Counted from the first letter of the whole stretch, positions 1 to 62,200 are shown. The stretch is 62,200 nucleotides of DNA, filler included, from Aduncisulcus paluster (GCA_024181965.1; 3 parts of 3 records of this genome joined end to end with filler, not necessarily neighbours in it), one strand, 5' to 3'. Numbers and translations are program-made. The notes: generated from the letters alone by a model not told the origin.

Positions 1-11
1 CTCTCCAACGT

Positions 12-1052
12 ATGATGGCTCTGTCAACAAGTATTGTAAGAGCAGTCGTTAGTCGTGTCTATGAGGATTCTACTGGCAGTGGAAAACGTAGGGGAGCACA
101 ACATGTAGACATTTCATCCTTTGCCAATCCAATGAAGTATAGTCTTGTGAATGCTCTCTGTCAGATGTGTCTCCAACAGGACATTGACGAGGTTGTTCTA
201 CATTGCTGTGAGACTTTGTACCTGACCCGTCTTAAGGATTATCTCAACGGGAAGAAGGGAGTCATGAGACATTTCAGAATTATTTCAGAGTGTATGTTCA
301 ACCTATTGCCACTCGCACGTTCTTCTGTGTGCTCTGTGTTCCTCGTGATGTCTATTCTCCTTGATCTTGTATGTGAACATGATCCGGAGCGCATGAGAAA
401 GGAATGTGTGTCAACAATATACCAATTATGCTTCAGGTTCCTTAACTCTGGTGCTGGATACGCTCTACAAGATCCTTCAGATCTCATTGATCCCGCTTAT
501 GCCCGAATCCTTGATAAATCTGACGTTCTCCGCCGCGATCTCGAAAGTGATTCATCTCACGTGCTTCAATTTGTCAAGGCTGCAAGCAAACTTGTTGTTT
601 TCATGGATAGTGTTGATTTGTATAACGTTGATTCTTTCACTGATCGACTTGGTATGTATGGAGTTTACAAGGAAGGCAGAGATTTCCAAAAACAAACGGA
701 TCAAGTTCGTTTCTCAAAAGTAATATCTTTTTGTGAGGGTATGCTTGGTGATGAACGTTGTATGTGCTGTGAACTTGGAGGTTACATTGATAAGCTGAAT
801 GTCTGTGAGAAAAAGAGAAAAGACATGAAAGAAAGGTGTCTTGCAGCTGAAAAGGTGGTTTATGACGTGTTGGTGGATGTATACAAACGAATTGTTGAGG
901 GCATTGCCGAACATGATCTTCACACTGTAAAACGTTCAATCAGAAAGGATTTGCATGATAGAATTGAGCAATTGGGTGAAGCTTATAGTAAGAGAATGGA
1001 AACACACGGAAAATTGGAAATTCTGGACGAATTGAAGAGGATTTTACGCTAG
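12..1052 (+). CDS. Hypothetical protein, probably 5'-truncated by the window edge
   Basis: 346-aa ORF; the frame stays open upstream to position 3; helical/coiled C-terminus; AT-rich spacer follows the TAG. Confidence 0.75.
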   Translation: MMALSTSIVRAVVSRVYEDSTGSGKRRGAQHVDISSFANPMKYSLVNALCQMCLQQDIDEVVLHCCETLYLTRLKDYLNGKKGVMRHFRIISECMFNLLPLARSSVCSVFLVMSILLDLVCEHDPERMRKECVSTIYQLCFRFLNSGAGYALQDPSDLIDPAYARILDKSDVLRRDLESDSSHVLQFVKAASKLVVFMDSVDLYNVDSFTDRLGMYGVYKEGRDFQKQTDQVRFSKVISFCEGMLGDERCMCCELGGYIDKLNVCEKKRKDMKERCLAAEKVVYDVLVDVYKRIVEGIAEHDLHTVKRSIRKDLHDRIEQLGEAYSKRMETHGKLEILDELKRILR

Positions 1053-1394
1053 ATTTCAAAAATCATCTAAATAATAGTAAATTTGATATTTTTCAAGTTA
1101 AACAAATGCCTACCTTTTCATCAATTTCGAATATTTATGATAATTATTGGTAATTTTGTGTCATATCTTATTGGTTCTTTTACTATTTTGTGATGTTTTT
1201 TTCCGCTGGTAATTAAATGATGGACAGCACGGTTCCCTCAAAAAAAATTTATTAGATGGGATTTTACTTTGATATTTTCAAGTATTTATGATTTTTTTAA
1301 CTTCAATTAGTATAAGTTGATCGGATGAAAAAGTTTTTCAAAAACATTAATCGCAGGCTTTTGAAAGAACTATTTTTGATCTCGTTGGTGCAAA

Positions 1395-3275
1395 ATGGCA
1401 ATGGACAAAGGAATGGATCAATTGGTAAATCCATATTTAAGATTACCTCATTCTTTTGTTGAATGGCCCAATATTAAAAAACACCTCGAAGATTTCTGTT
1501 CCAAGGAAGGTGGTATTAGTGTAGGTGAATGTTCAGCCCTTATTAAAACTTTATTTACACTTTTACATCCATCTTCCCGTCCAATTCGGACAGAAAAATG
1601 CATCATGAGGGCAGCTGAAAATTTGTCAAAAAGTCTCGGTGTTGAAATTACCCCAATCATAACGGCGGCATTTAAATGCATGTGTGAACGTATCTTGTAT
1701 ATTTCTTCTTGCCTTCCACCAAAAATGGAAAAAACTACACATGGATTTGCTGGTCGGAAAGAATGGGTGTTGACAAGACGTCAAGCAAGTGGTTTACTTG
1801 GTTGTGGTATCTTCCAATTGTTGACAAATCGGTTTAACTTTTTGTATATGAGGACAGGTGATGGTGGTAGGAAGTTTGAATTCATTTTAAATTATTTTTA
1901 TATTTCTGCCTTTGAAACTACAAGCACTCTAGATAACATATATATCATTATCAAAAGGAATGATTCACTTTCTGTTCTTCGAGATCTTGGAGTTGAAGTT
2001 TCTGACAAATTCGTTGAAGCTGAAGAGTTAAAATATCGTCAATCGATAATCAAAAAGATGCAGAAAAGCTTATCCAAGGACGAAAAAGAAGAAATTATAG
2101 CATCTACCATATCCCCTTGTGGTGATTCTGGTACATATGCCGATGTTATCAGAGCATCTCTCATTGAGGATAAAAATTCTCATCCCCAGAGTTATGTTCC
2201 TTCTGTGCTCTCTACTATGCTTGCATCACATGTCAGATCCCTTAAAACACCAATCGATGCTTCTTTGGTTACAATAGCCCCATCTCATGCTTCCATGCTT
2301 GATTCTAGTGTACACAAGTCCCATGTTGTTCACGATTTCTCGTCGCGAAAGGTTGGTGGTGGTGTATTAAATGCTGGATGTGTCCAAGAAGAAATATACA
2401 TGTCGCAATGTCCCGAATTAATTACCTCGGTCCTGCTCTGTACACCTTTGAAACATGATGAATCTGTGTGGGTGAGTGGAGCCTTACCATACGGAGATTT
2501 CACAGGATATAAGAATACTTTCCATTGTACTCATCCTTTCACATATGAGGAACTTATATTGTCTGATATGGAAAAGAGTGAGAAAGAGAAGGTACCCCTT
2601 GATCTGGAAGATCTTCGTGATATTAAGTGCATATCCACTGGAGATGAACTTAAACATCTCTCTCTCCCATCAATGTCGCCGGAAAGTATGGAAACGCCCA
2701 CTATATCTGTTCAAACAAGGGACGTGACTTGTGTTGTGGCAGATGCCTTACGTTGTGCCTCTGTTCCTTTGCAATACCAACTTATTGATCTCTTTGTTGA
2801 TAGGGAACTTGTCAAGTTGATGGTCACTTTCTCTGATCCTCGTCTTCCCAAGTTAACTGCACCACTCGCTGGAGGACAGTTCGGATGTGGAGTTTTCAAA
2901 GGAGATCCATATTTAAAGGGTCTTCTTCAAATTATCGTTGCTTCTTGTCTTGGGGTTAAGTTAGAGCTATATCCTTTTAATAATGATAAGGTTCATTCTA
3001 TATGGAGTCGTATTCTCGAGAGTTGTAACGGAATCTCTATCTCTGACGTTATGAAATTGATTGAGGATTGTCGTGCTATGGTCGGCATTGAAAAAGAAGG
3101 AATGTATGAAAAGATGGCATCAATCCGCAAAAAATCAAGAGCCCCTTGGCGGAAGAAAGGGAAACGTGGAGAGGAAAAGAAAGAAGAGGAAAAGATGACC
3201 GAAGAGAAATCTAAAAAGCCACTTACATTCGTTGATGTCTTTTTTGAGGCCCTTGAATCATTCAAAAAGAAATGA
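1395..3275 (+). CDS. PARG: Poly(ADP-ribose) glycohydrolase (macrodomain PARG)
   Basis: PARG signature GGG-X6-QEE (DFSSRKVGGGVLNAGCVQEEI...PEL), tyrosine-clasp-like FTGYKNTF, REL.K, and GQFGCGVFKGDP..K (cf. GNWGCGAFGGD); basic C-terminal tail. Confidence 0.88.
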   Translation: MAMDKGMDQLVNPYLRLPHSFVEWPNIKKHLEDFCSKEGGISVGECSALIKTLFTLLHPSSRPIRTEKCIMRAAENLSKSLGVEITPIITAAFKCMCERILYISSCLPPKMEKTTHGFAGRKEWVLTRRQASGLLGCGIFQLLTNRFNFLYMRTGDGGRKFEFILNYFYISAFETTSTLDNIYIIIKRNDSLSVLRDLGVEVSDKFVEAEELKYRQSIIKKMQKSLSKDEKEEIIASTISPCGDSGTYADVIRASLIEDKNSHPQSYVPSVLSTMLASHVRSLKTPIDASLVTIAPSHASMLDSSVHKSHVVHDFSSRKVGGGVLNAGCVQEEIYMSQCPELITSVLLCTPLKHDESVWVSGALPYGDFTGYKNTFHCTHPFTYEELILSDMEKSEKEKVPLDLEDLRDIKCISTGDELKHLSLPSMSPESMETPTISVQTRDVTCVVADALRCASVPLQYQLIDLFVDRELVKLMVTFSDPRLPKLTAPLAGGQFGCGVFKGDPYLKGLLQIIVASCLGVKLELYPFNNDKVHSIWSRILESCNGISISDVMKLIEDCRAMVGIEKEGMYEKMASIRKKSRAPWRKKGKRGEEKKEEEKMTEEKSKKPLTFVDVFFEALESFKKK

Positions 3276-3381
3276 GTTATTCATGCGACCCTTTATCTCA
3301 TTCAAGAATTCCTGTGCAAGGAAGAAATGGATCCAGAAAGGGAAAACTTTCAGTCATTATTTAGTAAATACTATCCTTGGA

Positions 3382-4515
3382 TTATTTCCATGGAAGTTGG
3401 GATAATCGTTCAGCTATAATGATTTCCTCTGGCAGAGTAAATACAAGGGAGTAGATACAGAAATTTCGACTATTCTTCACCGTCCATATTCCTTTTCCTT
3501 CAATCTCACACAATACAACATTATTCATATCAATAGGAAGGAAGTGCCATTCATAGTAATGTTTAGGTCTTGTGAATTCATACTTCTTGGATGTCTTCTT
3601 GCCATCACAATCAGTGAAAGTAAAGAGAAGAGAGGGTGAACTATTTAACTTATTCACACAGATATAAGCGCCTTTCATGGTACTAGGTGAAGGGAAAGGG
3701 ATGAAAAGATGGGATAACCATAGATAACCTTCAACTTTTAACATTATTTGTGCCTGTGAACTCCGATCATACCACTTAGATTCCTTACAAAACGCATCAT
3801 TCTTGCACTTAACCATTGAGAATGAAGGATTTACAAGATGTGGATCATCACGTGGAATGGGAATAGAATCTCTACCTTTAGATTCTTCATCTGCTTCCTT
3901 CACAAACTTTGGGTTCACAACTGGAGCTTCATACCACAGTTTCTCTCTGGCTTCACGAGCACAAATTTCCTCAGGGGTTTCTACTCTACTAATGAAAACA
4001 AGGGAGGTGATTTTAAAAAAATGCTCTTTCCTTCTTCCTTTCCCAGTAATCTCACACAGAACAACATCAGGAAGGTCAACAGGAAGGAAATACCAATGAT
4101 AATCTTCAAATTGAGGAAATTCGTATTTCTTGGATGTTTTCTCACCCTTTGAAGATGTGAGAGTGAAGATAAGATGTGATGGATGTGAAATATAACCATA
4201 CAGACAGATATAACCACCCTTCATTGGGGAAGAAGAAGATGAGGAGAAAGGAATGGAGATATGGGTAAAGGGTTCTTCACAATACCCTTCTTTCATCATA
4301 TATTGTGCTTCATCACTTTGATCATACCCCTTATCATTTTGATCGTACTCTTCATCATCTTCTTCCCACGTTCCTTTAATTATTGCTGTGATACTTGGAA
4401 TCTCTGCACTCTTAATATTGGGGGAATCTCGAGGAATTGGAAAACATCTCTCATCTCCTTCATGAACAAACTCAGGTTCCACAGTTTGAATAATAGCATC
4501 TGTGGATAAACTCAT
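3382..4515 (-). CDS. Lineage-expanded family protein with two tandem ~180-aa beta-rich domains
   Basis: Internal duplication: PIPRD...HI.IPF...MKG.YIC...K.TSKKYEF...W.FLP.D...VVLCEI.GKG occurs twice. Confidence 0.85.
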   Translation of the reverse strand: MSLSTDAIIQTVEPEFVHEGDERCFPIPRDSPNIKSAEIPSITAIIKGTWEEDDEEYDQNDKGYDQSDEAQYMMKEGYCEEPFTHISIPFSSSSSSPMKGGYICLYGYISHPSHLIFTLTSSKGEKTSKKYEFPQFEDYHWYFLPVDLPDVVLCEITGKGRRKEHFFKITSLVFISRVETPEEICAREAREKLWYEAPVVNPKFVKEADEESKGRDSIPIPRDDPHLVNPSFSMVKCKNDAFCKESKWYDRSSQAQIMLKVEGYLWLSHLFIPFPSPSTMKGAYICVNKLNSSPSLLFTFTDCDGKKTSKKYEFTRPKHYYEWHFLPIDMNNVVLCEIEGKGIWTVKNSRNFCIYSLVFTLPEEIIIAERLSQLPWK

Positions 4516-5427
4516 TTGAATAGAGATAGAATTTCTTATCTAAAAAAATAAAAACAAGCATAATAATAAAAGTATTTGTGAACAAACAGAATAATTGCGA
4601 ATTGCAAGGAGAACAGTCCGAGAAAAAGACAAAAATGAACAAAATACAAACAACCAGCACAATATAGTTGGTATAATTTGAAGACACCAATTAAAATATT
4701 TCTCAATGATCGTTTAATAAAAGAAGTGGCATATAGTAAACATACAATTTGTTTCTAACCGGACAAAAGATGACGACCAAACCCCCAGCCCCCAATTGAT
4801 AATCATGGAAAGTAATATCATACAATATATAAATAAATCTATATGGACATTTTCTTTCAATCATATATTGCATGCCATCCTTGTGAGTCCACTCCTGATA
4901 CAAAATCGTTTCATAACTTCGACATTTGTTTACATAGTGGATTATAAAGTGACAAAATATGCTGACAAATTGCAGTTGAAATCTATGAATATTGTGAATA
5001 TATCATCGACTTCTTGTCAGAGAAGCTATTCTTCTGGTTTTCTTCCGTTTGCTTTTCTCGAATCGTTCTCACTCTTCTCTGCTTGATTGAGAAAAACTAA
5101 TCTTTCTCACAATGTCATTGTTCTCTATTTCTCTTGTTGACAACTCTCCTTACCCCGATTTTGCTGGAGCAGGAAGATTGCATCAGCCAGGTGCAGCTGA
5201 GCTTGTTTATTTTGTCATTCTATCGAATCTATAGCTTAAGTCCTACCAATTATTGATATATTTACTTGATTAACCAATTTGATAGAAATAAATATGAAAA
5301 GAAAAAAATGTAAATATTTCAGCAGAAACGCCCACTAATGACAAGAAAATATCAGGTAATATATTTTAAATGTATTACAGATCCTAAAAACAAACAACTA
5401 AAAACATTAAGTCAGAAAAATATGATC

Positions 5428-8400
5428 TTATTTAGTCTCCAGGTCAAAAGGTAAGAGAGGAATAGCATGGTCAGTGTGATGGTCATCACTTTCATCATCG
5501 AATGCGGCTCCCCTCTCCTCTTTCTCCTTTCGGACTTTTCGACGATGCTCAGATGCTTCTCGGTCGCTTCGAGCATCAGCAGGAGCATAACTGTTTGACA
5601 TTTCAATTCCAGGATCATCCACAACGACCCAAGAATCTTGCTTATCAATGCTATATTTTCTCGAAAGAGCAGGCATAGTATCTCCAGAAAAGACAGATCT
5701 TCTGAATCTCGGCATTTGTAGGAACTTAGACAGACGATCGTAGACAATGGTTTCCTCGACTTGGATCTTGCTGATTTCTCTCTTGATCTTCCTCACCTCC
5801 AAGTGCCTAGAAATAACCGATGGGGCATCACGTGAGAGCAAGGAGATCGATACAACACTATCAATGTTCTGAGGAAGACCACGATGTCTACCGAGAAGCA
5901 TCACAAGCATGATAAACACACGGCTCCAGTGATTCATATAAGCACTCAAGGAAATGGCATTGGGATGGCCAAGAGATAATCCTACATTTCCATACGCGGA
6001 CGCTAACTCAAAAATAACCATAAATGGGGTGAAATACAGATCAAAACGCATACTCTCACTTTCACAACAACAAATAAGAGTCCAAGCAATGAAAATCAGA
6101 GCAAGATCACGTTCAAAAGTATTCACACGGTAAGCAACTCCAATATCGGACATCACTTTCTTGATCTTTTCCCATATGTCCTCGGAGGAATATGAAGATT
6201 TCTTGCTCGATTTCTTCAAACTTACTGACGATTTTTTGTGAACATCGTTAGAAATGCTACCTTTTCGACTCTGAACGTACATGTATCCATATTGACCTTG
6301 AGAATCGGTTTGTAGAACGACCTTATCAGAAGTGATCTTTTTATCCTGACTCCCGAGGGAAGAAGGGAATAATGTCTTGGATATTTCTTGGGGAATCTCT
6401 TTTGAATTATATACTTTTGTAAGCGTTCCCTTTGAGTCTTTGGAGACAGATGTTTGGGCCTCAGTACGCGACTGAGTTTCCTTCTGAGTGTCCTCAGTAG
6501 CCTCAGTATCTCCGACATCAGTGTCAAGATAAGATGACATTTGTTCTGCGAGACGTTGAGCATGACGTTCTCTCTTTCGTTTGAGTCTCTCTTCTCGGCG
6601 TTTCTGTTTCTTCTTCTCGGCGGCTATATCTCTCATCCTCTCTTCTTCTTCGGCCTTGACTTTTTCTTTCCACAACTCACGCTTGAGTCGTCGTGTTTCT
6701 TTCTTGATTTCCTCGGGAGCACTCTTCATTGAGCTTTGGAGCACTGAAATGAAAGGATAGGGAGCAACGATCATCATTCCAGTGTACAAAACATTCAGGC
6801 CATCGCTCAAATTGGCTAGGTTTAGTACATTAAACCCGGCACTTCTTGTTGACACTGCTTGGAACAATCCACAGAAAGCTCTGTTAAAAGGAGTAATGTA
6901 TTGGAAAGACGCAGTGTTCATATCGAGCATCAAGAATGCAAACCATTCAACAATTGTGAATACAAACCACATCATGAAGAGCATAAAGTTCTCGTGTGCC
7001 GGGAAAAGATGTGTATAACATGAACGGGCATCAGTCAATAACCACGCAAACACATCCTCTTCTTCATCCTCATCGAGTTCTTTCAAAAGCTTCTCTTCTT
7101 GCTTCCGTCGTCGTCTGTTCAGCGTATCATCACTAATTATGCTATTATATACAAGGGACAACGTTGCAGTCGCAGTGTCTTGTGGGTCACCACGGAGTAT
7201 TTCCAAATCATCATCTTCCTGAATACTGGCAGAACCACTGTCAATCTCTGCGTATCCAGTCAGCTTCCGATCTCTGTTCCTTCTCTTGATTCTCCTGGCC
7301 TGCCGTTTCGCTTCTCGCCGGGTGTCTTTTCGGCGTTGGTAGATCTGAGCTTGCATCCAGATGGTGAGCCTTAACATAACTGGGAATAGAGTGTTTCCAG
7401 CAGCAATGAGGAATCCAATGACCGTTTGGATGAATGGGTGACGTTGCATGTACAAAAGATTGTCCGGCATCAGTGAAAACCCAGCATTATTGAAGGCACT
7501 AATGACATGGAATAGACACCACCATCCGACACTTCCAGTGTATCCTCCAAGCATGATATCATCCTGAGCTTTGCTTGAGAACTTGATGTAAGTATACAAG
7601 CATAGCCAGCAGACAAAATAAGTCGCAAGGATCTGAGTGGTGATAGCTACAAGAAGAATCCCAGAAGCACGATAATCCATAAAGAATTCGTAGAGCATTT
7701 TGCTTCGTGGAGCAGGCTCGTGAGAAGCAGCCTTATGCTTGTTAGCATCATCAGAAGCATCATGGATGGCCTTGATGGTATACAGGGCCGAAGGAAGATG
7801 TTCAAAGTCTTGTACCGCTGTTGATGGAATGCTTAATGCACTTGGAGGAATGTGATCATCCTGGGAAGCATCATCACGGGATGGGGAGCCAAAGAGAGTA
7901 GGATCTTGCATGTCTCGAGCTCTAATTCCATGGTCTTCCTCCTCAAATGAATCATGAGAAGATGATTCTTCTCCTGTTTTAATTATTATTGACGAATGAG
8001 GTAATGTGGATGCGTGGCGAGGAGTCGACCCGTCTTGACTCTCAAGATCTTTCCATTGAATACTGTCAGAGCTGCTTTGGTAATGAAGACCATCTTTTTC
8101 CTCTTGTATTGTTCCCGAAGTTGGCTTGTGATGCCTCTTGCGTCTTCTTCTACGATGAGAATGACTTGTAGTAGGAAGTTGGGAATCGAGTGGAGATGAT
8201 TGGACAGGAGATTCATCATCGGCGGAAATAATATGGACAGATTCACGAGTGGATTGATTTCTTGTTTTTTGATTAGAATTCGAGTGTGAATGATGAAAAG
8301 GAGAAGGAATATTTGTATTCTTCATCAGGACAATTTCCCGAGAGAACCTCCGCCTTAAAAACAATCTCCGAAACAATAAAGGCGCCATACTCATCATAGA

Positions 8401-8670
8401 TGCAGATCCTAACTGAATACATATTAGAGTTAAGATCTGAGACATAAGACACATATCTGAGAATGATACAGCTAATAATCCTGTGACTGTCAGGGCTGAA
8501 GTGGAAGTAAATACGCCATCAAGCCAGGGGACATCCTTTGAACTGCGGTAATTGTGAAAATATTCAGTGATATAGATTGCAGTTCCAAAAAACAATGCCA
8601 AGAAGATGTACCACAAGAGATGGACTCTGAAGTATGGAAATTGAAATTGTCTTTCACTATCCACCTTCAT
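5428..8670 (-). CDS. Trk/HKT (TrkH-family) cation/K+ transporter
   Basis: Four MPM pore motifs with filter glycines (SALTVTGL, SAFNNAGF, STRSAGF, SAYGNVGLSLG), C-terminal GRHRGLP, and long hydrophilic loops as in fungal Trk1. Confidence 0.92.
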   Translation of the reverse strand: MKVDSERQFQFPYFRVHLLWYIFLALFFGTAIYITEYFHNYRSSKDVPWLDGVFTSTSALTVTGLLAVSFSDMCLMSQILTLICIQLGSASMMSMAPLLFRRLFLRRRFSREIVLMKNTNIPSPFHHSHSNSNQKTRNQSTRESVHIISADDESPVQSSPLDSQLPTTSHSHRRRRRKRHHKPTSGTIQEEKDGLHYQSSSDSIQWKDLESQDGSTPRHASTLPHSSIIIKTGEESSSHDSFEEEDHGIRARDMQDPTLFGSPSRDDASQDDHIPPSALSIPSTAVQDFEHLPSALYTIKAIHDASDDANKHKAASHEPAPRSKMLYEFFMDYRASGILLVAITTQILATYFVCWLCLYTYIKFSSKAQDDIMLGGYTGSVGWWCLFHVISAFNNAGFSLMPDNLLYMQRHPFIQTVIGFLIAAGNTLFPVMLRLTIWMQAQIYQRRKDTRREAKRQARRIKRRNRDRKLTGYAEIDSGSASIQEDDDLEILRGDPQDTATATLSLVYNSIISDDTLNRRRRKQEEKLLKELDEDEEEDVFAWLLTDARSCYTHLFPAHENFMLFMMWFVFTIVEWFAFLMLDMNTASFQYITPFNRAFCGLFQAVSTRSAGFNVLNLANLSDGLNVLYTGMMIVAPYPFISVLQSSMKSAPEEIKKETRRLKRELWKEKVKAEEEERMRDIAAEKKKQKRREERLKRKRERHAQRLAEQMSSYLDTDVGDTEATEDTQKETQSRTEAQTSVSKDSKGTLTKVYNSKEIPQEISKTLFPSSLGSQDKKITSDKVVLQTDSQGQYGYMYVQSRKGSISNDVHKKSSVSLKKSSKKSSYSSEDIWEKIKKVMSDIGVAYRVNTFERDLALIFIAWTLICCCESESMRFDLYFTPFMVIFELASAYGNVGLSLGHPNAISLSAYMNHWSRVFIMLVMLLGRHRGLPQNIDSVVSISLLSRDAPSVISRHLEVRKIKREISKIQVEETIVYDRLSKFLQMPRFRRSVFSGDTMPALSRKYSIDKQDSWVVVDDPGIEMSNSYAPADARSDREASEHRRKVRKEKEERGAAFDDESDDHHTDHAIPLLPFDLETK

Positions 8671-9000
8671 TTATGACCTTTTTATTGGCACTTTAGGCGA
8701 AAATCAAGAATCTTTCTGTATCTTCTGTGATTGAAAATATTATTGCATTATTTTATTTGTTCTTTGGATAAATCATATCTATACATTGAATTAATTTATT
8801 TAAATAGAACAAATAACTTGGAACGTCCCTTTATTAATAACATTTTTCAATGGCTAAATCTATCTCTTAAATCTATTATATGATTTATTGCAATATTATG
8901 TTATAAACTCTTAATTTTCATTCTATTTTCACTCGAAATTTTGGTATTTTTTCGTCTTAATTTGATTTGTAATACTAAATTGCCTTTTTGACAGCAATAG

Positions 9001-11121
9001 ATGAAAAAACAAGATAATCATAATGAGATTAGTGAAGTGATTTCACTGCCCTCATTATTTCTTAAAAAGAAAGGGAGCGATGATATCTCTCTCTTGAAAT
9101 CTCAAATATCTGAGTTGAAGGAACAAATTTTAAAATTTAGAAATACAATAGATCTGGAAAAACAGAAACGACGAAAATTAGAGTTAAAAATGACAGAAAT
9201 GAAAGCCCTTCATTTAGATGAATTGAAGAAAGCCGGAGGAACATATGTTGGTCGTGAAAGGGATAGAAAGCATTTATTAGAAGTTGATAGTCTGAAGAAA
9301 CAGCTTGAAAGAGCACAAACAAGTTGTTCTGAAGCCATTTCAGAAAGAGATCATCTTAGAGTGAAAGTTGGGTCCCAGATTCAGGATATTATTTCTCTCA
9401 AAACAGTTATACATAAGTTAGAAAGTGATTTGGCCAGGTGTAAAAGGGAAATTGTTTCTCAAGGAGCCAAACTCTCGCAGGCCCGTGAAGAGAGAACAAT
9501 TGCTATCAGTGAAAGAGAAAATTTAGTGAAAAAATTCGAAAGTGAGAAAGAAACATGGTTTGCAGAAGTTCGAGAACTCCGTGAACAACTCCGAAAGAAA
9601 TCCCAAACATTGATGCAACTAACTCGGAACAGTGTGGTTGTCGATGCCCGTAAAAGACTTACAGCAGCTGCACAAGACCGTACCGGTGCCCTTGAGGCAT
9701 CATTATCAGGTCGTCATGAGAGTGTAGCAAGCAGAACATCATCGGTACAACCAGAACCACTCCCCCATGGAGATGACTTTCGCAGGAGTACAGTTGTTAG
9801 CAACATGACGACAGGTGCTGAAAGTGACCTTCTCTCTCTCACACGGACACAAACTCACTCCCACTCGCATATGATGGCCGTTGGAAGTGCACGGGGATCC
9901 TCCTTCCATGGGTCTGCACGAGGCTCTTCTTTCTTTGATGAACATATTGGAATGTCAGTTGTTACAAAGACATGTATGGAATTATACGAGAGATTGATTA
10001 AGAAAACACTTGAAGGTAAAGAAGATGTCAATGCGGGACTCTTAAATTTCGCCAATGAACTGGCTGCGGAGCAAGAGAGGTTGACAGCAAGACTTGATGC
10101 ACACAAGACAACAATAGAAAGATTGAAAGCTGAAGCTGCTGGAGATTTGAGTAGTGGACGAAGATTTTCCCGACAACTTGAGACTAAGGTTCATGATCTC
10201 AGCTCTGCTGTTATCAATTTATCGAAGAAACTAAACCTTATCACATATTCGTTAAAACTTGCATTTGACGCTGCTTTGCAACTTGGTGAGCTTGTTGGTG
10301 CCTTCAGAAGCTCAGAAGTGCAGCAACTGAAGCTTGGAAAGTTCAAAGGTGCCCAAAGTGGTGTCACTGGAGGTAGTAAGATGGCACAGTTGCTAGAGGG
10401 CATACTTGGCAACAAAGGCCCAAGTCTTATTCGACCTGAGCTTCGTCCAGACAATATTTCTATTCTATTTGGTCTTCTTGAACAACAATTGGCAGAAGTT
10501 ATTCAGCTTATTCCCAAGGCTGATTTACTTGCGCTAAAGATCCCTGTTCAACATTTAAAAGCAAAAGAGATCAAAGAAAGGGAGAAGATATCTTCCAGTT
10601 CCAAGGATGGTACTGATATGAGTGGTTCTGATTTAAACAATCCTCTCGTACTTGGGAAGGTCTCCCCTTCTCTCCCAGCTGGACACCCTTACTCTTCTTC
10701 CCTTCGTGGTGGAAAGACAGCCACCAAGCAGAGTGTTGTGTCTCGTCTGTGCTCATCGATCAGTCAGATTGAAGCCCATGGGTTTTATGACACACCTGGT
10801 CGAGCACCTCTTAGAGAATCCTACATAGCTTCCCAGGCCAAGCATTTGCATCTCAGCGGAATGAGTGGATACGATCAAGACGAGAGTAGCAGTAGCGAAG
10901 AGGTCAATCCTGTGTTACTGAAAACACAGAAAGTGATGGATGAGGGTCAATGTTATACAGGTATGTCCTTCAAGAAAGAAGAGTCGAGACAAAGAAAAGT
11001 GGGGTTCCAGCTGAAAGAGAGAGTTGATATTGATTTAGAAAGTGAAGATGATCATGACGAAACATTTCCTGGAGCTGATTCGATGCTCAGACCTCTTTCC
11101 CGAGCTGAACTTGAAAAATGA
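9001..11121 (+). CDS. Coiled-coil protein of unknown function
   Basis: 706-aa ORF with long E/K/L heptad-rich segments. Confidence 0.8.
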   Translation: MKKQDNHNEISEVISLPSLFLKKKGSDDISLLKSQISELKEQILKFRNTIDLEKQKRRKLELKMTEMKALHLDELKKAGGTYVGRERDRKHLLEVDSLKKQLERAQTSCSEAISERDHLRVKVGSQIQDIISLKTVIHKLESDLARCKREIVSQGAKLSQAREERTIAISERENLVKKFESEKETWFAEVRELREQLRKKSQTLMQLTRNSVVVDARKRLTAAAQDRTGALEASLSGRHESVASRTSSVQPEPLPHGDDFRRSTVVSNMTTGAESDLLSLTRTQTHSHSHMMAVGSARGSSFHGSARGSSFFDEHIGMSVVTKTCMELYERLIKKTLEGKEDVNAGLLNFANELAAEQERLTARLDAHKTTIERLKAEAAGDLSSGRRFSRQLETKVHDLSSAVINLSKKLNLITYSLKLAFDAALQLGELVGAFRSSEVQQLKLGKFKGAQSGVTGGSKMAQLLEGILGNKGPSLIRPELRPDNISILFGLLEQQLAEVIQLIPKADLLALKIPVQHLKAKEIKEREKISSSSKDGTDMSGSDLNNPLVLGKVSPSLPAGHPYSSSLRGGKTATKQSVVSRLCSSISQIEAHGFYDTPGRAPLRESYIASQAKHLHLSGMSGYDQDESSSSEEVNPVLLKTQKVMDEGQCYTGMSFKKEESRQRKVGFQLKERVDIDLESEDDHDETFPGADSMLRPLSRAELEK

Positions 11122-11125
11122 TTTT

Positions 11126-11629
11126 GGGACGAGATCATTATCACAAATAATGAATAATATGTGTATTGTTAAATGTAATCTCGAGATTTTCGAGTTTGTT
11201 CGATTCGCACGCTAATCTTGAGCCTTCAATCGATCATTTGATGCAATTTAGAATATGGTTATCAAAGGGCAAAAAAATATCATATATATAACATTAAGAT
11301 CATTTCCTGATATATAAAGTCTAATCCAAAGATTCTTCGTTCATTATTATTATCTTTGGACTTATAGNNNNNNNNNNNNNNNNNNNNGGGACGAGATCAT
11401 TATCACAAATAATGAATAATATGTGTATTGTTAAATGTAATCTCGAGATTTTCGAGTTTGTTCGATTCGCACGCTAATCTTGAGCCTTCAATCGATCATT
11501 TGATGCAATTTAGAATATGGTTATCAAAGGGCAAAAAAATATCATATATATAACATTAAGATCATTTCCTGATATATAAAGTCTAATCCAAAGATTCTTC
11601 GTTCATTATTATTATCTTTGGACTTATAG
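11126..11629. other. Assembly artefact: 242-bp flank duplicated across 20-N gap (11368-11387)
   Basis: 11126-11367 is repeated at 11388-11629. Confidence 0.9.
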
Positions 11630-11896
11630 AGAAATCAGAACAAGCTTTACATATTTTACAATACAAATAATCAAAGTCATCAAGTTCCATTGCTCAATCC
11701 TTGACAAATGGTCAATGAAAGTATTACTAATTTTTCTACTAAGTTTCTCCACTACACAACTATTGTCAGGGAAACCGTGCAGGGATATTACACTATCTTT
11801 TGGCAGACAACAAAACTCTGATAAGCACTGACAACATGTAATTATCTCTTCTTTATGGGTTTGAATCTGATTCTTGGACTGGTAAGCGAGGAAAAC

Positions 11897-11955
11897 AGAA
11901 AGACTCTTTCTCAGATCTTCGGAAGATCTTGACGACTTGTCTAACTTGAAGTTAG
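11897..11955. repeat. Cluster of three perfect inverted repeats with 1-nt centres
   Basis: AGAAAGA-C-TCTTTCT, AGATCTTC-G-GAAGATCT, CTAACTT-G-AAGTTAG. Confidence 0.9.
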
Positions 11956-12160
11956 TGAAGAAGGTATTATGGGTCCAATAATATGGGATTTATTATTAAA
12001 TTTTGTGTAAATTAATTTATTTTTTCGGTAAATTCCCTCACATTATCTGAGAAAATCCACTACTCTCATTTCATCCCAAATATGCCTAATGTTGTATAAT
12101 TTTCAAGTCATAAATATATCATCTGAATATAAATTCAGTGAAAGGAGTTAAATTATTCAA

Positions 12161-15100
12161 TTATTTTAATAAATCACTAACAAGCTCTTCACTCGAATGT
12201 TGAATTGCAAAATTAAGCAATTTCTTGAATTGTTTCACCAATTTCCTCTTCTCAACTCTGTGGTCCATCAAAGAAAGAAGCATGGAATGTTCATCAAATT
12301 TTAATTGGCTGAGAATTTGATATATTTTTACGAGGTAAAATGTAAAAATGGCACTGGTATGTCTCTCACATACATTATAAATGACTAAATGATCCGTTGA
12401 ACTCTCCTTTCTCCTCTCCTTGTGTTCTTTCACCCAGAAAACATGACTTAAAGACTGAATAACCTCATCATAGTTAGGCTCATCCTCAATCAATGTGTCG
12501 TAGTGTGCAAGAAGAATGGTTGAACAACGAACGAGAGAGAGGAAGAAACATTTCGAGTTAGAATTCAACACATGAACGATATCAACAATTGGACCATCAG
12601 TTTGCTCCTCTCTCTTCTCTTCTTGAACAATTATCCCAGATGTGTCGGACTCGATATCTTGACCATGCATCAGGGCACGGTGTGTTTGGATAATAGAAAT
12701 GTATCCACCCAAAGTTGAGCAGACTCTTCTTACCCGCTTTGCAACATCAACGATAGCGATAGAAAGTGAACTTTCCTTCATATTTTGTCGTTCTTTTTCT
12801 TCTTCGAGTCTCACGGCCCCTGAATACATGCACTCACATAAAAGTGTACAAAGACATGTCAAAGATCTGAGTGAGTTGTTATCACTCGAATGATTTAGGA
12901 TCTTTGGTGATGATGAACTTGTACTACATAATTTACATACAAATCGAATATTATTGACCAGTCTGTGAAGAAATGATTCGTGTGAGACCATTGTATGGCA
13001 TAAAAACTTTATATTATTACTGCAATTCAATGCACTGAGAGTCATCAATGAAACCACACATATTTTAGAATGAAGTTGAGGATTTGTCTCCTTGGGAAGC
13101 TCAGAAAGAGTGCTTGGGGGAGCTGAACTTTCCTCATCTTTCAAGCAATCCAAGACTTTCTTTGACCACAATCCAAGAGAATATGCAATGGAAAACATTT
13201 TCAACTTTGACGAGAGAGACCGGGTGGACACGGCAAGACCATTCAAACCAACACAAAACCACTGTCCAAACCCAACCTCACAAGCCAAAAGCAGAGAAAG
13301 GAGAAGGGAGGAGAATCTCGACAAAGTGACTGATTTGGACATTGAAAGTGACAAAAGTTTGTGAAGAAATGGAGGCATTTTGGAGACAGAAGAATGATGG
13401 GCTGAACTTTGACTCACATGCTGAGGACTGGTCGACACTGATGGTCTATAATTAGAAATCAGTGATATAACTGATTGCTGACAATCGGTTGCTCCCTTTT
13501 CAGGGGTTCTTGGTGCATAACAGCACGAGCACACAAGTTCCAAGGATATATCCCGAATATTACTCAGAATTTCGGGATAAGAAGATGTTGGTGCCTTATC
13601 TTCGTATTCAGAGGGAAGATCAGGGAAACAGAATACTAGCAACAGCACTGCCTGTACGATGGATAATGTGGACAGATCGGTGATATCACGATTCACCGCA
13701 GAAGGACTCCCCGTGAGCGTGCTATATTGCACTGAAGAGGGTGATACAGCCGTGGGATCATGTGCGGAAGGTGTCGGGAATAGAGCATTGGATGCATGGG
13801 GATGTTGAGTTGTTGAAGGGGAAAGGTATGGCGATGTCTGAAGAAGTTGATGGAGGTCATATTCAACACTCATCGCATGCCGAAGCATTGTCCGATGTCC
13901 ATCCCCAACATTGCCAACGAAAGCATTTAAACAGCCTCCTGGAGGCGAGAGAGAGCTCTGAAGACATCTAAGGAGAGAATACGCAAGGTTAATGACAGAA
14001 TGATCATCTTCAGTCATTCTAGAGATGGGAGAGGAAGGAGAAGGAGAAGGTTTCGCTTCAATGGGTATTTGACCAAGAAGGCCAAAGTCAGAGGGTCCAG
14101 AAATAACATCTGTATGTTTGTCTTGCTCTTCTTTCAGAGGTTGAGTTGGAACATCAGTGGAATGGATCTCTTTCAGAACCAATCCTCGACATTGAATAAG
14201 AATGGCGACAATACCTTCCCCACCGAATGGATTAATCGATATTTGTGGCGCATATTCTATAAATAGACACATAATACCTACAATCAGATGCATGCAAGAC
14301 GGATATCCTTGATCAAGCCCAACCATAGGCACTTTGATGGAAAATAATGGTAGTTTTCGGGATAAAATTGTAATAATTCCACTTATAGAGTTTGATATCT
14401 GTGAAATGGATTCGACAGAGTGTGTATCCTTATGCAGATGAGCAATAAATGAAATAAGTGAGAGACAGTTGAGGAAAACGCTTTGTACGGGTCCCTGGGG
14501 TGACGAAATCATGATTCTAAGACAGCGCGTAAGGAGAAACGCAAGATGAGAAAGCATAACCATCATTGTTTTCTGTTGTTTACCGAGTGATGGATTGTGA
14601 GAGAGATCATGAGTTTGGAATACCCGAGTATCAAGTCCGGAGTGAGCATCGGACAGGATAAGCTCGCATAATTGCAAGCACATGCTGAGGGTATGTGATG
14701 GAGCAGATACACACAAAAAACAGGACAAAACATGCATGATCTCAGTGTTATCCTTGAGTTGCTTTGTGATTTCCTCTCTAACAAACGTATTGATTGAAGA
14801 AGAGGTCTGTGTTTCGTGCTCTGATAACTCATGGAAGAACAATAGGTCTATTAAGAATATCACAAAAGACTCCACTGTACTCATCCAAGGATATGAAACA
14901 ACTTCAAAGTTCGCTTTAATCAGAGGGTTGGAAGCATCGGAATAAGGTAAAGAAGCACAATATCCATTGGTTTCAGAAGTGATTTGAGCGATTGGACAGA
15001 GCCTAGAGATGACAGAGCATATATGTGTAATTATGGACTTTGATGAGATATTAGATATTAATTCATATGGCCGCTCAATTAATAAGTCAAATAACTGTGG

Positions 15101-15520
15101 TAATATAGAGGAAAACCCTTGAGTATCGCATTCATCCAAAGATTCTAACAGTGTTGAAAATCGATCAGTCGAAGGAAAAGATTCAGATTGGGTAGGAATA
15201 AATATGGCGGGAGCTTTTGTTTCTCCTTTTTTCTCAGCAATTCCTGGAGCAGGAGGCGATTGAATGGGTTCGAGAACCGCTGGCTTCTCGGTCACCTCTA
15301 CTTCTTCAATTTTAGATGATATCGTAATGATAGATTTGTCAACAGGTATTGGAGCATCTTCGTCTAAATTGTCAAAGAAATCTTCTTCTTCAGCCTTGTG
15401 GATGTCGGCTAGTTTATCATTGACAATCTTATCGACGTCAGATCCGTCCATTTCATCCAATATATCCGAGACATTATCGTCTCCGTCATCTAATAAACTA
15501 AAACCATCACCAGGATCCAT
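12161..15520 (-). CDS. Hypothetical large protein, acidic N-terminus, possibly ARM/HEAT-like helical repeats
   Basis: 1119-aa ORF; Leu/Ser/Cys-rich amphipathic helices separated by low-complexity linkers; fold assignment is a guess. Confidence 0.8.
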   Translation of the reverse strand: MDPGDGFSLLDDGDDNVSDILDEMDGSDVDKIVNDKLADIHKAEEEDFFDNLDEDAPIPVDKSIITISSKIEEVEVTEKPAVLEPIQSPPAPGIAEKKGETKAPAIFIPTQSESFPSTDRFSTLLESLDECDTQGFSSILPQLFDLLIERPYELISNISSKSIITHICSVISRLCPIAQITSETNGYCASLPYSDASNPLIKANFEVVSYPWMSTVESFVIFLIDLLFFHELSEHETQTSSSINTFVREEITKQLKDNTEIMHVLSCFLCVSAPSHTLSMCLQLCELILSDAHSGLDTRVFQTHDLSHNPSLGKQQKTMMVMLSHLAFLLTRCLRIMISSPQGPVQSVFLNCLSLISFIAHLHKDTHSVESISQISNSISGIITILSRKLPLFSIKVPMVGLDQGYPSCMHLIVGIMCLFIEYAPQISINPFGGEGIVAILIQCRGLVLKEIHSTDVPTQPLKEEQDKHTDVISGPSDFGLLGQIPIEAKPSPSPSSPISRMTEDDHSVINLAYSLLRCLQSSLSPPGGCLNAFVGNVGDGHRTMLRHAMSVEYDLHQLLQTSPYLSPSTTQHPHASNALFPTPSAHDPTAVSPSSVQYSTLTGSPSAVNRDITDLSTLSIVQAVLLLVFCFPDLPSEYEDKAPTSSYPEILSNIRDISLELVCSCCYAPRTPEKGATDCQQSVISLISNYRPSVSTSPQHVSQSSAHHSSVSKMPPFLHKLLSLSMSKSVTLSRFSSLLLSLLLACEVGFGQWFCVGLNGLAVSTRSLSSKLKMFSIAYSLGLWSKKVLDCLKDEESSAPPSTLSELPKETNPQLHSKICVVSLMTLSALNCSNNIKFLCHTMVSHESFLHRLVNNIRFVCKLCSTSSSSPKILNHSSDNNSLRSLTCLCTLLCECMYSGAVRLEEEKERQNMKESSLSIAIVDVAKRVRRVCSTLGGYISIIQTHRALMHGQDIESDTSGIIVQEEKREEQTDGPIVDIVHVLNSNSKCFFLSLVRCSTILLAHYDTLIEDEPNYDEVIQSLSHVFWVKEHKERRKESSTDHLVIYNVCERHTSAIFTFYLVKIYQILSQLKFDEHSMLLSLMDHRVEKRKLVKQFKKLLNFAIQHSSEELVSDLLK

Positions 15521-15800
15521 TTTAGAATTTGATTTCGAAAGAAAAAGCCAAAATCACGAGATGTTACTATTAACGGAATAATATACAAAATACAGATCAA
15601 TTCTTTTATTATTATAGGTCTAAACGATTAAATTATCCCCCAAATCATTCAATAATTTGGAAATTCATCGATTAATCATCAAAGTCCACTGAATACATTG
15701 TATATTCTGTTCCTTTCAATATACTATTGCACTAAATGATATTATGAAAAGAATATTAACCGGGTTGCCATGACAAATGACGTAGAATCTCTCGACAAAA

Positions 15801-15866
15801 TGACAAACTTTGTCAGGTGCAGCACCAGACAACGGTCAGTGACCGGTGAAAATGAGGTGAAAATGA
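15801..15866. repeat. Three near-abutting perfect inverted repeats plus a short direct repeat
   Basis: TGACAAA-C-TTTGTCA, GGTGC-A-GCACC, CGGTCA-G-TGACCG, then GTGAAAATGA x2. Confidence 0.9.
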
Positions 15867-15966
15867 AAAAAGAATCCATTTAAATTAAAGATCCAGGCCA
15901 ATATCAAATCGGATAACAAATTATGATAAAGATATTCGAACGGCTTCACAAGAATAATATTCAAGT

Positions 15967-16674
15967 TTAAAAGAAAAAATTCTCTTCTTCTTCAACATAA
16001 GTTTCGTCAGCAACAATATCGTCTTGCTCTTGATCTATGGCCAATTCACACACAGATCCTTCAGGATAACATAATAGAGAACCCTTTCCTTTACGATCAC
16101 CCAATTTTCCTTCAAACCATTGAGTAATAAAACTATTTATATTTTCTCCGACTTCTTTTGTCAAAATAAAGAAGTGAGGATCGATTCCTTTGCGAATATT
16201 ATGTTTTTTATATCGTGAAAAGTAAGCATTTGAAAGTTTAAAGCTCAAATTTTGACATGAGGATACATTTTGCACTCTTCGTTGTTCCTTAAACATTGTA
16301 TAATATATAAAGAAATAACATTGTTTGTAGATTGTTTCTTTCATCTTTCTGCTCTTGGATTCTTGTTGAATACGCCGTTGAAGTTCAGGATCTTCCTCAC
16401 CTCGAGGACTTAAGAATTCATCTAATTCGGAATCCTTAATAACTTCTTCTTTCTGAAAATAATCATCTATATGAGTTTCTTGTGGTTTTGGATCCTCTTC
16501 CACCATATATACGGGAGCCGTTTCAATTTCTTTTAAAAAATAGTCTAATGATTGTGAATATCGCTTTTGTTGTTGTTCCCGATGAAACCTTTCTCTTTTT
16601 AATTCTCCAGTCGGATCAATTTCATTCGAAGTTGCAGAAACTTCAGTATAACTTCGTCGTTTTTCTCCTGGCAT
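15967..16674 (-). CDS. Hypothetical protein (likely start MPGEK; ORF track extends to TTG 16764)
   Basis: Charged ~235-aa ORF; the upstream extension is AT-rich and UTR-like. Confidence 0.7.
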   Translation of the reverse strand: MPGEKRRSYTEVSATSNEIDPTGELKRERFHREQQQKRYSQSLDYFLKEIETAPVYMVEEDPKPQETHIDDYFQKEEVIKDSELDEFLSPRGEEDPELQRRIQQESKSRKMKETIYKQCYFFIYYTMFKEQRRVQNVSSCQNLSFKLSNAYFSRYKKHNIRKGIDPHFFILTKEVGENINSFITQWFEGKLGDRKGKGSLLCYPEGSVCELAIDQEQDDIVADETYVEEEENFFF

Positions 16675-17234
16675 CTTATGCATGAATATTAATAAAGATA
16701 ATTTATATGGGTTATTGAAAAATTGATGAATTAATCTAAATGCTAGGATATAATCGTCTAACAAAAAATAGGGGAAAACGGGTTCAAAAGAAATATTCCA
16801 GTAATGATATGTAGAAAAATAAAAGAAAGAAACTATTCAAATTCAAATAAAAAAGAGTTGAGTGATAGTTTCCTCGATACTCTTTGTAGCCCAAACAAAA
16901 CAGAAAAATCCAAATTGGTTCCGATCTTTTTTCCAGATTTCAATTGGACATCGATGAACAGTTATTTCAGTATTAAATGGTATTATGCTTAATTTCCATC
17001 CGTTTTTTCATTGGATATTCCTCCAAACTACGAGATATAATTTCTTTGGATGAAAGACTTGATTTTGATCAAGTAATTTATTTTTTATGACATGATTCAT
17101 CTTATTCATGTTTGATACATCGAAAGAATTCAAGATCATGAATCTGAGGTTTGACATGACCTCCGAGATTCTGACCGATTGTCTTCTGATTTCGTGGCTA
17201 ATCAGATTTATTTTCCAACATTCTTGAATCATCT

Positions 17235-19639
17235 ATGCAATCTTGGTCCTTTTTCCTGATTTTTTTACTGGGTATCTCTCTTTTTGTTGAAGCTGCTCGT
17301 TCTCCCTCCTTTTCAGAGACAGATATGAAGCTATTCTTAATGAAATTCGATGAATATATTCCAAAAAGAACCCAATTTTATGGTTTGAATGACATTCAAC
17401 GATTTTGTTTTATGGATACTCATATTGAGAGAACGATTCATAAACTTGTAAATCAGCATTTGTCATCTCATGACATTTCTGCCTTTCATCAGTTTAGTCA
17501 ATATTCTCAAGCTATTCAGAATAATTTGTTTGATTTAATTCTGTATGATCTCCTTTTGCATGTGTCTTCTGTCTTTCTCACCTTTATTGAGAGTTCCCCG
17601 AATCCATTCAATTACATTTCCACTGAAGACATTGTATATTCTGTTTGGGGAGATGATGATACTCTTGATATCGGTGAAGATGTGATGTGGAGTGCTTATA
17701 TGTCCCTGCCACAATCTCTGAACTATCCCTCTGTAAAAGAACAGGCATTTATTGATGAACAGATGATCAAAACAAACAATACACGCCTGTCCGATGAAGA
17801 ATTCGCTCTACGTCTTTATCCTAGGGTTTCGTGTCATGAGTTTGGATCACATTTAAGTTTGATATCTGACGTTTATCCCGATCTAAACCTTAAATCAATT
17901 CTTATTATGCGTAACCAATTGTCTCAAGTGTTTGACGCCTCTTTACTCTCTTCGACTGCTACTAAATTGCCTCCAAAGACCTCTCTCATACCTTGGTACA
18001 TCGTTGTGCTTGTTGAAGATCTTTATTATGAATATGTGGACAAAGGAAAAGCCAAAATGAGTGAATTCCTCGAGTTTAAAAGGGAAAGAATGCGAATGGT
18101 TCACGAAAGACGAATGGATCTTAAGAAACACGATGAAGACGGGTATATCTACGTTGGCGATGGATGGAAACAATGGATTGAGAACTCTGATGCAGATAAC
18201 AACATAAATAACGCTATTAATTCGAATGGCATGAACAATTCTGCTGATTTGGAAGGGCAAGGCCAGAATAATGAAAAGGGGTGGTGGGGTGATTTCATTT
18301 CATCATTCTTTATATTTGGAGACAATAGAAAAGAGCAAGAAGAGGAGAATGTTAATTCAAATTCTTCTTCTTCTTCCCAAAACGATCTTCTCATTCCAAA
18401 AATAGATAAATCTACGGCTTCAGTATCTATTCCTTTCCTTCAATCGGAATTCTTTGTTGAATCTTCCTTCTTGTCTTCCTTTTTGAACCATTATTTCTTG
18501 GAATACAGCCATATTTTTCATGATCTTGCTCTCCCATCTCTTTCTGATGCTCACTTAATCAGAAATTCCATGNNNNNNNNNNNNNNNNNNNNGGAGACAA
18601 TAGAAAAGAGCAAGAAGAGGAGAATGTTAATTCAAATTCTTCTTCTTCTTCCCAAAACGATCTTCTCATTCCAAAAATAGATAAATCTACGGCTTCAGTA
18701 TCTATTCCTTTCCTTCAATCGGAATTCTTTGTTGAATCTTCCTTCTTGTCTTCCTTTTTGAACCATTATTTCTTGGAATACAGCCATATTTTTCATGATC
18801 TTGCTCTCCCATCTCTTTCTGATGCTCACTTAATCAGAAATTCCATGGTTGTGGATGGAAAACTTAAATATATTTCATATGCAGAGGATCCTCTTTATGA
18901 TGATCTCACTGGAGATCTATTTTTAGATATTGAATCAAATACATCTGAAATCGGTTCTTCTTCTTCTTCTTCTTCTTCTCTGAATTCTGTTGATGACGGG
19001 TTAATCGTTCGGATTAGGTCAAGTGAAATTGTAGTTCGACTTGAATTGTCAAACGGGAGGGTAATTCCGTATTTAATATACGCATCTTTGCGTTGTCCAA
19101 TGTTGTCATCTCGAGAAAAGGAATTACGTCATATTGATCCGACAAATCGGGATATTTCTTCAATTCCACCAAACTCATGTCTGCTTGAGAGCATTGGAAT
19201 TCTGTCAGAGGAAAATACTGTTCAAAATGACCTCCTTTCTAATATATTTATCCAAAAAACACAGAAATTCATAGATAAATCAGATAATTTAGTTTATTCG
19301 GGACTTCCATTAGCTTTTATTGAAGGAAAAACTAATGCCGAAGACTTCCAGCTTGAAATAGAGAATATCAAGGCATCAAATTCACAACAAAAGCAAGAAA
19401 AGAAGGTGAATTGGCTAATTAGATTATGGAATTGGATTATTAATATCCTTTTCTTTTGGAGAACGCCTCCAAAATCAAATTCTGAAGGTACTTCTATCAG
19501 TGAATCTATTGATGTTTTGAGTTATTCAGTTAATGAATCGTCAAAAATTGAAAAGTTAAATCATTCAGAAATAGCTTTAAAGGACGAGGGCAGATTCACT
19601 GTTGTCATGAATGATATCATGAATTTATTCTATTTCTAA
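17235..19639 (+). CDS. Secreted/membrane protein (~709 aa once the duplicated gap flank is removed)
   Basis: N-terminal signal peptide (MQSWSFFLIFLLGISLFVEA) and C-terminal aromatic helix WLIRLWNWIINILFFW; 18318-18572 duplicated at 18593-18847 around 20 Ns; joining 17235-18572 to 18848-19639 gives one open frame. Confidence 0.8.
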
Positions 19640-20078
19640 GGTTAAAAAATTGATAACGATTTAATTTTATTCAAAATTAAATAAATAATTTAAATGTGCT
19701 ATATTGCTTTCCTCTTGTAATCAATTGATTTTTTTTCTTCCTGTTTTGTCGGACTGACTGGCAGCTCATCAAAGTTGTTGTTTTAATTTATATTCATTGT
19801 GGAGTTGTTAAACATAATTAGTCATAANNNNNNNNNNNNNNNNNNNNCACTGTTGTCATGAATGATATCATGAATTTATTCTATTTCTAAGGTTAAAAAA
19901 TTGATAACGATTTAATTTTATTCAAAATTAAATAAATAATTTAAATGTGCTATATTGCTTTCCTCTTGTAATCAATTGATTTTTTTTCTTCCTGTTTTGT
20001 CGGACTGACTGGCAGCTCATCAAAGTTGTTGTTTTAATTTATATTCATTGTGGAGTTGTTAAACATAATTAGTCATAA
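19597..20078. other. Assembly artefact: 231-bp flank duplicated across 20-N gap (19828-19847)
   Basis: 19597-19827 is repeated at 19848-20078. Confidence 0.9.
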
Positions 20079-20113
20079 TTTACGATATTTTTTCTTCTTA
20101 TTGTGCTTAAAAT

Positions 20114-20159
20114 TATCTCCGAGATAGAGTGACTCTAGCGATTTGTCCAAGTAATCGCT
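20114..20159. repeat. Three overlapping/abutting inverted repeats upstream of a gene
   Basis: TATCTC-C-GAGATA, TAGAGT-G-ACTCTA, AGCGATT-N9-AATCGCT. Confidence 0.85.
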
Positions 20160-20232
20160 TATACTTAAAAAGGATCTTTTATCATATTGTCATTTTAGTT
20201 TAATTTGAGTGTTTTTACTAAATCAAATCCTG

Positions 20233-20739
20233 ATGTCATCGTGCATTGGAGAGCTTTTTCGATCGTATGGCGAGTTCTCTCGCTCTGTTAGTTCAAATAG
20301 TTTTCAAACCGTTTCTAAAGAATGTCCATTTTCGCTGGATGATTCATATATTATTAAATTTGATAAAATGTCATCGAGAGGTGTTTTTAAGGAACCTACC
20401 GGCGAAGATCAATTGTATTATTTCTTAGATGGTCACGCAGGTTTGTTTTTCGACCAGTTACATCTTTGTTTTGAAGAAAGTTCAAATGTTGAGTGCATAA
20501 TGATTTGTGTCTCGGCACATTCTCTTGCTCCCAAGAAAATAACAATATCTTTTCATTCAATACCAAGTGGGACCATAAACAAATATTATTTTATCTGCAA
20601 AGCCGCGGAAGCATCATGGGAATGGCACAGACTCGAAGTTGGCTTGGATTCGATTCACAAATGCTCAATCATTGTGGAAGATACTTGGGGAAGTGACGAA
20701 TGCTTTTTATATGGATTAAAAATAATCAAAAAGATTTAA
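20233..20739 (+). CDS. Single-domain member of the expanded beta-sandwich (APC10/DOC-like?) family
   Basis: F..LHLCF...V..IMICV.....PKKI.ISF...Y.F...WEWH.L.V...IHKC.I pattern aligns by eye with the 3382-4515 repeats. Confidence 0.75.
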   Translation: MSSCIGELFRSYGEFSRSVSSNSFQTVSKECPFSLDDSYIIKFDKMSSRGVFKEPTGEDQLYYFLDGHAGLFFDQLHLCFEESSNVECIMICVSAHSLAPKKITISFHSIPSGTINKYYFICKAAEASWEWHRLEVGLDSIHKCSIIVEDTWGSDECFLYGLKIIKKI

Positions 20740-21366
20740 ATATGTCAATATTTTTGGACATATTTTAAAAATTATCCTCTTACTCAGATTGAAATGTTAT
20801 ACTTTGCAAATCGGAGCCATAATTCCTTTATTTGTGCTACAATATCTCTATAAATATGAATATTTCTACAACACCAATATTTCTTTATGAGTCCACCCAA
20901 GTATTTTACCTTAGACAAAAGCTCACAAGTGAATCACTCGAATCGATTGTATAACATGTATAATATTAATTTCCTTGTCGTTCAGTGTGGATTATTAGAT
21001 CATCCGGCTATATATTTGACTATAGATTCAACAAATGATTCCCTGATACCTCTCATCTTTCTAAATATAGTACATCTTTCTATTTATATCCGATTAAATT
21101 GGAATTCTGACATTTGGATTGCAAAAACACAATGTAGTATTTTTGTTTCGTATTATTTTGTTGTAAACTTTAAATAAATATCTTGATTGATTAATCAGAA
21201 CTCAATGCAATATCATTATATTGATTTTACCTCACCAATTCAATTGGAAGAATGGATGTTTGGACGGTTGAGAGAAGTAGAGATTTTAAAATCTCTCTCA
21301 ACGGTCTATAAATAGAACATTAGAACTCTTAAACTCAATATATAGAATTTTATAAACAAAAAAACA

Positions 21367-22975
21367 CTAAACTTTCGGATTAGAACTCCCATAATCTGTT
21401 GGCAATCCCATGGAATTTTCTGATTCTTGAGTTACAATAGCTCGAACACGAGAACCACCAAGGAATGTCATGATAAACGATTGGTTCCTTTCTTGGGAAG
21501 CAATATTTTCATTATCTTCATCATCTGACCCAGAAAGGGTATTTTTAGATGACTGAGAAACATGTAGGAGGAAGAACACACCACCGATCACGAAAGGAAG
21601 TGCAATAAAATCGGAGAGTATAACAAAACACACAAGAAGGGCAAAATTCTTTCTTTTTGACCGCATTTGACCTATGGAACCTGGCCAGACGGACAGAGAG
21701 AACGAAAAAAGACTGTAGAATGGATCCAATAAAATACTTCCGATTTGTAGATATATAGAAACTAATCTGGCCCACAATGGAGTACTTGGTGGCATAACAA
21801 GGGCCTTTACGGTGATAATTACGGGAATATTGATCACAAAAGTCACGGCATAGGTAGTTAATAGTTGAATGATGGCAACGGCAAAAATAGAATGATTTGA
21901 GAAGGAAAAACATCGTCCAAAGAGAAATAGAATGAACCAGGAGACAATAATGGCAAAACCAGCAGCGGCCTGTCGATAATAACCAAACAGGCTCCAAAAG
22001 GCGAAATTATAGGAGAAATTGGAAAAAACAAGACCCAAAAGTGCTTCCATTGTGGCAATTGTTCCAAAAAGCCAGAACAATATCTCAAAAAAATATACAA
22101 AGCTCCAAATATATTTCGGTCTTTTTTCGATATTGATAAATCTTTTGAATGCTGGAAGAAACATGAATATAACGTTGGTAATCGTACCAATAAGAAGTNN
22201 NNNNNNNNNNNNNNNNNNATGGCAAAACCAGCAGCGGCCTGTCGATAATAACCAAACAGGCTCCAAAAGGCGAAATTATAGGAGAAATTGGAAAAAACAA
22301 GACCCAAAAGTGCTTCCATTGTGGCAATTGTTCCAAAAAGCCAGAACAATATCTCAAAAAAATATACAAAGCTCCAAATATATTTCGGTCTTTTTTCGAT
22401 ATTGATAAATCTTTTGAATGCTGGAAGAAACATGAATATAACGTTGGTAATCGTACCAATAAGAAGTAATATCCACTTATAATCGATGCTAAAGACCACA
22501 TTTGATGAGTGGGAATAAGTTACCTCCAAAATGAAACTCAAACCATAAGCAATTGTTATAATTGCAGATATCACGACTTCCCAGACAATTTCACCCCATG
22601 GCATAACAATATTACCTTGTAAATCACGGCCGCATTCCCTTAATAAGCAATCTGGAAAGAAAGAATGCTTCCAAAAAGAATAAAAGAACATATTGATGGC
22701 AGCACAGTCAGAACATCCAAATGTGTTCCTACTTTCAGCAATTGATTCGGAAGATTCGGTCTCTTATGAAAAAATGGATAAAAACATTGATAGTGGATAA
22801 ATAAAAAAGAGGATGAGGATAAAAAAACGTTTATGGTGAATGACAAGCAAACGATCAGAAAGAACAATCGAAAGAATCATCAAAGCGATGATTTTAAGCA
22901 AAAATATATCATACCTTCATTGGAATTCTCCACAGAGCCAACTGATTGGGGGGCGAATAGATCAACTTGTTCCAT
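21367..22975 (-). CDS. Multipass membrane protein, 2 exons (22975-22915, 22762-21367), ~395 aa after removing the gap duplication
   Basis: About 7-8 hydrophobic segments; 21950-22198 duplicated at 22219-22467; the spliced and merged length of 1188 nt is in frame. Confidence 0.78.
22763..22914 (-). other. Spliceosomal intron, 152 nt, phase 1
   Basis: GTATGA...CATAAG with no internal AG; splicing joins MEQVDLFAPQSVGSVENSNE to ETESSES... in frame. Confidence 0.75.
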
Positions 22976-23252
22976 CAATCACAAGAACACACAAAAAAAA
23001 TCCAAATTATATTATATTTTGTTTGGAGATAATAATTACTTTTCGATTTCCGGAATGAATGATATCAAATAATGATTATCGCCGAAAGAATCCAACTTCA
23101 AACGTTTTGAAAATGAAATCATCATTCGAAACGTTTTACTATTTAGGAGTTCACAACTTAAAACCTTAATTTTTTTCTTGTTAATTCTGCTCAAAAAGGA
23201 TCTCTAATTATTTTATTTTCCATTCTTTCTTAAATGAGTTTTGTCCGGTGGA

Positions 23253-23278
23253 AGTATAACTTATACTAAGTTGAACTT
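23253..23278. repeat. Two abutting inverted repeats (C-centred then G-centred)
   Basis: AGTATAA-C-TTATACT directly followed by AAGTT-G-AACTT. Confidence 0.85.
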
Positions 23279-23611
23279 GCCCCCCACCTTCCTGGTATGA
23301 GCCTTAGAGAGAGTTTTCATTGCTTCCTCTGGAAGGATTGGTTTGTGTTTATAGGACGAAACAGGGAGATAAAGTCGGTTGATTTATTTTGATGCTATTT
23401 TTGGAGAATCAGATATCATCAAAAATTCAGTCCGGGTGTCTTGATTTTTTGTTGGCAAATGAGTTTATACACATAATAAGTTATCTATATTTTTATATTA
23501 TATTTCTCTTCTCAACAATAGGTCTTTATTTGATCTCAGAGAGAAATTGTGAGTCATGCCATGACAGCCCTTTTCTGCGCACGGTTCTATTTTCGCTACA
23601 AAATTTCTTTA

Positions 23612-24544
23612 ATGGAAGGATGTATTGGTAAAATATGCAGGGTATTCTTTATTATTATGCTTTTGTTACTGTTTGGCGGCGGCGTTGCGCTGATATACGG
23701 AAATCAAGTTACGAACAGATTTTTTGATAACGTAGATTCTTTTATAGCCTCAATTGAGGATGTTTCATCATTATCTTCCTTCTCTAGGTTCAAAAATTCT
23801 CTTGCTACAATGAGCATGACCCTTAGAATCAATGGCACAACATTCTCTCTTGATATCAATGATTTTACTGCTTATAGCGATGAACCATGTGGTGTTGATG
23901 AGGATGATATGGCAGCCCTTGAAGAAAGAGGTATTTCTAGCTCTGATATGGATTCATTTTTTTACAGATATTCTCCTTTAACAAGCTCTGATATTTCAGG
24001 TGTTTCTGGACTCGAATTTTACGCCGATATTAAGTTATTTGAAGACAGTACGTCCAATTTATCAATATCAAAGGAGTTTGTGTATAGTGACTTAACATCT
24101 ATCAATTCTGAAGAATCTTGCGATATTGATGAACATACATGTCAGTCTAAATGTCTCTCTGTATCATATGCAAAAGCTCTTAATATTGGAATCACTCCCA
24201 ACCATACCTCCACGTATCCGAATACTTATGATGTCAGTGGCGATGATGTTAACTTTGCCAACTGGAACCAATATTCCTACAGTTCATTTAGTTGCTCTTC
24301 GGTTGATTATCTTCCAGTAAGTTCCCTTTCTTTAAATATTTATGATATTACTACCTATTGTGGGATTTATCAGGCCAATTATGGTGGAGATTTCGGAGAT
24401 GATTTGTCCTGGCTTATTAAAATTGGCACTATCTTGTTGATTATTGGGGGATGCTGTGGTGGTATCGTTATTTTCTTAATCCTAATTAGAACCTTTCGTA
24501 AATGTAAGATTGGGATTTCAACTCCAATAATAATATCAACTTGA
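23612..24544 (+). CDS. Membrane protein with N- and C-terminal TM helices flanking a Cys-containing acidic ectodomain
   Basis: TM1 VFFIIMLLLLFGGGVALIY; TM2 IGTILLIIGGCCGGIVIFLILI followed by a basic tail. Confidence 0.8.
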   Translation: MEGCIGKICRVFFIIMLLLLFGGGVALIYGNQVTNRFFDNVDSFIASIEDVSSLSSFSRFKNSLATMSMTLRINGTTFSLDINDFTAYSDEPCGVDEDDMAALEERGISSSDMDSFFYRYSPLTSSDISGVSGLEFYADIKLFEDSTSNLSISKEFVYSDLTSINSEESCDIDEHTCQSKCLSVSYAKALNIGITPNHTSTYPNTYDVSGDDVNFANWNQYSYSSFSCSSVDYLPVSSLSLNIYDITTYCGIYQANYGGDFGDDLSWLIKIGTILLIIGGCCGGIVIFLILIRTFRKCKIGISTPIIIST

Positions 24545-25174
24545 AGTTGACACTCTACACAGAATTGACAAGAACTTGGACAATTTCCCAAGAAAACCCC
24601 GTATTTTTTGAGGAAAACTTCAAATTTTCCTGAACTTGTTGTTGTTGTTGTCCCCCTCAGATGATCCATCTATACAATTTGTATTCTTCCCTCTTATTCT
24701 CATATCACGGTGTGATTGGCTGTGACAGGTATAATCTGGGTCCATTAAGTCACGCTTTACTTTTCTCTTAGCAGAGTTTGGAAGATAGTTGGACACATAG
24801 GTGTAGGCGACGTAATAAAGAGGCTCATAATCTCGGAAAACGGTGTGGGAAGAGCATGAGCCAGCTGATCTATAGAGACTATAGATGAAGTCGGAAGTCA
24901 CCATTAAATAAAGATGCCCCAACGACGGTTTATTAAACCCTGCAGGTTCTGCCACGACAAGCACTCGAACTCAGTGACTGAGTCTCAATCGACGAAATGA
25001 AGACCGCCTAAGAGCAAAAAAAATAATATATGATAGTTCTATGATGTAAAATGACGATGATGTATAATAATTTGAGAAATAACATACCACAACATGGACC
25101 AGGAAAAAAATCAAATTTTGCTTGAATCTTTGTTTTTCTCTTTCTTATTCTTTGATTTCATCATCTACATTGAG

Positions 25175-26164
25175 ATGGATAATTTTTTCCCCAATTTTAG
25201 TTCATGGATTCCAAGCCAGCTAGAACATCTTAAAAAAATGATTTCCTCCTCTCACACTCGAAATCAACAACGCAATTGGATTGACATATCTCGTTGTATC
25301 GGGAAAACTCCGATCGAATGTGAATCTATGGCAAAAATATTGCTTTCTGATGTTAAACCCCAAAAATCATTCTCCTGTCATGTTAACCCAAAGTTTGCCG
25401 GTTCTTTAAAAGTGGACAGAGCAAAAAGTCGTAGAAAGATCGTCTCAAAGGGAAATTCTAAAGGGAAATCCGTTGATACTTCTCGTAAACATTTGTCCTG
25501 GACTGAGGAAGAAATTTTACAATCTGTATTTTTACATAGTCGTTTACGTAATAGATGGAAACTTTATGAAGAGTATTCATCCATTTCGAGGAGACCTACC
25601 CAAGTGAAATGTAAGATATTTAACCTTCGTTCAAAGGGTCTCCTTGGTGCACAAGAACAAAAGATAAAGAGTATTCTCGAGAAAAATGGTATCTCATGGA
25701 CCGAATGCTCCATTCGAAAAGGTTTGAGTGCTCTTGGAGTCAAGTTTGAACCCTCATTGCCAGAGTCCATCACCTCCAAATCTTCTCTTTATAGTTCTGA
25801 TACTCAACTATCCAATTGCAATGATTCCTCTTCTAAAGACGAGAGTATAATCATTGATGATGAGCAACTCTATGTCGATTCTTCTTTATCACCCAGTATT
25901 GGTATAGATTCACCGGAAGACTTTAAAAGCTCCCTTTATCTGGTGCATAACGATCATCAGTCTAGTGTTACAGCTTCTTCCTCGTCTTCTGATAAATATT
26001 CAGAGTTTGGGGGTAGTTTTTCTCCATTCTCATCCTCCTCTTCAGATGAATTAGATGATTCGATAAGAGATGATCATCATTTGATCGATGAATGGTTTCC
26101 TAGGTTAGCCATTGAGAAAGTTGTTTATGATCCCTTGAATGATTTGCTGGATTTCCTGAAATAA
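25175..26164 (+). CDS. Myb/SANT-domain protein (two divergent repeats), Ser/acidic C-terminus
   Basis: W....E.L...NW..IS..IGKT..EC and WTEEE.......LH..L.NRW.......RR..QVK motifs; likely start MDNFF (ORF track starts at 25094). Confidence 0.78.
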   Translation: MDNFFPNFSSWIPSQLEHLKKMISSSHTRNQQRNWIDISRCIGKTPIECESMAKILLSDVKPQKSFSCHVNPKFAGSLKVDRAKSRRKIVSKGNSKGKSVDTSRKHLSWTEEEILQSVFLHSRLRNRWKLYEEYSSISRRPTQVKCKIFNLRSKGLLGAQEQKIKSILEKNGISWTECSIRKGLSALGVKFEPSLPESITSKSSLYSSDTQLSNCNDSSSKDESIIIDDEQLYVDSSLSPSIGIDSPEDFKSSLYLVHNDHQSSVTASSSSSDKYSEFGGSFSPFSSSSSDELDDSIRDDHHLIDEWFPRLAIEKVVYDPLNDLLDFLK

Positions 26165-26582
26165 TTCAGTTGATCTATCAAAACCCTACAGATCATGAAT
26201 TTATGTAATTTATTCTTTTATTTTTTATATCATGTTTATTTTATTTTGTTTTCATAGTGTATTCTATCTTGTTATTTTCAATATCGCTTTTGTTAGTGTA
26301 ATTGTGTTTTCTTTCTTTGCGTCGCGTTCTAAGTTTTCTCATGTAGTTTTATATTTATTTCAATAAATTTTATTTGCATATTGATTCATAATTCTATAAA
26401 TTTCTAAAGATTTCTCATTTTCACAATCAGGCAGGATCATGTCAGGTAGGCATAAGAAAAAGAAATAAATATTATCAATGGCGAGATTTTGATAAAATTA
26501 ATAATATCATTGACTTTTTATTGTTCGGGTCTCATTGATTACGCTGTACTTCCAACCACTCAACTTTGTGCAACACAAGCTT

Positions 26583-28082
26583 ATGGACAGTTCTGGGATT
26601 GCCCAAATTATCACTTGGACATTGACTATTGCCATTGTCACAGGTGCTATCATTGCCGATGTGCTCAGAAACCCTATGGGTCATCCTAAGCCATTCACCA
26701 AATATCGTACTCTCAATTGGTGTTTGATTGGATTTTCTTATGCTTTGAGTTACATGGGAAGATACAATATCAACGTTCTTAGTGGATATTCCAATCTTGA
26801 ACAAGACTTTGGAGTTCATGACCTTGGTGTCGTTATCACCGTTGGTTTCTGGTCTTACGCTGTTTTCGTTGTTTTCAATGGATTTATTGTTGATCGTATC
26901 GGTGCTAAATATGGAATTATGCTTGGTACATCTGGAAGTGGTTTGATGAATATTGTTATGGGAATTTACATTTACGGAGCCCAGAAGACCAATTTCACTG
27001 GGACTAAGTTCGTTGTTGTTCTCTCTATTTTGTATGCCATCAACAACTTCTTCCAGACATTCTCCACAAGTTCTATCTGTAAAGCTGGTGTGAACTGGTA
27101 CCACATCTCTGAGAGAGGTTTCTTCTCTGGAATCTTTGGAGTTGTTATCAGTTTTGGTTTCTTCTTGTCCTTCCAGGTGAATGGTTTAATTCTTGACGTT
27201 TTGCCTACTCCCTTCCTGTTCTATATCCCAGCCATCACCCTCTTCATCATGTTCTTCCTTGATTGGATGGTCACATCAGCTATCCCCGAGCACAAGTTCA
27301 CAGCAGATGAATTGTTCACTCTTCGTGGAGATGATCCCCAGATCCGTGATGCTCGTCCTCCTTTCAGAGAAGTTATCAAGCCAATCTTGTCTCAGAAGAT
27401 TTTCTACTTCCTTGGTGCATGTGAGATTCTTATTGGATGGTTCAGAGATGGTATCCTTTCATGGTATCCAAGCTATTTCAATTCCCTTGGAGATGATACA
27501 AACTCCATTCCTTACATCCTTGCCGCCAACGGAGTAACAATCGGTGGAATGTTCGGATCTCTGCTCGCTGGTGTTATTTCTGATCTTTTCTGTAACGCTC
27601 AACGTCAGCCTGTGGCTCTGTTCAATACTTGCGGTGTGTTTGTGATGCAGTTCATTTTCGTTTTCGTTTACCAGAATGACTATGCTGGTGCTGTCATGAT
27701 TGGGCTTATCTCTATCTTCTTCTCAGGAGTTCACGGAATCATCACTAGTACTTGCGCTATGGACTTTGCTGGACATGGAGCTACTGGAACAGCTTCTGGA
27801 CTCCTTGATGGAATCCAGAAGGTTGGAAGTGGATTAACTGGTGCCCCTATGGGAGCTATCATTGACAAATGGGGTTACCAAGCTTGGATTATCTCAATGA
27901 TGCCTGCTTCTGGTCTTTGTGCCATTCTGTTCTCAATCATCTTGAAGGTGAGATCTGCCGAGCATATGGCTATGGATAAACAGGCTGACAAGCAAGGTTT
28001 GTTGGTGAGCAATGGTCCAGCTGATATTATGGAAGAGGATGGAGTACTTGATGTTCTCGATGCCGAAGATATCCTTGAATAA
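26583..28082 (+). CDS. MFS transporter, organophosphate:Pi antiporter (GlpT/UhpC/SLC37)-like
   Basis: About 12-13 TMs; Y..SY.GRYN, G.IVDRIG.K, NWY..SERG...GI, G.ISD....QR motifs; exact start uncertain. Confidence 0.88.
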   Translation: MDSSGIAQIITWTLTIAIVTGAIIADVLRNPMGHPKPFTKYRTLNWCLIGFSYALSYMGRYNINVLSGYSNLEQDFGVHDLGVVITVGFWSYAVFVVFNGFIVDRIGAKYGIMLGTSGSGLMNIVMGIYIYGAQKTNFTGTKFVVVLSILYAINNFFQTFSTSSICKAGVNWYHISERGFFSGIFGVVISFGFFLSFQVNGLILDVLPTPFLFYIPAITLFIMFFLDWMVTSAIPEHKFTADELFTLRGDDPQIRDARPPFREVIKPILSQKIFYFLGACEILIGWFRDGILSWYPSYFNSLGDDTNSIPYILAANGVTIGGMFGSLLAGVISDLFCNAQRQPVALFNTCGVFVMQFIFVFVYQNDYAGAVMIGLISIFFSGVHGIITSTCAMDFAGHGATGTASGLLDGIQKVGSGLTGAPMGAIIDKWGYQAWIISMMPASGLCAILFSIILKVRSAEHMAMDKQADKQGLLVSNGPADIMEEDGVLDVLDAEDILE

Positions 28083-28316
28083 GGGCTTTAATATTATTAT
28101 TATTATTATTATTACAATTGATAGAATTACTTTTATGTTCTACCACAGATTCTGGTTGCAGAATAAATTGAATTGTCATTTTTTTTTTTTATCTTTTCTT
28201 ATTTGCCAAAACTCTCAGCCTCAGGCTAGATTTTGATTCTTTTAAGGCATGTTTATTTATAAATAATTTCAGCGATCTATTAATATTACATTATTAATTT
28301 CATTGTAACTTCGTTT

Positions 28317-28341
28317 TCATTACTAATGAGATTAGTAATCT
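28317..28341. repeat. 25-nt twin-palindrome element TACTA-N7-TAGTA (copy 1)
   Basis: TCATTA-C-TAATGA overlapping by 1 nt with AGATTA-G-TAATCT, between convergent genes. Confidence 0.85.
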
Positions 28342-28517
28342 AGGGTTTTACGATTATTGCTCATTAATACTAACGAATTGTTTATTATTATCCAGTTTTT
28401 CATATTAATACATCCAATTTTGTTAAAATGAAACGGTACAATCGTCCCAATTTCAACTAATTAATGAATATAAAATAGAAACTATAATTTAAGAAAATAA
28501 CGAAAAATAATGAGAAC

Positions 28518-29657
28518 TTAAATTCTTTTATAAAATCCTTTGAGAATGCCACTAACATTAAAGTATCTAGAAGAGCTATATTTTCTTCTAATGGCCACAA
28601 GTCGCGAAGATAAGCCAGCTCCACATGATTTCTTCACAATTAGAGCAAGAGCAGAGACATCGGCTTCCTGGTAACCAGTGTGTTCATAAAGAGTTGAGGA
28701 CCAGCCATCTTTGCCGGAAATAACATTTGAAAGGTAAATTGCTGCTGCTGCAAGGAAAGATGGACGATATTTAAGCATCTTAATATCCATTAAGCATAAT
28801 TCGGCAATTAAGAAGGAGAGATATCTTTGAGGATGTGATAATTCGGCGATTTTAGCATATCTTCTCAGAAATGTTATGGAAGTTGGGAATGAGAGACTAA
28901 ATCTGAGGGTAGTGAGAATAACCTTTTCCATTTGAACTAATTCATCGCGAGTAAAAGCTCCATCTGTCATGTAAACAAATTTATCGATCGACTGAGTGTA
29001 TGAATCTTCGAATTTGCTTGCAATTACGAGAGAAGCAATTCCAAGAAGCTGCAATCTACGTCGTACAACCTGCTTTTTGCTACTAAGGAATCGATCACAT
29101 ATTTGAACAGAAAGGAAAAGAGCTTCATTGGGGAGTTTAAAATTAGTGTGAACTTCAGAAATCCAGTCTATCAAAATACTTCTCATTTTGGGGGCGAGAT
29201 CAGGCTGTCTTATGAGATAATTGGGATCGGGACGACCCTTTTGCTCCGCTTCGAGTAAATATTGGTAAATTTCCTTGACATATTCAGACACGGCATAAGG
29301 ATTATCATCATCTTCAGCATCAATATCAATCAAGGGATCGACTTTGGGCATAGGAATAGGGTCTAACTCACCATGACTCTCCGAAAAAGAGTCTTGGCTG
29401 CTCGGAATTGATAAAGAAGATTGGGAAGGGGGCATATGTTCGGATAACTGACTTTGTGTAGATTCAGAAGCAAATCCCTAAGAAAGAGGAATATATTGGT
29501 TGTAAAATTATTAAAAACGGATAAAAAATAATTAGATGGCAAGTAATTTGAAATAACATACAACTTCTCCGAGAATTTTCCTGTCACTTTCAACTTGGTA
29601 ATGCTTAATAGGAGCATGAAAATATGATTCTGACTGAATTGATTGATATCCGTACAT
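28518..29657 (-). CDS. Mitotic B-type cyclin, 2 exons (29657-29562, 29477-28518)
   Basis: Cyclin box MRSILIDW, LQLLGIASLVIASKFE, FLRRYAK; NPYAVSEYVKEIY; exon 1 supplies the D-box-like RKILGEV. Confidence 0.92.
29478..29561 (-). other. Spliceosomal intron, 84 nt, phase 0
   Basis: GTATGTTATTTC...CTCTTTCTTAG; contains an in-frame TAA; splicing gives a continuous ORF. Confidence 0.88.
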
Positions 29658-30082
29658 AGTAAATTAGTTCTAAAATTTACAGAAATTGCAGAAAATTGGG
29701 TAGAAATGGTAAAATTTGGAAAAGGTTAGAAATCAGCATAAAATATGATAATTTTTATAATATTTGATATATATAATAAGTAAACATACAAAATATTGCA
29801 ATATTCTTGAAGTGGAATATTATATGACGGCTTCAAAACCAGAACTTTTCAGAAATCGAAAAATGAAATAATACACGGGCGATATAAGGGGAATATCTCA
29901 ATGATTAGATAAAATTGGATTGATTCTAATAATCATATCCCGAAATTTATTTAAAAATAAGCGTAGAGGATGTGAAAACTGTTTAAGTGGTAACTAAAAA
30001 GGAATTATTCAATAAAAAAAAACAAATCGATTTGAAAATGCTCAAATAAACGCACGAAATTCATTTATAATAAAACATGGTA

Positions 30083-30718
30083 TTACTTAGACACGAGAGA
30101 AGGGAAAGTGCACTTTCCAGGAACTAAATCTGAACAAAATACACTTTCTGGAGATATTGATGACGAATTGGGTGAAATAAAGAACCCAGATGGTTCCACT
30201 GGATATATTCTTTCAAGAGATAAACGAGGGTTAGATGAATCCAGAAGTCCATCACATGAAAAATCAAGAGAGAGAGAAGGATAAGAAGATGTAGAAAATG
30301 ATGAGATTGAGCGAGATGAGGAGGAGGAGGATGGAAATGGAACGTCTAAGTGTGAATGGTGAGAGTGGAATGTTGACGGGTGATGCATGGTGCCTTGCAA
30401 TGGGTGGAGATTATCATAATACGAGGGCTGGGAGGGCCCAAAAAGATCACTTCCTTGTCCAACTCCATCATAATGAGTGTAAATATGAGGAGAGTAGCTT
30501 GGGAAACAGGGAGCCATATCATATCGGGAACTTCTTGGGTATGGGGCTGGAGGATGTCCGTGATGAGAGGAAGAATGAAGGTAGGGTTCACATGCAGCTC
30601 TTTTCTGAGGAAATGAGAGCAAGGGAGGACATTGGTCTCGATCTGAATGCTGAATTGATGGAGAAAAATGAGAAACTCGTTTCTTTTCACGAATGATTGA
30701 TTTTTCTTGAACTGGACT
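30083..30718 (-). CDS. 3' part of a Ser/Pro/His-rich protein, truncated by the linker gap
   Basis: Frame open from the gap (SPVQEKSIIREKK...) to the TAA at 30083. Confidence 0.65.
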   Translation of the reverse strand, partial: SPVQEKSIIREKKRVSHFSPSIQHSDRDQCPPLLSFPQKRAACEPYLHSSSHHGHPPAPYPRSSRYDMAPCFPSYSPHIYTHYDGVGQGSDLFGPSQPSYYDNLHPLQGTMHHPSTFHSHHSHLDVPFPSSSSSSRSISSFSTSSYPSLSLDFSCDGLLDSSNPRLSLERIYPVEPSGFFISPNSSSISPESVFCSDLVPGKCTFPSLVSK

Positions 30719-30719
30719 A

Positions 30720-30819
30720 NNNNNNNNNNNNNNNNNNNNNNNNNNNNNNNNNNNNNNNNNNNNTTAATTAATTAANNNNNNNNNNNNNNNNNNNNNNNNN
30801 NNNNNNNNNNNNNNNNNNN
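30720..30819. other. Artificial 100-nt contig linker (44N-TTAATTAATTAA-44N)
   Basis: Six-frame stop spacer embedded in Ns; an identical construct sits at 47752-47851. Confidence 0.95.
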
Positions 30820-31802
30820 TTTTCACGTGTCATTTCTATGATTCTAGATATTCTCTTTTTCATTTCTGTCTGCTCCTTATCTGAAGCTAAGTGAGGTCCC
30901 TTATCAAGAACAAAGGCTCCTCCATGTGCGACAATGCTTTTTTCAATCATCGACAAAGCTCTCTTCATGTTTTCCAGGGCTGTTGTCTGCCATTTTGATT
31001 GGCACACCATTAAGAACATTGGAGAGGATAAAAGGGTAATTTTAATGGGAGCTTCGGGTGTTGAAAAATCAAGACCAGTGGAAACAGAATCCTTAATAGC
31101 GGTGATTCCTTTCTCATTAAAACAAGTTACTCTGAAAAGGGAATGGAACTTCACAGCAGAAGGAGCAAGTTTATCTTTAACACGCTCATAGAGGATTGGA
31201 AGCAATCTCTCAGCTTTTTCTTCCAAGGAAGCCTTTTCTTCTGGGTCAAGATCGTGTCTTTCGGTCAATTCTTCAATGGCTTGCTTTGATACACGCTCAA
31301 AAGTTCCGGCTTCATTGATAGCAACAAGAAGACCATCATAAACGTTATCGTATTCATCAGCAAGTGGCCAACCGAAAAGAGTGTAAACTTCTATTGTTCT
31401 CAACTTAGCTTTGTAAGCAATGTTCCTAAAAATGTTATGAACCGCCTTTGATTTTGCATATTTAGCCCTAGCTTCGTTTTTATCATCATCATTGATGTCT
31501 CTTTTCGACACATCAACATTTCCTTTTGATTCATCAACACGCATAACAGAAACAACATCCTCAGCACCTTCGATTATTCCAACCTTTTTTAAGGAACGAA
31601 CTCTTTTCCTAGAAATTTCACGGAATTGAAGCATTGCCTTCATTTCAGCATATTCTAAAAGACGTACATAAACTCCTGTATCGGTGATTTTTTCAACTTT
31701 ACAGACAACATTCTGATTCTGAGCTGGGAAAGGATTCTTATACATCCTACAATCCTCGGCAAGTTGAGTTTCACCTCTGAGTTTTTGTTTTCTCTCTGAC
31801 AT
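30820..31802 (-). CDS. EIF2S1: Translation initiation factor eIF2 alpha, 3'-truncated by gap
   Basis: CRMY...FP, YV.LLEY, EISRKRVRS (Ser51 context), V.RVD..KG.VD.SKR, VTCF...GI.AIK, PIKI.L..SP; likely start MSERK at 31802. Confidence 0.92.
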
Positions 31803-32385
31803 TTTTTCTTGCTGAACAAAGCGGATGAAAATATTCAATCGAGAAAATAGTGAGAATAAACTGGTAATTTCCGCATACGATAAAATAATATGAAGTAAAT
31901 AAGAAAAATTATCATTTTTTAGTTTTCTTTTCTTTCAAGAAAGGACTATTCAATTTGTTGACAGCCTTCTGAAGGCAGAGGTGTTCCAGTATTATACGAT
32001 TACTTGTTCTTCTATCATGTAGAATGGGAAAAATATCAGAAAATTGAAATCAAACTTTATTTTATGAGGGATCCGCCAATCTTGAACAAATTGGGAATAT
32101 TGAGATGAAATATTGGCATGAACAACAAATAGAACGATTTTATTTGTGAATTTTTCAATATATTTCCTTTTTGTTACAACCTTGGGTCTCCAGTCAACTT
32201 CCCTGATTCATCGGATGGATCATTTCATCATCAATCGCTGTGGATGTTGAGGTCAGAAAAAAAAAACGAAAATAATATAGTAAACATTATTTCACACAAT
32301 TTATTAAATATAACAGCCCTTTCTCATATTTCTATAAATAGTACCAATCATGATAGGCATTTTGGCTCTTTTGAAAGTTAGCTAA

Positions 32386-33564
32386 ATGGAATCTATTGAA
32401 TCTGGAAGCTTTGAGACTAATTGGAGTCAAGTATTCACATCATTTGATGATTTGGGTTTACGTAAAGAGTTACTTAGAGGAGTTTATGCTATGGGTTTTG
32501 AGAAGCCTTCCGCCATCCAACAATATGGAATTAAGCCTATTGTTGAAGGACGTGACACAATCGCTCAAGCTCACTCAGGAACTGGTAAGACAGCTACCTT
32601 CAGTATAGCCACCCTTGAGAAGGTTGATATCACGAAGAAGGTCCCTCAAGCTTTGATCCTTGCTCCTACCAGGGAGCTTGCTGGACAAAGCAAAGCTGTT
32701 TTGTCAAACCTTGCTAGATTTATGTCTGGTTTGAGTGTTCACTGTGCTATTGGTGGTACTCCCATTGATGATGATATTGCTGCTTTCCACCGTGGTGTCC
32801 ACATTGTTGTTGGAACCCCTGGTCGTATTAATGATCTTATTAGGAGAGAAGTTCTCACCCCTGCCACTATTGAGCTTATTATTCTCGATGAGGCTGATGA
32901 GATGCTTTCTCGTGGTTTTTCTGAGCAGATCTACGATATCTTCAAGAGCTTGTCATCCGAAGTACAGGCCTGTTTGATTTCTGCTACTATGCCTAGCAGT
33001 ATCCTCGAGATGACCTCTCAATTCATGAGAGACCCAGTCCAAATCCTTGTTAAGAGAGAAGTTCTTACTTTGGAAGGTATTCGTCAATTCCATATTGATG
33101 TTGATGCTGAATCATGGAAGATCGAGACTCTTTTGGACATTTATAAGATTATCAGTGTCCAACAGTCTGTTATCTTCTGTAATACCAGGACAAGGGTTGA
33201 GCAACTCGTTGAGGAACTCAAAAAGCAGAAATTCACTGTTGTTTGTATCCACGGTGAAATGGAACAGCGCGAAAGAGATGCCATAATGCGTGAGTTCCGC
33301 TCTGGTACCCACCGTGTTCTTGTTGCCACTGATCTTATAGCTAGAGGAATCGATGTCCAAAACTGTTCTTTGGTCATCAACTTCGATATTCCTAAGAATA
33401 AGGAAACATATATCCACCGTATCGGTCGTTCTGGTCGTTTTGGTCGTAAAGGTATTGCTATTAACTTCATCACTCGTGATGATGCTGAGATGCTCAAGGA
33501 AATCGAGCGTCACTACGAGACTGAAATCCCCCCCATGCCCGAAAACATCTCCTCTTTGCTGTAA
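32386..33564 (+). CDS. EIF4A: DEAD-box RNA helicase eIF4A
   Basis: GFEKPSAIQQ, SGTGKT, PTRELA, TPGR, DEADEMLSRGF, SAT, ARGIDVQ, HRIGRSGRFG. Confidence 0.95.
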   Translation: MESIESGSFETNWSQVFTSFDDLGLRKELLRGVYAMGFEKPSAIQQYGIKPIVEGRDTIAQAHSGTGKTATFSIATLEKVDITKKVPQALILAPTRELAGQSKAVLSNLARFMSGLSVHCAIGGTPIDDDIAAFHRGVHIVVGTPGRINDLIRREVLTPATIELIILDEADEMLSRGFSEQIYDIFKSLSSEVQACLISATMPSSILEMTSQFMRDPVQILVKREVLTLEGIRQFHIDVDAESWKIETLLDIYKIISVQQSVIFCNTRTRVEQLVEELKKQKFTVVCIHGEMEQRERDAIMREFRSGTHRVLVATDLIARGIDVQNCSLVINFDIPKNKETYIHRIGRSGRFGRKGIAINFITRDDAEMLKEIERHYETEIPPMPENISSLL

Positions 33565-33695
33565 ATAGAAATAAATGTTCCCACTTTTTAATTGTGTTGA
33601 ATTTTCGCTTTTTGGCAGCCTCTCCAAACTTATTTCAATATTTACACCGTGCATTTTCCCAATTATTATTATAATTATACTCTTTTGTTTTTATT

Positions 33696-34250
33696 ATGGG
33701 TCTTTTAACTGTATTGAGGGATGTTAAAGAGAAGGAAAAAGAAATGCGTATTCTAATCCTGGGATTAGATAATGCTGGGAAGACAACGACGATTAAACGC
33801 ATTAAAGGGGAAGATGTTGATAAAATTTCGCCAACTGTAGGTTTTACAATCACATCATTTGATTTTCTGTCTTTCAAATTAAACATCTGGGATGTTGGGG
33901 GCCAGCGTACAATTAGATCATATTGGCGTAATTATTATGAAAAGACTGATGGTATTATCTGGGTTGTGGACTGCTCAGATCGCCGAAGAATTGAATCTTG
34001 TCAGAAAGAATTTTTTGAACTACTTGCAGCTGAAAAGTTGGAAGGTGCATCTTTATTGGTTCTTGCAAATAAGCAGGATATTGCTGGGGCAATGACACCC
34101 AAAGAGGTTGTGAAGCATTTGAAATTAGATGACGTGAAAAGAAGACATTGGAGAGTTCAAAAGGCGAGCGCAATGACAGGATTTGGCTTAAAAGAAGGGT
34201 TTGATTGGCTTGTTGATGATATTTCAAAGAGAATCTTTATATATGATTGA
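33696..34250 (+). CDS. ARL2: ADP-ribosylation factor-like GTPase 2
   Basis: MGLLT.L...K.KEKEMRIL.LGLDNAGKTT, WDVGGQ...RSYWRNY.E.TDG, NKQD, W.VDDI..RIF. Confidence 0.95.
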   Translation: MGLLTVLRDVKEKEKEMRILILGLDNAGKTTTIKRIKGEDVDKISPTVGFTITSFDFLSFKLNIWDVGGQRTIRSYWRNYYEKTDGIIWVVDCSDRRRIESCQKEFFELLAAEKLEGASLLVLANKQDIAGAMTPKEVVKHLKLDDVKRRHWRVQKASAMTGFGLKEGFDWLVDDISKRIFIYD

Positions 34251-34720
34251 TGAAACTTTTGAGATCGGTGATCGAAGTTTCCAAATAAAAAAACGGCCAA
34301 ATTGGTTCTAGTGAATAGAATCATATTTGAAACACGAAAAAATAAATTACAATATATAGAACCATCAAATAAGATATTTTTAAAGTGAATTTTAGAACTA
34401 ATGCTTAACCCTATAATATAACAATTGTAGTGGATATTTCAACAGATATGCCAACAAGGCCCTAAAAATTATTAATGCATATTGATATTATTATCATTAT
34501 AAATTTTTATATCCTGAATATCTATATAGAACTCGAGATACCCGCACTCTGATCAAATTATAAATAGCTAATATTGATGGAGTTAAAAACAATATTTACA
34601 TATATAACCATTATTTATTAAATAATTTCAAAAAAGGTTGATTTGTTTTGATTCTTTCACTTGAGGTCGTCAAATCTCTGCTTTTTGTCAACCATTAACA
34701 AAAAAAAAAAATTTGATATT

Positions 34721-36157
34721 ATGTATCCATTCGACTTTATGCATCATTCTGAGGAAGAAAGGACCCCAGATATTGTGCAGAGTGTGCTAGATACCGCCCA
34801 ATCTGGTACTGACCTTCACCTTCTTTCTGGGTCTCAAGGTGAACTTATTCCTGGCTTCTCTCCCTTTTACTCGTCCCAAGTGATGCCGTGTCTTGATGCC
34901 GACTTCCAGTTCTCAGGTTACACAACGTCTTCTCCTGAGTGTTTTCCCAATGTGTGCCCCCATGCCTATTCGGCTGATTCATTCCTGGCCGCCCCCGTGG
35001 ATTCTTACGCTCCTCCTATGGATCAGATTCTTCCTGCGATGGGTGTACATCCGGTGATATCTGGTTGTGGTTCCTGTGCTCCTTCTCCTACCTTGGATAT
35101 TCTTCCCCTGGCTTCTTCAGTTGGTACCCATGCTTATATTCCTGCTGGTGAGGTCCACACTCCTTTCCAGAGTTTTATCCAGCCTCCGACGGATGAAGCC
35201 TTTGATGGTTTTACTCCCAAAGAGGAGGAGTATGATCGTTCTTCATATCAATCTGAAAAAGACTCTTCTGAGTTTTCTTCTCCTGATTGTGACAAAAGAA
35301 GGTATTCAACAAGGAAGTGCTCTCCAAAGTTCGATAAATTATCGTCTGAGGATGAAGAGAGTATCTATGAAGATTCTGGTCGTGAAAGCCGCAAGGTTCC
35401 TGCCTCATGTGATGTTGTCTTGCCATGGAAAGCCAAGTATCTTGCTCTTAAGACTTCTAACGGCGAGAAAAAGCCCAAGAAAGGAAAGAAGAATCGCAGA
35501 ACTGTCCGTGATTCAGCTCCTTGTCACTGTGAACATCCTCTCGAAACTAGAGACCACCCCTTGCTGTTTCTGATACTTAATTTCCACAAATACATACCCT
35601 GGAGCCGCGATTCAACCACTAAGGCTCTTCTTTTCAAGAGAGGTTGCTGCGAAGCATGTCTTCAAAGCGCTGTTAAGTTCTGGGGAAACACTAACCGTGG
35701 TGTACCCTACTTCGCTCTTTCCGGAAAGTTCAAGCGTATTTGGGATTGTATCCTCAACGGATGGACCTTTACTGAAATTTTCATGAAGGAGTTTGTTGAA
35801 ACTGCTTCCTGCCAATCTGAACGTGATATGTTACTTCATGCTCTTCTTGAGATGTCTGAAGCTCGTGGAGTCGATCCTGTTTCTGGCACTAGATCTGAGA
35901 CCTTTATTTTGCGTACTCCCATCCATGATCGTTTCGATGGTCTGTATGCCCGTTATATGTTTCTTCTCGCCACTTGTGATGGTTCCAAGGGTAAGGAGTT
36001 GGCTTCTCTCTCAATCCTCCCCAAGGAGAAGAAGGTTGCCAAGGGAATTAAAAAGGAGTTGTACCTTCTCTTCATGAATGCCAAGTCTGATGAAGAGCGT
36101 CGCAGCTACTATGAAGCTGTTAGAGACGTGTCCAAGTTTAAGGATAGTACTTTTTGA
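34721..36157 (+). CDS. Hypothetical nuclear protein with transcription-factor-like layout
   Basis: Pro/Ser/acidic N-half, NLS-like KKPKKGKKNRR, CHCEH and CCEAC, then a globular C-half; strong C/T-ending codon bias; likely start MYPFDF. Confidence 0.8.
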   Translation: MYPFDFMHHSEEERTPDIVQSVLDTAQSGTDLHLLSGSQGELIPGFSPFYSSQVMPCLDADFQFSGYTTSSPECFPNVCPHAYSADSFLAAPVDSYAPPMDQILPAMGVHPVISGCGSCAPSPTLDILPLASSVGTHAYIPAGEVHTPFQSFIQPPTDEAFDGFTPKEEEYDRSSYQSEKDSSEFSSPDCDKRRYSTRKCSPKFDKLSSEDEESIYEDSGRESRKVPASCDVVLPWKAKYLALKTSNGEKKPKKGKKNRRTVRDSAPCHCEHPLETRDHPLLFLILNFHKYIPWSRDSTTKALLFKRGCCEACLQSAVKFWGNTNRGVPYFALSGKFKRIWDCILNGWTFTEIFMKEFVETASCQSERDMLLHALLEMSEARGVDPVSGTRSETFILRTPIHDRFDGLYARYMFLLATCDGSKGKELASLSILPKEKKVAKGIKKELYLLFMNAKSDEERRSYYEAVRDVSKFKDSTF

Positions 36158-36668
36158 GTCCAAGTTTGAGTTTTGTTTTCTTCTGATAGGTTTCTTCTGA
36201 TTCTCTGCCATCTATATTATTATTTTTCAACTATTGTCGTACCTTTGACTGTGAGTTTGTTTTATCTGTGTGTTTTCAATTCTGAGTTCTATCTCGAATG
36301 TTGCTCACTCCAACTCTCATCACGTGACGAGGCATTGCCAATTTTTGATAAAATGATAATTTGATTGTTGATAATCATATATAATCTATTGAAGGATCAT
36401 TGATTCCTTGGATGATTTTCCCATGTAAATAAACTTATTCATTTTAATATGGTCACCTTCTTTAATCTCTCAATTCAGCAATTACAAAAGAGTTATTGTT
36501 TGAGCATTCAAAAAATAAAATAAATATCACTAAATTATTCATAAAATTATTGGAAATGGATCTACAAGAATGAAAATATGATATTGGCGCGACTTATAAA
36601 TTTTCTTATAATTTCAATTTATTTTTCTGTAATTATTCATTTGGTCATTTAATTTATTTTATTTAAAT

Positions 36669-38282
36669 ATGTCTAATCGTGTTTGTGGAGAGATTTTTCG
36701 TAAAAGCGACACTAAACACATATTCCCAGCTATTCCTACCAATTATGTTGTTAATATTGATAAGTTACGATGCAGTGGGCGCTTTTTTGTTGGAGATCGA
36801 ACCGAATTAATGTCAATGCTTCAAGATATATCTGGAGTCTGGTTCCAAGAACTTTTCCTGACCTTTTCTGAGCCTCAGAATATTGATTTTGTCTATATCC
36901 TTATACAAAACAATAGTTATGCCCCCTTGAGATTTAGTCTTCGACTTTATACGACTGATGGTCGCTACATCGGGAATTTTTCTGTTCCTTATTCACCCTC
37001 TGAATATACGTGGATTCGGTTCCCAATCAAGTTTAAAAACATCTATAGATGCGATGTTGTGAAAGTGGAAAGTCGAGATGGAACTCATCATGTGATTTTT
37101 GACGGAATTCGTTTTGTTGGATTTAATGAAAAGCTTGATCAAACAATAGACAAATCATCATTATTGGAGCCTAGGAAATCAACAGAATTAATCGAAGAAA
37201 TAGATGCTCTGCCTTCGATGGCTACATCTTCGTCATTTTTCCAATATACTCGCCAAAAACGAGATTCATCTCTTTGCAAAGCAAGTGGATCATTTATATG
37301 TCCACCTCACACCCCTCCAACTGGATACCAGTCCTCCAAAGCTGATCAATATGCAATTACCAACTCAAATCGAAAAACTATCACTGCCATGCAAGTTGAG
37401 AGCGATATCGACTCCTATCTGAGAAAAATAGAAAGTGACATTGACGGAGAACTTGGATTAAGATATTCACATCCAGATCACTCCACTATTCAATACCACA
37501 CTTCTCTTCCTCAGACAGAAATCTCTGTTGTCACCGATACAGATAAAATTTCACTGAATCTATCCAAACAATCAATACAAAAAGAATTTAAATCATGCCA
37601 GACAACCATTGATACTTCTGAAGTCCACCATCAACCTCCATCCCAACATACTGTACTATACTATACTGAACAGGACCAAGTTGAAGAACAGGACCAAGTT
37701 GAAGAACAAGAAAAAGGAGTTGAAGAACAAGAAAAAGGAGTTTGTCATGCTCAAGTTGGCATGTTCCTTGGACAAAACGAAGACAAAAGCCCTGATGAAG
37801 ATCGGTCCTTTTCTTTTTCCGAAGACAAAAGTGCTGATTCTTTTCAAGATGAACAAGATGAAGAAAGGGAGTCTGGAGAGATTAGAATTAAAAATGAATC
37901 AAAAGAACTCTCTCTCGTTGAAGATGACAAAAATACCAAGAAAGAAAAAGAAGAAGAAAAAGAAGAAAAAGAGGCGAAAGATAGACACAAAAGTAGTGAT
38001 CTTGTGCCACAATCGATGGTAAAAGAGCTTGAGGAAACAATCCAGGCATTACACGAAGAAAACTCACGCCTGAGCAATCAACTGAGTGACTTTGAAATGA
38101 AAGTTAAGCAACTTGAAGAGGACAAAGCAAAACTTCAGGAAGATCTCTCTGAAAAAGATCAAGAATTAGTTGAAATGAAGGAAGAAATTGAGATCTTAAC
38201 TCAAGAAAAGGATGAATTGTGGGAGAAAAACGATGCTCTCCATGAGGAAATTGAGACTTTGCAAGAAGAGAAAAATCAGTAA
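36669..38282 (+). CDS. Expanded-family beta-sandwich domain fused to an acidic linker and C-terminal coiled coil
   Basis: N-terminal FQELFLTF...IDFVYI...SYAP.RF...W..FPI...IYRC motif; C-terminal heptads. Confidence 0.82.
   Translation: MSNRVCGEIFRKSDTKHIFPAIPTNYVVNIDKLRCSGRFFVGDRTELMSMLQDISGVWFQELFLTFSEPQNIDFVYILIQNNSYAPLRFSLRLYTTDGRYIGNFSVPYSPSEYTWIRFPIKFKNIYRCDVVKVESRDGTHHVIFDGIRFVGFNEKLDQTIDKSSLLEPRKSTELIEEIDALPSMATSSSFFQYTRQKRDSSLCKASGSFICPPHTPPTGYQSSKADQYAITNSNRKTITAMQVESDIDSYLRKIESDIDGELGLRYSHPDHSTIQYHTSLPQTEISVVTDTDKISLNLSKQSIQKEFKSCQTTIDTSEVHHQPPSQHTVLYYTEQDQVEEQDQVEEQEKGVEEQEKGVCHAQVGMFLGQNEDKSPDEDRSFSFSEDKSADSFQDEQDEERESGEIRIKNESKELSLVEDDKNTKKEKEEEKEEKEAKDRHKSSDLVPQSMVKELEETIQALHEENSRLSNQLSDFEMKVKQLEEDKAKLQEDLSEKDQELVEMKEEIEILTQEKDELWEKNDALHEEIETLQEEKNQ
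37668..37742 (+). repeat. In-frame coding tandem repeats (18 nt x2, then 21 nt x~2)
   Basis: GAACAGGACCAAGTTGAA x2 then GAACAAGAAAAAGGAGTT(GAA) x2, encoding EQDQVE / EQEKGVE. Confidence 0.85.
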
Positions 38283-38390
38283 CTTTCAAATCAAATTTTC
38301 AATAATTTATTTAATTCTCCTTTTCTTCTGAAGTGATTTTTTTTTTGTTAGTCAAAAACACATTCAAAATAATTAATTCAATTTTAATTC

Positions 38391-41300
38391 TCATTTATAA
38401 GCAGTAAATTCATAATCCTTCCTTCTCCTTCCTCCCTTTTCAATTCTCTTTCCATCTAATACAACTAAACTTGGCAACATGGAAAGAATAACGGTATTAT
38501 AGTCGCCTGTCCTACACACAGGATTACCAGGAGCCAACGTAAGACTCTGAAGACTCGGAAGAATATTAAGTCTGAACAAGGAAGAAGTGTCTCGAATTCT
38601 ATTTTTAGAAGCAGTCAACAACCTTAATCTCTTCAAGAAGTGTGGGTGTGACTCGAGGATACTTTTGCTCGGGAATACACTATCCAAACCACGCAATCCA
38701 TTGTCATCGAGGTGCATAACCTCAAGATTAACTAACGGAATCAAACAAGACCCTGAGATGCTCCGGAGAGAGCATCTGGACAGATCAAGGTGTGTTAAGT
38801 GTGTTAAGGAAGCGAAAGTGGATGCTTCTAGCTTTGACAAGGGGTTACCAGCAAGAACCAATTTACGGAGACGTTTAAGCTGAGAAAAACAGAAGGAAGG
38901 AACTCGGTCAAGGCAATTATCTGCGAGATCAAGCAAAACAAGCTTGGAACTAGAGTTCAGATTAACAATCCCTGATGTTACGAGCCTGTTTCCTGCCAAA
39001 CAAAGCTCTCGAATGGAAGGAAGAGGTGGTAATGTCGCGAGAGACTGCATATGATTACGTGATAAATCCATTCGAGTGATAGTGGAAGATCTTGGGTCAG
39101 AGCCCAAAGCCCCGAAATCTCTCAAACTTAGATTACTGAGATCAAGGGTAATGTCTTGTTTAGAAACCAATCTTGTTTCGTATCGTTTTTCATCTACTTC
39201 TTTTGTGAAAGCATCATTCAGTTGATTTCTACTAAGAGTCCCTTCATGTGTTAGTGCAGCCTGTTTCTTTTCAGCATCAGACACAGCTTTCCCATCCAAA
39301 ACCTTGATTTTTTTCATATGGAAGATCACATATAATCGATACATTCGGTCAGCTTCCGCGAGAGAAACAGAACTGCCATAAGAATCAACAATTTCATGAG
39401 TCAGGGGATTGCCACACAGTTCCATCACTGAGAGTCCATATTTAGAAAGAACCTCAACAGAATCAGTGTGGAGTTGATTATGGGATAAATATAGTTCGGA
39501 CATGTTTGGTTGGAGACACCCATGACGAATATGTTCCACCTGATTGTGTGATCCATTCAAAGCTCGAAGGGAATCAATTTTCATGACATTCTCAAAGTTT
39601 TTGAGCATATTATGTGATAAATTGATATGCCAGAGTCGTTTATGATGGATATGAGAGGCGTTCTTGGGAGATTGAGCACGAATAAGCTCTCCACCTCGAG
39701 AATTATCAGGATTTGGTCCACCAAGAGTCAATTCATGTATACAATTGCGGGACAAGTCCAATTCTTGAAGGATGGGACATGCCCGAAGAAATGAGGTGAG
39801 TGGAAATGAGGATATTTGGTTATTACAAAGATTTAAGACGGTCAAACATGGTAATGCAAAAGAAACAAAGGAATTAATTGAAGAAATAAATGAATGACTC
39901 ATGTCAATATGAACAGCATTGGCAAGATTGAATTTTGCTTGTGACTGAGAAAAGGTCGCCATATGGGTGTGATCGTCAGATTTTCCCTCAATTAATCGCA
40001 TCCCATTCTCAGCCCGTTGCTCAATGCTATCGTCATCGTATGAACACAAGGATATGGAGGAGATGCACAGCGATGAGGACAAGGCAAGACTATCACGAGC
40101 GTCAAGGGAATATGGGAAAGAAGCTCCACTAAACAGACTATGAAGAGAAGGCTTTGAGAATTGGTCTGAAATAGCTCGGGAAGAACCAATTCTGGAATAT
40201 GCTTGGTAACTTCTTGAAGAGGGTTCAAAGAATCCTGAGAAATAGTGATCTACCCTCATAACATTAGTCCTTGTCATGATATTCCTCACTATATTGAGAA
40301 TCTTGGAATTGACGCATGGATTCGAGTCCTCTTCATCCTCTGATGTCACACACATAATGGGGTTTAAATCGAGATACAGAGCACGCAAAGCTGGGAATAC
40401 ACAAGAGAATACAGTATCAATGTTTGAGGAACAAAGGGATGATTCCAACTCCCCAGATATGTTTGAAATGTTATTATCGACGAGTGAAAGAGTGTGTAAT
40501 TGAGGGAAAGAAAGGACTTGCTTCAGACGTTTCCGTTTTTCGTCATCGGAACACAATGAAATATCTTCATCGCTCAACACAAAACAAACACGATCAACCA
40601 CATTGCTATCACAAATAATTTCTTCGAGACAGGGGTGACCTTCACACAAAACAGAACGAAGTCCTTTCGTACCGATTCTATTTTTAGAACAATTAAAAAT
40701 CTTTAAGCAAGGGAACAGAGATAAAAATGATTTAATTCCCCTTTTTGCTGCCAGTAAACCATTCAACTCAGCATCTGACATGTCCAACCCAACAAGAGAA
40801 AGGGACTTGAGCCTGGCAGTAAAGCCACAGGAAGCAAGCGTCCCAGAGCGGACCAGTCGAGGTTGTATTCCAGAGGAAGCACACAAAGTATCATGCAGAG
40901 TATGGCCTCTTGTGAAGCTAGCCTCCAGGGAAAGTGATGACAGTATCGTGTGGGTCGCAGATGTGAGAGATGAGAGTGTATTGAATAAGAAAGGATACGA
41001 TGAAGCCAACGGATGGTCTCGTACTGTGGAAGCAACTAAACTTGAACACATATCTCCATCAGCGACTGCATCCTTCCTTTCCTCATTCTTGCTCTCTTTG
41101 ACCGTAAGACCAGCATCTTTCAATACTTGACGGATACTCTCGCACACCGCACTGATCTTCCTCTCTCCCCCCTTCCTGTACCTCCTTGACCACCGTGCAC
41201 ACCCAGCAACACCCTCCAGACCGAGAACAACGGCAGGATCAGGTGACTCGCTGCCAAGGTCGGTCTCACTCACACCACAACTGGCACAGCATCCAACAGC

Positions 41301-44300
41301 ATGCCCCACAACATCGTGGTCCTCGTCGGATGACAACGAAGGGAGTACGAGTGAGGATTTCTTCTTAAAATCTCCAGAGGCGAGGATTTGAGGATCATCT
41401 TCATATTCATAGCTGTATGATAGAACATATTCAGGGACAACACATTGTTCATCGAGACAGAAGAACATCGCAGCCTCATCGAGAAGGTGGGCTTTGTCAT
41501 CCTCTTTCCTTCCTGCTTCATCATCTTCATGTTCAACATTCCAAACATGTTTCTCTTTGAGAAGTTTCTCATACAAAACAGTCGTGTTTGAATCTTTTCG
41601 TAAGGCATGAGTGAATGAAGAAGGAGGAGGAACTCCATATAGAGGCTTATAAGGGAAAGAATGGTGAGGGAGGGGAGGCGGAAGTTTGTGAAGGACACCA
41701 TTTTCATCACGGATAGGTTGCAAACGCTTTGGCTTCCTTATCAAAACCTTGCATACAAGCACACAGCATCGTCTTTCTTCCATTGAAGGCGGGGCACACT
41801 CGCCATTGGAGCCACGAATCATGCGAGAGATGATATCATCGTCGATAAGATTCAAACTATCAGTGAAAGGAATAGCATGACAAATTCCACACCGAGCATA
41901 GGAAGAAGGAGAAGGCACACCGATTTGAGTGTATGAGGAAAGAAGAGACTCTTGGGAGGGGGAAGAGGGGGAGTGGGGAGAAGTTGTATCCGAGGGTGTG
42001 CACAAAGAACTAAGGATTGAATCAAGGTCTTTCTCAGAAATGGCATTGATGGGACTCTGACCACACTTCTTCATCCATTCTGCCTTGAATTCCTCCTTCC
42101 ATCTCCTGGACTTTGTCTTCATTCCGCCACATCCGTTCACTCTTTCTGATTGAGAACATCCACATACTAAAAATAGATATTGGTGAGAAACACTTACACT
42201 ATCACCCTCACTTTGTTCGAGAGCACGCGCAGCTTCTACAGCACTCTCAAGAGCATCGTCTGAGATATATTTGACCTTTCTGTATCCCTGCTTCCCATTT
42301 TTAACAAGAGCCGGCGAGACCTGGGTATTGTCATTTGTCTCATCATACAGGCCACGTAAGAATCTGTTATACACTCGGCTGACCCTGTGGATGTGTAACT
42401 TGACGGATGGTGGAAGAGATACACGTGATGACATGAGTTTTTGGATAGGTTCCAACCATTTGCTTCTTCCAGCAATCCCAGTGTCACTCCGACAGTTCCC
42501 ACCTGAACTGTGCTCAGCGATAAGAGAAGTGCAAATTGATGAAGAGAATGACACATTATCGCTTTGGAAGAATGCAGATATGCTTGCTAATGAAGCCACT
42601 GTGGATGATATAGATTTGTACAAAGAAGAACACAGAGCAAGAAGAGCTCTGAGAGTAGCAAGGGAAGGAAAGAGCGAAGGATGGGAATGAACAAGCAGAG
42701 GGTCAAGGACAGCCGAGGAGAGAAGTGTTGAGAAATTAAGCTCTTCTTCTGTTGTGGACATGGAAGGTGAAGAGAGGAGAGGAGAGGACATCGCAGTGCC
42801 AGTGCCAGGGTCTCCATGGGATATTGCCCGTTGGAGTCTATCGGCCATGGCATATTCTTCGACTTTCTCAACGAATGAATCCTTTTTGTTTCCTAAAAGA
42901 ATGTTTAACTCCCGAATAATCTGCCTGAGTTCTGAAAGGGCTTCAATAAGTCCAACTTTCTCTTTCTCTTCCACCATTCTCATAGCACTGCCACAGGCAA
43001 TAAATGTACGCGTTAGTGCGTGTATTTTCATCCGATAATAAAGCATTTTACGACTGAATACCCTCACAGCATCATCTACTTCTCGATCATTCACTCGAAC
43101 ACCATCAAGGACCGAAAGAGTGGAAAGATGATGCAAGGCAAATGTTCTATAATTAGCAAGATGAGAAACAGGTGCTGCTCCAAACATGGGATCGGAGAGA
43201 GAGAGAGATTGAAGTCTAGTGAAGACACGAAGATACGCAAGATCAAAAAAAGAGGTCAGAGGATTTCCAGCAAGGGATAAATGAAGGATTGGTGGAGGAA
43301 TTGATTGAATATGGACATCACGGAGACGATTACAACTCAAAATAAGTGAANNNNNNNNNNNNNNNNNNNNTTTTCATCCGATAATAAAGCATTTTACGAC
43401 TGAATACCCTCACAGCATCATCTACTTCTCGATCATTCACTCGAACACCATCAAGGACCGAAAGAGTGGAAAGATGATGCAAGGCAAATGTTCTATAATT
43501 AGCAAGATGAGAAACAGGTGCTGCTCCAAACATGGGATCGGAGAGAGAGAGATTGAAGTCTAGTGAAGACACGAAGATACGCAAGATCAAAAAAAGAGGT
43601 CAGAGGATTTCCAGCAAGGGATAAATGAAGGATTGGTGGAGGAATTGATTGAATATGGACATCACGGAGACGATTACAACTCAAAATAAGTGAACGCAGC
43701 CTGGGGAAAGATGGAAGATGGGAAAGTGATGTAAATTCATTATAACTAAGATCTAAAACACGAAGACTAGGCAAAGCAGCCATATCTCCGAAAGATGAAA
43801 GGTGGTTATTGTCTCTAAAAAAATAAAAAAGGGAAAATATGTTTTGAGAAGTAAGTTAAACTAATTTGATCTCAATATGAAAAGAGAACAGTAAATAAAA
43901 CATACAAATATAAGAATTTCAAATTTGAAAGCGAATTTAATCCATTTCCAATAACAGTTAAATTATTGTCGGATAACCATAGTACTCTGAGATTTTTGAG
44001 GGTATGAAGACCGGATATTTCTTGAATTCCACATTTTATGAGCGAAAGGATTCGCAAATGATAACAGAATACTTCCAAACCCCTAATTTGGTCAAAATCG
44101 GGTTGCAAAAACAACTCAATTCGCCGGACAAAATTTTCTTCATTTGGACAAAGAGAATGAACATCTGTGGGTTCAATAGAAGAGCTTAATTTCTTTGTTA
44201 TGGGCTCGGAGTATGGTCTTTGAATATATTTTTCACTATCTGAGTCTTCATCAAAAGGATCTTCCATTTCATCCTCATAGACATCAAAAACGGCACGTTT

Positions 44301-44472
44301 ATCTAAAATGTCTTGGTAATATGCATTATCAAATCCATTGCTTTCGCACTAATCAAATTGAACATATGTCAGGAGGTAAGAAAGACGCAAAGCATTTATC
44401 GTATTGCAAAAATAGAATAAATTAATTGTTTTTAACACATACTAAGATTGATAAATATCTGGAATCACTCAT
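38391..44472 (-). CDS. LRRC9: LRRC9-like protein: N-terminal LRRs, central PARP-like domain, C-terminal LRRs; 3 exons (44472-44443, 44348-43906, 43814-38391), ~1850 aa after removing the gap duplication
   Basis: LCESNG start, IELF, LRRs, L.DP.F...PV..L.NY....L.HL..L..LD and K.LYY.M match LRRC9 as recalled; central YLF...F.DS...VLVCKV...PEYVL.Y.Y; spliced/merged length 5553 nt is in frame. Confidence 0.8.
43815..43905 (-). other. Spliceosomal intron, 91 nt, phase 2
   Basis: GTATGTTT...TTTTTTTAG; splicing yields the canonical LRR LKFLYLDNNHL. Confidence 0.9.
44349..44442 (-). other. Spliceosomal intron, 94 nt, phase 0
   Basis: GTATGTG...CTGAC...TTGATTAG; joins MSDSRYLSIL to CESNGF... in frame with ORF 44267. 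Confidence 0.85.
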
Positions 44473-44671
44473 GTAAACGACAAACAGCAAAATAATGTTG
44501 CAATTGAATTTCCAGTTAATATGCCCGTAATTGAACTCTAATTCATAACTCATTATGAATGTTATTTTTAATATCGATTTCCTTACATCTTGATATCATT
44601 TAAGCACCAAGGTAGACAAATACTTCTCTATTTGGGCTGGATCAGTTTATTACACGATTAAATAGACGCTT

Positions 44672-45328
44672 ATGTGTCCAAAAGTGTCAAAAGTTGCAGA
44701 ATTTCTTAAAGAGTTTCTTATCTTATGTTCATTAGAGGGCTTTCAATATGTGACCTTTGAAACTCGTGGAAGGGAAGAAATGATGGTTAAAATCACCCCA
44801 CCATCTTCTTTTTCATGGTCAAAAACAATGTTAAAAGGAGAGGAAATAGATAAAAGTTTAGCTCCAGCCTCTCCAAGATATCGAGAAATTCTTGGTGACG
44901 AGATCCCAGATAATAGTGGGTTATTTCTCTTAGCGTTTTATCAAAAATATGGTAAACCTGGATGTTGGGCCAGAAATATTAAAGAAAGTGAGAAATTTAT
45001 CTCAGATTTACTCGGAGATGACATGATTCAACTTCATAGCCTCTCAGATTGGCGAGATCATCCAAGAGAGGCCGTTTTGAGAATTATCTGTGAATTAGTT
45101 GATGTTTCATGTGGGATAAAGGAGGCCTTCAAGTTGAATTTCGATGCCATCAGGTCCTATTTACATGAGAACACAACCGCTCAAGCCATTTCATTATATT
45201 CCGGACTAATAGAATTATATAAAAATTTATATTCAAATCCTTGGTATATTGAACATGCGGGATCAGAACATGTTGTTGAAGCAATTGATTTCCTGTGTGA
45301 TCATTTGGCTTTGCTTTTGGCGGTATAG
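44672..45328 (+). CDS. Hypothetical protein
   Basis: 218-aa ATG ORF with globular composition, divergent from the LRRC9-like gene. Confidence 0.7.
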   Translation: MCPKVSKVAEFLKEFLILCSLEGFQYVTFETRGREEMMVKITPPSSFSWSKTMLKGEEIDKSLAPASPRYREILGDEIPDNSGLFLLAFYQKYGKPGCWARNIKESEKFISDLLGDDMIQLHSLSDWRDHPREAVLRIICELVDVSCGIKEAFKLNFDAIRSYLHENTTAQAISLYSGLIELYKNLYSNPWYIEHAGSEHVVEAIDFLCDHLALLLAV

Positions 45329-45409
45329 ATACTAAAATATGAATTGGTTCCATTACATATTTTCTATGGTTTTTCATATATTCGATTGGATTATTGAGTT
45401 AATTAACCA

Positions 45410-45434
45410 ATGATACTATCATGCTTAGTAAGCA
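45410..45434. repeat. 25-nt twin-palindrome element TACTA-N7-TAGTA (copy 2)
   Basis: ATGATA-C-TATCAT overlapping by 1 nt with TGCTTA-G-TAAGCA, between convergent genes. Confidence 0.85.
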
Positions 45435-45874
45435 AGATTTTATTCTTACAAAGTCAAAAAATGTTCAGTATAGAGAAGAAAATCACAATCCAAATAATAT
45501 TATATTAAAAAAACTTCCAATAGAGTGAATTAATTGATAGAATATGAAAGAAAGGCTCAAATATGCCCGTCTAAGTTAATAATTCCATTTCTGGAATAAT
45601 AATATTCCAAGGGGAAAAATAAGAATAATATTTTCAAAATTAAGAGATTTGTGGAATTGGTTTGAATAGGATTGGCTGAATGAGTCAAATCAATGCAACA
45701 ACATGGAGATATCCAAAATAACAAATAATGCTGATAAAATAAATTATAAAAGACAAAAACAAAAGAGGTTAAAAAAGAAATCACTAAAAATAACCCTTCG
45801 CGGCGTAATAATAAATAAATAAGCATCCGCATGACTGATGATAAGCATAAAAATAGCATTACATCAGAAGGTCA

Positions 45875-46867
45875 CTATAATTTGGGATAATAAGCAGCTA
45901 CAATCACAGAGAGAGGATGGGGAGTACCTTCTACCGAGGGAACATCATAGGTGGGATAAGGACCAAATGAACCAAATGAATATGCATGTCCTGGAAGTTT
46001 GTCAATCGAAAACTTTCTCTTCCCATGGGAAAATGCTCGGGAATGGGTGGAGAACGTAGCCTTTCCGGCAATCTCATCGAAATACACTTCACATATGCAA
46101 CGGTTCTTTGAGTCTCGCATTTCAAAGGAAATATTCCCATCTTCATGGATAACAGCCTTGAATGGGGGAATTGTTAAAGATGAATGGGTGCATTTCAAAT
46201 GCCCAACAGGAAGTGACAATATTCCGGCGCTAGAGCTCTTATCGTCAACAGAAGTTGATTCAAACTTATCTAATCCTGATGGAACTGTAGAAATACGGGC
46301 CGAATTAGGAGAAGTACCATCAGAACTCGATGAAGGATTTTCGTTTATACAACGAAGAGTCTCGAAGGAAACATTCCAAACCCATGAATACCCAGCACAT
46401 TTAATCAGTCCGTAAGGGTAATCTTCAATGAGTTTCCGATATCTGTCTTGAATAATAATAGATTTGGTTAATTGGAAACGAGGAACAATTCCAGGGACTG
46501 GCACAATTGGGGGAGGTCCGATCGGACATTTAATGGGTAAAGAAAGTTGAATATTCGCAAGTTCAGCAATAATATAAACAATTTCCGAGGCATCATCGGA
46601 AATATACATAAAAGGGTGATCTGACCTCAAATAACAAATCAATCCTTTTGGACTTACAAGTTCTTGTACCCGAAAAACATCAGAATATGGAAAAGATTTC
46701 GTGGGAACTAGCTCAGAGGAGAAAAAATTTGTTTTGCAGTTCTTAATGAGGTCAGAACTTAAAACAAGTTGTCTTGGCTGTTTTTTCCCATACATATTCA
46801 TTTTTAAACATTTAAAGGTCTTAGGACCCTTTTCACGAAGCCTTGCAACAATAGGGGAAACTAACAT
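45875..46867 (-). CDS. Hypothetical protein with possible N-terminal PH-like domain
   Basis: F...K.N.YGKKQ.R.LVLS...I.N resembles myosin-I TH1/PH-like beta1-beta3; Pro-rich linker; domain call tentative. Confidence 0.72.
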   Translation of the reverse strand: MLVSPIVARLREKGPKTFKCLKMNMYGKKQPRQLVLSSDLIKNCKTNFFSSELVPTKSFPYSDVFRVQELVSPKGLICYLRSDHPFMYISDDASEIVYIIAELANIQLSLPIKCPIGPPPIVPVPGIVPRFQLTKSIIIQDRYRKLIEDYPYGLIKCAGYSWVWNVSFETLRCINENPSSSSDGTSPNSARISTVPSGLDKFESTSVDDKSSSAGILSLPVGHLKCTHSSLTIPPFKAVIHEDGNISFEMRDSKNRCICEVYFDEIAGKATFSTHSRAFSHGKRKFSIDKLPGHAYSFGSFGPYPTYDVPSVEGTPHPLSVIVAAYYPKL

Positions 46868-46935
46868 CAAAGAGGAATTCTATAGAAACAAATATTTTGA
46901 AAAATTAAAAGAAAATACAAAAATATGGATAAGAT

Positions 46936-47089
46936 AACTTCAAAGAAGTTCACTAAGTTTCTAGCTTGGTCAAATCATCCTTTCAGTCGCCGGAGACTCC
47001 GAGCCCAGCTCATAGAGTCTACTCAGACTCCTAGTAGGAGTGAGTCTTCTATTGGTAGAGTCTCTCATTTTCATCCTGCAAAAATGAGA
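46936..47089. repeat. Dense inverted-repeat array (candidate structured element)
   Basis: CGGAG-A-CTCCG, GAGC-CCA-GCTC, GAGTCT-ACTC-AGACTC, ACTCCTA-G-TAGGAGT, enclosing GAGACTC...GAGTCTC, TCTCATTTT...AAAATGAGA. Confidence 0.8.
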
Positions 47090-47321
47090 AAATTATAATA
47101 TTGTATGGCCTACTATATATATCATAATTCTTTTTTTTTTTTAATTTGGATGGTGTGATGTGAAAGACAAAAAATCCCAAATCTGTCCTTAATTCTCACA
47201 TAATTCAGCCAATTTCGGGCTTATCTCAACGCATCTCCGCAATTAAAAATATAGAAAACATAATATATCCACTTAATTCCAATTTTTTTCTGGTAATTCT
47301 GTGGAGTATGCATTGCATACT

Positions 47322-47751
47322 ATGCAAGCCAACGACTATCAGAAATATTTTATCCATTTTGCTAAAATTGAGAACATGGCTGGTTGTGGAAAATCATGCT
47401 CTATGGCACGTCGAAGTGTTTTAGAGTTGAATGCTGATGCCGAACTCTATCTTCGCTCATCTCGTCGTATTTTTTCATATTTCAGGGCCTTCTACCAAGA
47501 TAAGGGAGAAACTAATGCTTTTACTGCCGTTGAGACTGATTTTAATCCAATTCCTGCCATTTACGACGGTGTTTGCTTTGCTGATTTGAGCAAGGAATGC
47601 TTAAATTCTTTCAGTATCTCAAGGCCCCGTTAAGGTGTTGAGGGTGTTGCTCTTTTCAAAAGCTCAGGTTTGAAGAACCTCAAAGCTGTGAAGAAGTTCG
47701 CTGAGAAAGAAGGTTTTGTTTTCGACCATCCTCTTTCTTCTGAACTTGATC
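47322..47751 (+). pseudogene. Coding-like frame interrupted by one TAA (47631-47633), truncated by linker gap
   Basis: The same frame continues 39 codons after the TAA with the same codon bias (GGT GTT GAG GGT GTT GCT CTT TTC...) up to the gap. Confidence 0.5.
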
Positions 47752-47851
47752 NNNNNNNNNNNNNNNNNNNNNNNNNNNNNNNNNNNNNNNNNNNNTTAAT
47801 TAATTAANNNNNNNNNNNNNNNNNNNNNNNNNNNNNNNNNNNNNNNNNNNN
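47752..47851. other. Artificial 100-nt contig linker (44N-TTAATTAATTAA-44N)
   Basis: Same construct as 30720-30819. Confidence 0.95.
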
Positions 47852-47905
47852 TCTTAAATAATTTGAATAGAATAATAATAATAATACATTATTAAAATAC
47901 ATATG

Positions 47906-47930
47906 GTGGTACTACCATAATTAGTAATTA
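47906..47930. repeat. 25-nt twin-palindrome element TACTA-N7-TAGTA (copy 3)
   Basis: (G)TGGTA-C-TACCA(T) overlapping with TAATTA-G-TAATTA. Confidence 0.8.
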
Positions 47931-48372
47931 CAAAATATTCAACTTCATTGGGACTGTAGATCCAGAAACGAAAACTCATAACAGAATACCCAATTCGGAT
48001 TTCAAAATATCTTCATTTCTTCAACAAAAATTGGCGCTGTATCTTTTCTAAGGAAGTATGGCCATTCAATAGCTGTCTAACATCAAGTTATCGGATACCC
48101 AGGAACTACAACAATATCATCATCGAAACATCAAAGAAAAAGCTATATATTGCATTGATAGTTGAAACCTTCTTTCTATATGTATATCCCGTTACCAAAT
48201 GTCATAATACGAATAAGGCCAGTAGAAAGGACCTCTGTTTTGGCTTTGCATGTAAATTATAACAACCATTCTTAATAAATAAATATATTTTGTCGCTATC
48301 TCGTCTATTTTTATTTGATTCCATTTTTCTGATATCGTTATAGCTTTTTACCATTTTACTGAGTACAATAAT

Positions 48373-49779
48373 ATGTGTTCAGATGGAGTAAAATTTAAAG
48401 AACTACCCTCATTAATCACAGCACACTATCGCCCGAGAGTAAAAGTACCGGCCACTGCCGTAGACGACCCACCTGTGTCGATATTTAAGAAAGGCAATGA
48501 AAATGATGATTTTGGAGCGAATATGAGTGAAGACATTCCAATAGAAGAAGAAAAAAAGCAATTGCCAGTGTTAGTTACACATGATGGCGCTAGCCATGCT
48601 GATGACATGCTCTCTTATTTCCTATTGAGACAATTGGATGAATATAAGGAAAATATTCTTATTCGGACTCGTGATGAAGGTATCATTAAATCTGCTGATG
48701 TTGTTTTTGATGTTGGTGGCGAATATGATCCTGAAATTCTCCGATTTGATCACCATCAAGGATCTTACCATGAAGTTTTCTCTGAAGCCACAAAAGATGT
48801 CACTATGGCTGCCTTTGGACTTCTTTACAAACATTTCGGGAAAAGAATTCTTAAGCAGTGGTTCCCTTCAAAATTACATGATGATGAGAAATTGGACTTT
48901 ATTCATAGCTATATCTATCTTAAATGGGTGCGTGAAATTGATGCTATTGACAATGGAATTGCTGTATGTGATGGAGACTTGAAATATACCCTTCAAACAA
49001 CCTTGTCTCAGCGTCTTCATGTGAAGGAGGATCTTCTTAAAGATCAAATGCGTGCTGAGCGTGAGGAGCAATTCAAGCAGGACAAAGAGGATGGAAAGAT
49101 CCCAAAAGAGCAAGAATTTAAGTTTTCTCTCACAGATGAGGAATATATTGATATTTTTAAACAATTCTCTGATTATGCCGGAACTGAATTTAAAGACTTT
49201 GCCACCCATAGTTTGGAGATGCTCAAATTGCTCAAAATAACCAAGAAAGCCTTTGAAAAGAGGTATGAAGTCCATTCCAGTGGTAAGATTATGGATATGA
49301 ACTACAAAGGATACTGTGACAAGGATATTCTTGTAATTCTCGAGGATAATGCTATTGCAGATGCCAAGAAGGACGGAAAACCAATTCCTGCTCGTGTATT
49401 GTATTTCTTGTACGGAAGAGATGAAGCTCACACTCGTGTTAGGGCTGTTGGAGTTCGTAATCATCCATTCCGTTGCAGAGCACCTTTCCCTGAAGCTTGG
49501 AGGGCCAAGACATCAGATAAGGAGTATGAACACGCCATTGGGGTGAAAGGAGTTACGTTTATTCACAAAACAGGCTTCCTCGCGGCCACAGTTGATCATG
49601 AAAGTGGAATGGCTTTGGCAATTAAGGCTTTGAATGATGCTGAGGATGACAGCCATCCCTTCTTGACAGTTGTCCTTCCTTTTATCGTCCTTGCAGCCGT
49701 GCTATTGTTGATTAGCTTCAAGTATCAACAAGCTTTTAAGAAGAAGGTTGGTTTTAGAGGATTTTTTGGAGATCAGTGA
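48373..49779 (+). CDS. MYG1: MYG1 (UPF0160, DHH-like exonuclease) with a C-terminal transmembrane tail
   Basis: THDG..HADD, RTRD, DVGG.YDP...RFDHHQ, GL.YKHFG, EIDAIDNG, R.PFPEAWR, FIH.TGF; start may be 48523. Confidence 0.9.
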   Translation: MCSDGVKFKELPSLITAHYRPRVKVPATAVDDPPVSIFKKGNENDDFGANMSEDIPIEEEKKQLPVLVTHDGASHADDMLSYFLLRQLDEYKENILIRTRDEGIIKSADVVFDVGGEYDPEILRFDHHQGSYHEVFSEATKDVTMAAFGLLYKHFGKRILKQWFPSKLHDDEKLDFIHSYIYLKWVREIDAIDNGIAVCDGDLKYTLQTTLSQRLHVKEDLLKDQMRAEREEQFKQDKEDGKIPKEQEFKFSLTDEEYIDIFKQFSDYAGTEFKDFATHSLEMLKLLKITKKAFEKRYEVHSSGKIMDMNYKGYCDKDILVILEDNAIADAKKDGKPIPARVLYFLYGRDEAHTRVRAVGVRNHPFRCRAPFPEAWRAKTSDKEYEHAIGVKGVTFIHKTGFLAATVDHESGMALAIKALNDAEDDSHPFLTVVLPFIVLAAVLLLISFKYQQAFKKKVGFRGFFGDQ

Positions 49780-49980
49780 GTACATCATAATTCTTGGCGG
49801 AGGGTTGCATTTGGAGACGAATATAACCTCAACGTGATTAAATTGAGTAAATTAGATTACATTCTCTCTCTACAAGAGAGTCTCAAGTGAGAATCGATCT
49901 CAGTATAGTATAGTACAGTACAGACCTTACCTTTAGCTGAAATGGATCTCAAAGACTTCAACAGATAACCAAAAAGACAC

Positions 49981-52900
49981 TCAAATTACATCAATAACAC
50001 CATTTTCTTCATCATTGTGGATATCAATTCGATCTTTGACGAGTTCTTCATTATCCATTAGCAACTTGAGAATTTTTACCTGCGCATATCCATCTGGATC
50101 GAAGAATACGTCATGTCTCATGCGGAGACAGCGTAAAATGAGCATATCGATCGATCTACACGCTGATAATAGCATGTGCTTGAATAGAAGATAGTAGATC
50201 AATGAGAAAATTAAGAGAATTGAAATGCAAACAAGGAGCAAGAATATGAGATTAGTTGATAGAGACGTCAGAATATGAAAGCTTCTTCCGTGAAACGAGA
50301 GAGAATCGTTATCCAGATATGCACTAATCCACCACATACGTACGAATAATTCTTTCCAATCCCAAGAAAGCTCAAGTTCGTTCAAAGAATCATTATACAG
50401 TCTGGATTCTTCATCGACTCCACTAAATCTGGCCACAATGGCTGCAAAAGCGTCCATTTTAGCAAAGAAAGAGTTTGTTATAATCCCCTCTTCGTCTTCT
50501 CTTAGTAAGATAGGAGCTACATGGGAACAATCGTCAGACGAAAGAGTTAAATATTTGATTTTATCTCCTTCTTCGATCTCTAACCCATTGGAACAAGGGA
50601 AACAATCGGGATACTCGTGTGGATCTGTCAATGCGATTGTATCAGATTCATCACCAAAAGATTCAATCATATCTTCAAGATAATTGTTGACAATATCAAT
50701 AATTACTGGTCTGAATTCATATTTGGAATCCGAATATCCTTTGGTACTTACAGACGCAGAACAGGAATCTGCAATTGAGGAAGAATTGAGGGAGGTTGGA
50801 GTTGAGAAATAGTTACCTTCAGCATTCCAATCTGATAAATTGTGAGAAACATCATTAAATGTATTAATATTGGTTCTATTTGAAATATCATTGAAGATAG
50901 AGTTTTCAATACCACTATTGCTGTTCGTTGAAAATAAGAGTTCTTGATTTGCAATACTGAATTCAATGAACTCTTTTGTGAATACTTTCTTGGTGAGACC
51001 ACACATTTGTACATTCAAAATATTGTTGACGAAGATCTCCCTGATGTTTGCATCACTCATGGAATGTGCAAACACATAGTTGCACCCTTTTCTCATTATT
51101 CGATCCAGTCTTTCCAAATGAATATTAATAACGTTTTTCTTCTCCCTAGTTTCTCCAGATACCTTCAAAAATCGTTCAAATCCATTCATAACTATCATTT
51201 GTGCATCGATATTGGCTCCAAAAATATCCAAACTGTTATGATAAAGATCCATGAGTCCAGCGAATCTCAAATATAGGAAAGTAATGATAATAACAGATCC
51301 AACAAGAACAGAAACAATGAGCCGAAACTCGTATTTGATGGTTGAATGAGAATTTTTAAGTGATTTGTCAATAGTTTTTTGTTCACCCGGCGGAAGATCT
51401 TTCAACATTCGCCCAACCTCACTGCACCGTTCAACGCCGAGAGTGACCCTAAATATCATTAATACCATTGTTAACAGTGAAGTTAAGACACTAATCATAC
51501 ATACTTTTTGGAGAATACTTCGAGATACATTGGTTTCAGAGGATGTATATTGCCAAAGAATCCCATTGATATCATCAACATAGCGGAGCAATCTCTTCAT
51601 TTTTTCCAAAATACTTGGGAAATATGTCGTCAAAATGGTATTTTTCTGGTCAAAAGAGAGGCAATCTACAGGAATATCTCCACTTTTCGTTGAATGAGGA
51701 TTCGACATAAAATATTCTTTTTCGATTTCCCTCATATCAGATTGCATTGAATTGATATCATCCATCATCTGTTGGAAAGGATAATTGATAAATATTGTTT
51801 CTATTTTGAGAGGAATGTCATCAGAATCCTTGAACAATGGATAAATGTGGTTGTACGGTTTGGAGGAGGATGTTTTCCCTGAGGGAACAAGCAGATCTGA
51901 GAAGAATGGTTTCATATCGGAATCAATCATCCCTTCTTCACTAAAATCGAATAAAATCCTGTCAAGAATATGCTTTGACTCAGAAACAATATGACCGAAA
52001 GCACTACTGGTGCCAGAATATACAGCTCTTACGGCTTGAAATATTCCCATCATGAGGGAGTTTTTGAAGTGAAATATGTTCGTTTCCCTGATATTCATCA
52101 TTCGAGACATATGTGACACATCATATAATCCATTATACCATCCAAAGCCAATAATAACTGACACCCATATAGCTGTAAAGATTGAAATGAATGATAAGAC
52201 AGAATTAATTGCACGAAACTTGTTTGACTCTGAAAATGGGCTATTTTTAGCTCTGAATAGAAGAGTAGACAAGAAGACCAATACACACAAGAACAGAATG
52301 GCATACAGAAGTGTCAGTGTCTTTGTACTAAGAGAAAATTCCTCGCTAGAAATATCTGCACTGATTGCTCTAATTGAATTGGACATTTTTGTATTGTTCT
52401 CGAAGACAATACTTGTCATAACATCATCAAGAAGTATGCTTTTTGCGGTCTCCTCGGGGTATGATATGGAATCAGATAATTTATACAATTGAGTGAATTC
52501 TTCATTCCCAATGGCATAACCCTCAGTCATTTCATCAGAAAAGGCGAATGAACGGAGCAATTCATCTGTCACCGAGAAAACGTCCTCTGACATGTCATCA
52601 ATGATATTCATTGCGCTATAATGGATACTATTGGCAAGTTTAAGCAAATATTCATTGTTAGAATTATGCTCATTGTCATATCCAAATCGATAGAGCTCCA
52701 CTTGAAAATCATCCCATCCCCGGGCCACATCAGAGAGATACGCCTTGTCCTCCGTCAAAGCAAAGGCCAAAACATTTAATAAACCCATATGTCGATGCTC
52801 TAATTGATAAGTCTGCAAATGACGAGATGTTGAAAGCTTTGCAATCTCATTTCGAGGAATATCACTAAAGAGGAGAATTGAGCGGAAACAAACAAACATG

Positions 52901-55900
52901 AGAAATCCACCAAGGATTAGCACACATGCAAATAAGATAGTTAAATGCTGAGTCTTTGCCTCACTGAAGAATATATCAGATTCCAACTGGAGAGCTTTTT
53001 CACCAAGACCAGATGCAGGAATCTCTGAGAAAGTACTCCCATCCTCAACTTCCCATGATCTTAAATGTGTGGATATTGGGTTATGTTTTTGATGCTGACG
53101 AATAACGTAACTATTCGAACGGTGTACATGTAAAGATGATTTGGAAGGATTCGCCAGAATTGATGGGATAGATCGACCTGAAGTAGCCGTTGGAGAATGC
53201 TTAATACTTCGAAGACTGTGAACACTCTGTGAACGAAGACTTGATGCCGACAAAGACGACGAGGGTTGACCTCCTGGTTTGAGGCATGATGAAGAAGATG
53301 ATCGGTTACCAAGGGTTCGAGAGTAAGGGATTTGATGAATACTATCAGATTTAATAATTGAATTGGGCCATTTTTGTGATTGGTTGCCTGAACCTCCAGG
53401 TCTCTCATCATCTTTTCCATCAAGCATTTTCTTGTCGGGCAAGGATGAAGAAGAAGTATCTTTCTCAATATCCATTTTTAGAATTGATATAGCATACAAA
53501 TTCGTGTTACAAAGAGAAAGTTGGAACGATCCTGATCTTGATAAAGCAAGACGGTATATACTTCCCAGGATAGGAACATAAAACAATACAACAATGAACA
53601 GAAAACTCAACAAGAAAATGATTTTTTGCATATTTCCACTCCACGTGATGAGATCTTTGATAACATTGTTCATACGAACGATTTGAAGGGTGATTATTGC
53701 AGTGTTTGAGACAATGGATTTATATGAGGGTGAATTCATCATTGAACTGGCGTACTCCATTCCAAGCGATAATTGGTCATTCAACGAAGACACAGAAAGT
53801 AAAGTTTCATCAAATATTTTGGCTTGATTGATAATTTCACTCAAATTATTTGCAAAGACATCACTAATATCAAGAATAGAGATCGTTTCAATCCGACTCA
53901 CATCAGATGAAGAGAACAACTCTAATTGCATAATTTCCTGATAAAGAGGTTGCAAGATGCACCGAGAATCCTTTGAATAATAAATTGGATCGGTTTCTAT
54001 CTCTCCTTTTGAGGAATAATATATCTCACATCCTGGAGTTGCTTCAAGGACTTTTGCGAGGGAAGTGGTGAGAATGTCTGAATAATATGCTAGTTCTACC
54101 TGGAGAAGGGATATATCCTCCACAATAAATAGTGGATTCGTAGATGCTGGCCAATATAGGACACTGGGGGCTTCATCGGAGTCCTCAGCATCATCAGTGT
54201 CATTAATAAAGTCTTGAGGTATTATTGGGGAAGATACGGATGGGAAAGTATCCGGATAATTACTAAATGTAGATGAATGAAACGAATCCGCTTGATATCG
54301 AGCAAAGAATTGTTCTTCGTTATCATTTTCTTCATAAATATTGTAATTAAGTGATTTTCCATTGCAATATATTGTACTAACATCAGTACCACAGATACCA
54401 GAACTCAAGAAGGCGCCAGAATAAGCAAAGGGGAGCGAATACACTGATTTAAAAATCTGAAGAAGGGTTTTTCCAAGGACACTCACAGTATCCGTCAAGT
54501 TAATATTATGTTGCCATGTTGATATTCTGAAATGCAACAGTATGAATAGAGTTATTGAAGAAACGATGAAGACTCCGATGATGGTGATCATTGTAATTCT
54601 TTCGCGGAGAAACAAGGAAGTTGATAAGAGATACCCTTGCTCAAGGAGCATTGTTGTTTTCGGAAATAAATTCGTATGTAAGCCATAGCCTGTGTCAGAA
54701 TTATCCATATCATCCTTGGGTTTGCTTGACGATGGAGGGGAGGAGAGAGAGGAAGAGGAAGAGGATGAGGCAGAAAGAGAAGGAATCAAGCCATCTCCAT
54801 CTCCTAGTCTTGATATGGATTTAATCTTTTTCTTCAATGTCATTGATACTTTTTCAGCAGTTATATTGCTGGAAGAGGGTGGACATTTCTTCTGATGAGC
54901 CCTCTCAACTTCAACTTCAATCTTAATTCTGTCATAATTTCTCTCATTTCTTCTTGTCCTCACTGTTCCTTTTCTTGATTCCTGGAATATTCGATTTTGA
55001 TGGATCTGAATAAATCGAGCAAGTCCCTTGTTGTGCCATAATTCAGCGACAAGGGTATACAGAAGACGCAACATCTTCTGTGACTTCTCTGATGACACTC
55101 TATCTCGAATACTCTCACACAGAATTGACCGAACTGTGGCTGACATTGAGTTGTACATGACAACTTTAGCCACATCATCAATGTGGGAGAGGGAGAGGAT
55201 TGATGAGGAAAATGAGTTGTTAAGGGAGGAGAGAGAGGACGCCAAAGCAAGTAGATACATGATTGAGAAAGAAGAAGCGGAGGAGAGATCTGTTCGTGAG
55301 GGAGTTGATCGAATAAACTTCTGGAGATCAAAGGTCTCCGGAGAATCAAAACTTCCAAAGAAGGCCAAAGATTGATTAATAACAGAAATGGAGGGGTAAA
55401 GTGCACGGGCATATTCCATTAACTCAGCTTTAGTCCGTGAATCATAATAAAACTGTCCGTCACTATTAATTAGGACAGATCGAAAGGAACCAGAAGCAGA
55501 GCTAGAGCCTGAAGTTGGGATTGATGTGGATGCACTTGTTGCAGGTGGCTGGCCCATTTCCATTGATGGTTGGACTCCATGAGAATCATTGTCACTCTTG
55601 TGTTGGAATAGCTTCTGTGCGGTTAAAAATGAGGAAGTCCCCGCTGTGGGTTTGACTGATGTGGCAAGTCCAGGAGTTGAGCTTGAGTGCGATGGATCTC
55701 TTTCATGTTCATGTTCATCACTCAGATCGTCATCAACTGTCCCATGCGACCGGTATCCATGGAAATGCTCATTCGAAGAGGTGCAGTGTGACTTATCAGT
55801 CAAACCTACAATGTTGGAGGGATCATGAGGAATGAAACAGGATGAATTTTCATTGGATTTATGGTTATCAGGTGGAATGTTATCGATGGCAAGAAACTCT

Positions 55901-58900
55901 TGAAGGGCTGATTTAAGCATCATTCGAAGGGAAAATGATGCCATCTTTCTAGATTCACCCTTGTTGATCTTACAGAACCTAAGGCATAATGAAAGAATCC
56001 TTTTTCGATCAATATATCGCACGAGACCAATCGTTGGTTTATCCAAGACACAATTTGTAAGAGATCGAAGGATAATTCGACAGAGAATCATTGTAGAATT
56101 AGTCGAATGTTTCTGAGCTTTGCCTGACTTTTCAAAGATCATGGTGATCAAATCAAGAAGAAGGAAAGAAAAAAAGTAAGGAGATATCGAGGATAATTTA
56201 AAATGGGGGAGCATTTCAATCTGTTGAGTTGGATATATCTGATTTGGGCGAATGAAAAACCAGCCTGGATGAATGGACGAAAGTTGAATGTATGAGGAAC
56301 CAGTGATAACATCCTCAAAGATATGTGTATGGTAAGGAATAAAACCAGTGGGCGTTAGACTGGGAATTGGTTTGCCAAGCTTCTTTCGTGACGAATAAGA
56401 CTGTGGGCGATGTGACATCCGGTTTGACAACCTCGAAGAAATGTATTTTCGAGCATGATCTTCGATATCGATTCGTTCACGAACTGACATCTCTTCACTA
56501 TATAATATCTGTGCATTATGGGATTTCTGTGCATTATCGGATGTCTGATGGTTAGATTTAGTTCTGTGTGACATTGGCACTGATTGTGCCCTTGGAATCC
56601 ATGTATGGCCAGGATTGAGATCATCCAATCCATATTTATGTAATATTTCACGGAGAGAAACTTCTGATATGAACATATACAGCACCAATAAACGAATTGT
56701 ACTGTCTGAGAATGACAAGAGGACTGACGACTGCACATGGTACAATGTTCGGAATAAAACAGACGGGATTGAGTCAAAATCAAGTGAATAGAAAAAGAGA
56801 AATGGGTAGAAACAGAGTAAAGGGAAGAAATTCGGGGGAGGTGGATCTATTTGATTGAGTAAAGCACTCTCATATGACAGACGGCATTCACTGATGGTTG
56901 ATCCAGACGTTGAGGAAGAGTTATGCGATGAAGTTGTGTGGTGGATCTGTTCTGTGTGATAGTCGGGGTAGTATGATTGTCTTCTTGGATCGTGTGTGGA
57001 TGCATCCTGTGAAGATATGGAGGAAGAAGGTTGTGTTGTGGAGGTGGTGGAAGGGAATGAGGATGATCTCACGCGGGAAGATTGTTCAATCGGTTTTGCC
57101 ATAAGGGGATTGGCAAGGGGAATTGAAGATGCAGCATCAAGACCNNNNNNNNNNNNNNNNNNNNCAATAAACGAATTGTACTGTCTGAGAATGACAAGAG
57201 GACTGACGACTGCACATGGTACAATGTTCGGAATAAAACAGACGGGATTGAGTCAAAATCAAGTGAATAGAAAAAGAGAAATGGGTAGAAACAGAGTAAA
57301 GGGAAGAAATTCGGGGGAGGTGGATCTATTTGATTGAGTAAAGCACTCTCATATGACAGACGGCATTCACTGATGGTTGATCCAGACGTTGAGGAAGAGT
57401 TATGCGATGAAGTTGTGTGGTGGATCTGTTCTGTGTGATAGTCGGGGTAGTATGATTGTCTTCTTGGATCGTGTGTGGATGCATCCTGTGAAGATATGGA
57501 GGAAGAAGGTTGTGTTGTGGAGGTTGTGGAAGGGAATGAGGATGATCTCACGCGGGAAGATTGTTCAATCGGTTTTGCCATAAGGGGATTGGCAAGGGGA
57601 ATTGAAGATGCAGCATCAAGACCAATAATGGACTCTTTCTCTCTATCTTCTGTGATAGATGTCATTGGGTGTACATCTTTGGATTGATCTTCAACAGGAT
57701 TGTCGTCATCGTTGACACTCCTTTGCATTGTAATGGCTGAAGGACAAGACCCTCCAACGTTACCCAGGGGGCCAGCGGGACAGATATGGGCATACAGTTC
57801 ATTCTGATGTTGAGACGGGAAGAAAGGGGCAGTATGATACGTATGAATAGGATTACTACTTGTTTTGCTGCTTTCTGCAGGATTAGACGATTGTAACTGT
57901 TCGTCAAGACTTGCTTGAAATTGATCTTTTGTTGTAGATATCACAGAGAAGTGGGTATCATCATAATGTTGTTTTCTTCGATGTTCAAGCTCAAATGCAT
58001 TGGCTCGTCTCTGCATCCATTGAATGCACGCTAATATATCATCATGGGTGAAAAAAGGGAAAGGGGCAGAGTTCATATCTGTTCGGTTAAAGACTTGTTT
58101 CATGACTTTTCGATATCGTGTTAATTGAACTCGGGATAACGACTTAAAATTACGTTGGTATTCGTTTTGAATATAATCGTCTTCATCGATGCTATCAATC
58201 TTCTGTTTGATCTCATGTTCATGCATTTTGAGAGCCTCAGAAGAAGGGAGAAACTCATCCCATCTTGACACATCTCCTTCACCCAATCCACAAATAGAAC
58301 AAACCGATTTTATCAGAATTTCATGTGCAGCGGTGCGAATATACATTGTTCGATACGTGAATATGAGGGAATTTATGATTTGAATAATTATGAAGATGCT
58401 GGTAGACATGATAACGATAGGAAGATGGTTAAGTTTCATAAGAGAAACACTATCTTCAATGCATCCGTAAAGCATATTATATTCACATTTGGAGTTTATA
58501 TTTAGAACATTATATTTAAAGTGCTTTGAGAAAGTCTGAACTATTGGAGTGAAGGAACTATCAAGATGTATCGAAATCATGCATGCACAACCGCATAAAC
58601 AGACAGAAAGGATAAAAAGCATGGCGATATTAACAAAGGTTTTGTAATAAGGCTGATGTAAAGCCACGTAGATGTTTAAAAGAAATAAGAGAATAAAACA
58701 GGCAATAAAACCAAGAGCTGGTTTGTTAAGAGAAAATATAATAATAATTCCCCAAGAAAATGCGTTTGATGAAAGAATTGGAAAAGAATAATCCCAGGAA
58801 GACACAATATTGGACGAAAATATCCTATCATCGAGCAATGTTGTCTCGATAGATGTAAACATGAATAGGAGGGCAAAAACAATTGATATAATAAGAAATA

Positions 58901-59459
58901 ATGAGAAAGTTGAAGAAATATTAAAACCATCTATATCCAAGTAAGCTACAGCAAACGACTGAACACGAGTAGTTTGGTAGAATCGCATGAGTAAAACAAG
59001 AATTGGAAGATAAAAAATTGGCAAAATAAAGGAATAGATTGCATAAAATATTCGTGTGAATATAATGGGAGTTGAATGTCGGATTCCTCGATGTGACCAG
59101 TACAAAAAAATGATGCATAGAGAGGACACCACAATGAAAATGCTTAAAATCGTATTTGAGGCATATATTCCACTAATATCATACATCCAGATAAATCTAA
59201 AGGCAAAAAAATCGAGAATAAACTCATAAATCTTGTTGAAATGCGTTACCAATAGATCATAGAATATTATGTTTAGCAGCTCTTAAACAAAGGGAAAAAA
59301 ACGACTGTAAATGAATTGTTATCAAATAAACAATAAAGAAAATTTAAACAACATACGAAATCCGATAAAGAAATACAAAACAATAGAAAAAAACTGATTT
59401 CGGAAGGTTAACCGGACATCCGTGGGATATACTTCAAATATAGTTTGTAATATTTGCAT
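49981..59459 (-). CDS. Giant multipass membrane protein (~2974 aa merged), TmcB/TmcC-like architecture; 2 exons (59459-59357, 59281-49981)
   Basis: N-terminal multi-TM bundle, long cytosolic region, then repeated TM pairs flanking large loops; 56686-57144 duplicated at 57165-57623; spliced/merged length 8925 nt is in frame; family label is inference. Confidence 0.8.
59282..59356 (-). other. Spliceosomal intron, 75 nt, phase 1
   Basis: GTATGTT...TTTAAG; joins MQILQTIF...FIGF to QLLNIIF in frame. Confidence 0.82.
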
Positions 59460-59809
59460 TCAGTAAGGTTAAAAATATTTGAATGGCTATATTGGTGACG
59501 AAAGGGCGAAATTGAAAATCGTTATCCCTGAAACATAATTTACAACTATTTTATGAATCGAAAATTGTACTTGTGATTAGTGTTAACTTCTAATTATTGT
59601 TGATAGTCAATTTATCAATACGTAATCATGGTAATGTCTCTATCGGTCCAATTTATTATAAGAATAGAATTTAATTTGGTGCAATGATAAAAAACAATCT
59701 TGATTAAATGCATTAAGATCGAACGATATGAATTTTATTTCTATTTAACTTAATAAATTTCTTTTGGCCTTTTGGTACAAAAATAACAATAAGAAACAAA
59801 AACAAAGAG

Positions 59810-61057
59810 ATGTTTCCACTTTCAATGCATCAATATAGATCACTACGAGCACTTCAGCCATTTAGAAGTGACACATATTTAGTGTTACGTTCTCCATCTC
59901 ATTATTATGCTTTACATACTCCAAAATCAATTGCTGGACGACTTGCTGTTATGTCATTTGAAGATGGAGTTGAAAGCGTTCTTTTATCGGACTCTTCTGA
60001 GTTGAAGAGAGAAATGCTTCCATTGGGTGAATTGAATGCGAAGTTATTCGATGATTCAATGTATGTAGCCGCTGGAGAAAGTCAAATTCATCCAGAAGAT
60101 TTATATGATTCACAGGTTAGAGTCCAATCGCAATATAATGTCTGTTTATGGAAAGTCGTGAATAGTATCAAAAATCTTCATATCCTTGACCCACATCCGT
60201 ATCCTATTAAATCCTTATGTGTCAGTCAGTTATTAATTCCATCTTCATCACCTGATTCATCTGTTTATAAACTTCCTATCGTGATTTCTGTCTGTTCTCA
60301 AATCTTGTGCATTTGGGATGCTGACCGTGGAGAATGTATTGGTTCTTGTTATGTTAATCAATGTACTAGTGGGCTTCTTGCGGCAAAACTTGAATCCGAC
60401 CCTGATAAATTCATCTTTCAACTCTGTTGTTGTGAAAGTGATAAAAAGCTTCGGATTATGAATGAAGCCGCTGAAAAAGAATTCATGGAGAAGAAGTTAT
60501 CTGTTCCTTCACCCTCTTCTTCGACTTCTTCATCTTCATCCTCTTCCTCTTCCTCATGTTCTAAAGAGTCATCGAAGCTCGCGTCAGCTAGTTGTTCCTC
60601 AGCCAATCCAAGTTCCACTGCCATGAAAAAGAAAGACAAGGATTATTCCTCGGCTTTTTGGATTGGGCTTGATATTTCCTCTTCGGATGAAGAGTCTGCT
60701 GGTCCTTCTCATTCGTTTTGTTTCATAAAAGTTGAGTTATGCAAGATATCCGAAGAAATTGTCAAAGATACAGGCAAAGTTGTTCCCAAAGTTTCCGTAA
60801 ATCTTTATTTGAAGCACGTAGATTTCTTGAAACCTGCTTTTCCCGTTGTTTCAATTCGGAAGGGAAATGTAAAGTGTTACTCAAGATATGTATCTATAAA
60901 TAGAACTGGAACAAAAGTTATCAGTGTTGAACGTTTCGGCATTGGAGCTAAATCTGTGTATGTGAAGATTTTTGATCTCTTGAAGTTCGAAGAAGTGACG
61001 ATTGGGGAGATCTCTTTTGAAAAACTTGAGGAAGAGTATATTTCTATCCGAAAATAG
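59810..61057 (+). CDS. Hypothetical protein with degenerate WD40-like strands and a poly-Ser tract
   Basis: VCLWKV, H..PIKSLCV, LCIWDADRGECI. Confidence 0.72.
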   Translation: MFPLSMHQYRSLRALQPFRSDTYLVLRSPSHYYALHTPKSIAGRLAVMSFEDGVESVLLSDSSELKREMLPLGELNAKLFDDSMYVAAGESQIHPEDLYDSQVRVQSQYNVCLWKVVNSIKNLHILDPHPYPIKSLCVSQLLIPSSSPDSSVYKLPIVISVCSQILCIWDADRGECIGSCYVNQCTSGLLAAKLESDPDKFIFQLCCCESDKKLRIMNEAAEKEFMEKKLSVPSPSSSTSSSSSSSSSSCSKESSKLASASCSSANPSSTAMKKKDKDYSSAFWIGLDISSSDEESAGPSHSFCFIKVELCKISEEIVKDTGKVVPKVSVNLYLKHVDFLKPAFPVVSIRKGNVKCYSRYVSINRTGTKVISVERFGIGAKSVYVKIFDLLKFEEVTIGEISFEKLEEEYISIRK

Positions 61058-61485
61058 ATCAATTCAAATTGAAGAACTGATAACACAATCTTTCAGGAAA
61101 ATTTCTTGAGGAAATATCCTTTCAAAAATGACAAGAAACAAACTTTTATTTTACGTTTTGAATTCAGTGATTCTTCATTTGGAAAGTAAGGGGAGAAAAG
61201 AAGTAAGAATATATTTTTCGCCGTTGGTCAACAATAATATCGTTATTCATCCTAAACGGGGTTTCAATTCTTTGTATCTTGAATCAAGACAAATATTAGA
61301 TCTAATAATAGATCCATAAACTCTTTGACACAAAATCCAATTGAGAGAAAAACAAAGTAAAATGTACAGTATTCTAATTAGAAATCAAATATTAATGATT
61401 ATAGTGATTAGACATAATGATTTAGACTACTCAACTAATACAAAATCAACAAAGTGTCGATACAGTATTTAGAATAGTTGAGAAC

Positions 61486-61506
61486 AGAGAGAGAGAGAGA
61501 GAGAGA
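61486..61506 (+). repeat. (AG)10 microsatellite
   Basis: agagagagagagagagagaga. Confidence 0.9.
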
Positions 61507-61881
61507 AGGGTAAATCTGCAACAATAATTGCAAGAACTTTCTCAAAAGATAAAAATAGATAGGTAAAAAACAAGGACCCTGAATATGGTTAAGATTGGCA
61601 GAATAAATTAAGAAAAAAACATTTCAGAATCGTTGAATTAAATTCAATTTGTAAAGAAAGGAAGGCGGACAAAAGGCAAGGTACTCTTTGCACATTAGAT
61701 AAAAACAATTCAAGCATATTTAGAGAAATATACAAGTGAATAAAGGAACGAAACAAACACCATCGAGAAGGAAATTAATAAATTGGATCAGAGAAATTGA
61801 GAAATATGTGCTAAAAATATAATTGTTTTGGGCATCAAAATATTCTATTTTTAGCGCATATTAGTGAGAAACAGAATTGAA

Positions 61882-62199
61882 TTAGATCGAAGTGACAGTG
61901 ACTTCCCTCCGAGATGTATTGTCCAGCTCCACAAGAGGCTTGAAAGCCTCATCAAGGGAATTTCTGAATACATCATCCATAGTTGTGAATTTGAGGGACC
62001 ACGATGACACATGGGCAATTTGGGAAGAGAGAGAAGCGTATTCGGATGATGCAAGAATAATCTCTCGATCTCTATCCTCTATTTCATCCTTCTCAGGCTG
62101 CTCTCTTTCTTCCTCTTCTTCTTCTTCCTTCTTTGGAACTTCTGTTTTTTTGAGTTGGCCAGCACCTCGGTTTCTTTCATGTTTTTCAAGAATATCGAT
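61882..62199 (-). CDS. 3' end of a gene entering from beyond the window
   Basis: Frame not in the ORF track: IDILEKHERNRGAGQLKKTEVPKKEEEEE...REVTVTSI* open for 106 codons to the TAA at 61882. Confidence 0.7.
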   Translation of the reverse strand: MDILEKHERNRGAGQLKKTEVPKKEEEEEEEREQPEKDEIEDRDREIILASSEYASLSSQIAHVSSWSLKFTTMDDVFRNSLDEAFKPLVELDNTSRREVTVTSI

Positions 62200-62200
62200 T

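What the first reader, a model, noticed from the sequence alone, without database searches (positions are those of the whole stretch)
28317..47930. Recurrent 25-nt 'twin-palindrome' intergenic element (TACTA-N7-TAGTA) with compensatory arm variation
Seen: three intergenic copies, TCATTACTAATGAGATTAGTAATCT (28317), ATGATACTATCATGCTTAGTAAGCA (45410) and GTGGTACTACCATAATTAGTAATTA (47906). Each is two 13-nt palindromes sharing one base, the first centred on TACTA and the second on TAGTA, with centres exactly 12 nt apart. Outer arms differ between copies (TCAT/ATGA, ATGA/TCAT, GTGG/CCAT with one G-T; AGAT/ATCT, TGCT/AGCA, TAAT/ATTA) yet keep complementarity, and the architecture reads the same on both strands. 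Single TAGTA-centred palindromes also occur at 3358-3370 and 47027-47041. Copies at 28317, 45410 and 3358 lie between convergent genes. Inference: structure rather than sequence is conserved, suggesting an undescribed strand-symmetric cis-element (bidirectional termination/3'-end signal, cruciform or replication-initiation site, or dimeric protein site) or the footprint of a templated repair process. I do not recognise it as a known family.
Basis: partly seen in the sequence, partly recalled or inferred. Interest (0 to 1): 0.8.

Follow-up and report, generated by a model that had tools for sequence, protein, structure and literature searches.

The report
Twin-palindrome scars in non-coding DNA
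The three 25-base twin palindromes are real and far beyond chance, but they look like the clearest members of a wider class of small DNA repair scars, most likely left where a jumping gene cut itself out, rather than a signal kept for its folded shape.

Summary
TACTA-N7-TAGTA occurs 3 times against 0.01 expected. All 33 tested arm positions pair, and 5 of 11 pairs change on both sides.

The three copies belong to a wider class. In DNA outside long ORFs, one-base-centred palindromes with C or G in the middle and arms of at least 6 number 21, against 3.1 expected. A/T-centred and even palindromes, and those inside ORFs, show no excess. Abutting pairs number 7 against 0.74 expected. Their centres always run C then G: 7 against 0.14 expected.

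Pairing runs right up to a single central base. Hairpins with 3- or 5-base loops are not enriched, and the RNA folds are weak. This points to palindromes copied in place from the local flank, not to selection on a fold.

The anatomy is outer flank, C, inverted copy of that flank, a 0-2 base overlap, inverted copy of the other flank, G, outer flank, often with a 2-base direct repeat (TA). It matches hairpin (P-nucleotide) excision footprints of cut-and-paste transposons. No transposon lies in the window, and no whole genome was available.

A role at mRNA 3' ends remains a live rival. Copy 1 ends 14 nt before the end of a cyclin RNA contig, and TTACAA follows all three copies.

The parts
28317..28341 (.). 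Twin palindrome copy 1: TCATTACTAATGA and AGATTAGTAATCT, sharing one base; centres C at 28323 and G at 28335
   Evidence: Lies inside an RNA contig of the minus-strand cyclin gene that spans 28303-29477. DNA-run and RNA-run contigs cover it with 0 differences.
45410..45434 (.). Twin palindrome copy 2: ATGATACTATCAT and TGCTTAGTAAGCA, sharing one base; centres at 45416 and 45428
   Evidence: Starts 82 nt after the stop of the + strand DUF7886 ORF (44672-45328) and ends 441 nt from the stop of the minus-strand ORF 45875-46867.
47906..47930 (.). Twin palindrome copy 3: first arm pair of 5 plus one G-T, second arm of 6; centres at 47912 and 47924
   Evidence: Lies 55 nt from the contig joint at 47752-47851 and about 450 nt upstream of the MYG1 ORF.
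3358..3370 (.). Single TAGTA-centred 13-nt palindrome between convergent ORFs 106 nt apart
47027..47041 (.). Single TAGTA-centred 15-nt palindrome, inside a cluster of inverted GAGTC/GACTC copies (about 46990-47050)
47313..47327 (.). Single TACTA-centred 15-nt palindrome, overlapping a 17-nt T-centred palindrome (47305-47321)
11897..11929 (.). Twin palindrome of different sequence: centres C at 11904 and G at 11921, arms 7 and 8, one base between them, GA repeated next to both centres
   Evidence: Lies in a stop-to-stop frame with no Pfam match.
15801..15845 (.). C-centred palindrome (15808, arm 7) abutting an A-centred one (15821, arm 5), then a G-centred one (15839, arm 6) 6 nt further on
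20114..20137 (.). Twin palindrome: centres C at 20120 and G at 20131, arms 6 and 6, overlapping by 2
23253..23278 (.). Twin palindrome: centres C at 23260 and G at 23273, arms 7 and 5, abutting, AA repeated next to both centres; lies in a multi-copy region
28162..28178 (+). AATAAA and the poly(A) addition site of the MFS gene. This shows that gene's 3' end forms 139 nt before copy 1.
   Evidence: loose end of 23 A behind 28178 in run X2. Sequence.
28303..28316 (-). The last 14 nt of the cyclin RNA contig beyond copy 1, ending in TTACAA
   Evidence: record 12 spans 28303-29477.

Best explanation
The twin palindromes are scars made in place when a double-strand break in non-coding DNA was repaired through hairpin-capped ends. 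They are not elements kept for their fold.

Proposed steps:
1. Each broken flank was closed into a hairpin with one base at its tip. That base is C, read 5' to 3' on each strand.
2. The hairpin was nicked about 6-7 nt from the tip. This left a 3' overhang that is the inverted copy of the flank (P nucleotides).
3. The two overhangs were joined with 0-2 nt of overlap.

The product is flank, C, inverted flank, inverted other flank, G, other flank. This is the observed structure.

The most likely source of the breaks is excision of a cut-and-paste transposon that inserts at TA (or another 2-nt site) and has 5'-C...G-3' ends.

What is shown: the anatomy, its statistics and its restriction to non-ORF DNA. 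What is inferred: the hairpin intermediate, the transposon and the order of events.
For: 1. The arms are unrelated between copies yet pair perfectly: 33 of 33 cells. The flanks are unrelated. So each copy was built from its own flank.

2. Only one kind of palindrome is in excess.
- One-base-centred with C or G in the middle, arm at least 6, outside ORFs: 21 against 3.07+-1.78 (0 of 300 shuffles).
- The same inside ORFs: 6 against 7.27.
- A/T-centred outside ORFs: 10 against 6.95.
- Even palindromes over the whole window are not enriched.

3. Among stems of at least 6 outside ORFs:
- loop 1: 31 against 9.63 (0 of 150 shuffles)
- loop 3: 7 against 7.20
- loop 5: 8 against 6.91
Selection on a fold would not demand pairing next to the apex. 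Copying gives it for free.

4. Abutting twins number 7 against 0.74+-0.95 (0 of 200). The centre order is C then G in 7, against 0.14 per shuffle; G then C is 0 against 0.15. That is 7 of 8 C/G-C/G twins, p=3.8e-4. The junctions are -2 to +1 nt, as in end joining with microhomology.

5. The 2 nt before the C recur after the G in 5 of the 7 twins: TA three times, GA once, AA once. This is what a 2-bp target-site duplication would leave.

6. TA-C/G-TA sites:
- 8 of 34 outside ORFs sit in palindromes with arms of at least 6, against 0.18 expected (0 of 300 shuffles)
- 0 of 33 inside ORFs
- 2 of 128 TA-A/T-TA sites outside ORFs

7. The excess by arm length peaks at 6-7 and is absent at 9 or more, as expected if the nick falls at a preferred distance from the tip.

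8. Literature (passages read):
- Ac/Ds footprints are deletions plus palindromic P-nucleotide insertions on both sides of the joint, each centred on one base, mostly with microhomology; arms reach 20 nt in yeast (PMC5873905).
- hAT, Transib, RAG1 and MULE transposases make flank hairpins (PMC5499845).
- RAG1/Transib-related transposons with 5'-CA..TG-3' ends and 2-5 bp duplications, including a TA-duplicating lineage, exist (PMC12730594).
Against: - No transposon, terminal inverted repeat or transposase domain lies in the window. Pfam was run on 28 long ORFs and on 45 of 48 further frames. Inverted-repeat scan.
- The known hAT rule does not fit. In hAT the centre is the complement of the base bordering an 8-bp duplication, and here the flanks are not 8-bp duplicates (read from the sequence). 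The model therefore needs a first nick one base inside the element. I have not seen that documented.
- 2 of 7 twins lack the 2-nt repeat.
- All three TACTA/TAGTA copies have the same 13-nt insert length. That is tidier than most footprint series.
- About one scar per kb of non-coding DNA is a high density for a window with no transposon.
- TTACAA lies from 2 nt inside to 17 nt beyond the TTAGTAA-side end of all three copies. The chance of any shared 6-mer in three random non-ORF windows is 0.0086.
- Copy 1 ends 14 nt before the end of the cyclin RNA contig. The scar model does not predict this.
- No empty site, polymorphism or related genome could be examined. The DNA run showed no alternative joint at the five twins it covered.
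Confidence: 0.5

Rival explanations
1. The TACTA/TAGTA class is a working element of mRNA 3' ends. It would act as a polyadenylation or termination signal, or as a 3'-UTR regulatory site. Read in one orientation it has a TACTA half, then a TTAGTAA half, then TTACAA at the cleavage site. Its effect might resemble the giant-virus 'hairpin rule'.
For: - Copy 1 lies in the cyclin 3' UTR. The RNA contig ends at 28303, 14 nt past the element and exactly after TTACAA.
- TTACAA follows the TTAGTAA half in 3 of 3 copies, p about 0.009 for any shared 6-mer.
- The orientation fits the nearer upstream gene in the 2 of 2 copies that can be judged.
- The spacing is constant in 3 of 3.
- 5 of 8 convergent spacers hold a C/G-centred palindrome, against 1 of 6 divergent spacers (my tally; not significant).
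- In giant viruses, palindromes between ORFs mark polyadenylation sites (PMC5413956, passages).
Against: - The neighbouring MFS gene uses AATAAA and a site 139 nt before copy 1, so the element is not bidirectional.
- Of the 68 TAGTA/TACTA sites in the window, few lie just downstream of a stop codon, and most of the 28 long ORFs have none within 160 nt after the stop.
- The folds are weak and differ between copies.
- Selection on a fold or on a sequence-reading protein explains neither perfect pairing to a one-base centre, nor the C-then-G order, nor the same architecture with unrelated sequences at 11897, 20114 and 23253.
- The end of an assembled RNA contig is only a rough 3' end, and no poly(A) tail was listed there.
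Confidence: 0.2
2. The palindromes come from a general, transposon-free mutational process: a polymerase switches template, or snaps back, at breaks or stalled forks. This adds inverted copies of nearby sequence and perfects quasi-palindromes.
For: - Zig-zag clusters of alternating inverted copies occur at 47305-47327, about 46990-47050 and 45582-45609.
- Stems with 4-nt loops are also in excess outside ORFs: 15 against 6.81, one of the 15 being an assembly duplicate.
- No transposon lies in the window.
Against: - A sequence-blind process should give even and A/T-centred palindromes as often. It does not.
- It does not predict a C at every apex in the 5'-to-3' sense, a strong preference for TA next to the centre, or 2-nt direct repeats.
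- Priming across a one-base loop is sterically implausible for a polymerase (established knowledge, not tested here).
Confidence: 0.15
3. The sites bind a dimeric DNA-binding protein, for example a Yap/Pap-type bZIP factor. The half-site pair TTA(C/G)TAA is recalled from knowledge of fungal AP-1-like factors, not taken from a call.
For: TTAGTAA or TTACTAA is present in one half of all three copies and in both halves of copy 1. bZIP sites are odd palindromes centred on C or G (recalled).
Against: - 2 of 3 copies lie between convergent genes, away from any promoter.
- The second half is only TACTA in copies 2 and 3.
- The palindromy continues into positions whose bases differ between copies, which a sequence-reading protein would not require.
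- By my reading of the flanks printed, the window holds 9 TTA(C/G)TAA heptamers. A rough composition estimate of my own, not a computed shuffle, gives no excess.
Confidence: 0.05

Closest known systems
Excision footprints of hairpin-forming cut-and-paste transposons (Ac/Ds and other hAT elements; Transib, RAG and MULE chemistry), with P-nucleotide palindromes
   Same: Two short inverted duplications of the flanking DNA lie side by side at the joint. Each is centred on a single base, and they are joined with 0-2 nt of microhomology or a stray base. The arm sequences depend wholly on the local flank (PMC5873905 and PMC5499845, passages read).
   Different: In Ac/Ds the central base is the complement of the base bordering an 8-bp duplication. 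Here the flanks are not 8-bp duplicates. The centres are always C then G, and a 2-nt repeat (mostly TA) flanks them. This fits an element with a TA duplication and C...G ends, nicked one base inside. The arms cluster at 6-7 nt, longer and more uniform than in most published series. No element was found in the window.
CMCT-clade transposons (EnSpm/CACTA, Mirage, Chapaev, Transib and the TA-duplicating ESTA lineage, all related to RAG1)
   Same: They have 5'-CA..TG-3' ends and 2-5 bp duplications, including TA. They are related to Transib and RAG1, which make flank hairpins (PMC12730594 and PMC5499845, passages read). This is the kind of element the scars predict.
   Different: Nothing in this window encodes or resembles one. 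The footprints of these families were not described in the passages I read.
V(D)J coding-joint P nucleotides
   Same: A hairpin-capped end is opened off-centre, which leaves a palindromic addition at the joint (recalled; PMC5499845 mentions RAG1 hairpins and Artemis).
   Different: RAG hairpins have no extra tip base, so their palindromes are even and usually 1-4 nt long. Here they are odd, with a C or G tip, and 6-7 nt long.
Giant-virus 'hairpin rule' for mRNA 3' ends
   Same: Palindromes are concentrated between ORFs, sequence-variable but structure-constant, and usable on both strands between convergent genes (PMC5413956, passages read).
   Different: Here the stems are only 5-6 bp and AU-rich, with insignificant folding energy. 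The host is a eukaryote with GT-AG introns and AATAAA. Most genes lack such a palindrome.
Double-hairpin elements of chytrid mitochondrial DNA (recalled only; no paper read)
   Same: Short intergenic units that fold into two adjacent hairpins.
   Different: Those are mitochondrial, longer, and share sequence as a mobile family. These are nuclear and share only the five-base centres.

Membership tests
Transposon excision footprint of the flank-hairpin (P-nucleotide) type | Inverted duplications of the flanking sequence on both sides of the joint | tested here: met
   33 of 33 arm cells pair in the 3 copies. There are 7 abutting twins against 0.74 expected.
Transposon excision footprint of the flank-hairpin (P-nucleotide) type | Each palindrome centred on one base set by the cleavage chemistry, the same way round at every site | tested here: met
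   The centres are C then G in 7 twins against 0.14 per shuffle; G then C is 0. Only C/G-centred odd palindromes are in excess.
Transposon excision footprint of the flank-hairpin (P-nucleotide) type | Remnants of a target-site duplication beside the joint | tested here: inconclusive
   A 2-nt direct repeat is present in 5 of 7 twins (TA three times, GA, AA; sequences). An 8-bp hAT-type duplication is excluded by the flanks.
Transposon excision footprint of the flank-hairpin (P-nucleotide) type | A matching transposon or transposase in the same genome | not testable with these tools
   No whole genome is held. Within the window none was found.
Transposon excision footprint of the flank-hairpin (P-nucleotide) type | An empty or filled version of the site in another copy, strain or species | not testable with these tools
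   No relatives were found: the best identity of eIF4A to any other protein is about 60%. The DNA run showed no alternative joint at the five twins it covered.
Hairpin-type mRNA 3'-end signal (hairpin rule) | Transcript ends map at or just after the palindrome | tested here: inconclusive
   For copy 1 the RNA contig ends 14 nt past the element, but no poly(A) tail was listed there. Copies 2 and 3 were not covered.
Hairpin-type mRNA 3'-end signal (hairpin rule) | The palindrome folds into a stable hairpin in the RNA | tested here: not met
   Over 6 folds, minimum free energies run from -5.1 to -6.6 kcal/mol and z from -0.1 to -1.8. None of the 6 has the twin hairpin as its minimum-energy fold.
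Hairpin-type mRNA 3'-end signal (hairpin rule) | Serves both genes of a convergent pair | tested here: not met
   The MFS gene is polyadenylated at 28178, 139 nt before copy 1.
Described RNA families (Rfam 15) and tRNA | A match at the gathering score | tested here: not met
   There are 0 Rfam matches and 0 tRNA genes in the window.

The most novel reading that the evidence does not exclude
The scars are not debris from an ordinary selfish transposon. They would be the product of an enzymatically precise hairpin-forming nuclease, for instance a domesticated RAG/Transib-like or CACTA-like transposase. It would cut at TA sites near gene 3' ends and always leave the same 13-base insert. The TAGTAA-bearing product would then be used as a polyadenylation or termination signal. 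That would be a eukaryotic counterpart of the giant-virus hairpin rule, written by a DNA-breaking enzyme.
Probability: 0.12. Interest if true: 0.85.

Novelty: new variant of a known kind. Interest (0 to 1): 0.5.

Why it matters
If the reading is right, this compact eukaryotic genome carries about one recognisable hairpin-repair scar per kilobase of non-coding DNA, with an unusually regular geometry: a C or G tip and arms of 6-7 nt.

That would give a direct sequence record of:
- past cut-and-paste transposon activity in a genome region where no transposon remains;
- where that organism's hairpin-opening nuclease cuts;
- how often its end joining uses microhomology.

It is also a caution for comparative RNA work. 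Perfect 'compensatory' covariation can be produced by templated copying, with no selection on structure.

If the 3'-end rival is right instead, a non-canonical polyadenylation element would be worth defining.

Tried and rejected
- Whole-genome scan: not possible, because no genome is held.
- Taxon: two protein searches found no close relative and gave no assignment. The best identities were 33% for MYG1 and about 60% for eIF4A. I did not pursue the source further.
- RNA evidence. No listed holder is on record as RNA. One run is guessed to be RNA, and I treat it as RNA because only it shows GT-AG joints and a poly(A) loose end.
- TAGTA or TAGTAA as the general polyadenylation signal: rejected. 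Few of the 68 TAGTA/TACTA sites lie just downstream of a stop codon.
- Splice signals: rejected. The four introns seen start with GTATGTT or GTATGA and end in AG after a T-rich stretch. None touches the elements.
- hAT-type 8-bp duplication, and 3- or 4-bp duplications (CACTA, PIF, piggyBac): rejected from the flanks.
- Longer repeat or MITE: no flank similarity and no terminal inverted repeats.
- Known RNA families and tRNAs: none.
- Earlier findings of this scan: nothing relevant.
- Assembly artefact: rejected for copy 1. The exact duplications at the 20-N gaps do not touch any C/G-centred palindrome.
- Print. Two searches on footprints, hairpins and palindromes listed no paper whose title or abstract describes natural-genome twin 13-mers of this kind; I read only passages of two of the listed papers. 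This is not proof that none exists.

Full report
**Setting**

The window is a gene-dense eukaryotic sequence with about 37% G+C. It reads well in the standard code: 32 ORFs of at least 150 aa. Table 6 only adds spurious frames. The ORFs include an MFS transporter, a cyclin, eIF4A, Arf, eIF2-alpha, PARG, a TrkH-type transporter and MYG1.

The window is a pseudo-scaffold of three contigs, joined by N44-TTAATTAATTAA-N44 linkers at 30720-30819 and 47752-47851. Six 20-N gaps are each flanked by exact duplications of 154-300 nt. No whole genome is held, and no close relative was found. Everything below therefore rests on these 62 kb and on one read-laying run.

**The observation**

- TACTA-N7-TAGTA occurs 3 times against 0.01 expected; 0 of 100 shuffles reach 3.
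- With any spacer from 0 to 30 nt allowed, the same three are still the only hits, all with N7 (0.61 expected).
- The reverse order, TAGTA then TACTA, gives 2 hits against 0.60 expected, which is unremarkable.
- Aligned in one orientation, all 33 cells of the twin-hairpin structure pair (one is G-T). 5 of 11 pairs change on both sides, and 0 of 500 shuffles reach this.
- At non-ORF base composition the chance of at least 23 of 24 Watson-Crick arm pairs is 5.8e-12.
- The flanks share nothing.

**A wider class**

The three copies are the tip of something larger.
- Over the whole window, odd palindromes with arms of at least 6 number 42 against 26.8+-5.5. Those with arms of at least 7 number 15 against 7.7+-2.6. 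Even palindromes are at expectation.
- The excess is confined to palindromes with C or G at the centre and to DNA outside long ORFs. There, 21 occur against 3.07+-1.78 (0 of 300 shuffles).
- The controls show no excess: 6 against 7.27 inside ORFs, and 10 against 6.95 for A/T centres outside ORFs.
- By arm length, the excess is nil at 3, modest at 4-5, strongest at 6 (12 against 2.16) and 7 (8 against 0.57), and gone by 9.
- The core TA-C/G-TA is the main carrier. 8 of 34 such sites outside ORFs have arms of at least 6, against 0.18 expected. The figures are 0 of 33 inside ORFs and 2 of 128 for TA-A/T-TA sites outside ORFs.

**Twins**

Palindromes that abut (arms at least 5, gap -2 to +2) number 7 against 0.74+-0.95, and 0 of 200 shuffles reach 7. 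Besides the three TACTA/TAGTA copies they lie at 11897-11929, 15801-15826, 20114-20137 and 23253-23278, with quite different sequences.

With a looser cut (arms at least 4, summing to at least 9) there are 10 pairs against 4.88+-2.30. Seven of them have C in the first centre and G in the second, against 0.14 per shuffle. None has G then C. Among twins with C or G at both centres that is 7 of 8, p=3.8e-4.

Read from the sequences, the two bases before the C recur after the G in 5 of the 7 twins: TA three times, GA once, AA once.

**Fold or copy?**

Three results argue that the palindromes are copied, not folded.
- Among perfect stems of at least 6 outside ORFs, only a one-base 'loop' is strongly enriched: 31 against 9.63. 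Loops of 3 (7 against 7.20) and 5 (8 against 6.91) are at expectation. A real hairpin cannot pair next to a one-base tip, so selection on folding would leave those positions free. A templated copy pairs them automatically.
- The RNA folds of the three loci on either strand are weak, with z from -0.1 to -1.8. The twin hairpin is the minimum-energy fold in none of the 6.
- The arms differ between copies at nearly every position, and the flanks are unrelated. Each copy seems to have been built from its own surroundings, not descended from a common element with compensatory changes.

The 'covariation' is therefore real but is not evidence of selection.

**Mechanism proposed**

The anatomy is outer flank, C, inverted copy of that flank, a 0-2 nt overlap or one stray base, inverted copy of the other flank, G, outer flank. 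This is what results if both ends of a break are sealed as hairpins with one base at the tip, nicked 6-7 nt away on the 3' side, and joined.

[quoted passage not shown] Flank hairpins are made by hAT, Transib, RAG1 and MULE enzymes (PMC5499845, passages).

The details differ from hAT. The flanks are not 8-bp duplicates, so the centre cannot be the complement of a duplicated border base. The data fit an element with a 2-bp (mostly TA) duplication and 5'-C...G-3' ends, whose first nick lies one base inside the element. Transposons related to RAG1 and Transib, with 5'-CA..TG-3' ends and 2-5 bp duplications including TA, are described (PMC12730594, passages). I could not test whether this genome has one. 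The hairpin, the nick position and the transposon are all inferences.

**Against this reading**

- The window holds no transposase domain: 28 long ORFs and 45 of 48 further frames. It holds no convincing terminal inverted repeats.
- Two of 7 twins lack the 2-nt repeat.
- The three TACTA/TAGTA copies have an identical insert length.
- The density, about one scar per kb of non-ORF DNA, is high.
- Two facts point to mRNA 3' ends. Run X2 shows GT-AG joints and a poly(A) loose end that X1 lacks. In X2, a contig of the minus-strand cyclin gene runs from 29477 down to 28303. That is 14 nt beyond copy 1, and it stops right after TTACAA. TTACAA also follows the TTAGTAA half of copies 2 and 3. Three random non-ORF windows share any 6-mer with probability 0.0086.

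I therefore keep a 3'-end or 3'-UTR function as the main rival, at about 0.2.

The strand-symmetric version of that rival is contradicted. The + strand MFS gene next to copy 1 is polyadenylated at 28178, after AATAAA at 28162 and 139 nt before the element. A transposon-free template-switching process (0.15) would explain the zig-zag clusters at 47305-47327, 46990-47050 and 45582-45609. It would not explain the C/G centre, the C-then-G order or the TA preference. A bZIP-like protein site (0.05) does not explain the variable paired arms or the position between convergent genes.

**Position**

By my tally, C/G-centred palindromes occur in 5 of 8 convergent spacers, 3 of 9 tandem spacers and 1 of 6 divergent spacers. 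It is equally expected if insertions are tolerated at 3' ends and removed from promoters.

**Verdict**

I specify it as hairpin or P-nucleotide scars, most likely from excision of a TA-targeting cut-and-paste element (confidence 0.5).

This is a new variant of a known kind of feature, of moderate interest. A whole-genome scan, a search for the element, a comparison with a sister genome and mapping of poly(A) sites would settle it.

Noticed in passing
window 30720-30819 and 47752-47851; 20-N runs at 11368, 18573, 19828, 22199, 43351 and 57145: The window is a pseudo-scaffold. Two linkers of the form N44-TTAATTAATTAA-N44 join three contigs. Each of the six 20-N gaps is flanked by exact duplications of 154-300 nt (for example 56686-56985 = 57165-57464). 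These are unmerged contig overlaps, and they break or duplicate ORFs.
   Followed up: partly
window 22998-24932: In this region the summed depth of DNA-run contigs is 11-34 times the baseline (13888-42526 against about 1248), with many variant contigs and loose ends. It holds ORF 23561-24544, a protein with no Pfam match. It is probably a multi-copy gene family. The twin palindrome at 23253-23278 lies inside it, and no indel was reported there.
   Followed up: partly
window 22763-22914, 25008-25087, 29478-29561 and 29670-29789 (minus strand): Four GT-AG introns are seen only in run X2. Three start with GTATGTT and one with GTATGA. They are 80-152 nt long and end in AG after a T-rich stretch. 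The intron at 25008-25087 implies a minus-strand gene not in my ORF list, starting near 25095 and overlapping the start of the + ORF at 25094.
   Followed up: partly
window 28149-28178: The MFS mRNA 3' end. A perfect 6-bp stem with a 4-nt loop (28149-28164) overlaps AATAAA (28162-28167). Poly(A) is added at 28178, 14 nt after the stem. This is the same distance as between copy 1 and the end of the cyclin RNA contig. It may be coincidence.
   Followed up: no
window 49900-49920 (+) and 37650-37670 (-): The same roughly 20-nt run of TAGTA and CAGTA units occurs once between convergent genes and once, inverted, inside ORF 36669-38282.
   Followed up: no
window 47305-47327, about 46990-47050, 45582-45609 and 1326-1345: Zig-zag clusters in which one 5-8 nt word alternates with its reverse complement three or more times. 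They look like repeated rounds of inverted copying at one spot.
   Followed up: partly
window, non-ORF DNA: Perfect stems of at least 6 with a 4-nt loop are also in excess: 15 against 6.81+-2.71, one of the 15 being an assembly duplicate. So are stems with an 8-nt loop: 14 against 6.82. No loop motif is shared.
   Followed up: no
window 43502-44348 (minus strand): Two further frames with leucine-rich repeats lie upstream of the 1598-aa LRR ORF (38391-43187). That gene is therefore longer than the ORF, or is interrupted by the 20-N gap and its duplication.
   Followed up: no
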